Notes under the pieces: model-generated
Databases searched by the model: none
Seen by the model: the letters and a program-made list of their open reading frames with translations, nothing else
Told to the model about the DNA's origin: nothing
Shown here: one piece after another, positions 1-64,000 of the stretch
Numbering within the stretch: position 1 is the first letter of the stretch
How the letters are laid out: every line of letters begins with the position of its first letter
Made by a program: the position numbers and the translations under genes
Origin: Gemmatimonadota bacterium
GTDB lineage: Bacteria > Gemmatimonadota > Gemmatimonadetes > Gemmatimonadales > GWC2-71-9
Direction: 5' to 3'
NCBI GenBank assembly: GCA_031402225.1
Contig: JANNSD010000040.1
Coordinates: 27,710 to 91,709, forward strand
DNA length: 64,000 nucleotides

Positions 1-1214
1 TCGACAATGTCGAGACGCCGCTCACCCCGGTGCTGGTGGACATGGAATGGGCGGGCGTGCAGATCGACCTTGCCCTCTTCAAGCGGCTCTCCAATGAGCT
101 GGCGCGCGACCTCGAGCAGCTGCAGATCGACATTGCCAAGGTGGCTGGCGAGAGCCTGAACCTCAACTCGCCGCGCCAGCTCGCCGCCGTCTTGTTTGAC
201 AAGCACCAGCTGCCGGTGCTGAAGAAGACGAAGACGGGCCCCTCCACCGATGCCGACGTGCTGGAGCAGCTGGCGGACATGGGGCACGACCTGCCCCGGC
301 TGATCCTGAGCTATCGGGAATTGCAGAAGCTCAAGTCCACGTATGTCGATACGCTGCCGCTCGAGGTGAATCCGCTTACAGGACGGATTCACACCAGCTT
401 CAACCAGACGGGGGCGGCGACCGGCCGGCTGTCGTCGTCCGATCCCAACCTGCAGAACATCCCGGTACGCTCCCCCCGGGGCGAGGCGATCCGGCGCGGG
501 TTCGTGCCCGCCGAAGGAAACCGCTTCGTCGTGGCCGACTACAGCCAGATCGAGCTGCGCATCATGGCGCACCTCTCCGGCGACCCGCTGTTCATCGAGG
601 CCTTCCTGCAGGGCGGCGACATTCACCGGCAGACGGCGGCGGTGGTTTTCGGCGTTCCGGTCGAGCAGGTGAACGCAGAGCAGCGCGCACGCGCCAAGAC
701 GATCAACTTTGCCACGATCTACGGACAGGGCCCGTTCGCGCTGAGCAAGCAGCTGGGCATCACCCAGGACGAGGCGAAGCAGTTCATCGCGCAGTACTTC
801 GAGCGCTTCGCGGGCGTGCGGGCCTTCCTCGACCGGCAGGTGGAACTGGCCCGGGAGCAGGGCTACGTCGAGACGCTGCTGGGACGCCGGCGCTACATCC
901 CTGAAGTGCGGGAGAAGAACTTCAACCTGCGCAGCTACGGTGAGCGCAACGCGCAGAACTCGCCGCTCCAGGGATCGGCCGCCGACCTCATCAAGCTGGC
1001 GATGATCCGCATCCATGCGCGGCTCGCCGAGCGCCGGCTCACCAGCCGGATGCTCCTCCAGGTACACGATGAACTCGTGTTCGAGGTCCCGCCCGCCGAG
1101 GTGGACCTCATGGAAGGACTTGTGAAGCTGGAGATGGAATCGGTGATGCCGCTGCGGGTGCCGCTGGTGGCGGACGTGGGGGTGGGGGAGAACTGGCTGG
1201 ACGCGAAGAGCTAA
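1..1214 (+). CDS. polA: DNA polymerase I, C-terminal polymerase domain (5' end lies outside window)
   Basis: The frame of ORF 30..1214 stays open back to base 3. It has family-A polymerase motifs DYSQIELRIMAH, KTINFATIYG and LLQVHDELVFE. Confidence 0.95.
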   Translation, partial: DNVETPLTPVLVDMEWAGVQIDLALFKRLSNELARDLEQLQIDIAKVAGESLNLNSPRQLAAVLFDKHQLPVLKKTKTGPSTDADVLEQLADMGHDLPRLILSYRELQKLKSTYVDTLPLEVNPLTGRIHTSFNQTGAATGRLSSSDPNLQNIPVRSPRGEAIRRGFVPAEGNRFVVADYSQIELRIMAHLSGDPLFIEAFLQGGDIHRQTAAVVFGVPVEQVNAEQRARAKTINFATIYGQGPFALSKQLGITQDEAKQFIAQYFERFAGVRAFLDRQVELAREQGYVETLLGRRRYIPEVREKNFNLRSYGERNAQNSPLQGSAADLIKLAMIRIHARLAERRLTSRMLLQVHDELVFEVPPAEVDLMEGLVKLEMESVMPLRVPLVADVGVGENWLDAKS

Positions 1215-1227
1215 CGGTCCAGAGTCC

Positions 1228-1250
1228 AGAGCCAGGGCGACCCTGGCTCT
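1228..1250 (+). terminator. Stem-loop AGAGCCAGGG-cga-CCCTGGCTCT after polA stop
   Basis: Perfect 10-bp inverted repeat with a 3-nt loop, 14 nt after the TAA. There is no U-tract, so intrinsic-terminator function is uncertain. Confidence 0.4.
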
Positions 1251-1251
1251 T

Positions 1252-1279
1252 GACTCTCAACTCTCGACTCTCGACTCTT
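1252..1279. repeat. Tandem heptamer array GACTCTC/AACTCTC x4 (complement GAGAGTC)
   Basis: Read directly: gactctc aactctc gactctc gactctt. It belongs to the NNGAGWC repeat family seen throughout the window. Confidence 0.9.
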
Positions 1280-1340
1280 CGATCAGGCGTCTTCGCTGGC
1301 CGGCGAACGACACCGCATCCTTCCCGTTCCAGAGCGATAC

Positions 1341-1838
1341 ATGGCGAACTTCACTGTCACCGATGCCGTCGGTACTACCCGGCTGTTCCCGGGCGTGGAG
1401 GCACTGCTGGACGCGCTCGAGCAGCACCTGCTCGGAGGCGAAGACTTCGTCTTCGATTCGGGGCGGGGAGCGTGGATCCGGCTCAAGGATCATCCCGCGG
1501 TGCAGGAGGGGTGGCTGGCGCGGCAGCGCTTTCGTCCGCTGGACGACCGGACATCGCTGTCCGGTGCCACAGCGAACGCGCTCGATTTCCCCAATCTCGA
1601 TGACGATGGCATCACGCCCAGGCACGGCGTATCGGTCGGCGACGACTTCGAACAGCGCCGGGCCGCCTGGCGAGCGATCCGCGACACCGCGCCCACGGCG
1701 GCAACACACTCCGATCCCTACCTGAGCGGCGAGCGGGTGCTGACGCGCGGCGCCGTGCTGGGAGCGGTCGGGCTGGTGGTGCTCATCTGCGGAGCGCTGG
1801 TCCTGATTGCCAGCGGCACGGCGGCGCTTACCCGATAG
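1341..1838 (+). CDS. Hypothetical protein with C-terminal transmembrane anchor
   Basis: ATG start and high GC3 codon bias. The C-terminal hydrophobic stretch is AVLGAVGLVVLICGALVLIASG. No family was recognised with confidence. Confidence 0.55.
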   Translation: MANFTVTDAVGTTRLFPGVEALLDALEQHLLGGEDFVFDSGRGAWIRLKDHPAVQEGWLARQRFRPLDDRTSLSGATANALDFPNLDDDGITPRHGVSVGDDFEQRRAAWRAIRDTAPTAATHSDPYLSGERVLTRGAVLGAVGLVVLICGALVLIASGTAALTR

Positions 1839-3246
1839 GTCCCGCAGCGCGCCGGCGTGCGTTCCCGACCACCCAGGCAATCACCCCGCTGGCCACCAGC
1901 AGTGCGCTCAAGCCAACCACCTTGATCACGTAGCGCCGACCGTCCGCCTCACCGGGCGGCGGAACGCACGCGAGCAGGATCGCCGCGACCGATGTGGCGA
2001 GGCCGGTCCAACCGAGGAGGATTGCCACGGGGCGGCCCCCAGGCGGGCGAACCACCTCGGGGCCCGCCGGTTCGCGCTGCAGCCGGATCATGGCCGCAAA
2101 CATCGCGATGTAGGGCAGGAAGAAGGCGACCACGCCGAGGCTCACGAGAATCTCGTAGGCCTGCTTCGGCGTCTCGCCTGCCTGGCCGAGAATGGCGCAG
2201 ACGGCTGCGACCGCGGCCTGGAGCAGGAGTGCCACGTGAGGTGTGCCGTAGGTCGGGTGCAGCTTGCCGAAGGCGCGGGGCAGGTAGTTGTCGATACCGG
2301 CGACGAACGGCAGTCGGGCCGGTGCGGCGAGCCAGACCCCCACGCCGCCCAGGGTGCTGAGCACGATGAGCAGGGCGGCGACCGGCGCCAGGCCCAGCAG
2401 GCCAATGCGCCGACCGGTGGCGGTGATGGCGTCCATGATGCCGGCCAGCCCGGTGATCTCGGCCTGCGGGAGGGCGAGCAGGATCGCCAGCGTGCCGAGA
2501 ACATAGATCGCGACAATGCAGACACCGCCAAGCCACACCGCGCGCGGAATACTGCGCCGCGGCTCGACAATCTCCTCGCCCATGAACGAACCAGCCTCGA
2601 GTCCGGTGAAGGCAAACGCGATCGTGGACCAGAAGACCATGTCGCGCAGGCCGGTGGACGGCAGGAGCGAGTGCGCGCTGATTGGTGTCGCGGACCCGAA
2701 GCGCGCCCAGGCAGCGAAGCCCATGCCGATCAGCAGGATCATGGGGACCCAGGTGGCAATGGCGCCCACGGTCGCGAGCCACTTGCCCACCTCGAGTCCG
2801 ACGATGTTCATGGCGGCGGCGATGGCAAGGCCAAGCAAGGCCACGACGATGAAGTAGGTGCTGCTGTCCTGCAGGTGGGCGTAGCGATCACCGAAAATGT
2901 AGAGCGCGGTGCTGGCGGCGAAGAACAGCAGTCCGGGCAGGTACGTGAGGTTGGAGCCCCAGTAGGTCCAACCGGTCATGAAGCCGGCAAACTCACCGAA
3001 GGCGCGCTTGGTCCACACGTAGATGCCGCCTTCGGCGGGATAGCGGGACGAGAGTTCGATGACGGTGAAGGCGAGGGGCACGAAGAGGCACAGTGCCGCG
3101 CCAACCCAGATGAGCAGCGCCGAGGGTCCGGCGGCGGCGGCGGTCGCCACCCAGCGCATGCCGAGGACTGCGGTGACGTAGAAAAAGACAAGATCCTTCA
3201 CCCGCAGGACCCGACGCAGGGATGGCTTGTCCGGTGGGTGCGTCAT
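1828..3246 (-). CDS. APC-superfamily amino acid permease
   Basis: 472 aa, about 12 hydrophobic segments. The N-terminus (FFYVTAVLGMRW ... SSRYPAEGGIYVWTKRAFG) is typical of amino acid/polyamine permeases. Confidence 0.85.
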   Translation of the reverse strand: MTHPPDKPSLRRVLRVKDLVFFYVTAVLGMRWVATAAAAGPSALLIWVGAALCLFVPLAFTVIELSSRYPAEGGIYVWTKRAFGEFAGFMTGWTYWGSNLTYLPGLLFFAASTALYIFGDRYAHLQDSSTYFIVVALLGLAIAAAMNIVGLEVGKWLATVGAIATWVPMILLIGMGFAAWARFGSATPISAHSLLPSTGLRDMVFWSTIAFAFTGLEAGSFMGEEIVEPRRSIPRAVWLGGVCIVAIYVLGTLAILLALPQAEITGLAGIMDAITATGRRIGLLGLAPVAALLIVLSTLGGVGVWLAAPARLPFVAGIDNYLPRAFGKLHPTYGTPHVALLLQAAVAAVCAILGQAGETPKQAYEILVSLGVVAFFLPYIAMFAAMIRLQREPAGPEVVRPPGGRPVAILLGWTGLATSVAAILLACVPPPGEADGRRYVIKVVGLSALLVASGVIAWVVGNARRRAAGPIG

Positions 3247-3256
3247 CGACTCTCCC

Positions 3257-5545
3257 CTACGGAATGTGGTGCTCTCCCGATTGCATCGGCTTGGGGCGCG
3301 CCGGCTGCCGCGGATCGACCCCGGGCCACCAGTTCCATCGTCCCATCAACTGCATCACCGCCGGCACCAGCACCATCCGGATCACCGTGGCATCGAGCAG
3401 CACGGCCACGGCAAGGCCAAAGCCGAGCAGCTGCATCGCGAGCACGTGCGCAAAGGCGAAGACGCCGAACACCAGGAGCATGATGAGCGCCGCCGAGGTG
3501 ATGACGGATGCGGTGGCGCTGACTCCTTCCATCGTCGCGTCATCATTCCGGCCCGTGCGATCGAACGCTTCCTTGATGCGGCTGAGGAGAAAAACCTCGT
3601 AGTCCATGCTGAGGCCGAACACGACGGCGAAGACGAGCACCGGAATCACGACGAAAATCGCGTCGGTGGCGCCATCCAGTCCCAGCAACCGGATGCCAAA
3701 GCCCTTCTGGAAGACGAGCACCACGAGGCCGAAGGTGCCCGCCACGGACAGGGTGTTGAGCAGGATCGCCTTGAGGGGAATGAGCACCGACTTGAAGGCG
3801 ATGGCGAGCATGATGCCCGTGGCCCCGAGGATGAGGGCCACCAGCAGCGGGAACCGGGAGAGGAGGTCGTCCTGCAGGTCCACGTTGGTCGCGAGGAAGC
3901 CGCCGACGAGGATCTTCGCACCCGCGAGCTGTTTTGGCGGATGGGCAGCGAGGGCGCGGGCGCGGCTGACGAGGCCCATGCCGGTGAGCAGCGACGTGGT
4001 ATCCGACGGGAAGACGTCGAGCAGGGTGATGCGGGCGTCCGTCCCGAGGTAGGTGTCGAGCACGCGATACTGCGCGCGGGCCGAGTCGAGGTTGCTGTAC
4101 AGCAGGGAGTACTTGAGGATGGAGTTGCCCGCCGACAGGTCGACGATGCTCACCACATCGCCCACGCGCGGATCGGCGCGCAGCGAATCGGAGAGGCTCT
4201 TGAGCCCCCTCAGGTAGATCGCCTGCGTCACCGACTTTCCCTCGGGAATCTCGACCATCACCCGCACCGGCACGACATAGCCCATGGCGCCGAGCGTCTG
4301 CAGCACGTTGGCGCCGGCGCCCGATTCGGTATGGGAGGGCCACCAGTGGCGCGCCGGTACGCCCACCCGGAGCCAGAGTGCGGGCAGGCTCAGGATGCCG
4401 ATGAAGAGCCCGCCGAGGGTCAGGGCGCGCCAGGGGTGCCGGTGCAGGGTGCGGGCCCATTTCTCCCAGAGCTGCGGGGAGTGGTACCAGGCGAGCTTGC
4501 GGGCGAGCCAGCGAGGGCGGTCAATGTTGCGCCCGAGGACGGCGAGCAGGGCCGGCAGCAGGGTGACCGATAGCAGTACTGCGGTGGCGACCACGATGAG
4601 CCCGCCGATGCCGACGCTCCGGGTTTCCACCAGGGGCGTGAAGATCAGTGCGCCGAAGCCGACCACCACCGTCAGGCCCGAGGTAATCACCGCGCCGCCC
4701 GCCGTAAGGATCGTGTTCACCGCAGCATCGCGGCGCGAGGAGCCGCGGCTCATCTCCTCTCGGAAGCGGGTGACGATGAGGAGCGAGTAGTCGATGCCCA
4801 CGCCGAGCCCGATCATCGTGGCGATGGACAGGACGAAGATCGACATCGGCGTGACCCGTGTCAGCAGGCCGATGATCGTCAGCGACACCGAAATCGTGAG
4901 CGAACCGATGAGCAGGGGGAGCGCGGCCGCAATGAGGGCACCGAATGCCAGGACCAGGATGACGAGCGTGAGCGGAAGCAGCTGCAGCTCGCCGCGACGG
5001 GTCTCGCGCGTGCTCAGCGTGCGCGTATCCACGTCCAGGGCTGATCGGCCGGTCAGCAGGGTGCGGTACTGCTCCCGGTCGGCGAATTGGCGCAATATCA
5101 GCTGTACCGTGTCGCGGATGACCGGCACCATCATGGCGGAGGTGTCGCCGGACGTGGTGCGCAGCGCGATTACCAGCGCGGTGGTCCGGTGGTCGGGGCT
5201 GATGAACGGGCGGCCCGGCGCGTCACGCCAGGTCACGACCTCGCGGATGCCCGGCTGGCGGCGCAGGGACGCGACCAGGCTGTCGAACACGGCGCCGGAG
5301 CGACCCGAATCGACGGACGCGGGCGCCTGCAGCGTCAGCGCGAAGCTCTCGCCCACCGGCGCCGCAAAGCGGGTCCGGATCAGGGCGCTGACTTCGTCGG
5401 CCTCGGTGACCTTGAAGGATCCGCCGCGCGCGCTGAGCAGTTCAGGCGTGCCGGGAGCGCGGAGCGTTGCAAAGGCGCCCAGGATCGTCCACAGGATGAT
5501 GACAATCCAGCGGCGGCGAATCAGCGCGCGCGCGAGAGGGAGCAT
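3257..5545 (-). CDS. MMPL/RND-superfamily membrane transporter
   Basis: Two 6-TM bundles separated by soluble loops, with an LLPALLAVLGRNIDRPRW motif typical of MMPL proteins. The start is placed at the MLPLARALIRRRW Met (cat at 5543-5545); the alternative upstream Met is at 5605. Confidence 0.8.
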   Translation of the reverse strand: MLPLARALIRRRWIVIILWTILGAFATLRAPGTPELLSARGGSFKVTEADEVSALIRTRFAAPVGESFALTLQAPASVDSGRSGAVFDSLVASLRRQPGIREVVTWRDAPGRPFISPDHRTTALVIALRTTSGDTSAMMVPVIRDTVQLILRQFADREQYRTLLTGRSALDVDTRTLSTRETRRGELQLLPLTLVILVLAFGALIAAALPLLIGSLTISVSLTIIGLLTRVTPMSIFVLSIATMIGLGVGIDYSLLIVTRFREEMSRGSSRRDAAVNTILTAGGAVITSGLTVVVGFGALIFTPLVETRSVGIGGLIVVATAVLLSVTLLPALLAVLGRNIDRPRWLARKLAWYHSPQLWEKWARTLHRHPWRALTLGGLFIGILSLPALWLRVGVPARHWWPSHTESGAGANVLQTLGAMGYVVPVRVMVEIPEGKSVTQAIYLRGLKSLSDSLRADPRVGDVVSIVDLSAGNSILKYSLLYSNLDSARAQYRVLDTYLGTDARITLLDVFPSDTTSLLTGMGLVSRARALAAHPPKQLAGAKILVGGFLATNVDLQDDLLSRFPLLVALILGATGIMLAIAFKSVLIPLKAILLNTLSVAGTFGLVVLVFQKGFGIRLLGLDGATDAIFVVIPVLVFAVVFGLSMDYEVFLLSRIKEAFDRTGRNDDATMEGVSATASVITSAALIMLLVFGVFAFAHVLAMQLLGFGLAVAVLLDATVIRMVLVPAVMQLMGRWNWWPGVDPRQPARPKPMQSGEHHIP

Positions 5546-5632
5546 GGGTGGCTCAATCCTAGACGGTGCGAATCCTTGACGCCAGCGCCGGGTGCTGCCA
5601 ATCACGGTGGGTCCCGGGCATATTCACCGGCC

Positions 5633-6436
5633 ATGCTGCGACGTATTGTGCTGCCCACGGTCACGCTGCTGCTGCTGGTCCTCGTGATCGCGGATCGAGT
5701 GGCCCGGAGCTGGCCGCAACGTGCCGAGTCGGGCGCGACCCTCGCGCCCGACGCTGGGGACACGAATGCGGCGCTGCCGGCGGCCCGCCCGTCAGCGGCG
5801 CCGTCGTCGGCATCGCCGGGCCAGATCACGCTCTCGCCTGCCGAGCACCTCGCCCGGCTGGCGGTGCGGCGCCAGCTGTCCGACGAAGGCCGGGACACCT
5901 ACCTCGACTCGATGCTGCTGAGCACCGACTCGGTGGTTCGACGGTGGCCGGACCGCAATGGCCGGGCACTGCGCTACGTGCTGGTGGCGGAAGGCGCGCC
6001 GCAGGACTTCGGACCGAGAATGGCGGATGCGGCGCGGGATGCGTTTCGCGAGTGGCAGGGGACCGGCGCCGGCATGACGTTCGTCGAGTTGCCGGATACG
6101 TCAGGCGCGGACATCGCCGTACGGTGGGTGGATCACTTCGAGAATGATCGCGTGGGCCAGACTGACCTGGCGTGGGACCAGTACGGCCGCGTCCGGCGGG
6201 CATACATCACCCTTGCCGTTCGTACCAGCGCGGGCACCTTGCTGCCCGACCCCGCACTCACCGGGGTCGCGGTTCACGAGGTGGGCCACGCCGTGGGACT
6301 GCCCCACTCTGCGGACTCCCTGGACATCATGTTCCCCTCCACCCATGCCCGCGTGCCGTCCGACCGTGACCGCCGCAGTGTGCTGCTCCTGTACCGCCTG
6401 CCACCAGGCCAGGTGCGCGAGGTGGCAGCGCCCTGA
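5633..6436 (+). CDS. Secreted matrixin-like (M10 metzincin) zinc metalloprotease
   Basis: HEVGHAVGLPHS zinc motif followed by a Met-turn (DIMFP). N-terminal signal/TM is MLRRIVLPTVTLLLLVLVIA. The long upstream part of ORF 5087..6436 overlaps the MMPL gene and was trimmed. Confidence 0.8.
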   Translation: MLRRIVLPTVTLLLLVLVIADRVARSWPQRAESGATLAPDAGDTNAALPAARPSAAPSSASPGQITLSPAEHLARLAVRRQLSDEGRDTYLDSMLLSTDSVVRRWPDRNGRALRYVLVAEGAPQDFGPRMADAARDAFREWQGTGAGMTFVELPDTSGADIAVRWVDHFENDRVGQTDLAWDQYGRVRRAYITLAVRTSAGTLLPDPALTGVAVHEVGHAVGLPHSADSLDIMFPSTHARVPSDRDRRSVLLLYRLPPGQVREVAAP

Positions 6437-8011
6437 TCAGCGACGGGCGTACTTTCCGTCGTCCGTCAGTCCCCCCGCATCGATGCGCAGCAGCAGGTCC
6501 CTCGTGAAGTCGGCGTAGCGCATCAGCCCGGCAAACCCGAACCCCGCCCGGTATTCGTCACCCGGCTGGTGGTAGTGGGTCCAGAGGCCGGTGCGCAGGC
6601 TGTCACTCAGCGTAATGCTCATCCCCTCGTAGGTGCCGTCACTCGGTACAAAGAAGACGGCGGGCACGCCGCGCTGCACAAAGGCGAAATAGTCGGAGCC
6701 GGGCGCCGGCGGCGCGATCGAGGTGGTCCAGCCGCGCCGCGCGGCCTCAGACTCAACTTGCCTCACCAGCGGGCTGCCATCGACACCGGCCACCCGCCAG
6801 GACACCGGTGGGCCCGGCGGCGCGTTCGCGTCGAAATTGAACAGCGCGGTCATGCGGGCAAGCGGCCACGTGGGATGCGTCGCGAAGTAGTCGGCCCCGA
6901 GCAAGCCTTGTTCCTCGCCCGAGGGGAAGAGCAGGATCAGGGAGTGACGCAATCCCCCGCCCGCAGCGCGTTGCTGCGAGAACCATTGGCCCACGGCCAT
7001 GGCCATCGCAACTCCCGTCGCATTGTCGAAGAACCCGTTGTAGACCGAGTCGCCGTGCGCGTCAGGTGTACCGATGCCCAGGTGATCGTAGTGGGCGGCA
7101 ATCACCAGTGCCGAGTCGGCGGCCGCACCCCGGCCCGGCAGGAGGCAGGCCACGTTGACGCTCGCCCGGGTGGCTTCGCGCGTGACCAGGCTTACCGCCA
7201 CACTCCAGCCGGGAATGGGCTGGGGTGACGGAAGCCCGGCGGCGAGCCCGTTGAGATACGCGTCGTTCCAGGAGCCATGCGTGACGCCGGTGAGCCCCTG
7301 ATAGAGCGCCACGGTCGTCCTCGGCCCCGCCAGGATAGCAGGCAACGGGGGGATGACGGAGCTGGTGACGCTCGTGTCGTCGACTGAGAGTCGAGTGGTG
7401 CCGCGCGTCTGTCGGAAGAGGCGGTACCGGCGGGCGTCGTCCACCACTTCGATGACACCAACTGCGCCGCGGCCCGCCAGGGTATCAGCGGCGGCCACGT
7501 TGAAGCCGAACTCGCCCCGCATGAGCGCTACCTTGCCCTCGAGCAGCGGTAGCTCGCTCCGCCGGAAGAGGATATCATGAGCCCGGCCGACATAGACGAG
7601 TTCACCCGAGAATCCCCGCAACGTCGATTGCGTGCCGAGGTCGACGATGAACTCGTCATGATGGTAGAAGACGGTGTCGACACCGGGTCCGGTGACCCGC
7701 ATCCTGGTACGTGCCGTATCGACGGTGGACTCCAGCAGCGGTACCGGCTGGAACCAGCTGGCCCCGATGGGAGCGAAGCCCATGGCGCGGCACTCGGCGG
7801 CGAGGAACTGCGCGGCGGAGTCGGCTCCTGCCGTGCCGGTCTTGCGCCCGGTCATGGCATCGGCGGAGAGCGCGCTGGCGATGCGCCGCATGCCAAGCGT
7901 ATCGGTGGCCGGAAGGCTCTGCGCCGGCGGTGCGCTGGTCACCTCAGCCCCCGGGGGCCGGTGACAGGAGGCTAGTATCAGGAGCAGACCAGCGGCGACG
8001 GGATGGCGCAT
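6437..8011 (-). CDS. M28-family aminopeptidase lipoprotein with PA-like insert
   Basis: AAHYDHLG and FFDNATGVAMAM metal-ligand motifs. The lipobox signal MRHPVAAGLLLILASC defines the start at 8011. Confidence 0.8.
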   Translation of the reverse strand: MRHPVAAGLLLILASCHRPPGAEVTSAPPAQSLPATDTLGMRRIASALSADAMTGRKTGTAGADSAAQFLAAECRAMGFAPIGASWFQPVPLLESTVDTARTRMRVTGPGVDTVFYHHDEFIVDLGTQSTLRGFSGELVYVGRAHDILFRRSELPLLEGKVALMRGEFGFNVAAADTLAGRGAVGVIEVVDDARRYRLFRQTRGTTRLSVDDTSVTSSVIPPLPAILAGPRTTVALYQGLTGVTHGSWNDAYLNGLAAGLPSPQPIPGWSVAVSLVTREATRASVNVACLLPGRGAAADSALVIAAHYDHLGIGTPDAHGDSVYNGFFDNATGVAMAMAVGQWFSQQRAAGGGLRHSLILLFPSGEEQGLLGADYFATHPTWPLARMTALFNFDANAPPGPPVSWRVAGVDGSPLVRQVESEAARRGWTTSIAPPAPGSDYFAFVQRGVPAVFFVPSDGTYEGMSITLSDSLRTGLWTHYHQPGDEYRAGFGFAGLMRYADFTRDLLLRIDAGGLTDDGKYARR

Positions 8012-9164
8012 GCGAAACGATTTCCGATATCTGACGGCGGTGTGGCTGGGAGCAAGCCTGCCGTGGGGCAATACACCGCTGGCGGCGCAAACGTTCGACG
8101 CGGTCGATCGGGCGGTCACGGTCGGCGTGACGCGCCACGTCTATCCGGGGGCCGTGGTGGTGGTGGGGCGGCTCGGGGCTGTGCTGCTCAGCAGGGGCTA
8201 TGGTCACCTGACCTGGAGCACCGGCACGGCGTCTCCCTCGCCAGATAGCACACGGTGGGACATCGCAAGCCTCACCAAGGTGGTCGCGACGACCGGGGTC
8301 GCGGCACGTTTTGTCGACCGGGGACTCCTCGACCTCGATGCGCCGGTTTCGCGTTACCTCCCGGCATTCGCCGAGGCACCGAAGGCCGCGGTCACGGTGC
8401 GCATGCTGCTCAACCATACCAGCGGGCTTCCGCCATTCATCGCGCTCTGGCGGGTCTCGGCCACGCCAGCGGCGGCGGTCGCAAGCATCGCGGCGGAACC
8501 GCTGCGCCGACCGCCGGGCACGGCCGCAGAGTACAGTGACCTGAACGCGATCCTGCTCGGCGTGATCCTCGAGCAGGTGGGTGGGGCATCCCTCGACGTT
8601 CTCGTCAGGCGCGAGGTCATCGAACCGCTCGGCCTGACTCACACCACCTTCGGGGTCGAGGCCTCGGCGCGCGGCCTTGCCGCGCCCACGACATCGCAGG
8701 GCCAGATCCGCCAAGGCACAGTGAACGACCCGAATGCGGCGTTCATGGGCGGCGTAGCAGGCCATGCGGGCCTCTTTGCCACGGCCCACGACCTGGCGCG
8801 GGTGGCGCGCGCCTGGCTCGGTCTGGGTACACTGGATGGGGTGACGTGGGTGTCGGCCGGCACGGTTCACCAGTTCCTGTTGCCTTCGTCGACCAGTGGC
8901 ACCCGGCTGCTGGGGTGGGACACACCGGACGTCGCCGGTCCCGAGCCGTCGTCATTTGGCCGGCATCCCGATCCCGGCACGTATGGGCACACCGGCTGGA
9001 CGGGCACCCAGATGTGGATCGACCCGGCGCGGAACGTGTACGTCATCTTCCTCACCAACCGGGCATACGAGCCGCGGGTGAAGGAGACTCTTCAGGCACT
9101 GCGCCGTGTTCGCACGACGCTTGCCGACGCGGTGGTAGCCGCGGTGCCAATGGAAGGGAGCTAG
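8010..9164 (+). CDS. Beta-lactamase-family serine hydrolase (esterase/PBP-like)
   Basis: SxxK motif (DIASLTKVV), a signal-like N-terminus, and HTGWTGT near the C-terminus, typical of class C-like serine hydrolases. Confidence 0.8.
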   Translation: MRNDFRYLTAVWLGASLPWGNTPLAAQTFDAVDRAVTVGVTRHVYPGAVVVVGRLGAVLLSRGYGHLTWSTGTASPSPDSTRWDIASLTKVVATTGVAARFVDRGLLDLDAPVSRYLPAFAEAPKAAVTVRMLLNHTSGLPPFIALWRVSATPAAAVASIAAEPLRRPPGTAAEYSDLNAILLGVILEQVGGASLDVLVRREVIEPLGLTHTTFGVEASARGLAAPTTSQGQIRQGTVNDPNAAFMGGVAGHAGLFATAHDLARVARAWLGLGTLDGVTWVSAGTVHQFLLPSSTSGTRLLGWDTPDVAGPEPSSFGRHPDPGTYGHTGWTGTQMWIDPARNVYVIFLTNRAYEPRVKETLQALRRVRTTLADAVVAAVPMEGS

Positions 9165-9167
9165 CAG

Positions 9168-9467
9168 ATGCAAAATGCAGAGAGTGTCCGCAAGGCGCTG
9201 CGCGCCGTGAAGGACCCCGAACTCAACCTCAATATCATCGACATCGGGCTGGTGTACGATGTCTCGGTGAACGACGACGGTGTGGCTCATATCAACATGA
9301 CGCTGACGTCACCCGGCTGCCCGTCGGGTGCCGAGATCATGGAAGACGCCCGCCGCGTTACCAGCGAGCTCGATGGAATCACGGCGGTGGAGGTGGAACT
9401 GGTGTGGGAGCCTTACTGGACGCCGGAGCGGATGGATCCTCGGGTGAAGGCGTTCCTGGGATACTAG
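9168..9467 (+). CDS. DUF59 / SufT-like Fe-S assembly protein
   Basis: 99 aa. VKDPELNLNIIDIGLVYDV and MTLTSPGCP are the hallmark of the DUF59 (MIP18/SufT) family. Confidence 0.8.
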   Translation: MQNAESVRKALRAVKDPELNLNIIDIGLVYDVSVNDDGVAHINMTLTSPGCPSGAEIMEDARRVTSELDGITAVEVELVWEPYWTPERMDPRVKAFLGY

Positions 9468-9469
9468 GC

Positions 9470-9509
9470 GTGAAGACGTGAGGACGTGAGGACGTGAGGA
9501 CGTGAGGCT
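9470..9509. repeat. Tandem octamer array GTGAAGAC/GTGAGGAC x5
   Basis: Read directly, between the convergent stops at 9467 and 9518. Confidence 0.9.
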
Positions 9510-9517
9510 GCTCCGCG

Positions 9518-10735
9518 TCAGCCTGCAATGGGCTCTGGCAGGGCGGCGAGGAGTTCGGCGCCGATTTCAGTGACCTGCCAGCGGCGCAGGGCGGGAGTGC
9601 TCGCCAGCTCTTCGAGATTCCCGGGATTGGCGCGGGCAATCGCTTCCAGGGTGCCATTGGGACAGAGCACACCCGGCTGCAGGGGGTAGCGTGCCGCGAG
9701 GCGGTTGCGCGCCAGCTTGAGCCGCTCCAGCCGGGCATCGAGTGCCGGGTCGGCGGCGCGGCGGGGGGCTCGCTCAATCCTGGGCAACTCGGTGTCGGGC
9801 AGGGCGAGTGCTTCCTCAATCGCCGTCAGGATCTGGCGCCCTTTCCGTTCCGCCTGATCGGGGCTGATTCCCGGCATGCGCTTCAGCGCGTCCATGTCGC
9901 GCGGAGGGGCCTTGGCCATGGCCAGGATGGGCTCGTTGTTCAGGATGCGAAAGGCCGCCCGATCGAGCCGGCGGGCCTGCTCATCGCGCCACTGATGAAG
10001 TGAGCGAAGCACCGCCAGTTCGCGCGGCTTGAGGAGCTTTGCACCCTTGAGCCGCAACCAGCCCGGCTCCGCGTCCTCGGTATCCCAGCGCGCCCCTTCC
10101 ACGAGCACGAACTCCTCCTCAGCCCACGCCAGGCGCCCCAGCTCGGTCAGGCGATGACGCATGATGTCCCGCAGCTCAGCGAGATGCCTGGTGTCGGTGG
10201 CGGCGTAGGCGAGCATTTCCCCGGACAGCGGACGAACGGACCAGTCCGCCCGCTGGAAGCGCTTGTCAATGCGCAGCTGCAGGTACTTTTCGAGCAGCGC
10301 GGCGAGGCCGATTCCAGGCTCATCGAGCAGCTGCGCCGCGACCCGCGTGTCAAAGAGATGGGTGGCCTGAAAGCCGAACTCCTGATGGAGCAACCGCAGG
10401 TCGTAGTCGGCGTCATGGAACACGACCTCGATCGCCGGATCCGCCAGGGCTGCTCCGAAGGCGGAGAGATCGCGCACGGCGAGCGGGTCGACCACTACGG
10501 TCTCTTCGCGGGAGGAAAGCTGTAGCAGGTAGACGCGGTCGAGATACTTGTGGAAACTGGCTGCCTCAGTGTCCACGGCAACCAATCCGGTCGCGGCGAG
10601 GCGGGGCATGAAGCGATCAAAGGACGCCTGATCCGCGATCAGGATGCTCTCGGCGGGTGCCGGCGCTGACGAGGCTGGTTGAGAGTTCACACCGAAAATT
10701 GGGCTAGCACGGCGCGCCGGGCAACCCCGCACCAT
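9518..10735 (-). CDS. rnd: Ribonuclease D (DEDD 3'-5' exonuclease + HRDC)
   Basis: VAVDTEAASF, FHDADYDL and YAATDTRHL exonuclease motifs, plus a C-terminal HRDC-like region. The exact start is uncertain. Confidence 0.85.
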   Translation of the reverse strand: MVRGCPARRASPIFGVNSQPASSAPAPAESILIADQASFDRFMPRLAATGLVAVDTEAASFHKYLDRVYLLQLSSREETVVVDPLAVRDLSAFGAALADPAIEVVFHDADYDLRLLHQEFGFQATHLFDTRVAAQLLDEPGIGLAALLEKYLQLRIDKRFQRADWSVRPLSGEMLAYAATDTRHLAELRDIMRHRLTELGRLAWAEEEFVLVEGARWDTEDAEPGWLRLKGAKLLKPRELAVLRSLHQWRDEQARRLDRAAFRILNNEPILAMAKAPPRDMDALKRMPGISPDQAERKGRQILTAIEEALALPDTELPRIERAPRRAADPALDARLERLKLARNRLAARYPLQPGVLCPNGTLEAIARANPGNLEELASTPALRRWQVTEIGAELLAALPEPIAG

Positions 10736-10866
10736 TCAAAAGGTTACAGAATGAACGTGAAGCGCCACTGCACCCGGATGTAACTGCCAGCGTCGCGCCA
10801 GTGGCGTGATGGTGTCGTGATGGTGTGCTTCAAAACTCCAGTGGAACGGGAGCTGAGCAAGGTCGG

Positions 10867-11037
10867 TCATTCCCTCTGGGAGACCTGCTCCAGGCCCGCG
10901 GCGACCTCATCGAGCGCCTTGCTGAGCACCTTGAAGAATTCGGCATCGGGCTGGGGTGTGCCCCCCATGGCGGCGTCGAGCTGGAGCTTGCGCGCGAGTC
11001 GCGCGGCGTGACGGATGTAATCGGTGGGTGGCTTCAT
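10867..11037 (-). CDS. Small hypothetical protein (56 aa, below ORF-track cutoff)
   Basis: Hand translation gives MKPPTDYIRHAARLARKLQLDAAMGGTPQPDAEFFKVLSKALDEVAAGLEQVSQRE. It has strong GC3 bias, unlike the overlapping + strand ORFs. Confidence 0.4.
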   Translation of the reverse strand: MKPPTDYIRHAARLARKLQLDAAMGGTPQPDAEFFKVLSKALDEVAAGLEQVSQRE

Positions 11038-11040
11038 TGG

Positions 11041-11096
11041 GAGTCGTGAGTCGTGAGTCGTGGGTCGTGGGTGGTGAGTCGTGAGTCATGAGTTAA
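11041..11096. repeat. Tandem heptamer array GAGTCGT x~8 (degenerating)
   Basis: gagtcgt gagtcgt gagtcgt gggtcgt gggtggt gagtcgt gagtcat gagttaa, in a divergent intergenic region. Confidence 0.9.
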
Positions 11097-11141
11097 GCGG
11101 TTGTGCTCGCCCTGTCCAACCCCCGGACGTACCTTCCAGCC

Positions 11142-12359
11142 ATGGCCGTCCTCGAAATCGACCTGACCGTCTATCCCGACGAATGTGATGCGTTCGGGCA
11201 CCTGAATCAGGCGTCGTTCCTGAGCCTGTTTGAGCGGGCGCGCTGGGAGATGCTGGCGCGCGGTCCCGGCATGGATGTGTTCACGGTGCAGGGCGCGTGG
11301 CCGGCCGTCCGAAAGACCGCCATCGATTATCACGCGCCGGCGTTTCCCGGGGATGTGCTCCGCTTTCACCAGGCACTGACGCACCACGGTCGTACCAGCT
11401 TCACGATGCGCCAGACGGCGCGCCGGGTGGGTGACGACCGGCTGATCGCCACCGCCGAATTCGTGTTCGTGTGCATCGATCGCGGTGGGCGCCCGACCCC
11501 GGTGCCGGGCGAGCTGGGTCGGTTTCTCACAACCCATCCGTCCGAGCCACCCGGCGTGCAGCGCATGACGGTGAACGGGGTCAGTCTTGCGGTGGAGGTC
11601 CGGGGCAATGGGCCCGCCGTGCTCCTGATCCATGGATATCCCCTCGATCGCACCCTGTGGGCACCGCAACTGGCCGGGGTCGAGGGGCATCGCCTGATCG
11701 CCCCCGATCTCCGTGGGCTCGGCCTGTCGGACGCGCCCGACCTGGGATACAGCATGCCCACCTATGCCGACGACCTCGCCGCCCTGCTGGAGGCGCTTCA
11801 GGTGGATGAGGTGGTGCTGGTCGGGCTATCGATGGGGGGATACGTGGCGTTCGAGTTTCTGCGGCGTCACCGGGCACGGGTGCGCGCGCTGGTGCTGTTC
11901 GATACCCGCGCCGATGCGGACCAGCCGGAGGTCCGTCGGGCCCGGGACCAGCAGGCGTCGCTCGCTCGCGAGCAGGGTGCGGCGGCGGTTGCGGCGCACC
12001 TGCTGCCCAGGATGCTTGCGCCTGGGGCCGCGCAGTCGATGCCCCACGTCGTGGAGCGCGTGCGCGGCATGATGCTGGCCGCGCCGGTGGCCGGCATGGC
12101 GGGCGCGCTCGCCGCGATGCGCGATCGCGGTGATTCCACGGCACTCCTGGCCACGCTGGACGACTTGCCCACCATGATCGTGGTGGGCGAAGAGGACACA
12201 ATGACCCCGGTGGAGCTGGCGCGGTCAATGGCGTCTGCGGTGCCCGGCGCGCGCCTCGAGGTTGTGCCCGATGCGGGGCACCTGCCGCCGCTGGAAGCGC
12301 CCGCGGCGGTGAATGCGCTGCTGGCGGATTTCCTCAAGTCGCTGCCTGCCCTGCCCTGA
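11142..12359 (+). CDS. Fusion protein: 4HBT/YbgC-like acyl-CoA thioesterase + alpha/beta hydrolase
   Basis: N-terminal hotdog fold (VYPDECDAFGHLNQASF). The C-terminal part has HGYPLD, a nucleophile elbow GLSMGG and a terminal DAGHLPPLE. ATG at 11142 is preferred over GTG at 11103. Confidence 0.75.
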   Translation: MAVLEIDLTVYPDECDAFGHLNQASFLSLFERARWEMLARGPGMDVFTVQGAWPAVRKTAIDYHAPAFPGDVLRFHQALTHHGRTSFTMRQTARRVGDDRLIATAEFVFVCIDRGGRPTPVPGELGRFLTTHPSEPPGVQRMTVNGVSLAVEVRGNGPAVLLIHGYPLDRTLWAPQLAGVEGHRLIAPDLRGLGLSDAPDLGYSMPTYADDLAALLEALQVDEVVLVGLSMGGYVAFEFLRRHRARVRALVLFDTRADADQPEVRRARDQQASLAREQGAAAVAAHLLPRMLAPGAAQSMPHVVERVRGMMLAAPVAGMAGALAAMRDRGDSTALLATLDDLPTMIVVGEEDTMTPVELARSMASAVPGARLEVVPDAGHLPPLEAPAAVNALLADFLKSLPALP

Positions 12360-12370
12360 CCACCGCTGCC

Positions 12371-12388
12371 GCACGAAACCTTTCGTGC
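12371..12388 (+). terminator. Short hairpin GCACGAAA-cc-TTTCGTGC after the hydrolase gene
   Basis: Inverted repeat 12 nt after the stop. The loop is small and there is no U-tract. Confidence 0.3.
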
Positions 12389-12516
12389 CTCTCAGGTGTC
12401 TATAGCAATGGACGGTCGCGCTGAGTTCCTCATCGGCCCCGTCTGAAGTGGTGCTTCTCCCCAAGGCCCCGGGGTCGCGGCCAGCTAGTTCGGCCCCGCG
12501 GGTCTCCCCCCCTTCA

Positions 12517-12548
12517 GGACGTGAAGACGTGAAGACGTGAAGACGTGA
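12517..12548. repeat. Tandem octamer array (G/A)GACGTGA x4
   Basis: Read directly. It is inverted relative to the array at 12609..12632. Confidence 0.9.
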
Positions 12549-12608
12549 AGGGGGCGAACAGCGAGAACGACAAAGGGGCGGTCCCACCGGGGCCGCCCCT
12601 TATCATTG

Positions 12609-12632
12609 CCTCACGTCCTCACGTCCTCACGT
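12609..12632. repeat. Tandem octamer array CCTCACGT x3 (complement ACGTGAGG)
   Basis: Read directly. It ends 2 nt before the ferredoxin stop codon. Confidence 0.9.
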
Positions 12633-12633
12633 C

Positions 12634-12897
12634 CTATCGCTTCGGCCGTCCCGGCGGTGTGTCGCTGTCGAAGACCACTTTGTTCTTCTCGATATACGCC
12701 TGCATGTTGTCGGGCACATCTTCCTCGGGGAAGATGGCGGACACCGGGCACTCCGGCTCACAGGCCCCACAGTCAATGCACTCATCGGGGTGGATGTAGA
12801 GCTGGTCCTCGCTTTCGTAGATGCAATCCACGGGACAGACATCCACGCAGGCTCGGTCTTTCACGCCGATGCAGGCTTCGGTAATCACGTACGTCAT
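12634..12897 (-). CDS. fdxA: 7Fe-type ferredoxin (3Fe-4S + 4Fe-4S)
   Basis: [26 protein letters not shown] ... [12 protein letters not shown] cysteine pattern. The start is placed at MTYV (cat at 12895-12897). Confidence 0.85.
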
Positions 12898-13017
12898 GCG
12901 CCTTCTCCATTCGGGGGTCGCCGCTGCGCGCGGCGCGATGGCCATAGGTATAGAAGTGCGCCGGAACGGGCGCAAGGGGGCCGCGAGCCGACGGGCCGAG
13001 GACTAAGTTACGGCCAG

Positions 13018-15105
13018 ATGCCCGTTCGCTGCGTTGCCCTCGCCACCCTGCTTGCGGGATGCATGGTTCCCGCCGCGCATGCCCAGATCGGCGCCTGTGC
13101 GCCCGCCCGGACGGCACTGGTGCTCTCCGGTGGCGGGGCGAAAGGGCTGGCCCACGTGGGCGTGCTCCGGGTCCTCGATTCCCTGGGCATCGTTCCCGAC
13201 CTCATTGTGGGCACGAGCATGGGGTCGGTGATCGGCGCGTTGTACGCCAGCGGGTTCACCGGCCTGGAGATCGACTCCATCGTGCGGCACGCGCCGGGCG
13301 GCAGGCTCATCCACACGTTCAATCCGGTCACCCCGCGCTCGCTGGGTACCCGGCAGCCGATGGTGGCTTTCGCCGAGGGCCAGGGCGTGTCGGGGCTGCA
13401 GACCAACGCGCTCAGCGAGCGGGACGTGAACGCGCTGCTGGAGCAGAAGCTGATGCTCGGCAACCTCAGCGCGCGCGGTAACTTCGATTCGCTTGCCATC
13501 CCGTTCCGTGCCGTCGCCACCAACCTGCGTACTCATACGCCGGTCGTCATGGGCAGTGGCGACCTGCCCCGCTCGGTGCGCGCGAGCATTTCCATTCCGC
13601 TGGTGCTCACGCCGATTTACATGGACGGCACCTACCTGGCCGATGGGGGCCTGGTCGCGAACGTGCCGGTGGGGATTGCGCGCCAGCTGGGTGCGGTACG
13701 GGTGATCGTGTCGGACGTGAGCATTCCGCAGTCGGATACGGTGCCCCTCCTGTCGCCTGAGGCGGTGGCGGCGCGCCTGCTCGACTACCTGGCGGACCAG
13801 CCGATGGGTGAGTTGGGTCCGGACGATATCCATGTGATGTTTCCGGTGCAGAACTTCGGCACCCTCGACTTTGCGCCAGAGGCGGCGGCGGCGCTCCTCA
13901 CGCTGGGCGCCAGGACCGCCGATTCGGTGTTCCAGCAAGTGTCCTGCCTGAATCCGCTGAACCGGACGGGGCGCCACGTTGGAGCATTGCCTCGGTACGT
14001 GTCGAGCGTCACGCCGGCGGGCGCCAGGGATCTCGCGCTCAGGGGCCAGCCGGATCCTACCATCGATGTGCTGGCAGACCTGGGGCTGATCGCGGGGGAC
14101 TCGATCCCCTACTCGGTGCTGGCGAAGCGTACCGACCGACTGGTGCAGTCGACCCGAGTGGACGCGGTTTGGCTCTACCCCAGCGGCACCGGCGACAGCG
14201 TGGCGCTTGCCCCGGTGGTGCGGCCCGCCCCGCGTTTCTATGCCGCGGGCGGTGTCGCCTACGACAATGCCTTGGGTGGTGCGGCATGGATGGGCGTACT
14301 GTATCGCAACCTGCTCGGGCTCGGCCTCGAAACGAGCGCGAGGGTCCAGGTGGGTGGCCTGCGTGACGAGGCGTTACTCGCGGCAAGGAAGAACCTTCGC
14401 TACCGGTGGCACACGCTGGCGCCCGCGCTCACGCTCAACGGCGGGCTGGAACGGATCCCGGTGTATACCGAGAGTGGCACTGAACTCCCGTCGATCGACA
14501 CGAGGGACCTGACGGGCTTTGCCGGCGTGGAGCGGGGTCTGGGCAACGGCTGGATTGTGGCGTTCGGGGCGGAGGGGCGAATCTGGTATGAACCAGACAT
14601 CCCCAATGGACAGGCCGGCGGTGCGACGCTCAGGGCAGAGCGCTTCATGGCGTTCGACGCGAGCCGGGTGCTGCTGGAAGCCAGCTGGACGTCATCCTAC
14701 AGCAGGGCATTCCTGCAGGTTCAGTTTCCATGGAGCACCCCTGGCTACGGCGTGCGCTCGCTGTTTCGGGCTGGCGTTGGCTCCAACCTGCCGCTGCAGC
14801 TCACCTTTCCCCTGGGCGGCGCGGCCGGATTTCCTGGCATCAGGCCAGCTCAGCTGCGGGGGAGTACCGAGTTGTCGGGCCAGGCCGAGTTCTGGTATCG
14901 CGTCATGGGCCCAGTTGAAGCGCAACTCGACCTGGGTGCCGGGAGCATCAGCGAAGAGGGTGATTTCTTCGGCGGCGACTCATGGCTCGCGGGGGTACGT
15001 GTGGGGCTGGGGGTGAAAACGCCACTGGGTCCGGTCAAGGTCGGGTACGGCTGGGCCACGGGTGGCCGCGATGCGCTGATGGTGCGGGTGTTTCGCTGGT
15101 TCTAG
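13018..15105 (+). CDS. Patatin-like phospholipase fused to Omp85/surface-antigen beta-barrel (PlpD-like, type Vd)
   Basis: Signal peptide, then GGGAKGLAHVG oxyanion motif, GTSMGS lipase serine and ADGGL aspartate. The C-terminus (GFPGIRPAQLRG ... PLGPVKVGYGW ... VFRWF) is typical of Omp85 barrels. Confidence 0.8.
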   Translation: MPVRCVALATLLAGCMVPAAHAQIGACAPARTALVLSGGGAKGLAHVGVLRVLDSLGIVPDLIVGTSMGSVIGALYASGFTGLEIDSIVRHAPGGRLIHTFNPVTPRSLGTRQPMVAFAEGQGVSGLQTNALSERDVNALLEQKLMLGNLSARGNFDSLAIPFRAVATNLRTHTPVVMGSGDLPRSVRASISIPLVLTPIYMDGTYLADGGLVANVPVGIARQLGAVRVIVSDVSIPQSDTVPLLSPEAVAARLLDYLADQPMGELGPDDIHVMFPVQNFGTLDFAPEAAAALLTLGARTADSVFQQVSCLNPLNRTGRHVGALPRYVSSVTPAGARDLALRGQPDPTIDVLADLGLIAGDSIPYSVLAKRTDRLVQSTRVDAVWLYPSGTGDSVALAPVVRPAPRFYAAGGVAYDNALGGAAWMGVLYRNLLGLGLETSARVQVGGLRDEALLAARKNLRYRWHTLAPALTLNGGLERIPVYTESGTELPSIDTRDLTGFAGVERGLGNGWIVAFGAEGRIWYEPDIPNGQAGGATLRAERFMAFDASRVLLEASWTSSYSRAFLQVQFPWSTPGYGVRSLFRAGVGSNLPLQLTFPLGGAAGFPGIRPAQLRGSTELSGQAEFWYRVMGPVEAQLDLGAGSISEEGDFFGGDSWLAGVRVGLGVKTPLGPVKVGYGWATGGRDALMVRVFRWF

Positions 15106-15130
15106 GGTAAGGGTGTCACCGTGCGGCCGT

Positions 15131-15697
15131 TCAATATTCAACCGGCGTAGCGTAGGGAGCGGACCGCAACTCCGGTTCGCCGTAGCGTCCGGCGGCGGCA
15201 TGAAGCCGATTCCACTCTTCCCTGAGACAGAAGGGATCGAGCCCATGAGGCCGGTCTACCGTGAGCACCCCGTCCAGATGGTCGATCTCATGCTGCAGCA
15301 GTTCCGCGCGGTCGCCCTCGAACTCGGCTTCATGCGCCTTGCCCCGCAGGTCGTGGTAGCGGACCCGAATGCGGTAGGCGCGGAGGACGCGCACCAGCAG
15401 GTTGGGGTACGAGAAGCAGTCGTCCCAGACCGCAAAGTCTTCGTCGCCGATGTCCACGATTTCCGGATTGACGAGCACCCAGGGCTGGTCCATCTCGATG
15501 TACGCGAGCCGGAGCGGCGCGCCGATCTGCGGCGCCGCAATGCCGCGACCGGAGCCAAAGCGCGACTGCCAGTCGTGCAAGGTATCGGCGAGGTCATCCA
15601 CCACGACACGAATCGCCGCCGACTGGGGGTTGGCGATCGTTTCGCAGCGCTCCCGCAGGACAGGATCGCCAAGCAGGCGGATTCGACGGACGGCCAT
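15131..15697 (-). CDS. def: Peptide deformylase
   Basis: GIAAPQIG, DDCFS (EGCLS-like) and HEIDHLDG motifs. Confidence 0.9.
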   Translation of the reverse strand: MAVRRIRLLGDPVLRERCETIANPQSAAIRVVVDDLADTLHDWQSRFGSGRGIAAPQIGAPLRLAYIEMDQPWVLVNPEIVDIGDEDFAVWDDCFSYPNLLVRVLRAYRIRVRYHDLRGKAHEAEFEGDRAELLQHEIDHLDGVLTVDRPHGLDPFCLREEWNRLHAAAGRYGEPELRSAPYATPVEY

Positions 15698-15829
15698 ACA
15701 GCCAAGGTCGGTCCCGTAGTGCGTACTGTCAACTACCCACGCGCGGGAACCAGCGATCAGAACGGCGCTAAGCCGTTGTCATGCAACGCTATACATGGTC
15801 TTCTACGACTGGCCCATGTACTGACAGTG

Positions 15830-16531
15830 ATGCTGGTGGTGGGCTTGGCGGCTTGCTCCGACAGTACCGGTGGTTCAACCCCCACCTCGGCAATCACTCC
15901 CGATTTCATTATCTCCGCCTCGCCCAACAACCTCACCATTGTCCTCGGCCAACTGAAAGCCGCTGAATTTGCCAGCGTACGTCTCCCCGACGACGATGCC
16001 CTCATCGTATCCGCTGCGGGGCAGGAAAAGCTGCTGCGATGGACCCTGGTTGCTCAAGGTGGCGGCCTGTATTCGGCGAGCCTGACCGAGCTCGACCCCG
16101 GCACGGTGATCACCATCGCGCTCACCCGCGGAGATGGCGGCAATGCGCCGAATTCGCAGGTCACCATGCCAGTGCCGATCGACCTCACGGCTCCCGTGGC
16201 CGGCGCGCTGGCGACGGCGGGGACGAACCTGATTGTTGCCTGGACTCCCTCGGGAACGCCAGACGAAATCCGGATCCTCCTGCGGACGGTACTTTGCAGC
16301 CGGCCTGGTGCCGGTACCACGCAGACCGCCACCGTGGTCGGCGATCCAGGCAGTGCCACGGTGTTCATCGAACCGGACTTGCTTCCTCCGCTCAATCCGG
16401 GCGAACAGTGCGATGTGGATGTGCAGGTGCAGCGGACGCGTTTTGGCATCGTGGACCCCGCCTATGCCGCAGGCGGGACGATTCTGGCGCGACAGGTCGA
16501 CGCAGCGACGATCGTGGTGAGGCAGCCGTGA
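15830..16531 (+). CDS. Hypothetical lipoprotein
   Basis: Lipobox MLVVGLAAC at ATG 15830 (GTG at 15827 is also possible). The part of ORF 15113..16531 upstream is antisense to def and was trimmed. Confidence 0.5.
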   Translation: MLVVGLAACSDSTGGSTPTSAITPDFIISASPNNLTIVLGQLKAAEFASVRLPDDDALIVSAAGQEKLLRWTLVAQGGGLYSASLTELDPGTVITIALTRGDGGNAPNSQVTMPVPIDLTAPVAGALATAGTNLIVAWTPSGTPDEIRILLRTVLCSRPGAGTTQTATVVGDPGSATVFIEPDLLPPLNPGEQCDVDVQVQRTRFGIVDPAYAAGGTILARQVDAATIVVRQP

Positions 16532-16542
16532 CTGAAAACGGG

Positions 16543-16574
16543 GTGCGGAGGAACGGCGATGGCGTGAGGCGTGC
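16543..16574. repeat. Degenerate copy of the ~42-bp GCGTGAGGAGGAAC...GCGTGAGG element
   Basis: gtgcggaggaacggcgatggcgtgaggcgtg lies just after a + strand stop. Compare 25415..25456 and 29181..29222. Confidence 0.5.
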
Positions 16575-16593
16575 GCGGGCCTATTGGCCCGCG
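16574..16593. terminator. Hairpin CGCGGGCC-tatt-GGCCCGCG between convergent genes
   Basis: Perfect 8-bp stem. It overlaps the stop codon of the - strand gene 16581..17471. Confidence 0.4.
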
Positions 16594-17471
16594 AGTTTCC
16601 GCAGGATTTCTTCGTAGTAGGGCTTTTCGCGCAGGCTGGCGCGCGATCCGGGGAAGTACAGCAGGCTCAACCCGGCGCCGGCGTTGTTCAGGTTGGTCAG
16701 GACCATGGCGACGCGCTGGTCGTTGGAGAGCCTGGTGTTGTCGATCATCGGGGTGCTGAAGAATCCCACCATGAAGTCGACCGAGAAACGCCCCGACTCG
16801 GGGGCGGACACATTCGGCTGCGGCGGTGTCTCGATCTCGAGGCCGAGACGAAGTTCGCGCTGCACCGTGTCCACCTGGTACAGGGTCACGCGGAAGCGCC
16901 GCTTGATGCCATCGAGCGTGAGCTGGACGTCTTCCAGCGTCTCGGTTCGGGTGCCGGCTATGAGGCTGTCGCTGAGCAGGATGGTCCAGTCGAATCGCTC
17001 GCCACCCGACTCGAGCACGATCATCTGCTTGCGCGTGACCTCGCGGGCGAGCTCGCTGAGCCGCGCCTCATAGGCACGCTTCAATTGCGGTGAGACTGGG
17101 GCTCCGGCGATTTCCCGGCGGATGTGCTGGAACAGCGGCGTCAGGTTGAGGGCTTCGTGAAAGTTCTGGGCGAGGAGCTCCATCTTGAGGAGCTTTGCCT
17201 CGAGCGAGGTGGACTGTGCGTCGAAGAATGATCCGATGATGGACTGGAACATCTCCTTCCGCAGTGTCGCCTCGGACTCCTCGCGCTTGCTCATCAGCTC
17301 CGAGTAGAGCCGGAGTTTGGCCTCGCTGCTCTGGCGCTGGTCGAGTGCGCGCGAGCCGAAGATGCCGAGACTCGCCACCGCGAGCGCCGTGAGAAGCCCG
17401 CCCACCGGCGCCAGGATGATCTGGAGCTTGTCCCAGCGATCCTTGTGGTCCTTCTGGCCGGTCTCCTCCAT
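16581..17471 (-). CDS. Hypothetical membrane-anchored protein
   Basis: 296 aa with an N-terminal TM (ILAPVGGLLTALAVASLGIFG). Last gene of a tight three-gene - strand cluster. No family was recognised. Confidence 0.5.
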   Translation of the reverse strand: MEETGQKDHKDRWDKLQIILAPVGGLLTALAVASLGIFGSRALDQRQSSEAKLRLYSELMSKREESEATLRKEMFQSIIGSFFDAQSTSLEAKLLKMELLAQNFHEALNLTPLFQHIRREIAGAPVSPQLKRAYEARLSELAREVTRKQMIVLESGGERFDWTILLSDSLIAGTRTETLEDVQLTLDGIKRRFRVTLYQVDTVQRELRLGLEIETPPQPNVSAPESGRFSVDFMVGFFSTPMIDNTRLSNDQRVAMVLTNLNNAGAGLSLLYFPGSRASLREKPYYEEILRKLAGQ

Positions 17472-17474
17472 CTC

Positions 17475-17792
17475 CTACACCCGCTTCAGCACGTACTTGC
17501 CGTCCTGCTGCTCGAGCAGGAAGCGGTAGCGCGCCGGCTGGTCGAACAACACCACGTCGATCGACGGGGCCTGCTTGTCGTAGGTGACCTTCAACTGGCA
17601 CTTCCCGCTTCCCTTCACGGTAAGCCGGAAGGACCCCGCCTTGTCGGTGGTGCCCTCGGCACTCTCGGCGCCGCAGGTGAGCAGGAGCTTCACATCGGCG
17701 AGATACTTGTCGCCGAGGCGGAGGTCACCGGAGATCTCGCCGCGCATCATGAGCACTGGTGCGGTCGCGAGCGCAAAGATCAGGGGCAGCAT
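17475..17792 (-). CDS. Small secreted hypothetical protein
   Basis: 105 aa with a signal peptide (MLPLIFALATAPVLM). It sits 3 nt upstream of the next gene. Confidence 0.5.
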   Translation of the reverse strand: MLPLIFALATAPVLMMRGEISGDLRLGDKYLADVKLLLTCGAESAEGTTDKAGSFRLTVKGSGKCQLKVTYDKQAPSIDVVLFDQPARYRFLLEQQDGKYVLKRV

Positions 17793-17825
17793 ACGGTCTC
17801 CTCGAGGGTCATGGTGAAAGGTAGC

Positions 17826-19235
17826 TCAACGGCCCGAGGTTGAGAGAAACACGGTGAACTGTGGCAGCGAAACCGAGGCGGAGGAACGCTGGGCGTAGGT
17901 GCTGCGCTGCACATACATGTTGTAGGCGGCTCCGACCGAAAGGCCGAGGGGCAGTGGCGCGCGCGCTTCCACGGTGCCGAACTGGATGAGTTTCGACTGC
18001 GACGCGCCGTTGACGGTGGCCGTCCAGAATCCGCGATACCCGACTGAGAGCACCCGGAAGCGTCGGTACTCGAGCTGGGCAAGGGCGCGACCTCCAACGC
18101 CGACGCCATAGTCGTAGGCTCGGCTCACGCGCTCCTCGGCATACGGATCGGAGCTAGCGACAATCGGCAGCAGCTCGGCGCTGAGGTCGGTGTTGAGCCG
18201 CCACGCGCTGTTACCGGTGCGCGACAGCAATCCGAGGCCGAAGCCCTGCTGCGAGAACTGGAAGGCCTCGTTCCACTGGTACTCGAAGTCCAGGAACACT
18301 CCCGACACATGGCGAGTGGGACCATTCCGTCGGCTGACGGTTGCCAGCATTCCGCGGGTGGCGATCTCCGTGACAGTGGTGCTTGGCCCGCTGGCGAGTT
18401 CCGCGCTGAAGGTGAACGAGGAGAACGGATGTACTGCGGCACCATTGAACGGGTCACCGTACTGCAGGTCGAACGCCGCGATCGCGACGTTCGTCTGGAT
18501 CGCGGGCGACCCCGTCGCCGGGAGTGTGATACGGCGCGCGCCGACCCCGACAGTGGCACGCAGGCTCTCCGGCCGACGATCAGCGGGATTGGCGCGCTGT
18601 TGCCATGTCTGGCCGCGGGAGAGCCGGTCGAGGCCCATCCCGGGATTGAAGAGCAGGACCATCGCTTCGCGCCAGACGCGATTGATGCCCGTGGCCCTGT
18701 TGTCAAGCACCAGCTGGGAGAGCTGCCGGGTGGCTTCTCCCAGTGTAATGCCGCTCAGGGTGGTGATGATCAGGTCATTGGCCGAGGGTGGCACCGGCTC
18801 GCCATAGAGCTCCCACATGAGGCTGCCAGCAAGCGTAAGCGGCGCCGAGCCCCAGAAGGAGAATCCGTTGGACCGGGCCACGTTGAAGTACACCGCGCCG
18901 CCATACGGGTGCTCGATGCTGTTGGTGCTGATGTTATTGCCGTCCCAGTTCCAGCCGCCGCGGGTATTGCGCCACCAGGTTTGCGGGCGCGTGCTGGGAA
19001 GGTTGCGTGCGAGGTTGTTGATGGCCACGGCGGCGCCGTTCACGATCACGAGGCCGGCCAGTGCCCGGAGCAGCTGCGGTTGCTGAAGATTGCCGGAAGG
19101 AACCGACGGCGGCTCAGTGGGGACCATGGGCGCGCTGTCGAGCGCGACGCCCGCTGGCTCGGCGCCCTGGGCGTGGGCGCTGGACACTGGGCCCAGGCTG
19201 AGGATCGCCAGTACCAAGAGGAGTGTGCGCAACAT
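17826..19235 (-). CDS. Secreted / outer-membrane hypothetical protein (possibly DUF3943-like)
   Basis: Signal peptide MLRTLLLVLAILSLGPVSSAHAQ defines the start at 19235. It is rich in aromatic-terminated beta-like segments. The family call comes from memory only. Confidence 0.5.
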   Translation of the reverse strand: MLRTLLLVLAILSLGPVSSAHAQGAEPAGVALDSAPMVPTEPPSVPSGNLQQPQLLRALAGLVIVNGAAVAINNLARNLPSTRPQTWWRNTRGGWNWDGNNISTNSIEHPYGGAVYFNVARSNGFSFWGSAPLTLAGSLMWELYGEPVPPSANDLIITTLSGITLGEATRQLSQLVLDNRATGINRVWREAMVLLFNPGMGLDRLSRGQTWQQRANPADRRPESLRATVGVGARRITLPATGSPAIQTNVAIAAFDLQYGDPFNGAAVHPFSSFTFSAELASGPSTTVTEIATRGMLATVSRRNGPTRHVSGVFLDFEYQWNEAFQFSQQGFGLGLLSRTGNSAWRLNTDLSAELLPIVASSDPYAEERVSRAYDYGVGVGGRALAQLEYRRFRVLSVGYRGFWTATVNGASQSKLIQFGTVEARAPLPLGLSVGAAYNMYVQRSTYAQRSSASVSLPQFTVFLSTSGR

Positions 19236-19434
19236 TAGGCGGGGGATGGTACCGCGGCCCGGCTTGAGGTAAAAGGGGTGCCGGACAGGGAGTGGGGGAA
19301 CCGATACGATGCAACGGGGAAGGAGAGGTATTGCCATAAGTAGTAGTTAATACAACTTCTGTCAGCAGGTCACCCTTCGCACCATAATGTTGGAGTGAAT
19401 TGACAAATGACCCTCTAGACTCGATCTTTTCCGC

Positions 19435-20151
19435 ATGTCGTCCTTCGTACCCTCTCCGCCACTCTTCGGCCAGCGTGGTCCTCGGAGCGAGATGCTCCTG
19501 GCACTGAAGCGTGCGGGCCAGCTGACCGCCAAGGAGTTGTCCGGGCACTTGGAGCTGTCGCTCAACGCCGTGCGTCACCACCTGAAGGAACTGGAACTCG
19601 AGCAGCTGGTGGTGTACGAGCGGCAGCATCGCGGGGTGGGCGCGCCAGTATTCGCGTATCGGCTTTCGGCGGCGAGCGAGTCACTGTTTCCGCGGCGGTA
19701 TGAGGAGACGCTGACCCAACTGCTGGACCAGGTGGCGCTGCGCGACGGCCGTGCGGGTGCGGTGGCGATGCTCGAGGGGCGATTTGAGGCTCTTGCCAAG
19801 CGCCTGCGAGAGGAGTTGGTCGACGAGCCGCCGGAGCGCCGAATGGAGATCGTCACGCGCGCACTGGCGGACGAGGGGTACATGGCGGAGTGGCAGGCGT
19901 CGGGCCAGGATGGGGCAACGCTCAAGGAGCACAACTGCGCCATCCAGGCGGTGGCGGAGCGGTACCCGGAAATCTGCGTCGCCGAGCGGCGGTTCCTCGA
20001 GGAGGTGCTGTCAGCCGCGGTCGACCGGAAGGCGCACATCCTCGCCGGGTGCACCGCGTGCGAGTATCACGTCCAGTTCGACGACGGCGCAGGACGGGCC
20101 GGTGTCGTGCAGATCACGCCGCGCGAGGCGCGGCCAGGAGACCAGGCATGA
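19435..20151 (+). CDS. sufR: SufR-like winged-helix regulator with C-terminal Cys cluster
   Basis: ArsR-type HTH ([25 protein letters not shown]). C-terminal cysteines are at HNCAI, EICVAE and GCTACE. It lies immediately upstream of, and overlaps, sufB (ATGA). Confidence 0.65.
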
Positions 20152-21584
20152 CCAGTCCGTCCGTGGAATCGCTGGTGCAACGGGAATACAAGTACGGCTT
20201 CGTCACCGACATTGAGGCCGACACCATCCCCAAGGGTCTCTCGGAGGATGTGGTCCGGCTCATCTCGGAGAAGAAGGGCGAGCCGGCCTGGTTGCTGGAG
20301 TGGCGGCTCAAGGCCTACCGTGGCTGGCTCAAGATGTCGGAGCCGCACTGGCCCAACGTCACCTACAAGCCGATCGACTATCAGGACGTCATTTACTACT
20401 CGGCGCCGAAGAACAAGACCAAGCTGGCCAGCCTGGACGACGCCGACCCGAAGCTGATCGAGACCTACCAGAAGCTGGGCATTCCGCTCAATGAGCAGAA
20501 GCTGCTCGCGGGCGTGGCGGTGGACGCGATCTTCGACTCGGTCTCGGTGGGCACGACGTACAAGGCCAAGCTCATGGAGCAGGGAATCATTTTCTGCTCC
20601 TTCAGCGAGGCGGTACGGGAGCATCCCGAGCTGATCCGGAAGTACCTGGGCTCGGTGGTGCCGGCGAGCGACAACTTCTTCGCGGCGCTCAACTCGGCGG
20701 TCTTCTCGGACGGCTCCTTCGTGTACATCCCGAAGGGCGTCCGGTGTCCCATGGAGCTTTCGACGTACTTCCGCATCAACACCGCGGAGACGGGCCAGTT
20801 CGAGCGCACCCTCATCGTGGCCGACGAGGGGGCGCACGTGAGCTACCTCGAGGGATGCACGGCACCGAAGCGGGACGAGAACCAGCTGCATGCGGCGGTG
20901 GTGGAGCTGGTGGCGCTGCCGGGTGCGACGATCAAGTACTCCACGGTGCAGAACTGGTATGCCGGCGACGAGCACGGCGTGGGCGGGATCTTCAACTTCG
21001 TCACCAAGCGCGGCCGGGCGATGGAGCGGGCCAAGATTTCCTGGACCCAGGTGGAAACCGGCTCCGCGATCACCTGGAAGTACCCCAGCGTCATCCTGCA
21101 GGGCGATGACTCGGTGGGCGAGTTCTACTCGGTGGCGGTGGTGAACGGGAAGCAGCAGGCCGACACCGGTACCAAGATGATCCACATCGGCAGGAACACG
21201 AAGAGCACGGTGGTGTCGAAGGGCATCTCGGCGGGTCAGGGCAACAACAGCTATCGCGGCCTGGTAAAGATGCTGCCCAAGGCGGCGGGTTCGCGAAACT
21301 ATACCCAGTGCGATTCGATGCTGATCGGAAACCGGTGCGGGGCACACACTTTTCCGTACATCGATGTGCAGAACGCGACGAGCGACGTGGAGCATGAGGC
21401 GTCCACGTCGAAGATCGGCGAGGACCAGATCTTCTATTGCAAGCAGCGCGGGCTCAACACCGAGAACGCCATCTCGCTCATCGTGAACGGCTTCTGCAAG
21501 GAAGTGTTCAAGGAGCTGCCGATGGAGTTTGCGGTGGAAGCGCAGAAGCTGCTGGGCGTTTCACTTGAGGGGAGTGTCGGGTAA
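20148..21584 (+). CDS. sufB: Fe-S cluster assembly scaffold SufB
   Basis: Start [18 protein letters not shown]. Highly conserved SufB sequence throughout (e.g. [31 protein letters not shown]). Confidence 0.95.
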
Positions 21585-21587
21585 GCA

Positions 21588-21608
21588 GTCGTGAGTCGTG
21601 AGTCGTGA
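21588..21608. repeat. Tandem heptamer array GTCGTGA x3 inside the suf operon
   Basis: Read directly in the 61-nt sufB-sufC spacer, with degenerate units up to ~21622. Confidence 0.9.
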
Positions 21609-21645
21609 GAGAGTCGGCAGTCATCAATGCTCAAGGAGTAGCGAC

Positions 21646-22410
21646 GTGTTAGAAGTCCTGAATCTGAGTGCGTCAGTGGGCGACCGGGAAATTCTTCGCG
21701 GTGTGAACCTCACGGTGAATGCGGGTGAGGTGCACGCCATCATGGGGCCGAACGGCTCGGGCAAGAGCACGCTGGCGCAGGTGCTGGCGGGCCACCCGTC
21801 GTACACGGTGACGGGAGGCGAGGTGCGCTACGAGGGCGAGGACCTGCTCGACCTGGAGCCGGAGGAGCGGGCACAGAAGGGCGTGTTCCTGGCCTTCCAG
21901 TATCCCGTCGAGATCCCCGGCGTCACCAACGCCTACTTCCTGCGCGCGGCCTACAACGAGATCCGGAAGGCGAAGGGTCTCGAGGAAGCCGACCCGATGG
22001 ACTTCCTCGACGTGCTCGAGGAAAAGCTCAAGGTCGTGGAGTGGGGACCGGAGATCATGTCGCGCTTCGTGAACGCCGGTTTTTCGGGCGGTGAGAAGAA
22101 GCGGAACGAGATCCTGCAGATGGCGGTCATGGAGCCGAAGCTCGCGATCCTCGACGAAACCGATTCGGGCCTCGATATCGATGCGCTCCGCATCGTGGCG
22201 GGCGGGGTCAACCGGCTCAAGCGTCCCGACAGCGCCACCATCGTGGTGACGCACTACCAGCGGCTGCTCAACTACATCGTGCCCGACTTCGTGCACGTGC
22301 TGGTGAGCGGCCGGATCGTGAAGTCGGGCGGCAAGGAGCTGGCACTGGAGCTCGAGGCCCGCGGCTACGAGTGGATCGAGGACCTGGCGGGCTCGGGGGC
22401 CACGGCATGA
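21646..22410 (+). CDS. sufC: Fe-S cluster assembly ATPase SufC
   Basis: Walker A GPNGSGKST, signature FSGGEKKR and Walker B LAILDETDSG. GTG at 21646 is preferred because the ORF-track start at 21598 lies in the repeat. Confidence 0.93.
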   Translation: MLEVLNLSASVGDREILRGVNLTVNAGEVHAIMGPNGSGKSTLAQVLAGHPSYTVTGGEVRYEGEDLLDLEPEERAQKGVFLAFQYPVEIPGVTNAYFLRAAYNEIRKAKGLEEADPMDFLDVLEEKLKVVEWGPEIMSRFVNAGFSGGEKKRNEILQMAVMEPKLAILDETDSGLDIDALRIVAGGVNRLKRPDSATIVVTHYQRLLNYIVPDFVHVLVSGRIVKSGGKELALELEARGYEWIEDLAGSGATA

Positions 22411-23687
22411 CGGCAGTCGCCGACCGGGTCGACACCACGCTGCCAGCGTGGCTGCTGGCACTGCGGCAGCAGGGAGGCCAGCGCTTCGCCGAGCTGGGAC
22501 TGCCCAAGTCAAAGGACGAGGAGTGGCGGTTCACTCCGATCTCGCCGATTTCGTCAGCGACATTTGGCGTGGCACCGGAAGCGAGCGTTTCCCTCGACGC
22601 GCTGGCGCCGTTCATGTTCGGGCACGCGGAGTGGCCGAGGCTGGTGTTCGTGAATGGCCGGTACAGCGCCGAGCTGTCGTCGGTGTCGGTCGAGAGCGGT
22701 GTGCGGGTCGAGAGCCTGGCGCTGGTCCGGAGCGGGAATGCGGCGCTGGAGAAGCACCTGGGCCGGCATGTCGCCATCGATGCGACGCCGTTCGTGGCGT
22801 GGAACACCGGGCAGATCACCGATGGGGCGTTCGTGCATGTGCCGGCACGCGCCGACCTGGCACAGCCGATCCACCTGCTGTTCGTGACGGCCGCGGGCGC
22901 GGCCGATTCGGTGGTGTACCCCCGCAACCTGGTGGTGGTGGAGCGCGAGGCGCGGGCCTCGATCATCGAGAGCTACGTGATGCTGGGCGATGCGGAGCGG
23001 TACCTCACCAACACCGTCTGTGAAGTGGTGGTTGGGGAGAACGCGTGGGTGGAGCACACACGGATCCAGCGGGAGAGCGAGCGCGCCTTTCACATCGGGT
23101 GCACGCATGTGGCCCAGGAGCGCGACAGCCACTACCGCAACTTCAGTTTTGCCATGGGTGGGGCCATTGCGCGGCACGACCTGCAGAGCCACCTGAACGC
23201 CGCCAACGTCGAGAGCCTGCTCTACGGCCTCTACTTCGGTCGTGACGACCAGCTGGTGGACAACCACACGGCGATCTTCCATGACCATCCCAACTGTCGG
23301 AGCTGGGAGGTGTATAAGGGCATCCTTGACGGCAAGTCGCACGGGGTGTTCAACGGGAAGATCTTCGTGACGCCCGAGGCGCAGAAGACCGACGCGAAGC
23401 AGACCAACCGCGCGCTCCTGCTGTCGGAGACGGCCAAGATCGACACCAAGCCGCAGCTGGAGATCTTTGCGGACGACGTGAAGTGCACCCATGGAGCCAC
23501 GGTGGGGGCGCTCAACGAGAACATGCTCTTCTACCTGCAGAGCCGGTGTATCCCGCATGCGGCGGCGCGCCGGTTCCTGACGTACGCTTTTGCGGCGGAG
23601 GTGGTAGCCGAGGTGGCGCTGGAGCCGGTCCGCGCGGAGCTGGATAGACTGGTGCAGGAGAGAGTTGGAGTGGGGCTGGGCGCGTAG
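22407..23687 (+). CDS. sufD: Fe-S cluster assembly protein SufD
   Basis: The ATG overlaps the sufC stop (ATGA). The C-terminal region (KPQLEIFADDVKCTHGATVG) is typical of SufD. Confidence 0.9.
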   Translation: MTAVADRVDTTLPAWLLALRQQGGQRFAELGLPKSKDEEWRFTPISPISSATFGVAPEASVSLDALAPFMFGHAEWPRLVFVNGRYSAELSSVSVESGVRVESLALVRSGNAALEKHLGRHVAIDATPFVAWNTGQITDGAFVHVPARADLAQPIHLLFVTAAGAADSVVYPRNLVVVEREARASIIESYVMLGDAERYLTNTVCEVVVGENAWVEHTRIQRESERAFHIGCTHVAQERDSHYRNFSFAMGGAIARHDLQSHLNAANVESLLYGLYFGRDDQLVDNHTAIFHDHPNCRSWEVYKGILDGKSHGVFNGKIFVTPEAQKTDAKQTNRALLLSETAKIDTKPQLEIFADDVKCTHGATVGALNENMLFYLQSRCIPHAAARRFLTYAFAAEVVAEVALEPVRAELDRLVQERVGVGLGA

Positions 23688-23690
23688 GGT

Positions 23691-23741
23691 GGGAGACGGA
23701 AGACGGGAGACGGGAGACGGAAGACGGAAGACGGGAGACGA
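23691..23741. repeat. Tandem heptamer array GGAGACG/GAAGACG x7 inside the suf operon
   Basis: Read directly. It fills the whole sufD-sufS spacer. Confidence 0.9.
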
Positions 23742-23744
23742 GGC

Positions 23745-24980
23745 GTGAAGAATTCTGTGAGCGGGACAGAGCTGGCGGTCGGGGCGGAGATACGGGATGA
23801 GTTCCCGATCTTCGACGCCCACCCCAACCTCGTTTATCTCGACAGCGCGGCCACGTCGCAGAAGCCGCAGCGGGTCATCGACCGGCTAAGCCGCTTTTTC
23901 GCCGAGGAGAACGCGAACATCCATCGCGGGGTGTATGCGCTGAGCGGGGAAGCCACGGCGATGTACGATGCAGCGCGTGAAGGGGTGGCGCGGTTCATCG
24001 GCGCGGCCCTGCCCCGCGAAGTCATCTTCACTCGTGGCACGACGGAGAGCATCAACCTCGTGGCCCAGAGCTGGGGCCGTGCCAACGTGAGGGCCGGCGA
24101 CGAGATCCTGGTCACCGAGATGGAGCATCACTCGAACTGGGTGCCCTGGCAGGTATTGGCCCAGGCGACCGGGGCCACCCTGCGCGTGGCGCCGGTGACC
24201 GAGGCGGGCGAGCTCGACCTCGATGCCATGACGCGCCTGATCACGCCGCGCACGCGCCTGGTCGCGGTGACGCACCTTTCCAATGTGCTTGGCACCATCA
24301 ACCCGATCCGGCGTATCGCCGACCTGGCGCATGCCGCCGGCGCACTGGTGCTGGTGGACGGGGCGCAATCGGTGGCCCATGGCGCGGTGGATGTCCTGGC
24401 ACTGGGCTGTGACTTCTTTGCCTTCTCTGGGCACAAGCTCTTCGGGCCGACGGGTATCGGCGTGCTCTACGGGCGGGAGGCGCTGCTGGAGCAGATGTCG
24501 CCGTGGCAGGTGGGCGGCGGGATGATCGGAGCGGTGTCGCTTGAGGAAACGACCTGGGCTGAGCTGCCGATGAAGTTCGAGGCCGGTACCCCACCCATTG
24601 CGGAGGCGGTGGGGCTGGCTGAGGCGATCGCCTTCGTCGACTCGGTGGGTGCCAGCGCGATCGCGGCGCACGAGGCGGAGTTGCTCTCGCTCGCCACCGA
24701 TCGGCTTACCGCCATTCCCGGTGTTCGCATCATCGGCACGGCGGCGCACCGCGCGTCGGTCATCTCGTTCGTGCTCGAGGGGGTGCATCCGCACGACCTC
24801 GGAACGGTGCTGGACGAGGACGGGATCGCGATCCGGGCAGGGCATCACTGTGCCCAGCCGCTGATGCGCCGCTTCGGGCTGGCGGCCACGGCGCGGGCGT
24901 CATTCAGCGTGTACAACACCACTGAGGACGTGGAGGCGCTGGGCCGCGGCATCGAGCGCGCCCGGACGCTGTTCGCCTGA
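23745..24980 (+). CDS. sufS: Cysteine desulfurase SufS (group II)
   Basis: LVYLDSAATSQKP, the PLP lysine region FSGHKLFGPTGIG and the active-site loop RAGHHCAQP. GTG start. Confidence 0.9.
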   Translation: MKNSVSGTELAVGAEIRDEFPIFDAHPNLVYLDSAATSQKPQRVIDRLSRFFAEENANIHRGVYALSGEATAMYDAAREGVARFIGAALPREVIFTRGTTESINLVAQSWGRANVRAGDEILVTEMEHHSNWVPWQVLAQATGATLRVAPVTEAGELDLDAMTRLITPRTRLVAVTHLSNVLGTINPIRRIADLAHAAGALVLVDGAQSVAHGAVDVLALGCDFFAFSGHKLFGPTGIGVLYGREALLEQMSPWQVGGGMIGAVSLEETTWAELPMKFEAGTPPIAEAVGLAEAIAFVDSVGASAIAAHEAELLSLATDRLTAIPGVRIIGTAAHRASVISFVLEGVHPHDLGTVLDEDGIAIRAGHHCAQPLMRRFGLAATARASFSVYNTTEDVEALGRGIERARTLFA

Positions 24981-25420
24981 TGTCATCGGTCAGCGAGCTG
25001 TACCAGAGCGTGATCCTGGACCACAACAAGACCCCCCGCAACTATGGCCGCATCGAGGGTCCGGCGGCCGCGCACGCCAAGGGGCACAATCCGCTCTGCG
25101 GCGACCAGGTGACGGTGTGGCTGGAGTTCGAGGGCGATGTGGTGAAGGATGTGCGCTTCGAGGATGAGGGTAAGGGATGCGCCATTTCGCGCGCATCGGC
25201 GTCGCTGATGACCATGGCGGTCAAAGGCCATCACAAAGATGACGTGCTCCGAATGTTTGGTGCCTTTCACAGCCTGGTGACCGGAGTGAAGTCAGCCGAA
25301 ACCGAGGCGCTGCCGGCCCGGCTGCAGGTGTTCGCGAACGTGTCCCAGTTCCCGATTCGGGTGAAGTGCGCGAGCCTGGCGTGGCATACGATGAAGAAGG
25401 CACTAGACGATACAGCGTGA
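24980..25420 (+). CDS. sufU: SufU/IscU-type sulfur-transfer scaffold
   Basis: NPLCGD, GKGCAISRASAS and RVKCASLAW motifs. The ATG overlaps the sufS stop (TGATG). Confidence 0.85.
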   Translation: MSSVSELYQSVILDHNKTPRNYGRIEGPAAAHAKGHNPLCGDQVTVWLEFEGDVVKDVRFEDEGKGCAISRASASLMTMAVKGHHKDDVLRMFGAFHSLVTGVKSAETEALPARLQVFANVSQFPIRVKCASLAWHTMKKALDDTA

Positions 25421-25456
25421 GGAGGAACAGCAACAGCGTGAGGAGTGAGGGGGAAC
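25415..25456. repeat. ~42-bp dispersed element GCGTGAGGAGGAACnnnnACnGCGTGAGGAGTGAGGGGGAAC (copy A)
   Basis: 38/42 identical to 29181..29222. It overlaps the sufU stop, and its 3' part pairs with ccctcactcc at 25461-25470 to form a hairpin. Confidence 0.8.
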
Positions 25457-25516
25457 TCGCCCTCACTCCTTACTCCTCAGGCAGTTTGTTTTCAACGATC
25501 TAATCAGAGGATTGGA

Positions 25517-25963
25517 ATGCCTTACTCAGAGATGATGGTCAAGCCCATGCGCGAGGAGATGGTTGCGATGGGCGCGCAGGAACTGAAGACGGTCGAGCAG
25601 GTGGACGCCGAGCTGGGTGACCAGCGCGGCACGACGCTCGTATTCGTGAACTCGGTGTGTGGCTGTGCGGCGGGCAACGCGCGGCCGGCACTGCGAGCAG
25701 CGCTCAAGCACGCGGCGAAGCCGGACCGGGTGGTGACGGTATTCGCGGGGCAGGACCTGCCGGCGACGACGCGGGCGCGGCAGTTCTTCGCCGACTACCA
25801 GCCGAGCTCGCCGTCGATCGCGCTGTTCAAGGATGGCGAGGTGGTGGCGTTCATTCACCGGCACCAGATCGAGGGGCGTGGTCCGGATGCGGTAGCGAAG
25901 GACCTGGTGACCGCATTCGACCAGTACTGCGGCGCCGGTGAGGCATCGGGGGCTGCGAGTTGA
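25517..25963 (+). CDS. Bacilliredoxin-like protein (YphP/YqiW, DUF1094 family)
   Basis: LVFVNSVCGCAAGNARPA contains the CGC redox motif characteristic of this family. The start is at MPYSEMM. Confidence 0.7.
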   Translation: MPYSEMMVKPMREEMVAMGAQELKTVEQVDAELGDQRGTTLVFVNSVCGCAAGNARPALRAALKHAAKPDRVVTVFAGQDLPATTRARQFFADYQPSSPSIALFKDGEVVAFIHRHQIEGRGPDAVAKDLVTAFDQYCGAGEASGAAS

Positions 25964-26241
25964 GCGGGCACGTCTTTCACCCGGGGCACGAAGAGCTCCA
26001 CGGGATCACCGTGGTGCTTGACGGAGTGTCTGGCAAGACGTACGTCGGGCGGTACCATGAACGCACAGACTCCGGCCTGCTGCTCCACGATGTTGGCGTA
26101 CATGACCCGGCCGGCGGCGTGACCCGCGCGGAGTACCTGCAGCGCACGAACAAGTTTGGCATCCGCGCCGACCACAAGCATCTGGTTGTTCCGCACGACG
26201 AGGTGGCTGGTCTGGTGCCCCTCAACCAAGTGGTCGGGTAG
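25960..26241 (+). CDS. Hypothetical protein (93 aa)
   Basis: The TTG start overlaps the previous stop. Good GC3 bias. No family was recognised. Confidence 0.45.
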   Translation: MSGHVFHPGHEELHGITVVLDGVSGKTYVGRYHERTDSGLLLHDVGVHDPAGGVTRAEYLQRTNKFGIRADHKHLVVPHDEVAGLVPLNQVVG

Positions 26242-26776
26242 CCAGCACCTCGGCGAGGGGGCGTGGCGGCTGGACCCCTGGTTCTCTCGGCGCCAGGGGT
26301 CGGTGGAGCCAGATCACATCGTGCCAGCAGCCGAACTTGTAGCCAATTCCCCGATAGACCCCGACCTCCTCGAATCCCATTGACTGGTGGAAGCCGACGC
26401 TTGCCGGATTGGGCAGAGTGATCCCGGCGTAGGCGTTGACAAAGCCCTGCGCGGCCAGGATGTCAAAGAGCGCGGTGTACAGCGTGCGTCCGTGGCCCTG
26501 TCGATGTGCGTCGTGAGCGACGTAGGCGGATACCTCGACCGACCACTGATAGGCTGGTCGGTCCCGGTGCGGCCCCGCGTAGGCATACCCCACCAGGCGG
26601 CCGCGGTCCTCCAGCACGAGCCAGGGGGTTCGAGCAATCACGGCGTCTACCCGGCGGGCCATCTCCAACCCGTCGGGTGGAACCAGTTCGAACGAAGTGG
26701 TGCGCTCGGTGACGGCGGGGGCGTAGATCTCGGCGAGCCGGGCGCCATCAGCGGGTACCGCCAGTCGAAGTATCAC
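26222..26776 (-). CDS. GNAT N-acetyltransferase (phosphinothricin acetyltransferase-like)
   Basis: Fits the PAT subfamily pattern: TSFELVPP, VGYAYAGPHRDRPAYQWSVEVSAYV, RQGHGRTLY. Confidence 0.85.
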   Translation of the reverse strand: MILRLAVPADGARLAEIYAPAVTERTTSFELVPPDGLEMARRVDAVIARTPWLVLEDRGRLVGYAYAGPHRDRPAYQWSVEVSAYVAHDAHRQGHGRTLYTALFDILAAQGFVNAYAGITLPNPASVGFHQSMGFEEVGVYRGIGYKFGCWHDVIWLHRPLAPREPGVQPPRPLAEVLATRPLG

Positions 26777-26909
26777 CCGGGCGTGCCTGACAGGGTTGTC
26801 GGAAAGCTAGCAGCATGCGCCAGACGCCCGCGAAACATCCCCCGACCCGTAGCCGTAGGACAGCGCGCTTCGGGGAAATGAACGTCCCTGCCCTCCGTGT
26901 GGAGTATTC

Positions 26910-27869
26910 ATGTACCAGAACGCCATCGAGCTGCACGGCATTTCCAAGCGATTTGCGGGTCACACCGCGGTGCGGAGCCTGTCGCTCACGGTGCCGCGGG
27001 GCGGGATCTACGGGCTGTTGGGCCCGAACGGTGCCGGCAAGAGCACCACGATCCGGATGATCCTCAGCATCCTGCTTCCCGACGATGGCACGGTGACGCT
27101 CTTCGGCGGGGAGCCGGCGAGCCGAGACCTCTCCGAACGCATCGGCTACCTGCCGGAGGAGCGCGGCCTCTACCCGCGAATGAAGGTGGCGGAGCAACTC
27201 ACCTTCCTGGGGGAGGCCAAGGGACTGCCCCGCAAGCGCGCCCGCGAGCTCACGGCCCAGTGGTTGGCTCGGCTCGGCATCGCGGACTGGGGGGGCAAAA
27301 AGGTCCAGGATCTCTCGAAGGGGATGCAGCAGAAGGTGCAATTCATTGGCGCCCTGCTGCATGAACCGGAGCTGGTCATCCTCGACGAACCGTTCAGCGG
27401 ACTTGATCCAGTCAATAGCCAGGTCATGCGCGACGTGGTGGTTGAGATCGCGCGGGGAGGCGGTACCGTGCTGTTCTCGACGCACATCATGGAGCAGGCG
27501 GAGAAGATGTGCGACCGGGTCGCCATCATCGCGCGGGGCGAAAAGGTGGTGGATGGGCGGCTGGCCGATATCAAGAGTGAAGCGGGAGGGCGGCATGTGG
27601 CACTCGCGTTCCACCGGCACCAGGACGTGGCGGCACGGGTCCTCGGGGACCGGTCGTTGGTGGCACGGGTGGACGACTACGGTGCCAGCGCCGAGGCGGA
27701 GCTGGCGGAGGGCGCGACCAGCGACCAGTTGCTCCAGGCGCTGGTAGGCGCGGACGTGGGGATCTCGCGGTTCGAGGTGGTGGAGGCGTCGCTCCAGTCG
27801 ATCTTCATCGCCAAGGTGGGCACCGACGCGGCCAGCGCGCCCGCGAGGGAGGACATGGCTCATGCATAA
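26910..27869 (+). CDS. ABC-2 type exporter ATP-binding protein (NatA-like)
   Basis: Walker A GPNGAGKST, signature LSKGMQQK, Walker B LVILDEPFSGLD. Confidence 0.9.
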   Translation: MYQNAIELHGISKRFAGHTAVRSLSLTVPRGGIYGLLGPNGAGKSTTIRMILSILLPDDGTVTLFGGEPASRDLSERIGYLPEERGLYPRMKVAEQLTFLGEAKGLPRKRARELTAQWLARLGIADWGGKKVQDLSKGMQQKVQFIGALLHEPELVILDEPFSGLDPVNSQVMRDVVVEIARGGGTVLFSTHIMEQAEKMCDRVAIIARGEKVVDGRLADIKSEAGGRHVALAFHRHQDVAARVLGDRSLVARVDDYGASAEAELAEGATSDQLLQALVGADVGISRFEVVEASLQSIFIAKVGTDAASAPAREDMAHA

Positions 27870-29169
27870 GATCTGGGCGGTGATGCGGCGCGAATTCCTG
27901 GAGAAGGTGCGCACGCGTGCGTTCATCATCGGCACGGTGCTCTTCCCGGTTCTGATGATCGGGTTGACGGTGCTGCCGATCCTGCTCGACCGGCGCGAAA
28001 CGGAGCCAAAGCGCGTGGCCATCGTGGACGGTGCCAGTGGGGATGTTGGCATGAAGGTGACGGAGGCACTTGCCGCAGCGCGACGCGAGGGGGACAACGG
28101 CGCCGCCCGCTACTCGGTGGTGCGGGTACCGGCGCGCGACCGGGTGGAGAGCGTTCGCGATTCGCTTGTCGCGATCACCGGCGTGCAGCAGGAAGGCGTC
28201 GAGGGGCTCGATGGCATCCTGGTACTCACCGATGAGTCGGTGGATGGTGGGCGGATCCCCTATCTGGGGGTCAACGTCGGCAGCATGGCTGACATGCGGA
28301 AGCTCGAGACCGAGCTGCAGACGACGCTGCGGCAGGAGCGCCTCCGCCGCGCCGGGATCGACGTATTCATCGGGATGAAGGCGTCGCGCGAGGTGGATGT
28401 GGTGGCGCAGAAAGTGACCTCGGGCAAGCTGACTGGCGAGTCGGGTGCCTCGTCGTTCATGCTGGCATATATCATGGGCCTGGTCCTGTACATGACGATG
28501 CTGCTGTACGGGGTGCAGGTCATGAACTCGGTGATGGAAGAAAAGACCAACCGGATTGCCGAGGTCCTGTCCTCGAGCGTCAAGCCGTTCGAGATGATGC
28601 TGGGCAAGGTGCTCGGCGTGGGGGGTGTGGGGCTGCTGCAGCTGAGTATCTGGGGCGGCACGGCGATGTTGGTGACGACCTATCGCGCGCCACTCGCGAG
28701 GCTGTTCGGGGCGTCGCCAGACGCGCTCACGGCGATGAAGCTGCCCAGCGTTCGGCCGGACCTGCTGGCGGTATTCCTGATCTACTTCGTGCTCGGCTTC
28801 CTGCTGTATGCGGCGGCGTACGCGGCGGTGGCGGCCATGTGTAACTCGCAGCAGGAGGCGCAGCAGGCGAATACACCGGTGACGCTCTGTATCGTGGCGG
28901 GATTCATGGCGATGTTCTCCCTGCTCAATGAGCCAAGTGGGTCACTGGCCAGGACACTGAGCCTTATTCCGGTGACGGCGCCGTTCGTGGTGCCGGTGCG
29001 GTACTCCCTGGCCCCGATCCCGATCCCGGAGCTGCTGCTCTCGATGGCGGTGACCTTGGCAGGCGTGCTGTTCGTGGTGTGGGTGGCGGGGCGGATCTAT
29101 CGGGTGGGGATCCTGATGTACGGGAAGCGGCCGAAGATCTCGGAGCTGTGGAGGTGGGTGCGGAGTTAG
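27862..29169 (+). CDS. ABC-2 type exporter permease (NatB-like)
   Basis: Overlaps the ATPase gene by 8 nt. One N-terminal TM, a large extracytoplasmic loop, then 5 C-terminal TMs. Confidence 0.8.
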   Translation: MHKIWAVMRREFLEKVRTRAFIIGTVLFPVLMIGLTVLPILLDRRETEPKRVAIVDGASGDVGMKVTEALAAARREGDNGAARYSVVRVPARDRVESVRDSLVAITGVQQEGVEGLDGILVLTDESVDGGRIPYLGVNVGSMADMRKLETELQTTLRQERLRRAGIDVFIGMKASREVDVVAQKVTSGKLTGESGASSFMLAYIMGLVLYMTMLLYGVQVMNSVMEEKTNRIAEVLSSSVKPFEMMLGKVLGVGGVGLLQLSIWGGTAMLVTTYRAPLARLFGASPDALTAMKLPSVRPDLLAVFLIYFVLGFLLYAAAYAAVAAMCNSQQEAQQANTPVTLCIVAGFMAMFSLLNEPSGSLARTLSLIPVTAPFVVPVRYSLAPIPIPELLLSMAVTLAGVLFVVWVAGRIYRVGILMYGKRPKISELWRWVRS

Positions 29170-29180
29170 GAACCGCGACG

Positions 29181-29222
29181 GCGTGAGGAGGAACCACGAC
29201 GGCGTGAGGAGTGAGGGGGAAC
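29181..29222. repeat. ~42-bp dispersed element (copy B), preceded by a 21-bp direct duplication
   Basis: ggaaccgcgacggcgtgagga / ggaaccacgacggcgtgagga (29169..29210), then gtgagggggaac. It starts right after the permease stop. Confidence 0.8.
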
Positions 29223-29544
29223 AGCGGTGGTCGGGGCCGTTTCAGGTGGGGCGCCGCTCTTCGGGGAAAGGGGAACGCACGCCAGTGTTCCCCTTCGATC
29301 GCATTCATGGGTGCGTTCCACGATCCCCTCGAGCGGCGCCCCATCCCTCCCGGCCAGTTCTTCTTCCACCATTCCCAGGCTCGCCTGCGACGGGGGTTCG
29401 GTGGCAAGGCACGCCAGCGCGATACCGAATGAAAACCGAAGTTAGTCATGGCACCTGGTGGCAACTAGACATACCATTGTAAAACGTTGCGCTACAATGC
29501 TTTACGTGCTGCTGATGTTGTTCGATATTCACGGCTGTACTACC

Positions 29545-29560
29545 TGTTTCACGTGAAACA
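29545..29560. promoter_or_regulatory. parS: parS centromere site, perfect palindrome TGTTTCACGTGAAACA
   Basis: 16/16 match to the consensus TGTTNCACGTGAAACA, about 640 bp upstream of parA. Confidence 0.9.
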
Positions 29561-30019
29561 CGAATCCGCTACAGATTCTCGTACTCCAAGCCGGCCGTAA
29601 CCCAGACTGGGGCCTGAAGGGGGCGCTTGCTCGCGGTGAGGTCTCCCCTGGCTGATGCTCTTGGAATCACTCGCGAACGGATTTTTAGATCCACACGCTG
29701 GGGGAACATGCTCGAACGGTTCTGCGCGGCTGTGATATCGAAGCACTCGCTGCAGTCGGTATCGCCCGTCGGTGGTGTCTGGCAGAACTCAGAAGGTCAG
29801 GAGATGAATTTGAACTGGGGTTGGTGGAACGGAGACTGGAGCTGAACTCACTCGAACTCGGTTCGGTGCTGGCAGGCTCTGAGGTGGGCCTGCTCGGAGC
29901 TTGGCGTTCCGTGTGGCCCCTGCAGCTGGGCGCGTGCTCCCGATTGGTGCGTGGACGCCCGATCGAAGGAATCTGACTGCCGGGGCTGAGCTTTCGCTCG
30001 CGGTTCGAGAATCCGAGGC

Positions 30020-30035
30020 TGTTTCACGTGAAACG
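30020..30035. promoter_or_regulatory. parS: parS centromere site TGTTTCACGTGAAACG
   Basis: 15/16 match to the consensus, about 165 bp upstream of parA. Confidence 0.85.
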
Positions 30036-30198
30036 CTCGCCTCGGATCACTTCGGGTGTAGCTCATCCTGTCAAAGGCCAGGACTGTGACAGTTGTCGGA
30101 TTTGAGGAACTACATATATTGACTCTCCCCTGTTTGGCCCGAGCTAGTAATCGCGGTAACTCGGAGCGTAAATCATTGCTACATAAATACTTACGTTA

Positions 30199-31017
30199 AT
30201 GGCAAGGATCATTGCCATCGCCAACCAGAAGGGCGGCGTGGGGAAGACCACCACCGCCGTCAACCTGTCGGCGTCCCTGGCCATCGCTGAAAAGCGGACC
30301 CTGCTCGTGGATGCCGACCCACAAGGCAATGCGACCAGCGGCGTGGGCCTGAGCAAGGGTGAGCTCGACGCATCGCTGTACGACGTGATGGTCGATGGGC
30401 GCGACCCCGATGAAGTCATTGCGCGCGACGTCGGAATCCCGTTCCTCGATGTGCTGCCGGCGACGCAGGATCTCGTGGGCGCCGAACTCGAGCTGGTAAA
30501 TCGTGTCGAGCGCGAAACCGCGCTTCGTCGCGGGCTTGCGCGGATTCGCGACCGCTACGACTTCATCATCATCGACTGCCCGCCCTCGCTCGGCCTGCTC
30601 ACGCTCAATGTGCTGACCGCGGCGGATGGCGTCGTGATTCCGATTCAGTGCGAGTACTACGCACTCGAGGGCATCTCACAGCTCCTCAATACCGTGCGCC
30701 TCGTGCAGCAGAACTTCAATCCGGGGCTCGCCATCGACGGCGTGCTCCTCACGATGTATGACGCCCGGCTCAATCTCTGCCGTCAGGTATCGGAGGACGC
30801 CAAGGAATATTTCGCGGCGCAGGTGTTCCGTACGGCGATTCCGCGCAATGTGCGGCTCGCCGAAGCGCCGAGCTTCGGCAAGCCGATCCTCCTCTATGAC
30901 GTGCAGTCGGTCGGCGCCAAGAGCTACCTCGCAGTGGCGCAGGAGCTCGTGAAGCGCGCCGCGCGCGCGCCGGGCGATGTGGAGGCTGACGTGGTCGCAC
31001 CCGAGGCCCAGGCATGA
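30199..31017 (+). CDS. parA: Chromosome partitioning ATPase ParA/Soj
   Basis: Deviant Walker [11 protein letters not shown]. Conserved ParA sequence throughout. Confidence 0.95.
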
Positions 31018-31901
31018 GCGAGGGCAAGCGACTCGGCCGTGGGCTTGAAGCGCTCCTCGGGCCGGGAGTGTCGCGCGAGCAGGCTCAGGCATCCGGTGCG
31101 CTGCGCGAACTCCCAGTCACCGCCATTCGGCCGAACCCGTTCCAGCCGCGCACGCATTTCGATCCCGCCGAACTCACCGACCTGACGCGTTCCATTGAGG
31201 CGTCCGGGCTGCTCCAGCCGATCGTGGTGCGTTCCGCCGGTGCCGGCAGCTACGAACTGATCGCGGGAGAGCGCCGCTGGCGCGCGGTGCAGCAGCTGGG
31301 CTGGGCCAGTGTGCCCGCCGTGGTGAAGGAAGCGGACGATCGCACGCTCCTCACCCTGGCCCTGGTGGAGAATCTCCAGCGCGACAACCTCTCGCCGATC
31401 GACGAAGCCCTGGGCTACCAGCGTCTCCTGGACGAATTCGCGATGCCGCAGCAGGAACTGGCGCGCATGGTGGGCCGGGACCGCTCAACGGTGGCCAATA
31501 CCGTGCGGCTGCTCAAATTGCCGCTGTCGGTACGAGCGCTGTTGCACGAGAAGAAGCTCAGCGAGGGCCATGCGCGCGCGCTGCTGGCTCTGGAGCACCC
31601 GGCGGCGATCGAGCGGTTGGCCACGGACGCCGTGGCAGGTGGATGGTCGGTGCGTGAGCTCGAGGCGCGGGTGCGCGGTGATCGTCCGTCGAAAGCGCGC
31701 CAGCGCGCGGCGGGCACGGAGGTTCGGAACCCGAGTGCCGATGTCCGAAGGGTGGAGGAGGCATTGCGCCATCGCCTCGGCACCGACGTACGGGTGACGG
31801 CAAAGCGCCGGGGGCGCGGACTGGTGACGCTGAGCTACTACTCCAACGATGACCTGGCACGGCTGCTCGAACTCATCCTGGGTCGACCCTTCGAAGGATG
31901 A
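31014..31901 (+). CDS. parB: Chromosome partitioning protein ParB/Spo0J
   Basis: [17 protein letters not shown] (arginine patch) and an [25 protein letters not shown]. Overlaps parA by 4 nt. Confidence 0.95.
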
Positions 31902-32701
31902 CAAGCGCCGGCCGCACGCACGATACCCGGTACGTCACGATCCTCGTGCAACCGGACGGGGCGCTACAGGCGCGCAACTTCCGGTTGCCGCTGTGGGGGC
32001 TGCGGCTCGCGCTTGGCGCGATGACCGCCGTCGTGGGGCTGCTGGTGTTCGTCGCCCTCTCCTATGCGCCGCTGGTGCGCGCGGCGGCACGGGTACCGGC
32101 GCTCGAGCGAAAGGTGGCGCGGCTCGAGCTGGACAATGCGAAGATCCGGGAACTCGCTGCGGCGCTGGACAGCGTGGAGCGGCGCTACGACCAGGTGCGG
32201 GGCATGATCGGCGGCGACGTGATGCCGGCCCTGGCGCGTGCATCGTCTACCTTGCCGCTGGCACCTCCGGTTCGAGCGAACACCACGCTGAGCCGCCGCT
32301 TTCCCTCGGGCGCCTCGGTGCCGGCCTTCTGGCCGCTCGACGACCCCAGCTACATGACGCGCGGCCGGTCCGCCGCCGACCCCGACGGTCCCCATGAAGG
32401 CGTGGACATCGCCGTCGCCACCGGCAGCATCGTGCGCGCGGCTGGCGGCGGCACCGTGCTGGACGCGGGACAGGATCCGGAGTTCGGGCTCTTCGTGCTC
32501 ATCCAGCATCCCGACGACTACCAGACGCTGTACGGGCACCTGTCCCGCATCGTGACCCGCAAGGGTGCCGCGATCGAGCCGGGCGAGGTCATTGGCCTCG
32601 CCGGAAATACCGGTCGATCGAGCGCGCCGCACCTGCATTTCGAGATCCGGCTCAAGGGAGCCGCCATCGATCCGCTTACGCTCGTGAAACAGGAGGGGTG
32701 A
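31898..32701 (+). CDS. M23/LytM-family metallopeptidase with N-terminal TM and coiled coil
   Basis: HEGVDIA ... GHL ... APHLHFEI zinc-ligand motifs. Overlaps the parB stop (ATGA). Confidence 0.85.
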   Translation: MTSAGRTHDTRYVTILVQPDGALQARNFRLPLWGLRLALGAMTAVVGLLVFVALSYAPLVRAAARVPALERKVARLELDNAKIRELAAALDSVERRYDQVRGMIGGDVMPALARASSTLPLAPPVRANTTLSRRFPSGASVPAFWPLDDPSYMTRGRSAADPDGPHEGVDIAVATGSIVRAAGGGTVLDAGQDPEFGLFVLIQHPDDYQTLYGHLSRIVTRKGAAIEPGEVIGLAGNTGRSSAPHLHFEIRLKGAAIDPLTLVKQEG

Positions 32702-33099
32702 TGTCCATCTTTGCCGGGAACAAGGAAGGCGCAGGCGATAGCCCGCGTCGGCGCGCCAGCGACCTGATGCCGCTGTCGATCGTGGCGCACGACCTCACCG
32801 TGACCGGTGACCTCGAGGCCGAGGGCGTGGTGAAGGTGGAGGGCAAGGTGAAAGGCACCATCCGCGCCGGGAGCCAGATCCTGGTGGCACCCGGCTCGCT
32901 GGTCGAGGGCGACCTCTACACCAAGGAGTGTGTCATCGGGGGCCAGGTGAAGGGCACCATCCACGCCTCGGAGCGGGTCGAACTGCAGGCAAGTGCCGTG
33001 ATCGATGGGGACATCATGACCCAGCGCATCGCGATCCTGGAAGGGGCCCGGGTGTCGGGCGAGGTACGCATGGACGGGGAGGCCAGTCCCGCACCGTGA
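32701..33099 (+). CDS. Bactofilin (polymer-forming cytoskeletal protein)
   Basis: Repetitive beta-helix pattern (VTGDLEAEGVVKVEGKVKGTIRAGSQILVAPGSLVEGDLYTKECVIGGQVKGTI...). AGGAGG lies 4 nt upstream of ATG 32701; GTG 32698 is also possible. Confidence 0.85.
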   Translation: MSIFAGNKEGAGDSPRRRASDLMPLSIVAHDLTVTGDLEAEGVVKVEGKVKGTIRAGSQILVAPGSLVEGDLYTKECVIGGQVKGTIHASERVELQASAVIDGDIMTQRIAILEGARVSGEVRMDGEASPAP

Positions 33100-34064
33100 A
33101 GCTCGCGCGCCTGCTGTTCGGCCTGCTGGCCCTCGCGGCGTGCACGCGGGCTCCCGCGACGCCGGAAGGCTTTCGCGTCGGGCTGGTCACGCCGGGCTCG
33201 ATCACCGACGCGGCGTGGAACTCCGGCGCGTATCACGGACTCGAGGCGATCCGCGATTCGCTTGGCGTGCCGGTGAGCCATGTCGAGGCGCGGACGCCGG
33301 CGGCGCAGGACGAGGCGCTGCGCGCCTATGCGGCGCAGGGCTACGCACTGGTGTTCGCGCACGGGTACGAGTTCCAGGATCCCGCTGAGCGAGTGAGCGC
33401 CGAATATCCACTCACAGTGTTCATCGTCACGTCGGGCGCGCGCACCATGAAGAACGTGTCGCCCATGATCTTCCGGCTGGACGAAGCGAGTTACCTGGCT
33501 GGCATGGTGGCGGGGCGCCTCACCACGTCGAACCTCATCGGCTTCGTGGGTGGTGTGGAACTGCCGCCGGTAAAGGCGGCGTACGAAGGGTGGGTGAACG
33601 GTGCGACGGCGGTGAACCCGAAGGTCCGGAGCCGGTCGACCTACCTCAACAACTGGGACGATGCCGCCCTCGGGCGCGAGGCGGCGCTGGCGCTGATCCG
33701 CGCGGGGGTCGACGTCTTCCATCACAATGCCGATGCCGCAGCGCTCGGGGTGTTCCAGGCGGCGAAGGAGACGCCAGGCGTGCTGGTGTTCGGCGCGAAC
33801 GCCGACCAGTCGGCGCTCGCACCGGCCATCGTACCGGGCTCGGCGATGATCGACCTGCCCCGGGCGTTCCTGGCCATTGCACACGAGGTGCACAAGGGAA
33901 ACTTCGCGCCCCGGGTGATCGTGTTTGGTCTCGAGGGTGGGGTGGTACGCTACGCGGCGAACCCGGCGTTTGCCGGCAGCCTGCCGTCCGATCTCGAGCC
34001 GCAACTCCAGCGCGCTCGTGACTCGATTGTCGCTGGCACCCTGAAGCCGGCGCCACCGCGATGA
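33096..34064 (+). CDS. BMP-family (PnrA-like) ABC substrate-binding lipoprotein
   Basis: GTG start with lipobox LLALAAC. The sequence has a periplasmic-binding fold typical of basic membrane protein/nucleoside binders. The ORF-track N-terminal extension was trimmed. Confidence 0.75.
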   Translation: MKLARLLFGLLALAACTRAPATPEGFRVGLVTPGSITDAAWNSGAYHGLEAIRDSLGVPVSHVEARTPAAQDEALRAYAAQGYALVFAHGYEFQDPAERVSAEYPLTVFIVTSGARTMKNVSPMIFRLDEASYLAGMVAGRLTTSNLIGFVGGVELPPVKAAYEGWVNGATAVNPKVRSRSTYLNNWDDAALGREAALALIRAGVDVFHHNADAAALGVFQAAKETPGVLVFGANADQSALAPAIVPGSAMIDLPRAFLAIAHEVHKGNFAPRVIVFGLEGGVVRYAANPAFAGSLPSDLEPQLQRARDSIVAGTLKPAPPR

Positions 34065-34843
34065 GGCCGGTGGCGGCGCTTGCCGACGTGGCGGCGTACC
34101 TCGATGACTACCTTCGTGTCCGGGAGGTACCCGACTACGACGGCGCGCTGAACGGGCTGCAAGTGGAGAACGGCGGCACGATCGACCGCATCGTCGCGGC
34201 TGTGGACGCGTCGCAGGCGACGATCGACGGGGTCGCGGCAGCTGGCGGATCCCCGCTCCTGCTGGTGCATCACGGCCTCTTCTTCGACGGCAACCTTCCG
34301 GTCACTGGCCGTCGATTTCGCCGCCTTCGTGCGCTGCTTGGCCATGATGTCGCGGTCTACTCGTCACACCTGCCGCTCGACGCCCACCCCGAGGTGGGCA
34401 ACAATGCCGTGCTGGCGCGGCTCCTCGGCCTGGAACTGCAAGGGCCTTTCGGTACCCATCGTGGCAACCCGATTGGGGTCTGGGGTCTTGCGCCACCCAG
34501 CCTGGGCTCGCGCGATGCCCTCTCGGCGAGGCTGCAATCGGTGCTCGGACTGACGAGTGTTCCCCGGCTCATTGCGGGCGGTCCGTCGCGCGTCGAGCGG
34601 GTTGGGATCGTTACCGGCGGGGCGGGCACGATGGTCAGGGAGGCGCGCGAGGCGGGCCTCGACACGTTCGTCACCGGCGAGGGTCCGCACCACACCTACT
34701 TCGACGCGATGGAGTTTGGCGTCAACGTCTTTCACGCCGGCCACTACGCCACGGAGACCGTGGGGGTGCGGGCCCTGGCGGAGCACGTCGGCACCAGGTT
34801 CGGCCTGCCGCATGCCTTCCACGATCATCCCACCGGCATGTGA
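34061..34843 (+). CDS. NIF3-family dinuclear-metal protein (YbgI/GCH1 type 2 homologue)
   Basis: NGLQVENGG, LLLVHHGLFF and the C-terminal HYATE motif. 4-nt overlaps with both neighbouring genes. Confidence 0.8.
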   Translation: MRPVAALADVAAYLDDYLRVREVPDYDGALNGLQVENGGTIDRIVAAVDASQATIDGVAAAGGSPLLLVHHGLFFDGNLPVTGRRFRRLRALLGHDVAVYSSHLPLDAHPEVGNNAVLARLLGLELQGPFGTHRGNPIGVWGLAPPSLGSRDALSARLQSVLGLTSVPRLIAGGPSRVERVGIVTGGAGTMVREAREAGLDTFVTGEGPHHTYFDAMEFGVNVFHAGHYATETVGVRALAEHVGTRFGLPHAFHDHPTGM

Positions 34844-36348
34844 CGGGGCCCATTCTCGAACTCAGCAACATCCACAAGCGATTCGGCACGGTGCAGGCGC
34901 TCACGGCTGCCGGGCTGGTTGTGCGCGCTGGCGAAGTGCACGCTCTGCTGGGTGAGAATGGCGCCGGCAAGACGACGCTGATGCACGTAGCCAGCGGGAT
35001 GCTGGCGCCCGATTCGGGGGAGATCCTGATCGACGGTGTGCCCCGGCGGCTGCGGTCGCCACGCGATGCGCGCGGAGCCGGGATCGGGCTGGTACACCAG
35101 CACTTCACATCCATTCCGGCCCTCACGGTTGCGGAGAACATCGCGCTCTTCGCCGGGTGGGAGGTGCGGCCGCGGGAGCTGGCGCTGCGCGTCGGCGCGC
35201 TGACCCAGCGGCTCAACCTTCCGCTCGACCCTGCGGCCCGGGCTGGAACCCTTCCGGTCGCGCTGCTGCAGCGGCTCGAGATCGTGAAGGCGCTCGCGGG
35301 CGATGCGCGGGTGCTCCTGCTCGATGAACCCACCGGCGTGCTGGCACCGAGTGAGGCGGACGAACTGCTGGCCCGGGCCCGCGCGTTCGCCGAGGCGGGC
35401 GGCGCGGTGGTGCTGATCACCCACAAACTGGATGAGGCGCTGCGGGGTGCTGACCGTGTGACGGTGCTGCGGCGGGGCGCGATGGTGCTTGAACGGGAGA
35501 CGGGAGACGGGAGACGGGAGACGGAGGAGGGAACAGGGTTAGGAGTCAGGAGTCAGGAGCTGGGAGTACTGACACGGGCGATGATTGGGGAGGCGAGCAT
35601 TCTCGACGAGCCGGTACCGGCATCGTTCACCGCGGAGGATGCGCCGAGGCGAGTGCATGTAGCGGGGCTCGAGGTGGCGCGCGAGTCGGGGCTGGGCATG
35701 GCAGTGAAGCAGGCGTCGCTTGGTATCAGGGCGGGAGAGATCGTGGCCGTGGCGGGGATCGAGGGCAGCGGCCAGCGAGAGCTGCTGCGTGCCATCGCCG
35801 GCGTGCTGCCGGTGTTCCGCGGAACGCGCGAGGTGACCCAGCCACTGGCGTTCATCCCGGAGGACCGCACCACGGAGGGATTGATCCCCGAGCTTTCGCT
35901 GACGGAGAATGTGGTGCTGGGTCTGGGACGATCAGCAAGCTGGGTAAGGCGAGGTCGCCTCGACTGGTCAGCGGCGAAGCGGCGCACCGGCGAGATGATT
36001 GCGGAGTTCGGGGTTCGCGCGGCCGGAACGGATGTGCCGGCAGCAACCCTGAGCGGCGGCAACCAGCAGAAGCTCATCATCGCGAGGGCACTGGAGCGAT
36101 TGCCGGCGGTCATCGTCGCCGAGAACCCGACGCGGGGCCTCGACGTGCAGGCCACCCGCGCGGTGCACGACCGGCTGCGCGAAGCGGCCGGGCGTGGCGT
36201 CGCGGTGCTGCTGTACTCCAACGACCTGGATGAAGTGATGACGCTGGGCCAGCGTATCGTGGTGATGGCGCGGGGAACGCTCCGGGAGGCCACTGCGGGT
36301 GCATCACGGTCGGCGATCGGTGAGTTGATGCTGGCGGGCCCGCCGTGA
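34840..36348 (+). CDS. Dual-domain ABC importer ATPase (BMP/sugar-nucleoside type) with repeat-derived linker insert
   Basis: Two ABC halves: GENGAGKTT / LLLDEPTGVL and GIEGSGQRE / LSGGNQQK / VAENPTRGLD. The linker contains the heptamer repeats at 35495..35568. Confidence 0.9.
   Translation: MTGPILELSNIHKRFGTVQALTAAGLVVRAGEVHALLGENGAGKTTLMHVASGMLAPDSGEILIDGVPRRLRSPRDARGAGIGLVHQHFTSIPALTVAENIALFAGWEVRPRELALRVGALTQRLNLPLDPAARAGTLPVALLQRLEIVKALAGDARVLLLDEPTGVLAPSEADELLARARAFAEAGGAVVLITHKLDEALRGADRVTVLRRGAMVLERETGDGRRETEEGTGLGVRSQELGVLTRAMIGEASILDEPVPASFTAEDAPRRVHVAGLEVARESGLGMAVKQASLGIRAGEIVAVAGIEGSGQRELLRAIAGVLPVFRGTREVTQPLAFIPEDRTTEGLIPELSLTENVVLGLGRSASWVRRGRLDWSAAKRRTGEMIAEFGVRAAGTDVPAATLSGGNQQKLIIARALERLPAVIVAENPTRGLDVQATRAVHDRLREAAGRGVAVLLYSNDLDEVMTLGQRIVVMARGTLREATAGASRSAIGELMLAGPP
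35495..35568 (+). repeat. Intragenic heptamer arrays GGGAGAC x4 and AGGAGTC x4, in frame
   Basis: Read directly. They translate as RETGDGRRETEEGTGLGVRSQELGV between the two ABC domains. Confidence 0.9.
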
Positions 36349-37358
36349 AGAGGCAGGTCGCGTCGTTCGGCGCGGGCCTCGCGGTGCTGGCGATCTTCTT
36401 CGCCGCCAGCGGCCACGACCCGGTGGCGGCTCTCGGCGCGATGTACCGCGGTGCCTTCGGCAGCTGGTACGCATTCACGTCGGGGACGCTGGTGCGCGCG
36501 ATTCCCCTCATGCTGATCGCCCTGGGGTTCACGGTGGGCCTCCGGGCCGGCGTGCTCAACATCGGGGGCGAGGGCCAGTTCTATGCCGGGGCGATTGCGG
36601 CGACGTGGATCGGCCTCAAGCTCGGCGGGTGGCCGACCATCGCGGCAATTCCGCTCGTGCTGGCGGTGGCGTTCGGAGCAGGCGCGCTATGGGTGGCGGT
36701 GCCGGCGTGGCTGCGGCTCCGGTTCGGCGTGCTCGAGGTGATCAGCACGCTGCTGCTCAACTTCGTAGCCGAAGCGCTGGTGAGCTTCATGGTACAGGGT
36801 CCGCTGCAGGAGTCGCAGCACATCTACCCGCAGAGCGACCAACTGCCCCTCTCGGCGCGCCTGCCGGTGTTACCGGGTACGCGGCTGCATCTCGGGATCA
36901 TGATTGCCCTCGGGTGCGCCGTGCTGGTGTGGTACGTGTTCCGCCGTACCATGATTGGATTCGAGTTGCGAGCGGTGGGTCGCGGACCGATCGCAGCGCG
37001 AGTGACGGGCGGCTTGCCGGTGCAGCGCCTCGCGGCGATGGCGCTCCTCGTGTCCGGTGCATTCGCCGGGCTGGCCGGGGGAGTAGAGGTGGGCGGCGTC
37101 AGCTACGCGCTCTATCCCAACCTGTCGCCGGGCTACGGCTTCACCGCCATCGCGGTGGCACTGCTAGCACGCCAGTCACCGGTGGGCATCATCGCGAGCG
37201 CCATCCTGTTCGGCGCGCTCGAGGCGGGTGCCGGGGCTATGCAGCGTGATGTCGGGGTGCCCGCGGTCGCGGTGTATGTGGCGGAAGCGGTGACGATCAT
37301 CGCGGTGCTGCTGGCCGACACTTTTTCTGTGCGCCGCCGAAACGTGGTGACGGCATGA
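36345..37358 (+). CDS. ABC importer permease (BMP system, first subunit)
   Basis: 337 aa polytopic protein. The GTG start overlaps the ATPase stop. NIGGEGQ motif typical of this permease family. Confidence 0.85.
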   Translation: MKRQVASFGAGLAVLAIFFAASGHDPVAALGAMYRGAFGSWYAFTSGTLVRAIPLMLIALGFTVGLRAGVLNIGGEGQFYAGAIAATWIGLKLGGWPTIAAIPLVLAVAFGAGALWVAVPAWLRLRFGVLEVISTLLLNFVAEALVSFMVQGPLQESQHIYPQSDQLPLSARLPVLPGTRLHLGIMIALGCAVLVWYVFRRTMIGFELRAVGRGPIAARVTGGLPVQRLAAMALLVSGAFAGLAGGVEVGGVSYALYPNLSPGYGFTAIAVALLARQSPVGIIASAILFGALEAGAGAMQRDVGVPAVAVYVAEAVTIIAVLLADTFSVRRRNVVTA

Positions 37359-38275
37359 TGCTCGATGCGGGCATGATCGACGGATTTCTCGCGGCGTCGG
37401 TGCGGGTCGCGACGCCGCTGCTGCTGGCGGCGCTGGGCGAAATGCTGGCGGAGCGCGGCGGGGTGATCAACCTGGGGATCGAGGGCGCCATGCTGGCCGG
37501 AGCGCTGGCGGCGGCCGTGGGCGCCGCGACCGGCGGGGCCTGGACCGGATTGGGTGCAAGCGCGGTAGCGGGCCTGGCGCTCGCCCTGGTGTTTGCGCTG
37601 GTGGCGATCGGGGCAAAGGCAGACCAGATCATTTCCGGAACCGCCACGACGCTCCTGGCGGTGGGTCTGACCGGTGCGCTGTACCAGGCCGCCTTCGGCT
37701 CGGCGGGCGCGGGACTGTCGTTGCCGACACTGGCGCCGGTCCGCATTCCGGCCCTCGCGGACGTGCCGTTTATCGGCCCGGCGCTCTTCGACCAGCCGGT
37801 CACCACGTACCTCGCGCTGGTGGCCGTGCCGCTTTGCTGGTGGTTCCTGTTTCGCACCCGCACGGGACTGGCGCTGCGTGCCGTGGGCGAATCGCCGGAG
37901 CACGCCCGCGCCGCGGGAGTGAACGCGCGGCGGATGCAGTTCGGGGCGACGCTCGTGGGCGGGGCCTTTGCGGGGCTTGCGGGGGGAACCCTGGTGCTGG
38001 CCCAGGTGGGTACCTTCGCCGAGCGGATGACGGCGGGCCGCGGATTTATTGCGATCGCCATCGTAGTGCTGGGGCGGTGGCACCCCGTGGGGGTGCTGGG
38101 CGCTGCGCTTCTCTTCGGTGCGGCGACGGCGCTGCAGTTTGTCTTTCAGGCGATGGGCCTGGCCGTGCCCTACCAGCTCTTTCTGGTGTTGCCGTACGTG
38201 CTGACACTGCTCCTCCTAGCTGGCCTCGTGGGAGGCGTCAAGGCACCTGCGGCGCTGGGCCGGGCGGCGGAGTAG
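37355..38275 (+). CDS. ABC importer permease (BMP system, second subunit)
   Basis: 306 aa polytopic protein with a 4-nt overlap with the previous permease. NLGIEGAM motif. Confidence 0.85.
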   Translation: MMLDAGMIDGFLAASVRVATPLLLAALGEMLAERGGVINLGIEGAMLAGALAAAVGAATGGAWTGLGASAVAGLALALVFALVAIGAKADQIISGTATTLLAVGLTGALYQAAFGSAGAGLSLPTLAPVRIPALADVPFIGPALFDQPVTTYLALVAVPLCWWFLFRTRTGLALRAVGESPEHARAAGVNARRMQFGATLVGGAFAGLAGGTLVLAQVGTFAERMTAGRGFIAIAIVVLGRWHPVGVLGAALLFGAATALQFVFQAMGLAVPYQLFLVLPYVLTLLLLAGLVGGVKAPAALGRAAE

Positions 38276-38333
38276 CTGCTTGCGTGTCGACGGACCGCGG
38301 AGCACATTCACGCTTCCCCCACATGAGGTACCT

Positions 38334-38582
38334 GTGCTCTACACCATTCTGATCGGCCTGCTCTCGGGCGCGGTGGCCAAGATGCTCACTCCCGGCAAGG
38401 ATCCGGGCGGGTGGATCATCACCATCTTGCTCGGTATTGCGGGTTCATTCGTTGGGACCTTCCTGGGTCGCACGCTGGGGCTGTACCAGGACGGCCAGGC
38501 GGCAGGGTTCATCGCGTCCGTGGTGGGGGCGGTCCTGCTGCTTCTGGCCTACCGGTTGTTCACCAAGGGGAAGACGGCATAG
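38334..38582 (+). CDS. GlsB/YeaQ/YmgE-family small membrane (transglycosylase-associated) protein
   Basis: VLYTILIGLLSGAVAKMLTPGKDPGGWIITILLGIAGSFVG matches the family signature. GTG start with GAGG 6 nt upstream. Confidence 0.75.
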   Translation: MLYTILIGLLSGAVAKMLTPGKDPGGWIITILLGIAGSFVGTFLGRTLGLYQDGQAAGFIASVVGAVLLLLAYRLFTKGKTA

Positions 38583-38585
38583 GCC

Positions 38586-38627
38586 GGGAGACGGGAGACG
38601 GGAGACGGGAGACGGGAGACGGGAGAC
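38586..38627. repeat. Tandem heptamer array GGGAGAC x6
   Basis: Six perfect copies starting 4 nt after the stop codon, then degenerate ggcaggc gggcaga. Confidence 0.95.
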
Positions 38628-38693
38628 GGCAGGCGGGCAGAAACTGAGGTTGGTGCGCGGTCGTAGGGAGGGAATCCCCTTCCCTGCGACCGC

Positions 38694-39431
38694 ATGCCGT
38701 TTCAGCGTCATCTTCGTGGCGTAGCGCTTTCTCTCGCCCTGCTGGCCAGTTGTGGTGGCGGCGGGGCTGAACCCCCTCCCCCGTTTTCGGGCCAGCAGCT
38801 CCGCGTCCTGTTCATCGGCAACAGCCTTACCTACGACAATGATCTTCCCGCCATGACGGCGCAGCTCGCGGCGTCAGTGGATGTGCCGCCAATGAGCGTG
38901 GGTCGCGTCCTTCAGGGCAACTACTCACTGGGCGATCACTGGCAGGAGGGCATTGCACAGGGCCTCATCAGGCAGGGCGGCTGGGATGTGGTCGTGCTGC
39001 AGCAGGGGCCATCAGCGCTGCCGGAGAGCCAGGCAGACCTGCTCGCCAGCACCCGCAAGTTTGCGGCTCTGGCCACGGAGCATGGTGCGCGAGTCGCGCT
39101 GCTTATGGTGTGGCCGGGCGCCGATCGGTCGATGGCGTTCGACTCGGTGCGGATGTCGTATTCAAATGCGGCGGAAGCGGTGGGCGGCATCTTCGTGCCG
39201 GCGGGCGAGGCGTGGCGCGCGGCGTGGCGGCGCGATCCGACGCTGGCGCTGTATGCGAGCGATGGTTTTCATCCGTCGGTCACCGGTTCCTACCTGGCGG
39301 CGCTGACGCTGTTCGAGCAGTTGTATGGCCGGTCACCCATCGGGGTGTCGGGTGCCGGCATCGAGCCGTCCCGGATGGCCCTGCTCCAGGAATCGGCCGC
39401 TCAGGCCGACGCGGAGTTCGGGCGGCGCTAG
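38694..39431 (+). CDS. SGNH/GDSL-like hydrolase lipoprotein
   Basis: Lipobox LALLASC. The FIGNSLT block I motif carries the catalytic Ser, and DGFHPS is the block V-like motif. Confidence 0.7.
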   Translation: MPFQRHLRGVALSLALLASCGGGGAEPPPPFSGQQLRVLFIGNSLTYDNDLPAMTAQLAASVDVPPMSVGRVLQGNYSLGDHWQEGIAQGLIRQGGWDVVVLQQGPSALPESQADLLASTRKFAALATEHGARVALLMVWPGADRSMAFDSVRMSYSNAAEAVGGIFVPAGEAWRAAWRRDPTLALYASDGFHPSVTGSYLAALTLFEQLYGRSPIGVSGAGIEPSRMALLQESAAQADAEFGRR

Positions 39432-39437
39432 TGTACA

Positions 39438-39481
39438 GGGCGGGGCGGGGTGGTCCCCGTCTCGACTACCCCGCCCCGCCC
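39438..39481. terminator. Long GC hairpin GGGCGGGGCGGGGT...ACCCCGCCCCGCCC between convergent genes
   Basis: Perfect 14-bp stem with a 16-nt loop, between the stops at 39431 (+) and 39489 (-). Confidence 0.55.
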
Positions 39482-39488
39482 CGGCGCG

Positions 39489-40256
39489 CTACGGTGATGC
39501 TGCCACCACCCGCTGAGCGTTGCGCATCTGGTCCCGTTCTGTAGCAATCATCTGCCAGACACGATCGCGGAGCGCGGGAATGTCGCTGCGGGCCAGGCCT
39601 GTCGTCTCCACTGGTTCGAGCACCCTCACCTCGGCCACCGACCGACCAAACCGCCAGTCATGCTTCCGGAGTGCCGTGGCCGCGCCGCTCACCGCGAGCG
39701 GGAGAATCGGCACGCCCGCGTCGATGGCAAGGCGGAAGGCGCCGTCCTTGAACGGCAGCATCTCGTCGGTTTCGGAGCGGGTGCCCTCGGGGAAGATGAT
39801 CACCGAGACCTTCTGCTTGAGGATCTCCTTGCAGCGCACCATCGCCTCGGCGGCCGAGCGGGGATTGCCGCGATCGACGGGTATGTCGCCAGCCAGGCGC
39901 ATGAGCCAGCCGAGGACGGGAATGCGGAAGAGCTCAGCCTTGCTGAGCCACTTCATTTCCCAGGGCAGGTGACTGATGAGCAGGATGTCCACGAAGGACT
40001 CGTGATTGGAGACCACGAGGTAGGGCCGACGGGGGTCCTTCGGCATGGTGCCCGAGATCCGGAATTTCCAGAGCGGATTGAGGGTGGCCATGAGGACGCC
40101 GATCTGGCGGAACATGAAACCGACCCAATAGCGGCCGGGATCGGACCCCTTGGTGAACAAGCGGACCAGGGCCATGAGCGGCAGCCAGACGAGCATCGAT
40201 GCGCCGAGTACGAACCAGGACCAGACGGAGCAGAGCGTGCCCCAGGCGGCGTTCAT
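39489..40256 (-). CDS. plsC: 1-acyl-sn-glycerol-3-phosphate acyltransferase
   Basis: HX4D motif (SNHESFVD), FPEGTRS motif and an N-terminal TM. Confidence 0.85.
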   Translation of the reverse strand: MNAAWGTLCSVWSWFVLGASMLVWLPLMALVRLFTKGSDPGRYWVGFMFRQIGVLMATLNPLWKFRISGTMPKDPRRPYLVVSNHESFVDILLISHLPWEMKWLSKAELFRIPVLGWLMRLAGDIPVDRGNPRSAAEAMVRCKEILKQKVSVIIFPEGTRSETDEMLPFKDGAFRLAIDAGVPILPLAVSGAATALRKHDWRFGRSVAEVRVLEPVETTGLARSDIPALRDRVWQMIATERDQMRNAQRVVAASP

Positions 40257-41317
40257 CGCGCGGCTCCCGCCGAGGCGGTGACGCGGCCCACCTCGAGCGC
40301 GATGGCGGCGACGAAAGCGTCGACGTCTTCGGCGGTGGTGTCGAACGCGGTCATCCAGCGAACTTCCGACGTCCGCTCATTCCAGAGGAGAAAACTGAAG
40401 TGCTGCTGCAGCGGCCCGATAGCGGCCGCCGGGATGCGCGCGAACACGGCGTTGGCCTGGACCTGCTGGGTGACCTGGATGCTGGGGATCGTGCGGACCT
40501 TCTGGTAGAGGCGAGCGGCCATCTGGTTGGCGTGGGTGGCGCTCCGGAGCCAGAGGTCATTGGTGAGCAGTGCCTCGAACTGGGCGGCAACGAATCGCAT
40601 CTTGGAGGCGAGCTGCATGCCCTGCTTCCGCACGAAGCCGAAATTGGCGGCGCGCTCGGGGTTGGCGAAGATGACGGCTTCGCCACCCAGGAGACCGTTC
40701 TTGGTGCCGCCGAAGGTGAGGATGTCCACGCCGGCGGCAATGGTGAATGCGCCGAGCGGGAGGTTGAGGGCGGCGGAGGCATTGGCGAGGCGGGCACCGT
40801 CCATGTGCAGCAGCAGTTTATGCTGGCGTGCGAGCCGGGAGAGCGCGGTGATCTCGTCTATGGTGTAGACGGTGCCATACTCGGTGGACTGGGTAATGGA
40901 AATGGCAGCCGGCTGGGTGCGGTGCACGTCGCCGATACCGGTGAGACGCGATTCCACCAGCTCGGGCGTGAGCTTACCGTCGGTGGTGGGGACGGTGAGG
41001 AGCTTGCTGCCGGCGTGATATTCCCAGGCGCCGCACTCGTCTACATCGAGATGGGCGACGTCGGAACAGATGACCGATTGCCAAGGCTCGAGTGAGGAAG
41101 CGAGGCCCAGGACATTGGCGGCGGTGCCGTTGAAGACGAAGTGCACGGCGACAGGTGCGCCCAGGAGGGCCTGGATGCGGGCGGTGGCGCGCGCGGTGAT
41201 GGCGTCGTCGCCGTAGCTCGGCATGTGACCGACATTGGCGGCGGCGATGGCGGCGAGAACGTCGGGGTGTGCGCCGGCCCAGTTGTCGCTGGCGAAGTGC
41301 CGGCGCGGTTCAGCCAT
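40253..41317 (-). CDS. ltaE: Low-specificity L-threonine aldolase (beta-eliminating lyase family)
   Basis: FASDNWAGAHPDVL, NGTAANVL and TFGGTKNG (PLP lysine) motifs. Confidence 0.8.
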   Translation of the reverse strand: MAEPRRHFASDNWAGAHPDVLAAIAAANVGHMPSYGDDAITARATARIQALLGAPVAVHFVFNGTAANVLGLASSLEPWQSVICSDVAHLDVDECGAWEYHAGSKLLTVPTTDGKLTPELVESRLTGIGDVHRTQPAAISITQSTEYGTVYTIDEITALSRLARQHKLLLHMDGARLANASAALNLPLGAFTIAAGVDILTFGGTKNGLLGGEAVIFANPERAANFGFVRKQGMQLASKMRFVAAQFEALLTNDLWLRSATHANQMAARLYQKVRTIPSIQVTQQVQANAVFARIPAAAIGPLQQHFSFLLWNERTSEVRWMTAFDTTAEDVDAFVAAIALEVGRVTASAGAAR

Positions 41318-41367
41318 GGGCGTGGTCGTCCTCGGGGTTCATCGTTCTGGCGTACTGCCGAAAAGAC

Positions 41368-41655
41368 CTAGTAGTGATAGCGAGCCTGCAGGAAGTCGAC
41401 CTGATCGTCACGCACGAGGTAGACGAGGCGGTGCTCCTGGGTGAGTCGCCGTGACCATACGCTGCTGCCAAGGTGTTTGAGCCCCTCGGGCTTTCCAAGT
41501 CCGGTGAAGGGTTCGCGCAGCGTCGCCTCCACGAGGTCGAGGCACCGGAGCGCCACGCGTCGATCGGTGTCCACCCAATACCGCAGGTCCTCGAGGAACT
41601 CGGGCTGAAAAACCGCGCGTCGCCGCCGGGCAGTGCCTGGGTCACTCCGCCGCAT
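41368..41655 (-). CDS. yoeB: YoeB/Txe-family toxin
   Basis: FQPEFLEDLRYW ... SRRLTQEHRLVY ... FLQARYHY matches YoeB including the C-terminal H-Y. The start is at the Met at 41655. Confidence 0.8.
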   Translation of the reverse strand: MRRSDPGTARRRRAVFQPEFLEDLRYWVDTDRRVALRCLDLVEATLREPFTGLGKPEGLKHLGSSVWSRRLTQEHRLVYLVRDDQVDFLQARYHY

Positions 41656-41929
41656 CGAGGCCGTACTGACGCCTGAGCGCCTCGACTGAGGCGGGCGCCG
41701 TCTTTTCGCCGAGCGCGCGCTGGAGGGCACTGAGGAGCCGGCGCGCGTTGACGGGAGACCGCAGCAGGTGGGCTGTCTCCAGGATGCTGCTCAATTCCGA
41801 CGCTGCGATGAGGGCCACATCGTCGTGTCCCCGCCGGTTGATGATGACCACTTCACCATTCTCCTCCACCTCACGCCACAGGGCAGCCAGCGTTTCGCGC
41901 GCGTTGGAGTAGGTCGTCTGGATCGGCAC
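41642..41929 (-). CDS. yefM: YefM/Phd-family antitoxin
   Basis: TYSNARETLAALWREVEENGEVVIINRRGHDDVALI. GTG at 41929 is preceded by GGAG. The ORF-track TTG start at 41965 lies inside the operator palindrome. Confidence 0.75.
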   Translation of the reverse strand: MPIQTTYSNARETLAALWREVEENGEVVIINRRGHDDVALIAASELSSILETAHLLRSPVNARRLLSALQRALGEKTAPASVEALRRQYGLDAAE

Positions 41930-41944
41930 AGGGGCTCCGTTGTA

Positions 41945-41965
41945 TTGTACAGTATTACTGTACAA
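41945..41965. promoter_or_regulatory. 21-bp perfect palindrome TTGTACAGTA-T-TACTGTACAA (candidate YefM-YoeB operator)
   Basis: Read directly, 16 nt upstream of the yefM GTG. It contains two TGTACA cores. Confidence 0.65.
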
Positions 41966-42013
41966 CAGACTCCTCGAGTTCGCAAGCTGACGCGCTGAAG
42001 GAGTATGCCGGGC

Positions 42014-42400
42014 TCAGCCCTGGACGTGATCGTGATCGTCTTCGGGAGTTTCGTCGTCCCAGAGGGCGAAGATGTTGCCGTCGGGGTCGGCGATCATGGC
42101 CATGACGCCGAAGCCCATTTTCGTGGGTTCGCGGACGAAGGTGACGCCGCGGTCGTGGAGGATGCCGGCCACGTGGACCAGGTTGGGGACGTGGAAGGTG
42201 AGGCCGGTTTCGCGGCCGACCAGTTTCTTCGCCTCGGGATGGACGGCTGGGTGCACGCCCAGGTGCGGGGCGGCCTCCAGGAACTCGCCGCCGAAGGAGC
42301 CCTGGCGGATGAGGGGGAGGCCCAGGGTGTCGCGGTAGAAGGCGAGGGCGCGGTCGATGTCGGAGACGAAGATGGCGATGCTGTGGAGGTTCGATATCAT
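42014..42400 (-). CDS. VOC/glyoxalase-bleomycin resistance family protein
   Basis: 128 aa. [23 protein letters not shown] and [13 protein letters not shown] are typical VOC motifs. Confidence 0.8.
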
Positions 42401-42445
42401 GGGGGAAAGCTAGCTATCCCGGCGCCGCGGCGTGAGCATTCAGCC

Positions 42446-42826
42446 ATGGCTTCCATATCAGCGACGGCAGCTGCCAAACGGAACAAGGCGCGACTGCGGG
42501 CGTACTTCGCAGCATTGCCTGCAGGTGCGCGAAGAGACCTGAAGAAGGTTGGCGCCGCAATTCGCGCTGCGGCGCCGGATGCGGTGGAAGCGGTGAGCTA
42601 CGGGATTCCCTCCTTCAAGTTCGGCGGCCGGATGCTCCTCTGGTATGCGGCATGGAAGAACCACACCAGTCTCTACCCACTGACTGCGGCGGCACGGCGG
42701 GCAGCCGGTGCGGACCTCAAGAAGTACAAGACCTCGAAGGGGACGATCCAGTTTCCGCTGGGCGAGGCACCGCCGCTGGGGCTGGTGAAGCGGATCGTGA
42801 AGGCGCGCGTGGCGGAGATGTCGTAA
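42446..42826 (+). CDS. DUF1801 (YdhG-like) domain protein
   Basis: [31 protein letters not shown] matches the family pattern. The ORF-track extension upstream is antisense to the VOC gene. Confidence 0.7.
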
Positions 42827-43011
42827 TGGGCACGATGAAGAACACGGTTATTCGACCGGTTCCGCCTGAGAGCGCCGAGGGAGGAGAGGGGCACACCCAC
42901 TCGGTGACGTGCAAGCTCTGCGGGGAGACGGTGTACGGCAATTCAGTGCGGTTCTTCGCGGACTGGATCAAGGCGCACCGCTGCGAGCCTGTGCATCGTG
43001 TCCGTAACTGA
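42826..43011 (+). CDS. Small Cys/His-containing hypothetical protein (61 aa)
   Basis: The ATG overlaps the previous stop (TAATG). It contains a CKLC ... HRC pattern. No family was recognised. Confidence 0.35.
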   Translation: MGTMKNTVIRPVPPESAEGGEGHTHSVTCKLCGETVYGNSVRFFADWIKAHRCEPVHRVRN

Positions 43012-43399
43012 GGACGCCGCGACTGAGGGAGCGGCGCATCCACCGTACCATCGGGAGGCCACAACTCCAGAGCATCGCACTGTGATGAACAGTTTCATGA
43101 CATGGGTCTGACGTCCCATATGTTCAGCTTCGATTGTCTGCCGTATATTGTCCGCCCATCCGCCAGAAGAACAGCGTCAAGTATTGATGAATTGGTTGAT
43201 CGGGGCATCCGTCCCTTCCCGGGCATGTGCACCCATGCTGGTCCATGGTCGCTGGCGCGGGACTGCCGGGCGTCGAGGGGGGCCGCGTCGTGCAGGTGGG
43301 TGACCAGGTAAACGGGGTCACGATCCGAAGCATCACCCGCGATCGAGTCGGTGCCCGAGGCTTCGACACCACCTGGAGCCTCGCCGTCCGGGTGTGGCC

Positions 43400-44836
43400 A
43401 TGAGGCGCTGGTCGCTGGCGGTCCTCGGCCTCATGGCGTGGGGATCGAGCTCGGCCGCGCAGGTTGCACCACGCGGCGAGGACAGTCTCGAAGTTCGATA
43501 TGTCGATGCCGACCTCCGCGCGGTGGTCCAGGCAATGGGTCGATATCTTGCCAAGCCACTTGTAGCCACGGGAATCCCGGCGACGCGCGTCTCCCTGGAG
43601 AGTGCGGGTCCGGTGGCGCGGGAGACTGTGGTGGCGCTACTGCGGGGATTGCTTATCTCACAGCACCTCCAGCTTCAGGAGGAGCCGGACTACTACACCA
43701 TCATACCGATGCCGCAATCGGTGGCTCCCGTGCAGCCAGTTGCGTCACAGGAAGCCGTCGCCAAAGGACCAGTGCAGCTGCATGTAATCCGGTTGCGCCA
43801 CGCGCGCGCGGCGGACGTTGCGGCAACAATCAACCTGCTCTTTGGCGGGAGTGGTGAATTCTCGGGGCGATCCGGGCTCGATGCGCCGATGCTGTCCGAG
43901 CAGCTCAGGCGCGGCCTCGTGCCGAACGACCAGGCCTCAGTGCCGGCTAGCGCCCCCCCCGCCCAGAGCTCCGCAATCAGCGGCCCGACAATCATCGTTC
44001 CAGATGAACATACCAACTCGCTTCTTGTACGGGCCACTGAAGACGATTTCGCGACACTGCGCAGTGCCATCGACCAGCTGGATATCCGGCCGCTTCAGGT
44101 GCTGATCGAGGTCATCATCGTGGAAGCGCGGAAGGACAGGTCGCTCTCCCTCGGTGCCGACATCCGCCTGCCGCCGCAGCGCGTCGACGGCGGCACGGTA
44201 AGCGGCACCACCACCGGCGGGGGCATCGGTGATCTCGTGCTCAAGTTCATGAGCATGGGGAAGGCCGATGTTGACATCACGATCCGGGCAGCTGCGTCGC
44301 GGGGTGACGCTCGGATCATCTCGCGTCCGGTAATTCTTGCGTCGAACAACCAGGAGGCGCGCTTTCTCGTGGGGTCACAGCGCCCTTTCGTCCAGGTCAG
44401 CCGTGTCCAGCCCACTGACAATGCGAGCCGGGACCAGGTGGTGCAGTACAAGGACGTGGGAACGAAACTCACGGTTCGCCCGACGATCAATCAGGACCGC
44501 TATGTCACGCTGGTTATCCAGCAGGAGATCAACCAGGCGACCAGTGAGACGCAGTTTGACGCTCCCATCATCTCGACCCGTGAGGCCCGGACGCAGGTGC
44601 TGGTCAAGGACGGCCAAACCATCGTCATCGGGGGCCTGCGCGACCAGGTCAGGGAGAACATCCGATCGGGGGTGCCGATACTGTCGAGCATTCCGCTCAT
44701 CGGCGCCCTGTTCGGCGGTGCCAGCAAGCGCAGCAGCGAGACTGAGCTGTACCTGTTCCTGACCCCACGCATCATTGCTACCGATGCAGAAGCCGACAGC
44801 CTGACGGCGCCGCGCCTTCCTGAGGACCTCAAATGA
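43400..44836 (+). CDS. Secretin (GspD/PilQ superfamily), short form
   Basis: Signal peptide MRRWSLAVLGLMAWGSSSAAQ and N0/N1-like domains. The C-terminal secretin domain reads VKDGQTIVIGGL ... VPILSSIPLIGALFG ... ELYLFLTPRI. Confidence 0.85.
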   Translation: MRRWSLAVLGLMAWGSSSAAQVAPRGEDSLEVRYVDADLRAVVQAMGRYLAKPLVATGIPATRVSLESAGPVARETVVALLRGLLISQHLQLQEEPDYYTIIPMPQSVAPVQPVASQEAVAKGPVQLHVIRLRHARAADVAATINLLFGGSGEFSGRSGLDAPMLSEQLRRGLVPNDQASVPASAPPAQSSAISGPTIIVPDEHTNSLLVRATEDDFATLRSAIDQLDIRPLQVLIEVIIVEARKDRSLSLGADIRLPPQRVDGGTVSGTTTGGGIGDLVLKFMSMGKADVDITIRAAASRGDARIISRPVILASNNQEARFLVGSQRPFVQVSRVQPTDNASRDQVVQYKDVGTKLTVRPTINQDRYVTLVIQQEINQATSETQFDAPIISTREARTQVLVKDGQTIVIGGLRDQVRENIRSGVPILSSIPLIGALFGGASKRSSETELYLFLTPRIIATDAEADSLTAPRLPEDLK

Positions 44837-45795
44837 CTCACGCCATGGTGACTGTCGCTCCACGCCTGTCCAGCGCTTCGCTGCTTGTCGGCGAGCACCC
44901 CAGCATCTGCCGGTTGCGAGGCCTGATCTCGCGGGCGGCGCCCCTGAACACGCCGGTGCTGATCGAAGGGCCGACCGGCTCGGGAAAGGAGGTGGTCGTC
45001 CGGGAACTGTACCGGCACTCGCGCCTGCGAGGCCCGCTCGTGTGCGTGAACGCGGCGACACTCCCGGAAGGATTGGCAGAAGCTGAACTTTTCGGCGTGG
45101 TCAAGGGCGCATACACCGGCGCGGTGCAGAGTCGTGGCGGGCGCTTGAGTGAGGCGCGTGGGGGGATGTTGTACCTGGATGAGAGTGCTGATCTGGCGCC
45201 GAGCGTTCAGGCAAAGCTGCTGCGGGTGGTGGAGACCGGCGAAATTACGCGCCTGGGCAGCTCACACTCGGAGCATGTGGCCTTCCGCCTCGTCCTATCG
45301 ATTCAGGAGACAGCTCACCGGCTCATCAAGCGGGAGCGCTGGCGCCCCGATTTCAAGTACCGGGTATCGGGAATTGTCCTTCAAGTCCCGTCGCTTGTGG
45401 ACAGGCTTTCCGACCTGCCGTTGCTGGTCACGCACTTCATGGCTGCTTTCGGGCGACCAGGCCTGGATGACCCGTCCATGAAGATGCTCCAAGCCTTCGA
45501 ATGGCCCGGCAACGTAAGGCAGCTCCGCGTGGTCCTCGAGCGGGCAGTTTTTCTCGCGGGTGCGGAATCGGTGGACTTGTTGGCAGTGGAGCGGTCGTTG
45601 GAGCAAGAGCGCGGATCTGACGAGCTAAGTCCACAGCGACGACCTCTGCCTGCAGACCTGAAGGCCATGCTCTCTGAATGCGGGTGGCGTGTCTTGATAC
45701 TTGCGAAGACCATGGGTGTGAGCCGTGCCACAGCATATCGGTGGCTGGCCGATGCGGCTATTCGCCCTCCCCGCGCCACAGTGCCTTTCCCTTGA
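44833..45795 (+). CDS. Sigma-54-dependent activator, AAA+ plus HTH only (PspF-like architecture), GAYTGA variant
   Basis: Walker A GPTGSGKE, GAYTGA at 45106..45123, Walker B LYLDES, WPGNVRQL, and a C-terminal HTH GVSRATAYRWL. There is no receiver or sensor domain. The ATG overlaps the secretin stop. Confidence 0.8.
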   Translation: MTHAMVTVAPRLSSASLLVGEHPSICRLRGLISRAAPLNTPVLIEGPTGSGKEVVVRELYRHSRLRGPLVCVNAATLPEGLAEAELFGVVKGAYTGAVQSRGGRLSEARGGMLYLDESADLAPSVQAKLLRVVETGEITRLGSSHSEHVAFRLVLSIQETAHRLIKRERWRPDFKYRVSGIVLQVPSLVDRLSDLPLLVTHFMAAFGRPGLDDPSMKMLQAFEWPGNVRQLRVVLERAVFLAGAESVDLLAVERSLEQERGSDELSPQRRPLPADLKAMLSECGWRVLILAKTMGVSRATAYRWLADAAIRPPRATVPFP

Positions 45796-45962
45796 GCAGG
45801 GGCACAATACGAGTGTCTCGTCCAATGTCGGTTCCGGCCCACTACAGATCTTGTACGAGGGGTATGCTGTCCGCGACAAGAAGCAAGACTTGGCGCGTAG
45901 AGCGTGTCAGACCACTCTCGCCCTTCCGCTGACGATCCCTGTGCCGGCGCACTCGCTAGCCC

Positions 45963-46256
45963 TCAGTGAATACTTGAAGGCACGCTTGCCAGATCGGCCT
46001 GAAGGTCGCTGATCTCCTCAGTGCTGACCGTCCCCGGTCCACAGACAAGCACCGCGGCGCCGGCCGCCAGCCGGTCGATGACCTGCAGAATTCTCGGTTG
46101 GTCGCCCGGACTTTTCTGGCTCCTTAGTAGAGCTCGCCCAAAGTAATGGCGGGAGCAAAAACCGCTGTCGCCCCTCTCCGCGGTGACCGACGGCTCGCCC
46201 GACAGCAGAGCGATCAGGACGTTCGTGTCGAGGAGATACCTACCGCTGCGCGGCAT
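45963..46256 (-). pseudogene. PIN-domain VapC-like toxin, C-terminally truncated
   Basis: N-terminus RYLLDTNVLIALL is typical of PIN proteins. It is only 97 aa and lacks the C-terminal acidic-residue region. Confidence 0.5.
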
Positions 46257-46455
46257 CGACCCGTTCGCAGCCTGCTTCGATCGCGGCCCCGATCTGCCTC
46301 AACTCTTCGGCAGAGATCGACCCTGCCAATGCGAGCAGAGGGCCGTGGTCGACCGTACCCTCGAGGGTCCGCACAAACGCCAGCGCACGTTGCTGATCGG
46401 GGAGCGGCAGCCGGCGGACGCGAGCGGCCAAGTCGTCTGACAGGGATGCGGACAT
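46240..46455 (-). CDS. Putative antitoxin (DUF2281-like) paired with the PIN remnant
   Basis: 71 aa from the Met at 46455, with an LPLPDQQRALAFVRTLEG motif. It overlaps the PIN start by 17 nt. Confidence 0.45.
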   Translation of the reverse strand: MSASLSDDLAARVRRLPLPDQQRALAFVRTLEGTVDHGPLLALAGSISAEELRQIGAAIEAGCERVDAAQR

Positions 46456-46727
46456 GAGAGCCGCCGGGCAGCCTGAAGTATGGCTGACACTCGATGTCGC
46501 CGTCGCCACCGGTGCCGCGTCCCCCGCCCGCCAGCTGGTCATCCTGACGAACGCCGGGAGAGCAATACCGTCGTCCCCGCCGCTCGAGCCGCTCTGTCAG
46601 ATGCCATGTGAACTTCCCCAGACATTCGTCATCTGAAGTTCCCTACCCTGACATTCGGGGGGATGCGATGGACACACCGCCGCAGGACGGCATAGGCTCG
46701 ACGGCATCGTTGGCCGCTCGGGGTGAT

Positions 46728-46925
46728 GCCGTGGTGAAGGAAGCGATGTTCCAGGAGGTGGTGGCGCGGTTGGCGCGGGCCGATGGCAGTTGTGGCGGTG
46801 GCCCGGACCGTGCGACTGGACCCCAGGACGGTGCGGGCGTGGCGGGCGAAGGGGCAGAGGCAGCCGCGGGTGGCACGGCGGCGGCGCTCCATCCTCGATC
46901 CCTATGTGGAGTGGCTCGACTCTCC
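46728..46925 (+). mobile_element. IS21-family transposase (IstA) N-terminal remnant, frameshifted
   Basis: Two frames together read ...KEAMFQEVVARLARADG / AVVAVARTVRLDPRTVRAWRAKG...RRRRSILDPYVEWL. This matches the HTH and DP(Y/F) region at the N-terminus of IstA. No catalytic domain follows. Confidence 0.45.
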
Positions 46926-47120
46926 AGGCGCCTGCAAAGAGTCGAGGTCCTCCCCGCCGCCGACCAGCGCACGGTGCTCAAGCGCGTCGACGCCCTGCAC
47001 GAGACCCACCTCCGCACCGCCGCCCGCGCCCGGCCCGCGCCGCCGGGCCGGCTGAGCATGAAAGCCCAGCCGCGAAGGGCCGGACCTCCGTGCAGAGGGC
47101 GAGCAGAAGCTCGCCTTAGA

Positions 47121-47411
47121 TCAAGGGAACTCGAGTTTCCCGTCCGAGCGCGGACGCGTGGATGCCCTCAGCTCGGTTTCTAGTTGCTCGTGAAGCGCTT
47201 CGTCGGACTCGCGTTGGTCAGCCCATGCCTTGCTCTCATGCACAGCGCGCTTTGCTTCGTAGTGGGACAGGCTAGCGAAGTCCTCGAGTGCCCACATGCT
47301 CTCCGCTTTTGTGCACCCCTGTGAACGAAGGTAGACGAGCACTTCCTCCGTTGATTTTCCCTCGCGCATCATCCGCTTTACGGGTTCACGAACGGCTTCT
47401 AGGTGGCTCAC
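47121..47411 (-). CDS. Putative immunity protein of the inverted orphan cassette
   Basis: 96 aa acidic protein, 9 nt downstream of the orphan toxin tip on the same strand. Confidence 0.55.
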   Translation of the reverse strand: MSHLEAVREPVKRMMREGKSTEEVLVYLRSQGCTKAESMWALEDFASLSHYEAKRAVHESKAWADQRESDEALHEQLETELRASTRPRSDGKLEFP

Positions 47412-47419
47412 GACCCCTC

Positions 47420-48049
47420 CTACTTGCTGAGGTCTTTCATGATCTCCATCACATGCCCAGGATTGGCGCCGCTCACTCGCTGACCGCTAATGGTGATCTG
47501 CTCGAACCCCTGCGCCTTGGCAGCGTCTATTAGCTGGCGAGTAAGTTGGAGCATCTGACCCGTGCCCACTTTGACGGTTTCAGCGTCGGCGCCGAACACT
47601 GAGAAGTTCTGGAGATGGACCTTGGTGCCATCAACCGCAACCTTGTACGCAACTTCAAGCTTGCCACCTGCTGTCTCGACGAACTGTGAGACACGCTGAC
47701 CATTCTGAAAGCCCGCTGCTCCCGCGCCTCCTGCACCACCGGCCCCGGCGGCTGCAGCACTGCCCCCTCCAGACAGGAGCCCTACGCCCAAGCCGATAGC
47801 TCCACCGGCAGCACCACCGATCAAAGCATTCCGGCCAACGTTCTCTCGGAGCGGCCGGTCGTTCATCGCGTTGTACGCGACGGTAGCAAGCGCAGCGCCG
47901 GCACCGCCAATCAGCGCACCCGCAAACGCGGTACACCACGGGGCACACAACCCATAGGGGTCACTGAACGCCACGGGATTGTTCGCCGCGTAGGCATAGA
48001 GATTGACGCCGCCGGCCAGCCCGATGGGATCCTGGGTCAGCAAGATCCC
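47420..48049 (-). other. Orphan Rhs C-terminal toxin cassette, inverted relative to the main rhs gene
   Basis: Encodes ILLTQDPIGLAGGVNLYAYAANNPVAFSDPYGL, followed by a Gly-zipper hydrophobic region and a ~100-aa domain of unknown family. It has no credible own start; the ORF-track start is a TTG inside the junction site. Confidence 0.8.
48026..48049 (-). repeat. 24-bp palindromic cassette-junction site (inverted copy; GGGATCTTG CTGACC CAGGATCCC on - strand)
   Basis: Read directly, 18 nt downstream of the recombinase stop codon. It carries the same C>T variant as the copy at 58366. Confidence 0.9.
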
Positions 48050-48067
48050 ACGATCCCGACCTCAAAG

Positions 48068-49012
48068 CTACTTCTGACGGACGCCTCGACGAACCCGCCG
48101 AGCCTGCTCGGCTGGGTGGGCACGTGCGTGCACAGCTTGAAGGCGCACTATCGAAACATGGGTGTATCTGGCCGTTGTTGCGAGGTTTGTATGACCCAGG
48201 ATGGCCTGGACATCCCGTACGTCCGCACCTCCCTCCAATAGCAGGGTGGCCATGGAATGCCGGAACAGGTGGCAGCTCCCGGCCTTGGCCACGTCTGCCG
48301 CCTCGACGTACCGGCGGACCCTCTCCGACAGGCGATTCAGCAGCATGGGAGTGCCGTGGCTGCTGACGAAGAGGAACTCACTTCTCACCTCTCCAACCAG
48401 TCGCGGTCGGCTTCGCTTCAGGTAGCGGCGCACCCAACCGAGTGCGCGCTTGCCACACGGAACAACCCGGTCTCGCTGGCCCTTGCCCGCTCGGACCAAC
48501 ACTACCCCCCGTACCTGGTCGATATCTGCCACGTGAAGATGCGCGACCTCCGCTCGCCGCAGGCCAGTGGAGTAGAGGACCTCGAGAACGGCACGGTCCC
48601 GAAGGCCAAGCATGGAGCGACTGTCCGGACGCCTCAAGACTCGCTCAGCCTCCCTTGAGTTCAGCACCGACATGGGCAACTGAAATGGCCGCTTTGGCAG
48701 GCGCATGGACACTCCGGCGCTGGACACCAGCAGGCCCGAAGAGACTGCCCAACCAAGGAAAGCCTTGATTGAGCCGAGGTATTCCGCCTGCGTGCCCCAA
48801 GCCAACGGCTGTCCGGTCCGGAGCCTGGCCTCGAAGAGCGTGAGACGGAAGCGCTCGAGCCGCTCCCGCGAGAGTTCGGCGGGATGCTCGATCTGAAACG
48901 GCGCGCACCATCGCAGCAGGCGATAAAGGCACGAGCGCTGGTTTCGTACTGTTGCCACCGCATGATTGGTGGCGCGCAGCCACGACAGGTACTCCTCGAC
49001 AAAAACACGCAC
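48068..49012 (-). CDS. Tyrosine site-specific recombinase (XerC/XerD-like)
   Basis: N-terminal SAM-like core-binding domain. Catalytic residues are in STGLRRAE (R), KGQRDR (K), HLFRHSMAT (H-x-x-R), ILGH (H) and TARYTH (Y). Confidence 0.9.
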   Translation of the reverse strand: MRVFVEEYLSWLRATNHAVATVRNQRSCLYRLLRWCAPFQIEHPAELSRERLERFRLTLFEARLRTGQPLAWGTQAEYLGSIKAFLGWAVSSGLLVSSAGVSMRLPKRPFQLPMSVLNSREAERVLRRPDSRSMLGLRDRAVLEVLYSTGLRRAEVAHLHVADIDQVRGVVLVRAGKGQRDRVVPCGKRALGWVRRYLKRSRPRLVGEVRSEFLFVSSHGTPMLLNRLSERVRRYVEAADVAKAGSCHLFRHSMATLLLEGGADVRDVQAILGHTNLATTARYTHVSIVRLQAVHARAHPAEQARRVRRGVRQK

Positions 49013-49176
49013 GAGTTGGCTCCGGGTTCTGAGTCCGCTCGAAGCTACGCGCGCTGCGCCAGCCTATCTCACATCGTCTCAGGACATCGCATGAGACACC
49101 CACCGAGACATTCCTCGCACTCGTCGAGGCCCTAAGTCATTCAGCGACAACAGCCTCTGCGGCTCGGCACCACGGC

Positions 49177-52100
49177 ATGGGTGCTGCCAATCCACGGGCA
49201 ACCCGACTCCAGGGAGCTCTCGTGGTTTCTCTCCGTACCGCTCTGCGCCGCCCCCTTCTGCTCTGCCTCTTGCTGCTCGCCACTTCGCCGCTGGAGGCGC
49301 AGCAGATCGCGCCAATGTGCGCGGGCGCGGGTTGTCAGGAGGATGTGTCGATATCGGGGTTCCCCGCACTGTCGCAAACACCGGCGCCCGAAACCACGGT
49401 GAACTACAACTTCACCGTGACCAACGCGGGTGACCTGGAGCATGAAGTGCGATTTACGTGCACCACAAGTGATCCGCAGGTGTCCTGCAGCAACAGCACC
49501 ACCTATACCCTGGCGCCTTTCGGCTCGGTGGTCATTCCCATGTCCTACCTGGCCAAGGGTGTGGGAGCGCCAATCACCCATACCCTCAAGCTGCTGAAGG
49601 ATGACATCATCATCCAGACCGTTGTCATGAATATCCTGGTTTCGGGAGCATCGTTCATTGCGCACGCCAAGCCGATTGACACGGATACCGCTCTGGCCAC
49701 GGACACGCTGCGTGCGCTCTTCACGCACGCCAGCCCGGTGGTCCCGGGGAGTGTCAAGGTCTGGCTCGATAACACCCTGACCGTCAACACTCTGACCGCC
49801 ACTTCCACCGGCTACACGCTACGCCTGACGGGCGCAACGATCAACACGGCGCTACCGGTCCACACGTGGAAGAGTTACGCCTGCACCGTAAGCGGCCGAT
49901 GCGACTACTTCAGCTCGTCCTTCCGGCTCGTCGGACCGATCACCTACGCCCTCGATGACTCGCTCCCGTCGGCGACCGGGACGGGCACGGGAGGGGTAGG
50001 GATGCTGGGTGGGTTGCCGCTACCACCCATGAATCAGCGCGGGTGTGCCCAGGGCCCGGACGATCCGGAGATCAACATCACGCCGAAGTGGATATCCCAG
50101 CCAGGTACCCCGGGGGTGGCACCCGCAGGTATCGTGTTCCTGGCTGCTACGGTGCCCACGAACACGGTGCTCGTCATTCGAACCACAACCGTGGACCTCA
50201 AGCCCGGCAACGGACGGCCGCTCTGCGCCGACTACACCCACTTGCAGGACAATCAGTTTGACTGGGGCTACTGGATCGGGGCAGAGAAGAACGATGCCCT
50301 CTGGGCCGGTTATCCGTGGGGCGACCGCACCGTGGCTCTTGGTGACGAGCGCAGGGGCGACCCGCTTGATGATGGTCCGTGGGAGTTGGCAAGCGCGACC
50401 ATTCACGGCCCGAACCCGTCGGCCTCTCGCTTCGCGGCGGCGCGGCTCGGCCGCGAGAGTCACGCACGATCGCAGGAGACAAGCAACCGCGTCCGTGCGA
50501 TCACCACGATGTCTCGCGTCCCGGATCCCGGAGCGATCAAGCCCAGCACGTTCTCGCTGAGCATCAATGGCACCACGATCATCTCCGCGGGTGCCGTGGC
50601 GTCGGGTATCACCGGTGTGACGCTCGTCAGCCTGGACCGTGTTGGCGCGGAGGTCCAGGTTGCGCTGGGCCACCCGCTGCTGCGCAAGTTCAACCCCCAG
50701 AACCCGACAGCCAACTACGGTGGCTGGAACGAGATCATTGCCGGGATCTCGGATTCGACGGCGCATCACACGGATGTACGTGGGCGCTTCGTAATGGTTG
50801 GGCCGGGCGCGGTCCTGCCCCTCGCACTCGCCCGCCTTCGGGACTTCACGAGCCTCGATCAAGGCGACTGCGCGGCCTTTGGCGCCTTTCAGTGTGGCGG
50901 CGTTGCGCTGACGCAGGCCATACCGGGATTTGTCTCGCGCGACAAGCAGCGAGACCTGCACCTGATCTATCGCTCTGCGAGCCAGCGCCAACAGACGATC
51001 CTGCCGCTCAAGGTCACGATCCAGCGCGACCAGAAGGCCCCTGACTCGACGTGGACCTGGGCCGTCGCCTCCGGCAGCACCATAAGCGACACGCTTCGCT
51101 ATGCGGGGCTCGCCGGCAGTCTGTCCGGATGGCAGGCGAGCAACCTGAATGAGTGGTCGGACGAGGCGAGAGCCGTTGCCACCGAGGTACGGGCCCCCGC
51201 GGCTGGCAATGCCGCGATCCGCCGCGTTACGGCGGTTGTCCGTGGCTTTTATACCGACACGCTGCTCAACAAGGTGACCCGCGATGATACCCTGTCGCAG
51301 GATGTCGTCCAGCTCCACTTGAGCGATACTCTGTCCACCCGGTTCGGCCCGGGCTGGCAACTGGCAGAACTCCATCGACTCGTGCTCGGTCAGTCACTTG
51401 GCGGGGCTCCCGCGGCCATCTGGCTCCGTGGCGACGGTTCCTACGCGATCTATCGCAAGCCCGGGAGTACCTGGTCAGCCCCCGCAGGAGAAACAGCCCG
51501 CCTCGTTCAGTTCAGCGTCGAGCAAACGGGGGCGCTCTATGTCCTGTACCTCGAGAATGGCGCCGCCATCGGCTTCCGCACCGACGGCTGGCAGGTCTGG
51601 ACGCGGGACCTGGTGGGTAACTACACCACTTTTGCGTACGCGACGAGCGCGTCAAGCCGCCTCACATCCATCACCGATCCGGCCGGGCAGCGGTTCGACT
51701 TCACCTACTATCCCGCGGATACCAGGAAAGGCCTCGTCGCCGCCATAGTGCGCTACGCAGTTACCTCGGATACGATTGCGAGGTTCGACTATACCACCAC
51801 CGGAACGCCCGGCCGCCTGATCAAGGTTGCCACACAACGTACAGGATCCCTCGCCGACTCCGCCCGCTTCAGCTACTTCACCACCTCCGTCGGTGCCTTC
51901 ATCGACTCGATTGTTGATCCGCGCGACACCACCGGGCGCCGGGTCGCATCGCGGGTTGCCTATGACGCCACAACCTGGACACCGACGTATGTCACGCGCG
52001 CGAAGCCCGGCTCGGCGCAGTATCGCGATGTGTGGCGGCGCGTCTCGCCGCGCACGGGGCGCGGCCGGGGCCCAGCCGGCCCGGCCGGAGGACAACTGGT

Positions 52101-55100
52101 CGATCGCATGGCTGACATGTCCCAGGTGCTTGGCACGTACGTGCCCTTCGCCGGGCTGCCGACGGACTTTGGTACCGACAAGTTCAGTTACCCGACATAT
52201 GTGCGCCGGATATCCGAGCAGCCTCGACCGCTTGGCGGCGGGCTGATTGAGACGCAGGGTGGTGACGACGTGCGCCGGATCGGCCGCGATTCGCTCGGGC
52301 GGGTGATTCGCATTGTTGCGGCTCCCGATTCGGCTGCACTCATCGATTCAGTCCGCTTTCACTACGACGCACTCAGTCGCGTTGATACAATTGTGCGGAC
52401 GACCCGCGAATACAAACCGCTGCAAACGCGCGTCACCGACACGCTGTCATTTACGTATGACTCGGTCAGCATCACAGCGGGCGCTCAATGGTGTTCCCGG
52501 CTCAAGACGTCCAAGGACGAAATGGCGGCGGTCACCAAAGTGGAGTACGGGCCGAACGGGCCGCGCCTCTGTCTCCCTGACCGCGTCATCGGCATTGCGA
52601 GTGACACGACCTCGTTCAAGTACGACGGCAGCATTGGCGCCGGGCGGCCGGCAGCCGCGCGACCGGTGAGTACCACCGGTGCGGACGGCGTCGTGACAAC
52701 GGCAACGTACGAGACGGTCCTCTGGAACACGGCCACGGTTACCCGCACGGCGGACGGAGCCGTCTCACGACTCTTCTACGATCGCCTGGGTCGTCCAGAC
52801 TCGGTGCTGGACCCCGAGAACGTGCGCACAGCCTTCCTGCGTGATCGCTACGGCAGGGTCACGCACTCGAAAACAGGGAGCGGGCCGCTTGCGCCTGTCG
52901 CACGAACCACCTTCGATCAGTCTGGTAACGCCATCTCGATAGATGTCTACGCATCACAGCTCGAGAACCTGGCGGTGCCGAGCGGAACCCTGCAGACAAC
53001 CCGCACGTTCCTCGACGTGCTCGGTTGGGTTGATTCGACCCTGACGCCCGGCTCGCGCGCCGTCTCGAGCGGCTACCAGGCTCGCAAGCAGAGTTTTCAA
53101 CGGAACGGTTTCGGGAGTGCGAGCGCAGAGTATCCCGGCAACAGCACGAGGATCGCTCGCATTTTCGACTGGGACGGCCGGGTCAAGTACGTCAACGAGA
53201 GCGCCCTCAGCGCGAGCATGTCCATGGATGGGGAGCGCTTCGCCGACGCGGCCACGATGACCTGGCTCAATGCGCTTATCCTGCCGACAGGGCCGGCCAT
53301 CAATGCCGGGCGGGTCCACCAATACAAGTATGACAATCGCGGGCGGCTCCGGGGAACCTGGAGCTATGAAGACTACATTGGCCCGACAGCCTACTCGCAC
53401 CGGCACTACGGCTACACCCGTGCCGGGCTGCTGGCCGCTGACACCCTGAGTTTCGACAGCCTCACCATCATCAGGCAGTACGAGTACAACCGCCGCGGCC
53501 AGCGTACCAGGATGACTGACGCGATAACCGCGCTCAAGCCATTCTCTTCCGGCGACGCGACGAGTGAGACCGTGTACAGCTACGATGTCACAACTGGTCG
53601 GCTCACCACGGACTCTGCGTTCTATGGGAGCGGCAGGCTGCCCCTGGCCTCGGTGGCCCTGGTCTATGACCGAGCAGGGCGCGAAACGCAGCGCACCGTG
53701 CGGGTGGATGGCGGTGTCCCCCTGATAACGACGACACATTATGACAACAAGGGACGGGTCGACAGCGTCGACACCAAGCAAGGGTCGACACGTCACTATG
53801 GATGGTGGGGAACCAGCTACAACAAGCAGGATGAGCTCCTTGCGTACACGAGCAGCGAGCCCGGCGCGACTTCCGGCAGCCACATCATGGAGTACGCGCT
53901 CGATGGCACGCGGCGCCTGACTCGATCCACGGCGGGCTTCCACACGAATGTCTGGACGTACGATGTCCTTGGGAATCGGCTGAGCGAGAATTTCACTTCG
54001 ACGCAGGTGGTCAGTTGCACCGGGCCGCGCAGCCTGACCTACGGCGTGGACAGCCGGATACTCTCACGTGGAGCCCTGCCTGGCCAACCCCCTTGCGGCC
54101 AGAGCACCTATTTCACGAACCAGGCTGGTCAGCGCCTCGGCGAAGCCGACCAGACGTACACAGGGAGCGCACAGGTGCAGTTGAGGTCGGTCATGACCTA
54201 CACGGCGAGTGGCCAGCTCTACTATAGCGCCACACCGACGGGGATCACCGGATCCTGGGACCACCTCTGGACGTGGAGCGATGCCCAAGGGATACGGGTC
54301 ATGTCACGCATGGCCACCGTAAACGGAGTGTACCCCACCCCCAATCCGATGACTTCGGGCCAACGCACCTACTATGGCTATGACGGATCGAATGTCGCCG
54401 TCGAGGTGGTGAGCGGGGGCGGTGTATGGCGGGTCGAGCGGCGTCACATGTTCCTGGGCATCGACCAGGAAGTCGCGGGCCGCTATGTGGTGGGCCCGGT
54501 CAAGAACCTGTACATCGTGACCGATCGCCAGGGCACGATGGTCAAGGCGATGGAGGCGAACGGCAACACTGCCAGTTCCGGGCTCGTTCGTGGGGCATTC
54601 GGCGAACGCCTGGGCCTCGGCGCCAACGGGAGCAATGCGACCGCGACCGGATTTGCAGGGGCAGGGAGCCCTTCTCAGGCGGGCTATGCATACCTTCGGA
54701 ATCGGTGGTATGATCCAACCACGGGGCGCTTCCTGACCCAGGATCCCATCGGGCTGGCCGGCGGCGTCAACCTGTATGCGTACGCTGCGAACAATCCCGT
54801 CGCATACAGCGATCCATTTGGACTCTGCGAACCGTTCTGTACTGCGATAGATGTCGCCATGGTGACCGCCGACGTGGCGGACATCGCTGTCAATGGCATG
54901 ACAGTTGGGCGAGGGCTCACGCTTGCAGTGGACGTTGTAGCCGCAGCAATTCCGTTTGTCCCCGCTCTCGCCGGCGCAACGGCGCGCGTGGTCCAAGGCG
55001 CGCAACGCGCAGAAGGAGTTGTCCACAACAATTCACTTAGGACAACCGCCCCGGCGCAAGGCTACTCCCTGCGCGACAAGAGTACCGGCAGCGTGCTCAA

Positions 55101-55287
55101 GTATGGGGAAACAACTCAGGGAACACGTCGCTACACTCAGAAGTACCTCCGTGAGAACAACGCAGAAATGGTGTTTGAGGCGAAGGGTTCGAAGCAAGAG
55201 ATGCACGACTGGCAGCACCAGAAGATCACGGAGCACAAGGCAGCAAATGGCGGTAGCCGTCCGCCCCTCAACAAGTCTGACTACTGA
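49177..55287 (+). CDS. Rhs/YD-repeat polymorphic toxin with Sec signal peptide (2036 aa)
   Basis: Signal peptide ...LLLCLLLLATSPLEAQQ. The first ~800 aa lack repeats. Many YD repeats follow (YKYDNRGRL, YEYNRRGQR, YSYDVTTGRL, VYDRAGRE, HYDNKGRV, WTYDVLGNRL). The core end is RWYDPTTGRFLTQDPIGLAGGVNLYAYAANNPVAYSDPFGL, then a ~170-aa tip. Confidence 0.92.
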   Translation: MGAANPRATRLQGALVVSLRTALRRPLLLCLLLLATSPLEAQQIAPMCAGAGCQEDVSISGFPALSQTPAPETTVNYNFTVTNAGDLEHEVRFTCTTSDPQVSCSNSTTYTLAPFGSVVIPMSYLAKGVGAPITHTLKLLKDDIIIQTVVMNILVSGASFIAHAKPIDTDTALATDTLRALFTHASPVVPGSVKVWLDNTLTVNTLTATSTGYTLRLTGATINTALPVHTWKSYACTVSGRCDYFSSSFRLVGPITYALDDSLPSATGTGTGGVGMLGGLPLPPMNQRGCAQGPDDPEINITPKWISQPGTPGVAPAGIVFLAATVPTNTVLVIRTTTVDLKPGNGRPLCADYTHLQDNQFDWGYWIGAEKNDALWAGYPWGDRTVALGDERRGDPLDDGPWELASATIHGPNPSASRFAAARLGRESHARSQETSNRVRAITTMSRVPDPGAIKPSTFSLSINGTTIISAGAVASGITGVTLVSLDRVGAEVQVALGHPLLRKFNPQNPTANYGGWNEIIAGISDSTAHHTDVRGRFVMVGPGAVLPLALARLRDFTSLDQGDCAAFGAFQCGGVALTQAIPGFVSRDKQRDLHLIYRSASQRQQTILPLKVTIQRDQKAPDSTWTWAVASGSTISDTLRYAGLAGSLSGWQASNLNEWSDEARAVATEVRAPAAGNAAIRRVTAVVRGFYTDTLLNKVTRDDTLSQDVVQLHLSDTLSTRFGPGWQLAELHRLVLGQSLGGAPAAIWLRGDGSYAIYRKPGSTWSAPAGETARLVQFSVEQTGALYVLYLENGAAIGFRTDGWQVWTRDLVGNYTTFAYATSASSRLTSITDPAGQRFDFTYYPADTRKGLVAAIVRYAVTSDTIARFDYTTTGTPGRLIKVATQRTGSLADSARFSYFTTSVGAFIDSIVDPRDTTGRRVASRVAYDATTWTPTYVTRAKPGSAQYRDVWRRVSPRTGRGRGPAGPAGGQLVDRMADMSQVLGTYVPFAGLPTDFGTDKFSYPTYVRRISEQPRPLGGGLIETQGGDDVRRIGRDSLGRVIRIVAAPDSAALIDSVRFHYDALSRVDTIVRTTREYKPLQTRVTDTLSFTYDSVSITAGAQWCSRLKTSKDEMAAVTKVEYGPNGPRLCLPDRVIGIASDTTSFKYDGSIGAGRPAAARPVSTTGADGVVTTATYETVLWNTATVTRTADGAVSRLFYDRLGRPDSVLDPENVRTAFLRDRYGRVTHSKTGSGPLAPVARTTFDQSGNAISIDVYASQLENLAVPSGTLQTTRTFLDVLGWVDSTLTPGSRAVSSGYQARKQSFQRNGFGSASAEYPGNSTRIARIFDWDGRVKYVNESALSASMSMDGERFADAATMTWLNALILPTGPAINAGRVHQYKYDNRGRLRGTWSYEDYIGPTAYSHRHYGYTRAGLLAADTLSFDSLTIIRQYEYNRRGQRTRMTDAITALKPFSSGDATSETVYSYDVTTGRLTTDSAFYGSGRLPLASVALVYDRAGRETQRTVRVDGGVPLITTTHYDNKGRVDSVDTKQGSTRHYGWWGTSYNKQDELLAYTSSEPGATSGSHIMEYALDGTRRLTRSTAGFHTNVWTYDVLGNRLSENFTSTQVVSCTGPRSLTYGVDSRILSRGALPGQPPCGQSTYFTNQAGQRLGEADQTYTGSAQVQLRSVMTYTASGQLYYSATPTGITGSWDHLWTWSDAQGIRVMSRMATVNGVYPTPNPMTSGQRTYYGYDGSNVAVEVVSGGGVWRVERRHMFLGIDQEVAGRYVVGPVKNLYIVTDRQGTMVKAMEANGNTASSGLVRGAFGERLGLGANGSNATATGFAGAGSPSQAGYAYLRNRWYDPTTGRFLTQDPIGLAGGVNLYAYAANNPVAYSDPFGLCEPFCTAIDVAMVTADVADIAVNGMTVGRGLTLAVDVVAAAIPFVPALAGATARVVQGAQRAEGVVHNNSLRTTAPAQGYSLRDKSTGSVLKYGETTQGTRRYTQKYLRENNAEMVFEAKGSKQEMHDWQHQKITEHKAANGGSRPPLNKSDY
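54733..54749 (+). repeat. Half-site in the expressed rhs gene: spacer CTGACC + right arm CAGGATCCC (left arm diverged, GGGCGCTTC)
   Basis: Read directly. Homology to all orphan cassettes starts exactly at CTGACC. Confidence 0.85.
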
Positions 55288-55700
55288 TGCGATCTATGAA
55301 ACTCTGGATGAGTGGTGAGGTCGATGCGGACGTATACGACGCCTTTCGCGCGGCGAGGCAGGATGTTGAGTCCGCTGTAGCGGCAGTGCTTGCCCGCGAG
55401 TCGTTTGGACCCCCTGCCCTTGAGTGGGCAGTCATTCCCATCATCCGCTCGGAAGACCATCCCGACTACCGGGAGTTGGTGCAGTTCCATGCTCGCCGAA
55501 CGACCGTGGAGTTCCGGCTCAGGGTGTCCCACGTGCAGTTCCGTTCCGGAACATCGGGGCAGCAGCGAGGCCTCCTTGTCCAAGCTCTGTTACGCAGCCT
55601 GTCGATGTTGCCCGTGGGGCTATCGGCGTCCGTCAGGGCCGCAGAGCTTGGAGCAGGCCTAGGCGCTCTAGCCCGGTCGGAGGGCTGGCCATTAACCTAG
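55287..55700 (+). CDS. Putative cognate immunity protein of the expressed Rhs tip
   Basis: 137 aa. The ATG overlaps the rhs stop (TGATG). Confidence 0.6.
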   Translation: MRSMKLWMSGEVDADVYDAFRAARQDVESAVAAVLARESFGPPALEWAVIPIIRSEDHPDYRELVQFHARRTTVEFRLRVSHVQFRSGTSGQQRGLLVQALLRSLSMLPVGLSASVRAAELGAGLGALARSEGWPLT

Positions 55701-55809
55701 GGAATGCACTAACTGGACGCGCCAGCCGACCCCGTGCTGGATGGAGCACGGTCCGTTAGCTAAAAGCGCGCCGCACACGCGCCCAAGCCGACTTGATCTT
55801 TGGTTGTGG

Positions 55810-55833
55810 GGGATCCTGCTGACCCAGGATCCC
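55810..55833 (+). repeat. 24-bp palindromic cassette-junction site GGGATCCTG CTGACC CAGGATCCC (perfect)
   Basis: Read directly. Confidence 0.95.
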
Positions 55834-56349
55834 ATCGGGCTGGCCGGCGGCGTCAACCTGTATGCGTACGCGGGGAACAACCCCGTCGCGTTCAGCGATC
55901 CGTATGGACTCTGCCCGCAGGTGCCCCACCTTTGTGTCGTGGCGGCCGTGGCTGTGTTCAAGATCGCTTCCGCCGCCGCTCGGTCGCCTACTGGGCAACG
56001 AGTTGTCCAGCGTGGGTCGGAACTGGCGCGCAATCTTGCCCAATCGGGCGCCGTTCGCCAAGCCGGAGAAGCTGCGCACCACATCGTCGCGCAGACCGCG
56101 AAGGCTGCTCAACCAGCCAGAGACAAGCTCGCGGAAGTTGGCATCAAGATCAACGATGCAGTGAATGGTGTTATTCTGCCCGCCACGAGAGAGTATGTGG
56201 GTCAAGCAGTCAATCACCTGATAGTCCACACGCAGAAGTACTACAACGCCGTCAACGAGGCGCTGGCGAACGTGCAAGTCAAGGAAGAAGCGGTTGCGGC
56301 GCTCAAGGCGATCGGAGAGGCCCTCAAGGACGGATCGTTCACTCCGTGA
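55810..56349 (+). other. Orphan Rhs tip 1: AHH-type HNH/EndoVII nuclease toxin
   Basis: GILLTQDPIGLAGGVNLYAYAGNNPVAFSDPYGL, then EAAHHIVAQ (AHH at 56074..56082), INDAVNGVILP and HTQKYY, matching the AHH nuclease family pattern. Confidence 0.75.
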
Positions 56350-56888
56350 CCATCACAAGCATTTACAAGCTGGGCTACCAGCTAGATCGGGTGACCAGCT
56401 TCGCGCTGGTGGACCAAACCGCGGGTTTCTTCAACCAGTTCGACGGGCGCGCCCTCGCGTCGGCGTGGTCCCCGCCTCGCGTTCACCCGGCGGACACACC
56501 CGACGATGATGCGACCCTGGGGGATTGCACGGTTCTAGGCACGGTCCCGCTCTTGTCGCAGCGGGCTGCCGCGGTTCTCGACGAGTTCCTACGGGATTCC
56601 GCCGAGCTCCTGCCGGTGGTGTATCCGAGGGCACCGTACTTCGTGCTGAATGTCCTGGGAATGGCGGACTGCCTCCTAGAAGGGGCATCTGATCTTGAGC
56701 GGTTCCCAACCGGCCGCGTGATGCGGGTGCGGCGCTACGTGTTTGACCGGGCACGACTGCCGGGCACCGCGATCTTTCGAATACCCCAGCTGGCTCGGGC
56801 TCATATATTCGTGAGTGATGCTTTCCGGGTTGCTGTGCAAGCCGCAGCTCTCAATGGGTTTAATTTTGAGTTGGTGTGGACCGCTTGA
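56346..56888 (+). CDS. Putative immunity protein for the AHH tip (possibly Imm11/DUF1629-like)
   Basis: The GTG overlaps the toxin stop (GTGA). 180 aa. The family assignment comes from memory only. Confidence 0.55.
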   Translation: MTITSIYKLGYQLDRVTSFALVDQTAGFFNQFDGRALASAWSPPRVHPADTPDDDATLGDCTVLGTVPLLSQRAAAVLDEFLRDSAELLPVVYPRAPYFVLNVLGMADCLLEGASDLERFPTGRVMRVRRYVFDRARLPGTAIFRIPQLARAHIFVSDAFRVAVQAAALNGFNFELVWTA

Positions 56889-57038
56889 GCCGAAGGTCGA
56901 AGCCTAAGGCGCCCCTACCGTGTGTGAACAAGGCGCGCGCTCAAGAGCGAAGTACGACCTACCTTGCAAGAACGCAGCGGAAAGTAGGAAAGGCGCAATT
57001 GGCTTAGCAGGGCTGCTGGGTACGACAGCATCAATCTC

Positions 57039-57062
57039 GGGATCCTGCTGACCCAGGATCCC
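57039..57062 (+). repeat. 24-bp palindromic cassette-junction site (perfect)
   Basis: Read directly. Confidence 0.95.
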
Positions 57063-57626
57063 ATTGGGTTGGCTGGCGGCGTCAATCTGTACGCGTATGC
57101 GGGGAACAATCCCGTGAGCTTCAGCGACCCGTTTGGACTGTTCGAGTGCGTTCAACAGGGAAACTGCACACAAGGGGAAGTTGGGAAGGTCGGCGCAAGG
57201 AACAATAAGTCCCTTGCGGACATCCGTGCGGATATGAAGGCGGATGGCAGCGTCAATGAATTGCCCTATGTCATAGCGGCGGCGACCATTTCGGTGAGCG
57301 CTCCAACGACAGCGATGGGAAGGGTTGCGGCAGTACTCGTACCACGGGCAGGGACGGCACTTGGCCGCTTAGTTGGCAAGCCAAACCCTACAAAGCTGAA
57401 CCGAGCGGGGGATCAACAGCCTTTCAACGCCAGGAATGGGCAATACCTTGCTCCATCTGCGAATCCGGGGCTCAGGAATTCACCAGTCGGGGACTTTGGG
57501 ATTGGATTTGGACAGGGCTACGCGTCCGGAATTACGGGTGCGGTGGCGCCAGACGCAACTAGTGCTGCTATGGGTTGGGGGCAAACGGTTGGTCAGTTCG
57601 TGGGCGTCCTATTCGATGGAAACTAG
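57039..57626 (+). other. Orphan Rhs tip 2: unknown toxin with Gly-rich C-terminus
   Basis: GILLTQDPIGLAGGVNLYAYAGNNPVSFSDPFGL, then a ~150-aa tip ending GIGFGQGYASGITGAV...GWGQTVGQFVGVLFDGN. Confidence 0.7.
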
Positions 57627-57628
57627 AA

Positions 57629-58144
57629 ATGACTGCACCGATTCTCCTCGTATTGACCCTGGGCATTGCCTTCGCCGCGTTCTGGCAGCTCGGCAAGCGC
57701 CCCCACGCGCACAAAAATCTGCAGCCCGATGACGTCAAGCGGTTATTGGGTACGCTTCTGCGCAGGGGCTTCAATCAGGGATTTCTAGTGCTTGACGTAA
57801 AGCTTCGATCACAAAAGGGTCAAAGGCGGTTCATTCAGTTTACGAAGTACATTAGGAGAGGACAAGCAGGGCTTCAGTTTGACTTTCCCTTGGTGGATTG
57901 GTCGACCCCTTACTACGCGGAATTGCAGTCTGTTCTTAGGCGGGATGGCTTTTCGTTCGTTACGACGAGTACTGGTAGGACTGACACGCGAGAGTTCCTC
58001 ACGATTGATTTCGGCTCAAGCATTGATCGGGCATCACAACTCGCGAACGTGGCGATTGAGGTGTTGGTGCCTACGCAATCGGATAGGAATATCACTGGCT
58101 TTTTACACAATGTCAGTGCTCGCGACACGGAGGTAACTGCGTAG
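57629..58144 (+). CDS. Putative immunity protein 2 (N-terminal TM)
   Basis: ATG 2 nt after the toxin stop. MTAPILLVLTLGIAFAAFW forms the TM. Confidence 0.55.
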   Translation: MTAPILLVLTLGIAFAAFWQLGKRPHAHKNLQPDDVKRLLGTLLRRGFNQGFLVLDVKLRSQKGQRRFIQFTKYIRRGQAGLQFDFPLVDWSTPYYAELQSVLRRDGFSFVTTSTGRTDTREFLTIDFGSSIDRASQLANVAIEVLVPTQSDRNITGFLHNVSARDTEVTA

Positions 58145-58365
58145 TATGCCACGCAGGCGCTCCATCGCGAGTGCGCGGAGGGATGGAGGTTCGCCGTCGA
58201 ACGGTCCAGCGGGAGCTGTAGAGGGCCTACCGGCGCCGGCGCGCGGAGCTCATGGTCGATGGCTCCGCGGAAGACGTTACGCTGAAGGCCTGAACTGGAG
58301 GCTCAAGAACGAACGCGTAAGTCCGCTATCTCGGATCCCTCAACGGCGAGAAGTCGACTCTTTCT

Positions 58366-58389
58366 GGGATCTTGCTGACCCAGGATCCC
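58366..58389 (+). repeat. 24-bp cassette-junction site, one mismatch (GGGATCTTG CTGACC CAGGATCCC)
   Basis: Read directly. Confidence 0.9.
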
Positions 58390-58974
58390 ATCGGGCTGGC
58401 CGGCGGCGTCAATCTGTATGGGTATGTGGGGAACAACCCGATCGGATTCAGCGACCCTTATGGGCTGGCTCCTGAACACGGTTGCCCGCCGTGCCTGCCG
58501 CAAGGTGTAGAGGGTCTGGCAAATCTGTCACCGGGGGAGCTGCAGTCAGCACTTGAAAGATCCCTCGAGCCCCCGCTGTCGCATTCGTACGACGTAGACC
58601 TGAGTGTGACTGTGCCCGGTGGCAGTTTGTCTCTTTCTGATCCAAGCCACATGCGGACACAGATCGGTGGACTCGCTGGCGTGACGGTCGACTTCACGAT
58701 GACGGCCAACACGACGCCCGCTAACCCGGCCACTCTTGACCTCGGGACAGGGCTGTCTTTGGTCGCGGTGAGTCTCGGGAAGGGTGTCGCCAGTGTGCAC
58801 ATTGGCCCGAGCATTGGGTCCCCCCTTGGGGTGACCCTTCCGGGGACAACGGACATCAACACTCGAGCCCCCGCCTCCGGGACGATGCCGCGCGACGCCA
58901 CATCTGTGCGACAGGGATCTCCGGCAATAGGATACTCAGACTCAGTGGGACGGCTCCTCAGCGGCAGGCCGTAG
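58366..58974 (+). other. Orphan Rhs tip 3: unknown toxin
   Basis: ILLTQDPIGLAGGVNLYGYVGNNPIGFSDPYGL, then a ~165-aa tip with no family recognised. Confidence 0.7.
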
Positions 58975-58975
58975 C

Positions 58976-59374
58976 GTGTTGCAGCGCGAATGGCGACCGT
59001 GCACCTTGCTCGCGGCAGCGCTTGTTGTGGGTTGCTCAGACATCCGACACCTACGCCGCGCGGCCGAGGGTGTCGCCGCGGTCGTGCCGGCGCAGGAGGT
59101 GACTGCCACGCTGAAGGGACGGGGCCAGTTGGTCGTCACCATTGTCAACTCACCGTTGGGTCGTTCCCCTGATTCAGTCGTACGCAAGGTGTCCGAGGAG
59201 CTCGCGATTCAGGTTAGCTCGCAATACGACGGGGACGGACCGATTGCTTCGGTCACAATCTCCTTTCGAGAACGCGCCAGCGTTGGCCCCGTGGGCGCAC
59301 CCACTGGCGTTGCTTCCTATGTCTTCACTATGGCACCGATCGACACCCTAGCTGCGTACGACACGCGGAAATAG
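58976..59374 (+). CDS. Putative immunity lipoprotein 3
   Basis: GTG 1 nt after the toxin stop. Lipobox LVVGCS. Confidence 0.5.
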   Translation: MLQREWRPCTLLAAALVVGCSDIRHLRRAAEGVAAVVPAQEVTATLKGRGQLVVTIVNSPLGRSPDSVVRKVSEELAIQVSSQYDGDGPIASVTISFRERASVGPVGAPTGVASYVFTMAPIDTLAAYDTRK

Positions 59375-59384
59375 AGAGCAGGGC

Positions 59385-59630
59385 ATGCCACCCCATTCCG
59401 CCGCGAACATGTTGCGTGTGGCCCTTGCGGCGGTTGCCATCATTTCCTGGGGAGTTGCCCTCGTGCTGGCATTCCTCACAGCGGTGGGTCGATCGGGCGG
59501 GCCCAGGAGATGGTTCGTGCCGCTCTGGTCCAGTACCGGCCTGTCGGATCAAGGCCTGCGGCACCGTCGCCTGCATGTCCGGTGGGCCTGTGTTGGAACT
59601 CTTGCGGCCCTAGCGGCGGCGTTGGTATAG
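59385..59630 (+). CDS. Small two-TM membrane protein (second gene of cassette 3)
   Basis: 81 aa with two hydrophobic segments. The coding call is tentative. Confidence 0.35.
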   Translation: MPPHSAANMLRVALAAVAIISWGVALVLAFLTAVGRSGGPRRWFVPLWSSTGLSDQGLRHRRLHVRWACVGTLAALAAALV

Positions 59631-59690
59631 ACGCAGTGTTTGACCCCGATTGAACGGATACCGCTTTGCTCTGGGGGCCAACATTCTCCG

Positions 59691-59714
59691 GGGATCCTGC
59701 TGACCCAGGATCCC
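59691..59714 (+). repeat. 24-bp palindromic cassette-junction site (perfect)
   Basis: Read directly. Confidence 0.95.
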
Positions 59715-60236
59715 ATCGGGCTGGCCGGCGGGGTCAATCTGTATGCGTACGCGGGGAGCAACCCCGTTGCGTTTAGTGACCCCTTCGGCTTGCTCGCCGA
59801 CACGCTGCGATACAACGGAAAGACTCTGACTTTGAGTGCCGACGATGGGACGATAAAGTGGACCGGACGCGCTACGTCGGGACGACCTGGTGCCACCACG
59901 AATGACCAAGCCAAAGAGAACTTCGGCCCAATACCTGAAGGAACCTACGAGACGGGCAAGATTTTCAACGAGAAGGGGCTGAGGAAGGTCTTGTTCAAGA
60001 TTAAGACTCTTGGCGCTGACTACGGTGACTTCCGTACGCCACTCACGCCAACGAACAACTCGGACTCGAAGGGAAGGACAAGCTTCTGGCTGCATGGTGG
60101 ACAGAGGCCCGGATCGGTGGGGTGCATTGATGTTGGATATCGGGACAGGAGCTTGTTCACTCTGTTGAAGCAGGCGGACGGCCCCGTGCCACTCATCGTG
60201 ACATATCCATCAACTCAACTCCATCAGGCCCCATGA
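59691..60236 (+). other. Orphan Rhs tip 4: Tlde1/DUF2778-like (L,D-transpeptidase-fold) toxin
   Basis: GILLTQDPIGLAGGVNLYAYAGSNPVAFSDPFGL, then GPIPEGTY ... FWLHGGQRPGSVGCIDV. The H...S.GC catalytic pattern is that of YkuD/Tlde1-type domains. Confidence 0.6.
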
Positions 60237-60661
60237 GCCTACACGTTCCTCGTCCCGCATTGGTGGCGGGCTTCATCGCAACGCTATGCTATGGTGTACT
60301 CCATCAGCTATGGCTGAGGCAATGGCTTGCCCAGAATACCGGTCGGTTGCCTTCGGTTCCGAGTTGGCTACTCGTGGTTGCATTTTCCATCGTCTTCGTC
60401 GGTTCAGCCGCTGCTGCCGGTCTCGCTGGCGCGCACTGGAAACTGATTACGGCCTCGGTCGTTACTGCATCGGTAGTTTGCGGTCTAATGGTCGCAGCCG
60501 TCGCGAGCTGGGCGACATCGAGCACCGAGATCTACCGGGACGTGTCCCCGGCCCAGCAGCTCTTGGCAGTGAGTCCCTACATCCTAGGAGTGGCGATTTC
60601 CCTGGGATGCCTGGGCCTGTTCCCGGCTTGGCTTGCGCGAATCGTGGCCGGGCGCGCATGA
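60233..60661 (+). CDS. Putative immunity protein 4 (four-TM membrane protein)
   Basis: The ATG overlaps the toxin stop (ATGA). 142 aa, polytopic. Confidence 0.55.
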   Translation: MSLHVPRPALVAGFIATLCYGVLHQLWLRQWLAQNTGRLPSVPSWLLVVAFSIVFVGSAAAAGLAGAHWKLITASVVTASVVCGLMVAAVASWATSSTEIYRDVSPAQQLLAVSPYILGVAISLGCLGLFPAWLARIVAGRA

Positions 60662-60702
60662 CTGGTCTTGGCACGAACGCGTGAGCTAGCACGGGATGGT
60701 GA

Positions 60703-60738
60703 CGATCCTGCTGACCGAGGATCCTGCTGACCCCAGCG
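60703..60738 (+). repeat. Terminal degenerate junction sites without cargo: GATCCTG CTGACC GAGGATCCTG CTGACC CCAGCG
   Basis: Read directly. Two overlapping left-arm + spacer units are followed by unrelated sequence. Confidence 0.85.
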
Positions 60739-60846
60739 ACGTACAGGCCACTGGGAGAGCTGGGGCTCCACCCCGCGCTGAGGCTGCTTGCCAGTGAAGT
60801 GTATGTACGGTATTCTAGTCATGTACACACATTTCAGGGAGGTTGT

Positions 60847-61065
60847 GTGGCCAAGACGCGATCGCCCGCTAAAGGGGCCCGCAAGGTGCCCAAGACCTAC
60901 CGTCTGGCACCCGACAAGGTAGCCGCCGCCCAGCGCGTCCTGGGTGCAGCGACCGCGACCGAAACGATTGAGCAGGCGCTCGACCTCGTGGTGTTCCGCC
61001 AGGCCCTGATCGACGGCACGCGCAGCCTCTTCGGGCTCACGATCGACGCACCCGAGCATGGCTAG
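60847..61065 (+). CDS. vapB: VapB-type antitoxin
   Basis: GTG preceded by GGGAGG. TETIEQALDLVV motif typical of the VapB_antitoxin family. Confidence 0.65.
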   Translation: MAKTRSPAKGARKVPKTYRLAPDKVAAAQRVLGAATATETIEQALDLVVFRQALIDGTRSLFGLTIDAPEHG

Positions 61066-61531
61066 GGCGGACGCCGGCGCACGGAAGTACGCGCTCGATA
61101 CCAACCTGTTCATTCACGCCTTCCGCGACCCCGTCGCCCGGGAGGCGTTGCTGCGTTTCCACGCGGCGTTTGCCCCCTTCGAATACTTGAGCGTCGTCGT
61201 GGCGCAGGAGCTCCGGGCCGGCACCCGGCGTCCCGGCGACCGCGCCCGCCTGGAGCGGGAGCTGCTGGCGGTGTTCGAGCGCACCGGACGGGTGGTCACG
61301 CCCTCGCGTCAGGCATGGCACGATTCCGGGGATGTGCTCGCCGCGCTAGCGGCCAAGGAGGGGCTGGAGGCGGGGCGGGTCTCCAAGGCGTTCGGAAATG
61401 ATGTGCTTCTGGGGCTGTCCTGCCGCGAATCCGGGCTCACACTCGTGACGGATAACATCGCCGATTTTGAGAAGATCAGTCGAATTGTGCCGGTACCCTA
61501 CGTCGCTCCCTGGCCCGGAACCCTCACCTGA
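61058..61531 (+). CDS. vapC: PIN-domain toxin VapC
   Basis: YALDTNLFI, ...VAQEL..., GNDVLLG and LVTDNIADF acidic motifs. Overlaps vapB by 8 nt. Confidence 0.8.
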   Translation: MARADAGARKYALDTNLFIHAFRDPVAREALLRFHAAFAPFEYLSVVVAQELRAGTRRPGDRARLERELLAVFERTGRVVTPSRQAWHDSGDVLAALAAKEGLEAGRVSKAFGNDVLLGLSCRESGLTLVTDNIADFEKISRIVPVPYVAPWPGTLT

Positions 61532-61848
61532 CGCCCGCGCGAGGGACTCGTTGCGGCTCGGCTCCGGGGGCATGCGTCGTTTCGTGAGGGTGTAACGCTA
61601 GCGACGGCGAACACGTGGAGTTCGCGCGGCTCCGGCACGTTGCGCCGGTCGCGTTCCCTGTCCCCACTCATGAGAAGACGAGGGGCGGTATTGATCCTTG
61701 AAGCAGGTGATGACTGGTCGCGTAGAGCATGACCGAGTATCAGGCCAACCACCAGCGATACTGACCCAAAGCCGATGGCCGCGACCAATCCGCCGGGACG
61801 GCGAATCTCCAGGCAGCCCCTGGTCACCCTCACGCACGGAGCTCGAAC

Positions 61849-62061
61849 ATGACGCCGTCCGAACTCGTTTTCCTGGTGGACGAGGCGCCCGAAGTCGGCT
61901 ATGTGGCGCGGGCGCTCGGCGCCTCGATCGTCACGGAGGCCGACGATCTCCCCGCGCTGCGGACCCAAGTGCGCGACGCCGTGCGCTGTCACTTCGAGGC
62001 GCCGGCGATGCCGCCCGTCATCCGGCTCCACTTCGTGCGCGACGAGATTATTGCCGCGTGA
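61849..62061 (+). CDS. HicB-like (UPF0150) antitoxin-like protein
   Basis: 70 aa. ELVFLVDEAPEVGYVARALGASIVTEADDL resembles the N-terminal HicB fold. Confidence 0.45.
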   Translation: MTPSELVFLVDEAPEVGYVARALGASIVTEADDLPALRTQVRDAVRCHFEAPAMPPVIRLHFVRDEIIAA

Positions 62062-62210
62062 GCGGTGCCAACGCGCAGCTGCCCAAGCGACCGGCTACAG
62101 ACATGTCGTCACGCGGCAGACCGGCAGCCACATCCGACTCACGACACAGGAGCATGGCGAGCATTATCTGACGATCCCCGACCACACCACCCTCCGGGTC
62201 GGAAGAAGAA
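62051..62210 (+). pseudogene. HicA/YcfA-like toxin remnant
   Basis: The frame reads ...AQATGYRHVVTRQTGSHIRLTTQEHGEHYLTIPDHTTLRVG (the GSH...P.H...L..G pattern of HicA). Only a TTG start is available, and the frame then runs on into the convergent gene without the usual C-terminus. Confidence 0.35.
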
Positions 62211-62243
62211 GGCCAGCCGGCCCTGACATCGCGCGCGGAGCAG

Positions 62244-62858
62244 CTACCTCGGCGTCACCATCAGGTGCGCCCACGGCTCGCCAGGATACATCAGCCACGG
62301 CCGGCCTGAACCATCGGCCGAAGTGGAGAAACCGGACGACGCAACCGTCGCATACGGGATATACACGACATACCAGCGGGTGCCGTTGCCGCGAGGCAGG
62401 CCGGTAGCAGCGTCGATGCTGTCCTTGGGCGCCACCATGTTGTAGAGCGCCGCCGGGGTCGTCGGCATGCTCCAGCGACCGGCCTTGATGTCCGCCAGGC
62501 GAGCGCTGTCCACCTGCGCGTGCTTCAGCTTCAGCTTGTGCAGTTCCCTGCCCCGCGCCATGAACGGCTCGAGCGACTGCTGGTAGCAGGCCACCTGGAA
62601 GCGATCGGTGGCAGGATCATCGGCCAGGCAGATGAGTTCGTTGGTGCCCTTCCGGATCTCGACCAGTTCCCCGCCCTGCCACCCCAGCACGCGCGCACCG
62701 GCACGCATGGAATCGGGCGCCGGCAGGACGGCACCGGCCACCTGCTGCTCAACCGACGGGGCCTGGGCCCAGGCAGGAGCGGCGGCGATGACCGAAAAGA
62801 AAAACACCGCGCAGCCCCAGATACGGGACTGCGCGGTGCCATTCATGTGGTAGCTCAA
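62244..62858 (-). CDS. Secreted hypothetical protein
   Basis: Signal peptide ...VFFFSVIAAAPAWAQA and good GC3 bias. No family was recognised. Confidence 0.55.
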   Translation of the reverse strand: MSYHMNGTAQSRIWGCAVFFFSVIAAAPAWAQAPSVEQQVAGAVLPAPDSMRAGARVLGWQGGELVEIRKGTNELICLADDPATDRFQVACYQQSLEPFMARGRELHKLKLKHAQVDSARLADIKAGRWSMPTTPAALYNMVAPKDSIDAATGLPRGNGTRWYVVYIPYATVASSGFSTSADGSGRPWLMYPGEPWAHLMVTPR

Positions 62859-63748
62859 TCTTCGACGATGATGAGGTACCTCGACGCCGCCCAGAACTCA
62901 CTCGGCGACGTGATCGTCTGCGTACCGACGAGCTTGCCCTTGTTGTCCGGGCCCGGCTGGAGAAGGCTCGGGTCCTGCCGGGAGATGATCTTGTACTTCT
63001 TGCCCTCGGGCAGCGTGATGCTGCGATCGGTGCGGGCATCGAGCACCTGGAACGCCGCCGGGTTCAGGTCACGCGCCGGGACGGTCTGCCTGCCACCGAA
63101 CACCAGGAACTTCTTGCCTTCCTGGACGATGACACCCTTGGCGCGGAGCGAGTCCTTGGTGCCGAGGGCCAGGAACACCTGGTTGGCCTCGTTGCTGACG
63201 AGCGTGACGCTGTCGGCGAGCTGGCGGTTCTTGACGGTGACCGTCTCGACCTGGGCCCCGAGCTGCTCGATCTGGACCTTCTGGGCAACGATCGTGGTCT
63301 TCTGCTCCTCGATCGTGGTCTGCTGCGCCTCGATGTTGGTGCGCAGTTCCGCGATCTGCTTCTGGAAGTCGTCGATCTGCTTCAGGAGCCGCGCGTCCTT
63401 GCGCTCGAGGGAGCCGATGCGCGCCTTGGTGCGCTCGAGCTGTGCTTCGCTCTCGTTGAGGCGGGCCACCGCCTCACGGATCTTGCCCAGCAGGATCTGG
63501 CGGTCTTCGGCGGCGCTCGAGGCGGTGGTGCCCTCGCTCGTCGTGGTCGGGCTCACACCCAAGCCCCGGGCCTTGGCGAGCTCGCTGTTGACGTCGCTCA
63601 CGAGCTTGCTCGTCGCGAGGACTTCGCTCAACAGGCTGTCCTTCTCTGCTGCCAGAGAAGTGGCCTCACTCTGTGCCTTCTCCAGATCCTTCCGGCTGGC
63701 GCACCCAGCCGTCATGATGAGAAGGCCTGCCAGCATCAGCTTACGCAT
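62855..63748 (-). CDS. Coiled-coil lipoprotein
   Basis: Lipobox MRKLMLAGLLIMTAGC at 63748. A long heptad-like region (LERKDARLLKQIDDFQKQIAELRTNIEAQQTTIEEQKTTIVAQKVQIEQL) precedes a globular C-terminus. Confidence 0.6.
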   Translation of the reverse strand: MRKLMLAGLLIMTAGCASRKDLEKAQSEATSLAAEKDSLLSEVLATSKLVSDVNSELAKARGLGVSPTTTSEGTTASSAAEDRQILLGKIREAVARLNESEAQLERTKARIGSLERKDARLLKQIDDFQKQIAELRTNIEAQQTTIEEQKTTIVAQKVQIEQLGAQVETVTVKNRQLADSVTLVSNEANQVFLALGTKDSLRAKGVIVQEGKKFLVFGGRQTVPARDLNPAAFQVLDARTDRSITLPEGKKYKIISRQDPSLLQPGPDNKGKLVGTQTITSPSEFWAASRYLIIVED

Positions 63749-63960
63749 TCGATGATTCTCCGTTAACAGCGACTGTCCGCATCCCTTGAAGATTTCGATC
63801 CGAAGCCCGCGCGCCTGCGCGTCGACCTCGAATCCGGCGACCGCGCGCGGAGTTGGCGGCTGCCGAAGGCGAGCTAACACTAATCAGGGCAAGGCATTTG
63901 CGTAGTGCGCCAGATCACACTGGGCTCGTCCTTACCCGGGAGCGGTGATGTGCGTCACAG

Positions 63961-64000
63961 TCGAGAGTCGTGAGTCGTGAGTGAGTCGTGAGTCATGAGT
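63961..64000. repeat. Tandem heptamer array TCGAGAG/TCGTGAG (runs to window end)
   Basis: tcgagag tcgtgag tcgtgag tgag tcgtgag tcatgag. Confidence 0.85.

Follow-up and report, generated by a model that had tools for sequence, protein, structure and literature searches.

What are the short tandem repeats that recur at gene ends in this DNA, and do they act there as signals? The window, which is the whole 64,000-nucleotide stretch analysed here, comes from a soil Gemmatimonadales metagenome-assembled genome (G000; 201 contigs, 99.9% complete). A preliminary description of it had proposed a genome-specific family of 7- and 8-base repeats lying after stop codons or in short spacers.

A large family of 7- and 8-base tandem arrays

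Tandem arrays were called with TRF and compared with those of a fifth-order Markov null genome. With at least three copies, 277 period-7 and 156 period-8 arrays were found genome-wide (27 and 18 in the null); with at least four copies, the counts were 175 and 85 (2 and 0 in the null). Merging of overlaps reduced the total of 433, against 45 in the null, to 419. The genome-wide map therefore holds about 420 arrays, far above the Markov expectation, and the family is real and large. Array length ranges from 20 to 110 nt. TRF and reading of the sequence recovered each array previously described in the window at its position (Table 1); the GGGAGAC array at 38586 exists, but its copy number of six was wrong. 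The consensus CGNNAGN or CGNGARGN is matched by 324 of the 419 merged arrays. The heptamer pattern NNGAGWC suggested earlier holds within the window but not for the genome-wide family, in which CGGCAGT, CGTCAGT and CGTGAGG do not fit.

Table 1. Repeat arrays of the window and their counterparts in relatives. G003 is the relative compared at orthologous window sites; L115, L116 and L123 are metagenome relatives.
Feature	Position	Strand	Setting	Site in relatives	Evidence
Convergent pair: GTCCAGA x2.9 purine-rich arm (1217-1235), small central palindrome, CTCTCGA x4.6 pyrimidine-rich arm (1247-1278)	1217..1278	.	Begins 3 nt past the stop of the gene ending at 1214	Mostly missing in G003	TRF, sequence
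Solitary octamer array CGTGAGGA x4.9	9469..9507	+ (G-rich)	2 nt past the stop of FeS-assembly-protein gene 9168-9467, between convergent genes	Empty in G003	TRF, sequence, Pfam
Solitary heptamer array GAGTCGT x7.6	11041..11093	+	Between divergent genes 10867-11037 (-) and 11103-12359 (+)	Related degenerate array in G003	TRF, sequence
Convergent octamer pair: GACGTGAA x4.1 (12518-12550), inner GC hairpin, CCTCACGT x3.4 (12609-12635)	12518..12635	.	Long imperfect hairpin, MFE -65.9 (+ strand) and -74.1 (- strand) kcal/mol	Only a 9-bp stem AGGGCGGGT/ACCCGCCCT in G003	
Heptamer array AGTCGTG x3.3 (21587-21609) plus degenerate units	21587..21625	+	Fills sufB-sufC spacer	Spacer of 4 nt, empty, in G003, L115 and L116	
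Heptamer array GGGAGAC/GGAAGAC x6.7	23691..23740	+	Fills sufD-sufS spacer, ends 4 nt before sufS GTG start	Octamer CGTGAAGA x2-3 in G003 and L115/L116	
Short hairpin with repeat-built arms (GTGAGGA, GTGAGGG ... CCCTCAC, TCCTTAC, TCCTCA)	25446..25479	.	Past NifU-like gene, followed by T-rich run	Other heptamer arms (CGGTGAA type) around the hairpin in L123 contig (~95% identical)	
Two arrays: ACGGGAG x4.6 (35493-35524), AGGAGTC x2.7 (35541-35559)	35493..35559	+	Read in frame as ...ERETGDGRRETEEGTGLGVRSQELG..., linker between two ABC domains of ATPase 34840-36348	Missing from orthologues in G004, G008, G011, G009 and L116	TRF, Pfam
Solitary heptamer array CGGGAGA x7.6	38585..38637	+	3 nt past the stop of a small transglycosylase-associated protein gene; GC hairpin next	Degenerate CGGGCAGG/CGGTGGG/CGGCAGG tract in G003	TRF, sequence, Pfam
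Heptamer array AGTCGTG, ~12 units	63959..64000	+	Continues ~45 nt past window end; upstream of - strand gene 62855-63880		

Placement relative to genes

Pfam matches identified SufB, SufC, SufD, SufS and a NifU-like protein in the window; this confirms that two intercistronic spacers of the suf operon are filled by arrays, at 21587 and 23691, as had been claimed. Among the consensus arrays of the genome, 264 of 324 lie outside genes or at a gene edge, and G-rich arrays near stops have a median position of -2 nt from the stop codon. Placement at gene boundaries is thus borne out, but not for every array, since the two arrays at 35493-35559 lie in frame inside a gene and not in a spacer. Genome-wide, 60 arrays (~18%, about one in five) are in frame within genes, where TGA-containing units occur almost exclusively in the stop-free orientation.

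The strong concentration at gene ends would suit selected cis-acting signals, whether terminators, mRNA stabilisers or processing sites, stop-codon backstops, ribosome standby sites, G-quadruplexes or binding sites for host proteins. For quadruplexes in particular, (GGGAGAC)n has the G3N4 motif spacing, and the heptamers of Xanthomonas and Nostoc form G4 structures in vitro (PMC4692102). Against such signals stand the 60 in-frame positions and the restriction of G3 tracts to the CGGGAGA subfamily. Pairs without a gene and solitary arrays settle at sites that tolerate 20-110 extra bases: just past stops, between the genes of operons and within linkers of proteins.

Pairing, folding and strand orientation

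Adjacent arrays of G000 are always convergent, with the G-rich arm 5' (41:0), and these pairs fold into long hairpins. The orientation of solitary arrays follows GC skew: the G-rich strand is the G-skewed strand in 126 cases against 25, regardless of gene direction, the agreement being 51:6 where genes follow the skew and 25:5 where they oppose it. Two observations could still be read in favour of gene-boundary signals, namely that the G-rich strand of solitary arrays close to stops lies in the mRNA sense (85:31) and that pairs were found 10 times between convergent genes and once between divergent genes. However, it is GC skew and not gene direction that orientation follows, and close to start codons the two orientations number 27 and 29. 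Moreover, the sense transcript of a pair folds no better and no worse than the antisense one (13/28; p 0.97), a downstream T-tract is missing from most pairs, and no hairpin was found adjoining solitary arrays.

Both G-rich strands of a pair end 3' toward its centre, as if the ends of a break had been extended, which is the arrangement that templated, telomerase-like or retroelement-like addition might leave. The PF05635 family considered below is moreover related to Avd, which partners the reverse transcriptase of diversity-generating retroelements (PMC10053308). Yet pair centres are unique sequence common to relatives, and no PF00078 reverse transcriptase was found in the 99.9%-complete genome. 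An artefact of metagenome assembly could be suspected from the 201 contigs, but in-gene arrays keep reading frames open, contig ends hold only 11 of the 419 arrays, and relatives whose assemblies comprise 4-10 contigs contain the same repeat families. Arrays of 20-110 nt are also shorter than typical sequencing reads. The missing reverse transcriptase, the open frames and the recurrence of the families in relatives largely refute templated addition and assembly artefact, which we regard as highly improbable.

A directional-copy prediction, that the leading-side arm should be the longer one, failed, as this arm is not the longer one; this result weighs against the element-arm reading given below. 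The in-frame arrays, the convergent pairing, the orientation with GC skew and the units common with PF05635 arms had all been missed in the preliminary description.

Turnover among relatives

For each relative, 60-400 kb of sequence was sampled. The description of the family as genome-specific is not supported, as the density of such arrays in same-genus genomes is 65-150 per Mb, their units overlap with those of G000, and the architecture recurs across phyla, where the arrays are built from units of their own. Relatives with 82-90% nucleotide identity lack most of the window arrays at the orthologous sites, and at the sufD-sufS site the unit itself is replaced, octamer versus heptamer. These comparisons show fast gain and loss of arrays between close relatives. 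Because arrays are missing at such orthologous sites, an essential local function is argued against. The 25461 site, where the arms changed sequence while pairing was kept and a T-rich run lies next, is what a selected signal might look like. Taking all this together, we consider it unlikely that the arrays are selected gene-boundary signals.

Arrays match the arms of PF05635 elements

Members of PF05635, the family of 23S-rRNA intervening-sequence proteins (23S-rRNA-IVS), are Avd-like four-helix bundles. Convergent repeat arms surround all five PF05635 genes of G000, and only 7 of its 3315 called genes are bracketed in this way. In the complete element, present five times, a small PF05635 gene lies between a G-rich arm of tandem repeats and the complementary C-rich arm. 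No transposase was found inside these elements, and they occupy syntenic sites within the genus, so they are not visibly mobile. Convergent repeat arms were found around 25 of 25 PF05635 genes genus-wide and, in a sample of the phylum, arrays on both sides at about 26 of 29. In a sample of 80 loci from many phyla, arrays lie on both sides of 51 and on at least one side of 74; among the 51 two-sided loci the period is 7 in 33, and the G-rich arm is 5' in 38 and never 3', with 13 ambiguous.

The dispersed arrays of G000 are built from the units of these arms: 287 of the 419 match an arm unit exactly and a further 53 match with one mismatch, giving 340 within one mismatch. Four unit families dominate the dispersed arrays, and these are the units found in the arms of four of the elements; the fifth element has 15-mer arms with very few dispersed copies. 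Dispersed units track the resident arm units in each relative (GTGAGCG in G003, AACGGTG in G006); those of G009 are octamers only, as are the arms of both its PF05635 genes. Among 15 sampled genomes, PF05635 correlates with array density (Spearman rho 0.74, p 0.002; Mann-Whitney p 0.008), the nine genomes with PF05635 giving 0-14 arrays per 100 kb and the six without it 0, 0, 1, 0, 0 and 0. There are exceptions, as G031 has 8 PF05635 genes and no array in the 100 kb sampled, and G009 scores 0 under the strict filter. Together, these data show that array units match PF05635 arm units and that arrays co-occur with PF05635 genes.

Origin of the arrays

The arrays are probably the repeat-built arms, paired or solitary, of widespread hairpin (IVS-like) elements whose complete form carries a PF05635 gene. 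It is also possible, though rather doubtful, that they are plain long-unit simple sequence repeats made by local polymerase slippage; PF05635 genes would then lie between arrays only because such cassettes enter repeat hairpins that already exist, or persist best there. The slippage idea for the heptamer excess of large GC-rich genomes is reportedly due to Mrazek, in 2007. Such an excess is known in many bacterial genomes, with slippage proposed as its cause (PMC4692102). In G000, the bias of orientation with GC skew points to a replication-linked process, copy number declines smoothly from 3 to 17, no conserved flanks were found around arrays, and the PF05635 elements are fixed at syntenic sites; the change from octamer to heptamer took place in situ by a 1-nt deletion. 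On the other hand, independent slippage leaves unexplained why four unit families are common to ~340 arrays at unrelated sites. Nor does it account for three further facts: at the sufB-sufC site 40 nt of ready-made repeat were added without a local seed, dispersed units change between species along with the resident PF05635 arm units, and genomes of similar GC without PF05635 have almost no arrays. Solitary arrays could nonetheless be plain slippage products merely having units in common with arms.

If the arrays are arms of IVS-like elements, their length and copy number would most likely change by replication slippage with strand asymmetry. Transcribed pairs would be expected to form long double-stranded RNA stems, which RNase III would cut as it does those of rRNA intervening sequences. 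The PF05635 protein, or a factor linked to it, may act on its own repeat unit, and most copies would be selfish or neutral DNA and not required signals.

Comparison with known systems

The STRR of heterocystous cyanobacteria are tandem heptanucleotide families scattered through the genome, with few unit types per genome. The present arrays share these traits and differ in phylum and units, and the earlier view of an analogous but distinct family stands. Like REP/BIME-RAYT repeats and Rickettsia palindromic elements, they are dispersed, hairpin-forming and intergenic, and in-frame insertion into proteins is a further trait of the Rickettsia elements. Unlike both, the arrays have variable-copy tandem arms in place of a fixed element sequence or conserved ends, and no RAYT (PF01797) was found in G000.

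In the NTS/SRM repeats with Ssn ssDNA nucleases (Chenal et al. 2025, PMC11893778), the gene of a small single-domain protein likewise lies between copies of its own repeat, which expanded genome-wide and co-varies with the protein between species. Ssn is however a GIY-YIG nuclease of shown activity and not a four-helix bundle as in PF05635, and NTS/SRM is a single 20-50-nt hairpin repeat in place of a tandem array.

The 23S rRNA intervening sequences of Coxiella burnetii and Leptospira carry a PF05635-family ORF in the loop of a long stem formed by complementary termini; the C. burnetii stem, with the S23p ORF in its loop, is an RNase III substrate, and such sequences are regarded as selfish (PMC4990558). 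The present elements differ in lying between or inside protein genes, in having stems of tandem 7-8-nt repeats and in being accompanied by hundreds of gene-less pairs and solitary arms; RNase III cutting was shown for the rRNA cases and is suggested here by analogy.

Rehm et al. (2015) described GGGAATC heptamers in Xanthomonas campestris and X. axonopodis and GGGGA(C/T)T in Nostoc PCC 7120 (PMC4692102). As here, these are genome-dispersed tandem heptamers with one common G-rich unit, about 90% intergenic and close behind the upstream ORF, varying in length and sequence among related species; Xanthomonas has 70-75 convergent inverted pairs. Differences are that the units here are CGTGAGT, CGTGAGGA, CGGGAGA and others, with heptamers and octamers coexisting, that one subfamily only has quadruplex potential and that about 18% of arrays are in frame within genes. 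The GC-skew orientation is strong for solitary arrays here, while a leading/lagging preference is not reported for Xanthomonas. That paper draws no link to PF05635, but in our analysis the Xanthomonas vasicola homologue of XCC0516 (PDB 2GSC), a PF05635 gene, was flanked by (CGGGAAT)x4.4 and (CCCATTC)x4.3, which by their sequence are the published GGGAATC family. The units common to dispersed arrays and PF05635 arms thus tie the arrays described here to the Xanthomonas heptamer repeats.

Tandem heptamer and octamer arrays form a genome-wide family

The genome under study (G000), a metagenome-assembled genome (MAG) placed in Gemmatimonadales by its SufB relatives, comprises 3.6 Mb in 201 contigs with 67.6% GC, and the window corresponds to C40:27710-91709. 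Tandem arrays were called with Tandem Repeats Finder (TRF) and compared with a 5th-order Markov genome of equal size. At a threshold of at least three copies, 277 arrays of period 7 and 156 of period 8 were detected genome-wide (27 and 18 in the null genome); with at least four copies, these numbers were 175 and 85 (2 and 0 in the null). All arrays located in the window by the preliminary description were recovered by TRF and could also be read directly in the sequence. The heptamers GAGTCGT, GGGAGAC, CAGTCGT, CGGCAGT and GAGGCGT account for 79, 51, 20, 19 and 17 TRF arrays respectively, and the octamers GAGGACGT and GAAGACGT for 87 and 21. After overlapping TRF rows were merged, the G-rich strand of 324 of 419 arrays matched CGNNAGN or CGNGARGN. 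Units are interconnected by single changes, as illustrated by CGTGAAGA, which gives CGGAAGA upon loss of one base. Arrays of 3 and 4 copies are nearly equally frequent (109 and 103), showing no preference for four units. G3 tracts are confined to the CGGGAGA subfamily (about 50 arrays), and CGTGAGT and CGTGAGGA have none. No known RNA family was found in the window.

A 21-nt unit also occurs in the window, directly behind the stop of the gene at 27862-29169. It falls outside the 7/8-nt family as defined, though a GTGAGG motif is present at its end.

Locations and repeats of the features discussed (bare coordinates are window positions; C-numbers are contigs of G000)
Feature	Location	Repeat
suf intercistronic array	21587	
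suf intercistronic array	23691	
Hairpin	25461	heptamer arms
21-nt repeat	29168-29211	AGGAACCACGACGGCGTGAGG x2.1, then GAGTGAGGGGG
ABC ATPase arrays	35493-35559	
Region resembling an acquired island	43000-62200	
2036-aa ORF in this region	49177-55287	
PF05635 element	C66	CGTGAGT (left), CGGCAGT (right)
PF05635 element	C152	CGTGAGGA (both sides)
PF05635 element	C136	CGGGAGA (both sides)
PF05635 element	C161	CGTTAGG (left), CGTGAGG (right)
PF05635 element (gene)	C95:9028-9336	15-mer
DnaE2-like polymerase	C50:63000-66260	four in-frame arrays
Ser/Thr kinase	C112:1473-4193	
Ser/Thr kinase	C112:7229-9847	
Ser/Thr kinase	C74:12756-15497	
MutL	C111:8809-10593	CTGACGA, 15.9 in-frame units
Second, unrelated repeat	C154:14479-15291	21-nt tandem units
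ABC ATPase orthologue, relative G010	G010:C1:827831-829315	

Most arrays lie outside or at the edges of genes

According to a home-made codon-score caller, with which starts near arrays are uncertain and the distinction between edge and inside is approximate, the 324 family arrays comprise 146 in intergenic DNA, 118 in contact with a gene end and 60 well within ORFs. Intergenic and gene-end positions together thus hold 264 of 324 arrays, and the same caller gives this genome a coding fraction of about 92%. Arrays had been described as following immediately after stop codons. The G-rich arrays near stops indeed lie at a median distance of -2 nt from the stop, and the stop codon is often provided by the array itself. 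Among 45 cases within genes of units with TGA on the G-rich strand, 44 have the C-rich, stop-free strand as coding strand. The placement behind stops thus partly reflects where such inserts are tolerated. A role as Shine-Dalgarno or standby site was dropped since the two orientations occur 27:29 near start codons.

Pfam confirmed SufB, SufC, SufD, SufS and a NifU-like protein in the window, so that, as in the preliminary description, the spacers filled by the arrays at 21587 and 23691 are indeed those between suf cistrons. The ABC ATPase arrays, which had been listed among arrays behind stops or in short spacers, are instead in frame within a linker of this protein. Internal arrays of G000 are translated within loops and linkers of real proteins, and three Ser/Thr kinases contain array-encoded peptides such as ...THDSRLT...

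In these paralogous kinases, arrays occupy one and the same loop of the kinase domain as well as the linker that follows; the repeat-derived peptides of the paralogues differ at the equivalent position. The MutL array, outside the window, occupies an inter-domain linker. A change of one unit in the in-frame tracts of MutL, DnaE2 or a kinase would shift the frame; in MutL, adding or losing one unit would truncate the protein, and the array could act as a reversible mutator switch. The second, unrelated repeat, present on C154 and in kinase loops on C112 and C74, encodes peptides such as VILSEAF (21-nt tandem units) and HPERSEGS/HPARSEGS within proteins. For annotation, the 7/8-nt arrays yield false GTG starts, stop codons and junk loops in proteins including kinases, MutL and DnaE2, and should be taken into account by gene callers and in protein comparisons.

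Neighbouring arrays are convergent and unpaired arrays follow GC skew

All 41 pairs of arrays less than 250 nt apart are convergent and none is divergent: whichever strand is read, a G-rich array is followed by a C-rich one. These pairs are predicted to fold as long imperfect hairpins (-32 to -105 kcal/mol), in which the arms frequently differ at one position per unit, CGTGAGGA being paired with CGTGAAGA, for example, or CGGCAGT with CGTCAGT. This polarity is not a general property of hairpins, since ordinary intergenic hairpins have the G-rich arm in 5' position in a ratio of only 201:139. Selection for G-U wobble at the RNA level was likewise rejected because sense and antisense transcripts fold equally well (13/28; p 0.97). 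A role as intrinsic terminators was dropped as well: most pairs have no T-tract behind them, and solitary arrays have no adjacent hairpin.

In unpaired arrays outside genes, the G-rich strand coincides with the strand that is G-skewed at the locus in a ratio of 126:25 (p 2e-17; GC skew taken locally, the MAG being fragmented). The ratio is 51:6 when flanking genes are co-directional with the skew and 25:5 when they run against it. Because the bias holds in both situations, array orientation tracks whatever makes the skew and not transcription, and replication is the simplest candidate. The idea that the leading-side arm is copied directionally into the other one was dropped since the arms do not differ in length. 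Copy number probably changes by slippage with strand asymmetry. Transcribed pairs would form double-stranded RNA stems, which RNase III would cut by analogy with the intervening sequences (IVS) of Coxiella and Leptospira (PMC4990558). Most copies are probably neutral or selfish.

Arrays turn over quickly among relatives

Most window arrays are missing at the orthologous sites of the relative G003 (about 82% nucleotide identity), and likewise in two metagenome contigs of about 90% identity. The sufB-sufC spacer measures 44 nt in G000 versus 4 nt in these three relatives. At the sufD-sufS junction, relatives carry the octamer CGTGAAGA in 2-3 copies whereas G000 has 6.7 copies of the heptamers CGGAAGA/CGGGAGA. 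The hairpin at 25461 has different heptamer arms in a contig of about 95% identity, so that the sequence changed and pairing was kept. The in-frame ABC ATPase arrays are absent in five orthologues. No same-strain contigs were on record by exact-protein search.

The repeats had been considered "genome-specific". Same-genus genomes, sampled at 60-400 kb each, contain 65-150 arrays per Mb with units overlapping those of G000. Acidobacteriota, Planctomycetota and Bacteroidota loci carry heptamers of their own at a density of about 64 per Mb, and these frequently form pairs in which the purine-rich arm leads. The repeat family is therefore not genome-specific, and the earlier interpretation holds in part, for a repeat family of a known kind.

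The window region 43000-62200 has no counterpart in G003, the closest relative, the surroundings being collinear; its GC content is lower (0.60-0.64), it has no positive GC skew and it looks like an acquired island. In Gemmatimonadota bin118 (CP070815.1), about six CGGGAAT/CGGGGAT units lie at the sufB-sufC junction, just behind the sufB stop; this unit is that of the Xanthomonas GGGAATC repeat, from another phylum. Finally, the ABC ATPase orthologue of G010 (4 contigs, 83% complete) is split by TGA stops into three frames (L091, L093 and L094). These breaks look like indel errors of long-read assembly and not like a pseudogene, and copy numbers in G010 need caution.

PF05635 genes are bracketed by convergent arrays

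G000 has five genes of the PF05635 family (23S-rRNA-IVS (S23p)/Avd-like four-helix-bundle proteins; 40-123 bits, cut-off 33.8 bits). All five lie between protein-coding genes and are bracketed by convergent complementary repeat arms. Such bracketing concerns only 7 of the 3315 genes called in G000, where no cargo other than PF05635 was found between convergent arrays. Comparison with the arm units of these elements showed that 287 of the 419 arrays have an identical unit and a further 53 differ by one mismatch. Convergent repeat arms accompany each of the 25 PF05635 genes in the genus; these genes occupy five syntenic sites, and protein subfamilies correspond to arm units. At one syntenic site, the arm unit varies between species. 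Dispersed arrays match the arm units of each species: GTGAGCG in G003, AACGGTG in the relative G006 and octamers only in the relative G009.

In eight species (G000 and the loci L185, L193, L194, L199, L202, L203 and L206), the C95 gene is found at one common chromosomal site, with arms made of the 15-mer, GTGAGGG, GTGAGCG, GGTGAAC, GTAAACA or GGGAACT. There, the arms evolve much faster than the PF05635 gene, by replacement or remodelling.

In the phylum, PF05635 was found in 99 of 151 Gemmatimonadota genomes, with arrays on both sides at about 26 of the 29 loci sampled. The sole relative of solved structure is XCC0516 from Xanthomonas campestris (PDB 2GSC). Among 80 related loci from many phyla, collected with this single protein as query, arrays flank the gene on both sides in 51 and on at least one side in 74. 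Of the 51 two-sided loci, 33 have a period of 7, and the G-rich arm is 5' in 38 and 3' in none, 13 being ambiguous. The PF05635 gene of Xanthomonas vasicola sits in the accB-accC interval, with (CGGGAAT)x4.4 on one side and (CCCATTC)x4.3 on the other. This flanking repeat is the published Xanthomonas GGGAATC repeat (PMC4692102). A PF05635-like gene with 48% identity to the Xanthomonas query was also observed on a contig of a Methanophagales archaeon MAG (L350).

Array densities were 0, 0, 1, 0, 0 and 0 per 100 kb in six genomes without PF05635, and 5, 5, 14, 0, 1.5, 3.5, 6.5, 0 and 6.8 in nine genomes with it (Spearman rho 0.74, p 0.002; Mann-Whitney p 0.008; the samples are small and include exceptions). 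No link between PF05635 and tandem heptamers was found in the literature searched. As it stands, the tie between PF05635 and arrays is one of association and unit co-variation, consistent with a protein that may act on its own repeat unit. It would be the most consequential part of this work, directing attention to one small crystallised protein.

Comparison with known repeat systems

Rehm et al. (2015, PMC4692102) described a GGGAATC heptamer family in Xanthomonas and a GGGGA(C/T)T family in Nostoc. These repeats are scattered and vary between species; about 90% are intergenic, at a short distance downstream of the preceding ORF, and 70-75 convergent pairs occur in Xanthomonas. An earlier observation, as related in that paper, is that heptamers are over-represented in many genomes, polymerase slippage being proposed. 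Cyanobacterial and Xanthomonas heptamers have long been described without an origin or a function (PMC4692102). As in these bacteria, a few dominant tandem units occur in G000 at many loci, far above chance, with a non-coding bias behind the upstream ORF and convergent pairs capable of forming stem-loops. Unlike in the published pattern, octamers are present in addition, and the quadruplex-capable G3 tracts and four-unit preference of the G-rich heptamers do not characterise the G000 family. The latter is the same kind of repeat in another phylum, and contributes an example from Gemmatimonadota, several hundred arrays in size.

The PF05635 ORFs of G000 resemble 23S rRNA IVS, with their S23p ORF, in having complementary ends on both sides, which pair into a long stem. 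However, IVS sit in 23S rRNA (helix 9, 25 or 45), whereas the G000 and X. vasicola elements lie between protein-coding genes. No transposase is present within the PF05635 elements. Mobilisation of the REP/BIME-RAYT type was dropped because the RAYT family (Y1 transposase, PF01797) has no match in G000, 6 of 14 control genomes being matched. Addition by a reverse transcriptase or a telomerase-like enzyme was rejected since G000 has no PF00078. Nor do the arrays fit MITEs, which have a fixed sequence, inverted terminal repeats and target-site duplications, or other mobile elements with fixed ends, as the 15 nt on each side are unconserved (at most about 0.4 bits per position).

A published parallel to a PF05635 gene with arrays of its own unit is the small gene Ssn, whose own NTS repeat both flanks it and is dispersed (PMC11893778). 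We tentatively suggest, as a possibility somewhat short of even, that bacterial heptamer and octamer families, including the Xanthomonas GGGAATC repeat and probably cyanobacterial STRR, are cis-sites of one pan-bacterial PF05635 system, in which the protein would recognise the unit flanking its own gene and drive birth, spread and homogenisation of arrays, directly or via host replication and repair. If this were true, a fold for which we know of no enzymatic activity would serve a system parallel to the Ssn-NTS and RAYT-REP pairs.

What the first reader, a model, noticed from the sequence alone, without database searches (positions are those of the whole stretch)
48026..54749. Geometry predicts a symmetric two-state inversion switch between two toxin tips
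Seen: the site at 48026..48049 is inverted relative to the half-site in the expressed gene (54733). The layout is imm(-) tip(-) site | recombinase(-) rhs-body(+) | site tip(+) imm(+).

Inference: inverting the segment between the sites would put the rhs body in frame with the 47420..48025 tip and its immunity gene. The recombinase gene would then sit in front of the current tip. Both states would have the same organisation: the recombinase is followed by the silent cassette, and the rhs body by the active one.

The ~93-bp conserved LTQDPIGLAGGVNLYAYA..NNPV.FSDP.GL block would also allow RecA-dependent inversion. The mechanism therefore needs testing.
Basis: inference. Interest (0 to 1): 0.75.

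Follow-up and report, generated by a model that had tools for sequence, protein, structure and literature searches.

The report
Recombinase-driven Rhs toxin-tip cassette switch

Summary
A 24-bp palindromic site, GGGATCYTG|CTGACC|CAGGATCCC, lies at 48026-48049 on the minus strand. It is inverted relative to a half-site (spacer plus right arm only) in the expressed rhs gene at 54724-54747. A catalytically intact Xer-like tyrosine recombinase and the rhs body lie between the two.

The locus is not two-state. Four more full sites in + orientation (55810, 57039, 58366, 59691) each head an orphan tip and immunity cassette. A degenerate terminal site closes the array at 60702.

Related Gemmatimonadota recombinases (58-70% identity) carry the same site. 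Synonymous positions inside it are conserved, and similarity stops sharply at its left edge. The site usually abuts the recombinase stop codon. Cassettes occur in mixed orientations. Near-identical strains carry different cassettes exactly at these sites, including a different expressed tip on a 98%-identical rhs body.

Modelled A x M inversion gives an in-frame 2058-aa Rhs-tipA. By inversions alone, all six tips are reachable in at most two steps, across 240 arrangements.

My best reading is a site-specific system that combines features of a shufflon and an integron. Inversion in this strain was not observed. Similar Xer-associated Rhs arrays were reported in 2026 in a paper I could not read.

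The parts
47121..47411 (-). Candidate immunity gene of cassette A (96 aa).
   Evidence: ORF directly downstream of tipA on the same strand. No Pfam or NCBIfam hit. The assignment rests on position only.
47420..48025 (-). Silent toxin tip A, an orphan Rhs C-terminus in frame with the site.
   Evidence: The ORF 47420..48043 starts inside the site and encodes LTQDPIGLAGGVNLYAYAANNPVAFSDPYGL followed by a unique tail. In-silico inversion fuses it in frame to the rhs body. A 74%-identical orphan exists in a Gemmatimonadales MAG.
48026..48049 (-). Site A, a full 9-6-9 core site: GGGATCTTG|CTGACC|CAGGATCCC. It lies 18 nt after the recombinase stop codon.
   Evidence: The same junction of recombinase stop and site (0-45 nt apart) occurs in relatives L001, L151-154, L155-157, L161, L163 and L166.
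48068..49012 (-). Xer-like tyrosine recombinase (314 aa).
   Evidence: Pfam Phage_integrase, 2e-40. XerD structure 1a0p, 2.6e-38, with R152, K177, H248, R251, H274 and Y283 all aligned to the catalytic residues. Below the NCBIfam cut-offs for XerC, XerD and integron integrase.
49013..49176 (.). Divergent intergenic region between the recombinase and rhs. It would move with the invertible module.
   Evidence: Coordinates. The consensus promoter scan found nothing, so promoters here are inferred, not shown.
49177..54723 (+). Constant Rhs body (signal-peptide-like N-terminus, YD-type repeats, Rhs-associated core).
   Evidence: 2036-aa ORF. TIGR03696 Rhs_assc_core at aa 1807-1883, 2e-19. Seven YDxxGR-type motifs. 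42.6% identical to the rhs in L002. An independent unitig, L069, covers exactly the stretch from site M to site A.
54724..54747 (+). Site M, a half-site in the expressed gene: degenerate left arm GGGCGCTTC (codons GRF), then spacer CTGACC and right arm CAGGATCCC (codons LTQDP).
   Evidence: The main genes of L002 and L168 have the same design with different GRF codons (GGTCGGTTC), so that arm is not conserved at the DNA level.
54748..55287 (+). Currently expressed toxin tip M.
   Evidence: C-terminal 180 aa of the rhs ORF. No Pfam hit.
55287..55700 (+). Immunity gene of tip M.
   Evidence: Pfam Imm44, 3e-09.
55810..56888 (+). Cassette O1: full site 55810-55833, AHH-nuclease tip (to 56349), Imm11-type immunity gene (about 56346-56888).
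   Evidence: AHH, 1.7e-13; Imm11, 7e-08. An in-frame fusion with the rhs body is possible.
57039..58144 (+). Cassette O2: full site 57039-57062, tip (to 57626), candidate immunity ORF 57575-58144.
   Evidence: No family hits.
58366..59630 (+). Cassette O3: full site 58366-58389, tip (to 58974), candidate immunity ORF 58976-59374, and a small ORF 59385-59630.
59691..60661 (+). Cassette O4: full site 59691-59714, Tlde1-like tip (to 60236), candidate immunity ORF 60233-60661 (hydrophobic sequence, read by eye as membrane-like).
   Evidence: (Tlde1_dom, 4e-04, below the Pfam cut-off).
60702..60732 (+). Terminal degenerate element: ACGATCCTG|CTGACC|GAG-GATCCTG|CTGACC. It is two tandem copies of left arm plus spacer with no Rhs block after them, and marks the end of the array.

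Best explanation
**What it is.** This is a site-specific cassette system for Rhs toxin tips. A dedicated Xer-like tyrosine recombinase (48068-49012) acts on 24-bp core sites of 9-bp arm, 6-bp asymmetric spacer and 9-bp arm. Spacer and right arm are the codons L-T-Q-D-P at the end of the Rhs core, so a crossover in the spacer joins any tip in frame to the rhs body.

**Site types.** Silent cassettes carry a full palindromic site. The expressed gene keeps its own protein-coding left arm (GRF codons), so it is always a one-good-arm site. Every exchange regenerates exactly this pattern.

**What recombination would do.**
- Sites in inverted orientation give inversion. A x M flips the recombinase plus rhs body module onto tip A.
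- A second inversion, between the new junction and any downstream site, brings O1-O4 into expression without losing DNA.
- Sites in direct orientation can excise or integrate cassettes as circles. This would explain how arrays are built and turned over.

**Shown here:** the sites, their nucleotide-level conservation, their link to this recombinase clade, in-frame geometry, and natural turnover of cassettes at the sites in relatives.

**Inferred:** that this recombinase binds and cuts these sites; that the half-site M is a substrate; and that inversion occurs at a useful rate in this strain.
For: **1. The site is real and repeated.** There are 5 full copies, 1 half-site and a terminal element, against 0 expected by chance.

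**2. The site is constrained at the DNA level.** Across 31 distinct sites from 14 loci:
- Information is about 0-0.5 bits upstream of the left arm.
- It jumps to 0.9-2 bits (mostly 1.2-2) across the 24 bp. This includes synonymous third positions: ACC, CAG and GAT score 2.0, 1.8 and 2.0.
- The coding block downstream shows 3-periodic decay, with most third positions at 0.5-1.2 bits.
- The palindromic left arm of orphans (GGGATCYTG) is not part of the Rhs coding homology, where the main gene has GRF codons.

**3. The spacer is nearly uniform within loci.** It is CTGACC in 7 of 7 sites in the window and CTCACC in 24 of 25 sites in relatives. The exception is one CTGACC site in L151, whose other site is CTCACC. 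The difference is a synonymous Leu codon.

**4. The recombinase looks active.** All six catalytic residues are present.

**5. Recombinase and site travel together.** The site lies 0-45 nt after the stop codon for most of the 58-70% identical recombinases examined. In the others it lies just upstream of the start, in divergent orientation (L002, L071, L162, L168).

**6. Cassettes turn over at the site.**
- Four samples carry the same recombinase protein and about 99% identical DNA up to the site. After the site, three carry three different cassettes and the fourth is interrupted by an IS element.
- L156 and L157 show the same pattern, on only about 10 nt of downstream sequence.

**7. The expressed tip differs between near-identical strains.** L168 and L002 are 98% identical in the rhs body up to site M. 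They are 98.7% identical from the recombinase-proximal site through 7 kb downstream. The roughly 5-kb arrays in between are entirely different, including the expressed tip.

**8. Mixed orientations point to past inversions.**
- L162 has sites in the order -,+,-,+,-; L161 has +,-,+; L002 has +,-,-; L168 has +,+,+,-.
- Homologous cassette pieces lie in opposite orientation relative to the recombinase in L071 and L168.
- Because the spacer is asymmetric, integration alone cannot produce mixed orientations. This last step is inference.

**9. All fusions are in frame.** The products are 2058, 2028, 2044, 2051 and 2030 aa. All tips are reachable in at most 2 inversions.

**10. One defective arm need not block recombination.** From established knowledge of other systems, not tested here:
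- Cre recombines lox66/lox71-type sites that have one defective arm.
- R64 Rci acts on sfx sites in which only one arm is conserved.
Against: - **No direct evidence of either orientation change in this strain.** The only other assemblies of it are k=31 unitigs that break in the 30-38-nt shared run, so they say nothing about orientation.
- **The expressed gene has only a half-site.** Its left arm is not conserved at the DNA level.
- **L002 and L168 share no cassettes.** That fits wholesale replacement of the array better than shuffling. Such replacement could be horizontal transfer plus homologous recombination in the flanking blocks.
- **Some orphans suggest the homologous-recombination route.** L168 site 3021 and L161 site 13630 carry main-gene-type left arms plus decayed core remnants. 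This points to the classical displacement route for making orphans.
- **No rhs near most related recombinases.** Most have none within 10 kb.
- **Cassette A has no site at its far end**.
Confidence: 0.62

Rival explanations
1. The system only builds arrays, in the manner of rAID systems or integrons. The recombinase captures, excises and reorders orphan tip and immunity cassettes at the full palindromic sites, mainly to stock immunity genes. The half-site in the full-length rhs is not a substrate. The expressed tip then changes only rarely, by homologous recombination or gene transfer, and the inverted cassette A is a by-product.
For: - Most related recombinases head co-oriented arrays of small ORFs with no rhs within 10 kb.
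- The site abutting the recombinase stop codon behaves like a primary insertion point. Different first cassettes follow the same recombinase.
- The left arm of M is degenerate and unconstrained.
- Published parallels exist: rAID systems (PMC12247911), and polyimmunity loci next to XerC/D genes (PMC3482391).
Against: - Spacer and right arm sit exactly on the LTQDP codons, and every cassette is in frame with the rhs body. A pure immunity store has no need for this.
- The cassettes keep complete toxin tips, not only immunity genes.
- L002 has inverted orphans directly downstream of a full-length rhs, with the recombinase at the far end of the array. This is the classical shufflon layout.
- The tip on a 98%-identical body differs between L002 and L168, with the breakpoint at M.
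Confidence: 0.2
2. RecA-dependent homologous recombination through the roughly 100-nt conserved Rhs core-end block drives all tip exchange, inversion with A and deletion with O1-O4 alike. The neighbouring recombinase belongs to an unrelated mobile element or serves another purpose.
For: - The A and M blocks are 81-83% identical over 100-123 nt and share a 38-nt exact run.
- Orphan rhs activation by homologous recombination is documented in Salmonella (PMC3967940).
- Some orphans in relatives carry longer remnants of the core.
Against: - It does not explain the conserved palindromic left arm on every orphan.
- It does not explain the sharp similarity boundary at that arm.
- It does not explain the conservation of synonymous sites confined to the 24 bp.
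- It does not explain the conserved juxtaposition of recombinase and site across recombinases 58-70% identical to the window's.
- Exact identity outside the site is short, with runs of 17-53 nt that all begin at the spacer.
Confidence: 0.1
3. The locus is a static relic. The arrangement records past events, and the recombinase or its sites no longer act in this strain.
For: - Only one arrangement is on record for this strain.
- No promoter-like sites were detected.
- Cassette A has no site at its far end.
Against: - The recombinase ORF is intact with all catalytic residues.
- All five full sites differ from the consensus by at most 1 nt.
- All tip ORFs are open and in frame.
- Close relatives show recent turnover.
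Confidence: 0.08

Closest known systems
R64/ColIb-P9 shufflon (Rci tyrosine recombinase with sfx sites that swap PilV C-termini). Described in PMC3414803; the details of sfx asymmetry are from my own knowledge.
   Same: - One tyrosine recombinase gene sits next to the array.
- Recombination sites lie inside coding sequence, at the border between the constant N-terminal part and the alternative C-terminal parts.
- Swapping is in frame and by inversion.
- The site in the expressed gene has only one conserved arm.
- Relatives L002, L071 and L162 have the same layout of convergent tip pairs in invertible segments.
   Different: - The cargo is toxin plus immunity cassettes on a 2036-aa Rhs protein, not a pilus adhesin.
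- Silent sites are fully palindromic and several are in direct orientation, so deletion and integration are not excluded.
- In this window the invertible segment carries the constant part and the recombinase rather than the tips.
- The recombinase scores as Xer-like, and no Rci-type family was among its matches.
[quoted passage not shown] 2019, as described in PMC12247911).
   Same: A predicted tyrosine recombinase heads an array of short, mostly co-oriented genes from polymorphic-toxin systems, with conserved sequence motifs between cassettes. Relatives L153, L163, L166 and the 9.6-kb P0003 contig look like this.
   Different: - rAID is defined as a store of orphan immunity genes, and its way of forming is stated to be unknown (PMC12247911).
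- Here complete toxin tips are kept.
- Here the site is defined and lies in frame at the Rhs core end.
- Here a full-length rhs is part of the recombining unit.
- The phylum differs (Gemmatimonadota). Homology of the recombinases was not tested.
Rhs poly-immunity arrays with Xer-type recombinases in Xenorhabdus and Photorhabdus (Martinkus et al. 2026, Curr Biol 36:176, doi 10.1016/j.cub.2025.11.047). The paper is not held; I know it only through citation in bioRxiv 10.64898/2026.07.13.738213.
   Same: Recombinases 39-44% identical to the one here lie beside rhs genes and orphan tips in many Xenorhabdus, Photorhabdus and Pectobacterium genomes. This is the same general association of a Xer-like recombinase with Rhs cassettes.
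   Different: - In those loci, orphans are preceded by 120 nt or more of conserved non-coding DNA that includes a decayed core end ('KYDRTGTCP*').
- They have no 9-6-9 palindrome at the DP codons.
- Nearly all of the tips found are co-oriented with the recombinase.
- I could not check what that paper shows about sites or mechanism.
Integrons (IntI with attI and attC cassette arrays).
   Same: - The recombinase sits next to a primary site where the first cassette varies between strains.
- Arrays consist of promoterless-looking cassettes.
- Toxin-antitoxin (PIN/VapB) modules are embedded in or beside the arrays.
   Different: - The recombinase is not an integron integrase: TIGR02249 scores 114 bits against a cut-off of 265.
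- The sites are simple double-strand-type 24-bp cores, not folded attC hairpins.
- The cassettes are gene fragments meant to be fused in frame.
Type I restriction-modification hsdS 'epigenetic invertons' (PMC7672463).
   Same: A recombinase encoded next to the locus inverts DNA between repeats inside coding sequence. This swaps domains between an expressed gene and silent partial copies.
   Different: The swapped parts are specificity domains rather than toxin plus immunity cassettes. There is no array of direct-repeat cassettes, and the repeats differ.
Orphan rhs activation in Salmonella (Koskiniemi et al. 2014, PMC3967940).
   Same: A full-length rhs is followed by orphan tip and immunity modules that share the core-end block. 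Exchange yields a new toxin on the same body.
   Different: That system works by homologous recombination, and I know of no dedicated recombinase or palindromic site in it. Here a defined core site and a linked recombinase are present.

Membership tests
Tyrosine recombinase superfamily (Xer-like) | Catalytic domain with the residues R-K-H-R-H/W-Y. | tested here: met
   Pfam PF00589, 2e-40. In the alignment to XerD 1a0p, R152, K177, H248, R251, H274 and Y283 are conserved.
Chromosomal XerC/XerD (dif resolvases) | Score above the equivalog cut-offs for XerC or XerD. | tested here: not met
   TIGR02224 scores 209.5 against a cut-off of 335. TIGR02225 scores 201.5 against 329.6. The best hit, NF002331, scores 341 against 371. 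The protein is Xer-like but cannot be filed as XerC or XerD.
Integron | An IntI-type integrase above the family cut-off. | tested here: not met
   TIGR02249 scores 113.6 against a cut-off of 265. NF011946 scores 69.8 against 435.
Integron | attC-type imperfect hairpin sites at cassette ends. | tested here: not met
   Cassette boundaries are 24-bp 9-6-9 cores with no longer conserved flank.
Rhs / YD-repeat polymorphic toxin | An Rhs-associated core domain ending in DPxGL, followed by a variable tip and an immunity gene. | tested here: met
   TIGR03696 at aa 1807-1883, 2e-19, above its cut-off of 32.5. Tip followed by Imm44. An AHH and Imm11 orphan pair.
Rhs / YD-repeat polymorphic toxin | An array of YD/RHS repeats in the body. 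| tested here: inconclusive
   Pfam reports no RHS_repeat hit. Seven YDxxGR-type motifs were found by pattern search. The body is 42.6% identical to a second Gemmatimonadales rhs.
Shufflon (multiple-inversion system) | Several recombination sites in inverted orientation at the 3' part of one gene, next to a tyrosine recombinase, giving alternative in-frame C-termini. | tested here: met
   Site A is inverted relative to M, O1-O4 and the terminal site. In-frame products. 240 inversion states. Relatives have alternating site orientations.
Shufflon (multiple-inversion system) | Inversions actually observed in a clonal population. | not testable with these tools
   Only one long assembly of this strain exists, and the k=31 unitigs break in the shared run.
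Shufflon (multiple-inversion system) | Asymmetric sites that restrict the reaction to inversion, as known for R64 sfx (own knowledge). | tested here: not met
   Orphan sites have symmetric arms; only the spacer is asymmetric. Four sites are in direct orientation.
rAID-type recombinase-associated arrays | A tyrosine recombinase followed by two or more co-oriented short genes with conserved intergenic motifs (definition in PMC12247911). | tested here: inconclusive
   Met in relatives L153, L163, L166 and the P0003 contig. In this window only one cassette follows the recombinase; the main array lies beyond the rhs in the opposite orientation. Homology to the Bacteroides recombinase and the low-GC criterion were not tested.
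Xer-associated Rhs arrays of Xenorhabdus/Photorhabdus (Martinkus 2026) | A homologous recombinase next to rhs and orphan cassettes. | tested here: met
   39-44% identity, E-values down to about 1e-70, with Rhs core-end motifs in the same loci.
Xer-associated Rhs arrays of Xenorhabdus/Photorhabdus (Martinkus 2026) | The same recombination-site design. | tested here: not met
   There is no 9-6-9 palindrome at the DP codons. Instead there is a conserved upstream region of 120 nt or more. The site as defined in that paper could not be consulted.

The most novel reading that the evidence does not exclude
**Proposed class.** Gemmatimonadota carry a previously undescribed kind of programmed toxin switch. 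A dedicated Xer-like recombinase uses a 24-bp core site written into the LTQDP codons at the junction of Rhs core and toxin.

**What it would do.**
- Reversibly fuse any of six or more toxin tips to one Rhs body.
- Capture or release cassettes as circles.

**The arrangement in this window.** The constant part (rhs body plus recombinase gene) is itself the invertible module. It 'walks' along the cassette array. One inverted cassette acts as the key that makes the directly repeated cassettes reachable without loss of DNA.
Probability: 0.4. Interest if true: 0.8.

Novelty: new variant of a known kind. Interest (0 to 1): 0.62.

Why it matters
**The open question.** How polymorphic toxins change their warheads, and how orphan toxin and immunity arrays are assembled, is only partly understood:
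- The mechanism by which rAID systems form is stated to be unknown (PMC12247911).
- The documented route for Rhs is slow homologous recombination (PMC3967940).

**What this locus offers.** It provides a compact, testable system:
- a defined 24-bp site;
- a single recombinase with identifiable catalytic residues;
- exact predictions for every junction.

**If it works as inferred:**
- Toxin choice in these bacteria would be a programmed, reversible, population-level variable, akin to phase variation of weapons together with their immunity genes.
- The site and recombinase pair could explain why such loci break metagenome assemblies. Most homologues sit on contigs of 1-3 kb.
- The pair would be a small new recombinase and site combination for in-frame domain swapping.

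Tried and rejected
- **Other assemblies of the same strain.** An exact-protein look-up of the recombinase found only two Logan unitigs. Their ends fall at the first shared 30-mer of the repeat, so they say nothing about orientation. The exact tipA protein is on record only in the source contig.
- **Closer relatives.** The genome and metagenome scans returned nothing closer than 59% identity. The protein search found 70% and 68% relatives. The 70% one lies on a 1.2-kb contig and was not fetched.
- **Literature.** Nine full-text searches found no report of recombinase-driven inversion of rhs tips. The most relevant paper, Martinkus 2026, is not held.
- **Promoters and terminators.** The consensus scan found nothing in 46900-49400. 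This is uninformative for this phylum.
- **A terminal site beyond immA.** None was found.
- **Distant relatives.** I tested whether recombinases of 54% identity or less (Myxococcota, Acidobacteriota, Proteobacteria) share the site. They do not.
- **Tandem or structured-RNA explanations.** I rejected these without testing, because every element lies in frame with a protein motif.
- **Chance palindrome from the embedded GGATCC.** Rejected, because the left arm is conserved across 28 orphan sites while the DNA just upstream is not.

Full report

Yes. The minus strand at 48026-48049 reads GGGATCTTG|CTGACC|CAGGATCCC. This is a 9-bp arm, a 6-bp spacer and a 9-bp arm in inverted repeat. The expressed rhs gene (49177-55287, 2036 aa) has the spacer and right arm at 54733-54747 in the opposite orientation. 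Its left arm is GGGCGCTTC, the codons for G-R-F.

The 24-mer with up to 3 mismatches occurs five times in 64 kb, against none in 100 shuffles. The 17-mer CTGACCCAGGATCCCAT occurs six times against 0.05 expected. The conserved block is a 123-nt inverted repeat at 81%.

**2. What this finding left out**

- There are four further full sites, all in + orientation, at 55810, 57039, 58366 and 59691. Each starts an orphan tip ORF followed by a small ORF.
- The array ends at 60702-60732 with two tandem copies of left arm plus spacer and no Rhs block.
- The cassettes are genuine toxin and immunity modules:
  - the expressed tip is followed by an Imm44 protein;
  - O1 is an AHH nuclease with an Imm11 protein;
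  - O4 is weakly Tlde1-like.
- Similarity among the six cassette heads begins abruptly at the left arm and runs about 100 nt to the DPxGL motif.
- In every pairwise comparison, the longest exact run starts at the spacer.

**3. The recombinase**

The 314-aa ORF at 48068-49012(-) has a Phage_integrase domain (2e-40). It aligns to XerD with R152, K177, H248, R251, H274 and Y283 all in place. It falls below the curated cut-offs for XerC, XerD and integron integrases. It is therefore Xer-like, but not the chromosomal dif resolvase and not an IntI.

**4. Comparative evidence**

*Distribution.*
- Recombinases 58-70% identical to this one occur in Gemmatimonadota MAGs and metagenomes.
- Every locus of this group that I could read carries the same site, with spacer CTCACC instead of CTGACC.
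- More distant homologues (54% identity or less) lack the site.
- Xenorhabdus, Photorhabdus and Pectobacterium homologues (39-44%) do lie next to rhs orphans. Those orphans have a different upstream structure.

*Site conservation.* I compared 31 distinct sites from 14 loci.
- Information content is near zero upstream of the left arm.
- It is high across the 24 bp, including synonymous third positions.
- It is 3-periodic downstream, as expected for sequence constrained only at the protein level.
- The left arm of orphans is conserved: GGGATCCTG or one-base variants in 26 of 28. In two full-length genes the corresponding GRF codons differ (GGGCGCTTC against GGTCGGTTC).
- So the 24-bp element is under selection as DNA, and the expressed gene carries a true half-site.

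*Linkage of recombinase and site.* For most recombinases of the group, the site lies 0-45 nt after the stop codon (window, L001, L151-154, L155-157, L161, L163, L166). In L002, L071, L162 and L168 it lies just upstream of the start, in divergent orientation.

*Turnover at the site.*
- Four samples carry the same recombinase protein and about 99% identical DNA up to and including the site. After the site, three of them hold three different cassettes and the fourth is interrupted by an IS element.
- L168 and L002 are 98% identical over the end of the rhs body up to site M. They are 98.7% identical from the recombinase-proximal site through 7 kb downstream. The roughly 5 kb between is unrelated in content, number and orientation of cassettes, so the expressed tip differs.

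*Orientation.*
- Arrays with mixed orientation are common: L162 has -,+,-,+,-; L161 has +,-,+; L002 has +,-,-; L168 has +,+,+,-.
- Homologous cassette pieces lie in opposite orientation relative to the recombinase in L071 and L168.
- Because the spacer is asymmetric, integration of circles preserves orientation. Mixed arrays therefore imply inversions. This last step is inference.

**5. Modelling the window**

- A crossover in the spacers of A and M inverts 48038-54735. It yields an in-frame 2058-aa Rhs ending in tip A, and places the recombinase in front of tip M.
- Crossovers between M and O1-O4 would give in-frame products of 2028-2051 aa by deletion.
- Treating the sites as a signed permutation problem, inversions alone reach 240 arrangements. 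Tip A is expressed after one inversion and each of O1-O4 after two.
- The single inverted cassette is therefore what makes the directly repeated cassettes usable without loss of DNA.
- Every exchange regenerates a half-site on the expressed gene and a full site on the displaced tip. This matches what is seen in all loci.

**6. Mechanism and rivals**

The best-supported reading is a site-specific system that combines shufflon-type inversion with integron-like cassette turnover (confidence about 0.6).

*Shown:*
- the sites and their DNA-level constraint;
- their linkage to an intact recombinase clade;
- in-frame geometry;
- natural replacement of cassettes, including an expressed tip, at the sites in relatives.

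*Inferred:*
- catalysis by this enzyme at these sites;
- use of the half-site;
- activity in this strain.

*Rivals:*
- **Array builder only (0.2).** It does not touch the full-length gene. Supported by the many rhs-less arrays. Weakened by the in-frame design and by L002 and L168.
- **RecA-dependent exchange (0.1).** Possible through the 38-nt run. It does not explain the palindromic arm, the sharp boundary or the linkage to the recombinase.
- **Static relic (0.08).**

**7. Relation to what is known**

- Functionally, the closest system is the R64 shufflon (PMC3414803).
- In organisation, the closest are rAID systems (PMC12247911) and integrons.
- In biology, the closest are the orphan rhs modules of Salmonella (PMC3967940), and the Xer-associated Rhs poly-immunity arrays of Xenorhabdus and Photorhabdus. 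The latter were reported in 2026 (Martinkus et al.). I know that paper only through bioRxiv 10.64898/2026.07.13.738213, because it is not held.
- Zhang et al. 2012 had already noted XerC/D genes next to polyimmunity loci (PMC3482391).
- Nine full-text searches found no description of recombinase-driven inversion of Rhs tips, or of a core site embedded at the Rhs core end.
- I therefore rate this a new variant of a known kind. The rating carries the caveat that I could not read the 2026 paper.

**8. Verdict**

- The 'symmetric two-state switch' is a correct description of one possible reaction, but not of the system. The system is a multi-cassette recombination locus.
- The decisive test is cheap. 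Look for four diagnostic 60-mers (two parental, two recombinant) in the raw reads of the two SRA runs that contain this strain, or in long reads.

Noticed in passing
window 60799-61531 (+) and 45963-46542 (-); also L162 1022-1702, L163 14186-14869, L166 15299-15896, L168 2316-2987: PIN/VapB-type toxin-antitoxin pairs sit at the edges of, or inside, the cassette arrays in the window and in several relatives. Examples are PIN 61058-61531 (9e-07) and a weak VapB match at 60799-61065. The left pair at 45963-46542 had no Pfam hit and is PIN-like only by eye. The pattern recalls the toxin-antitoxin cassettes thought to stabilise chromosomal integron arrays.
   Followed up: partly
window 43394-45795; L155 1-7568; L163 1-9749; L164, L165: A secretin gene (43394-44836) and a sigma-54 activator (44833-45795) lie next to the locus. 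In three relatives the homologous recombinase sits directly beside a type II secretion operon; a sigma-54 activator accompanies it in L163-L165 but not in L155. This suggests a conserved chromosomal neighbourhood, or a link between the signal-peptide-bearing Rhs and that secretion system.
   Followed up: partly
window 60702-60732: The array ends in ACGATCCTG-CTGACC-GAG-GATCCTG-CTGACC. This is two tandem copies of left arm plus spacer with no right-arm and Rhs block after them. It may be the scar of the original attachment site or of two successive events.
   Followed up: partly
window 48050-48067: Between the recombinase stop codon and site A there is a partial copy of the left arm: GGGATCGT next to GGGATCTTG. 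The P0003 loci have GGGGATAT in the same place. This could be an accessory binding site or a chance match.
   Followed up: no
L168 696-6133 versus L002 4643-9901: Two Gemmatimonadales assemblies have 98-98.7% identical flanks (rhs body end on one side; recombinase plus 7 kb on the other). Between the two sites they carry completely different 5-kb cassette arrays and share no cassette. This looks like wholesale replacement rather than shuffling.
   Followed up: yes
L168 3021 (+), L161 13630 (-): Some orphans carry a main-gene-type left arm (RWF or GRF codons) plus decayed upstream core sequence ('RYDPGARWF'). This suggests that a second route, displacement by homologous recombination, also creates orphans in these arrays.
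   Followed up: no
L026-L068 (Xenorhabdus/Photorhabdus), e.g. L032 5255, 12000, 18745: The homologous recombinases in entomopathogenic Enterobacterales show three features. A conserved GC-rich element (GGGGCAGACCGTGGCCGGACTGCCC) follows the stop codon. Orphan tips recur with a period of about 6.7 kb. Each orphan is preceded by 120 nt or more of conserved non-coding sequence.
   Followed up: partly
window 49177-55287: Pfam reports no family for the 2036-aa protein. NCBIfam does find the Rhs-associated core domain, and YDxxGR motifs are present. The repeat region is very divergent from the Pfam RHS_repeat model.
   Followed up: partly
homologue list: Most recombinases 56% or more identical to the query are known only from contigs of 1-3 kb. 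Several contigs end within a few bases of the site. Assemblies appear to break systematically at these repeats, so such loci are probably under-represented in MAGs.
   Followed up: partly
L151 4588: One cassette in an array that otherwise uses the CTCACC spacer carries the CTGACC spacer seen in the window. This could mark cassette exchange between lineages with different spacers, and it would test how strictly spacer identity is required.
   Followed up: no
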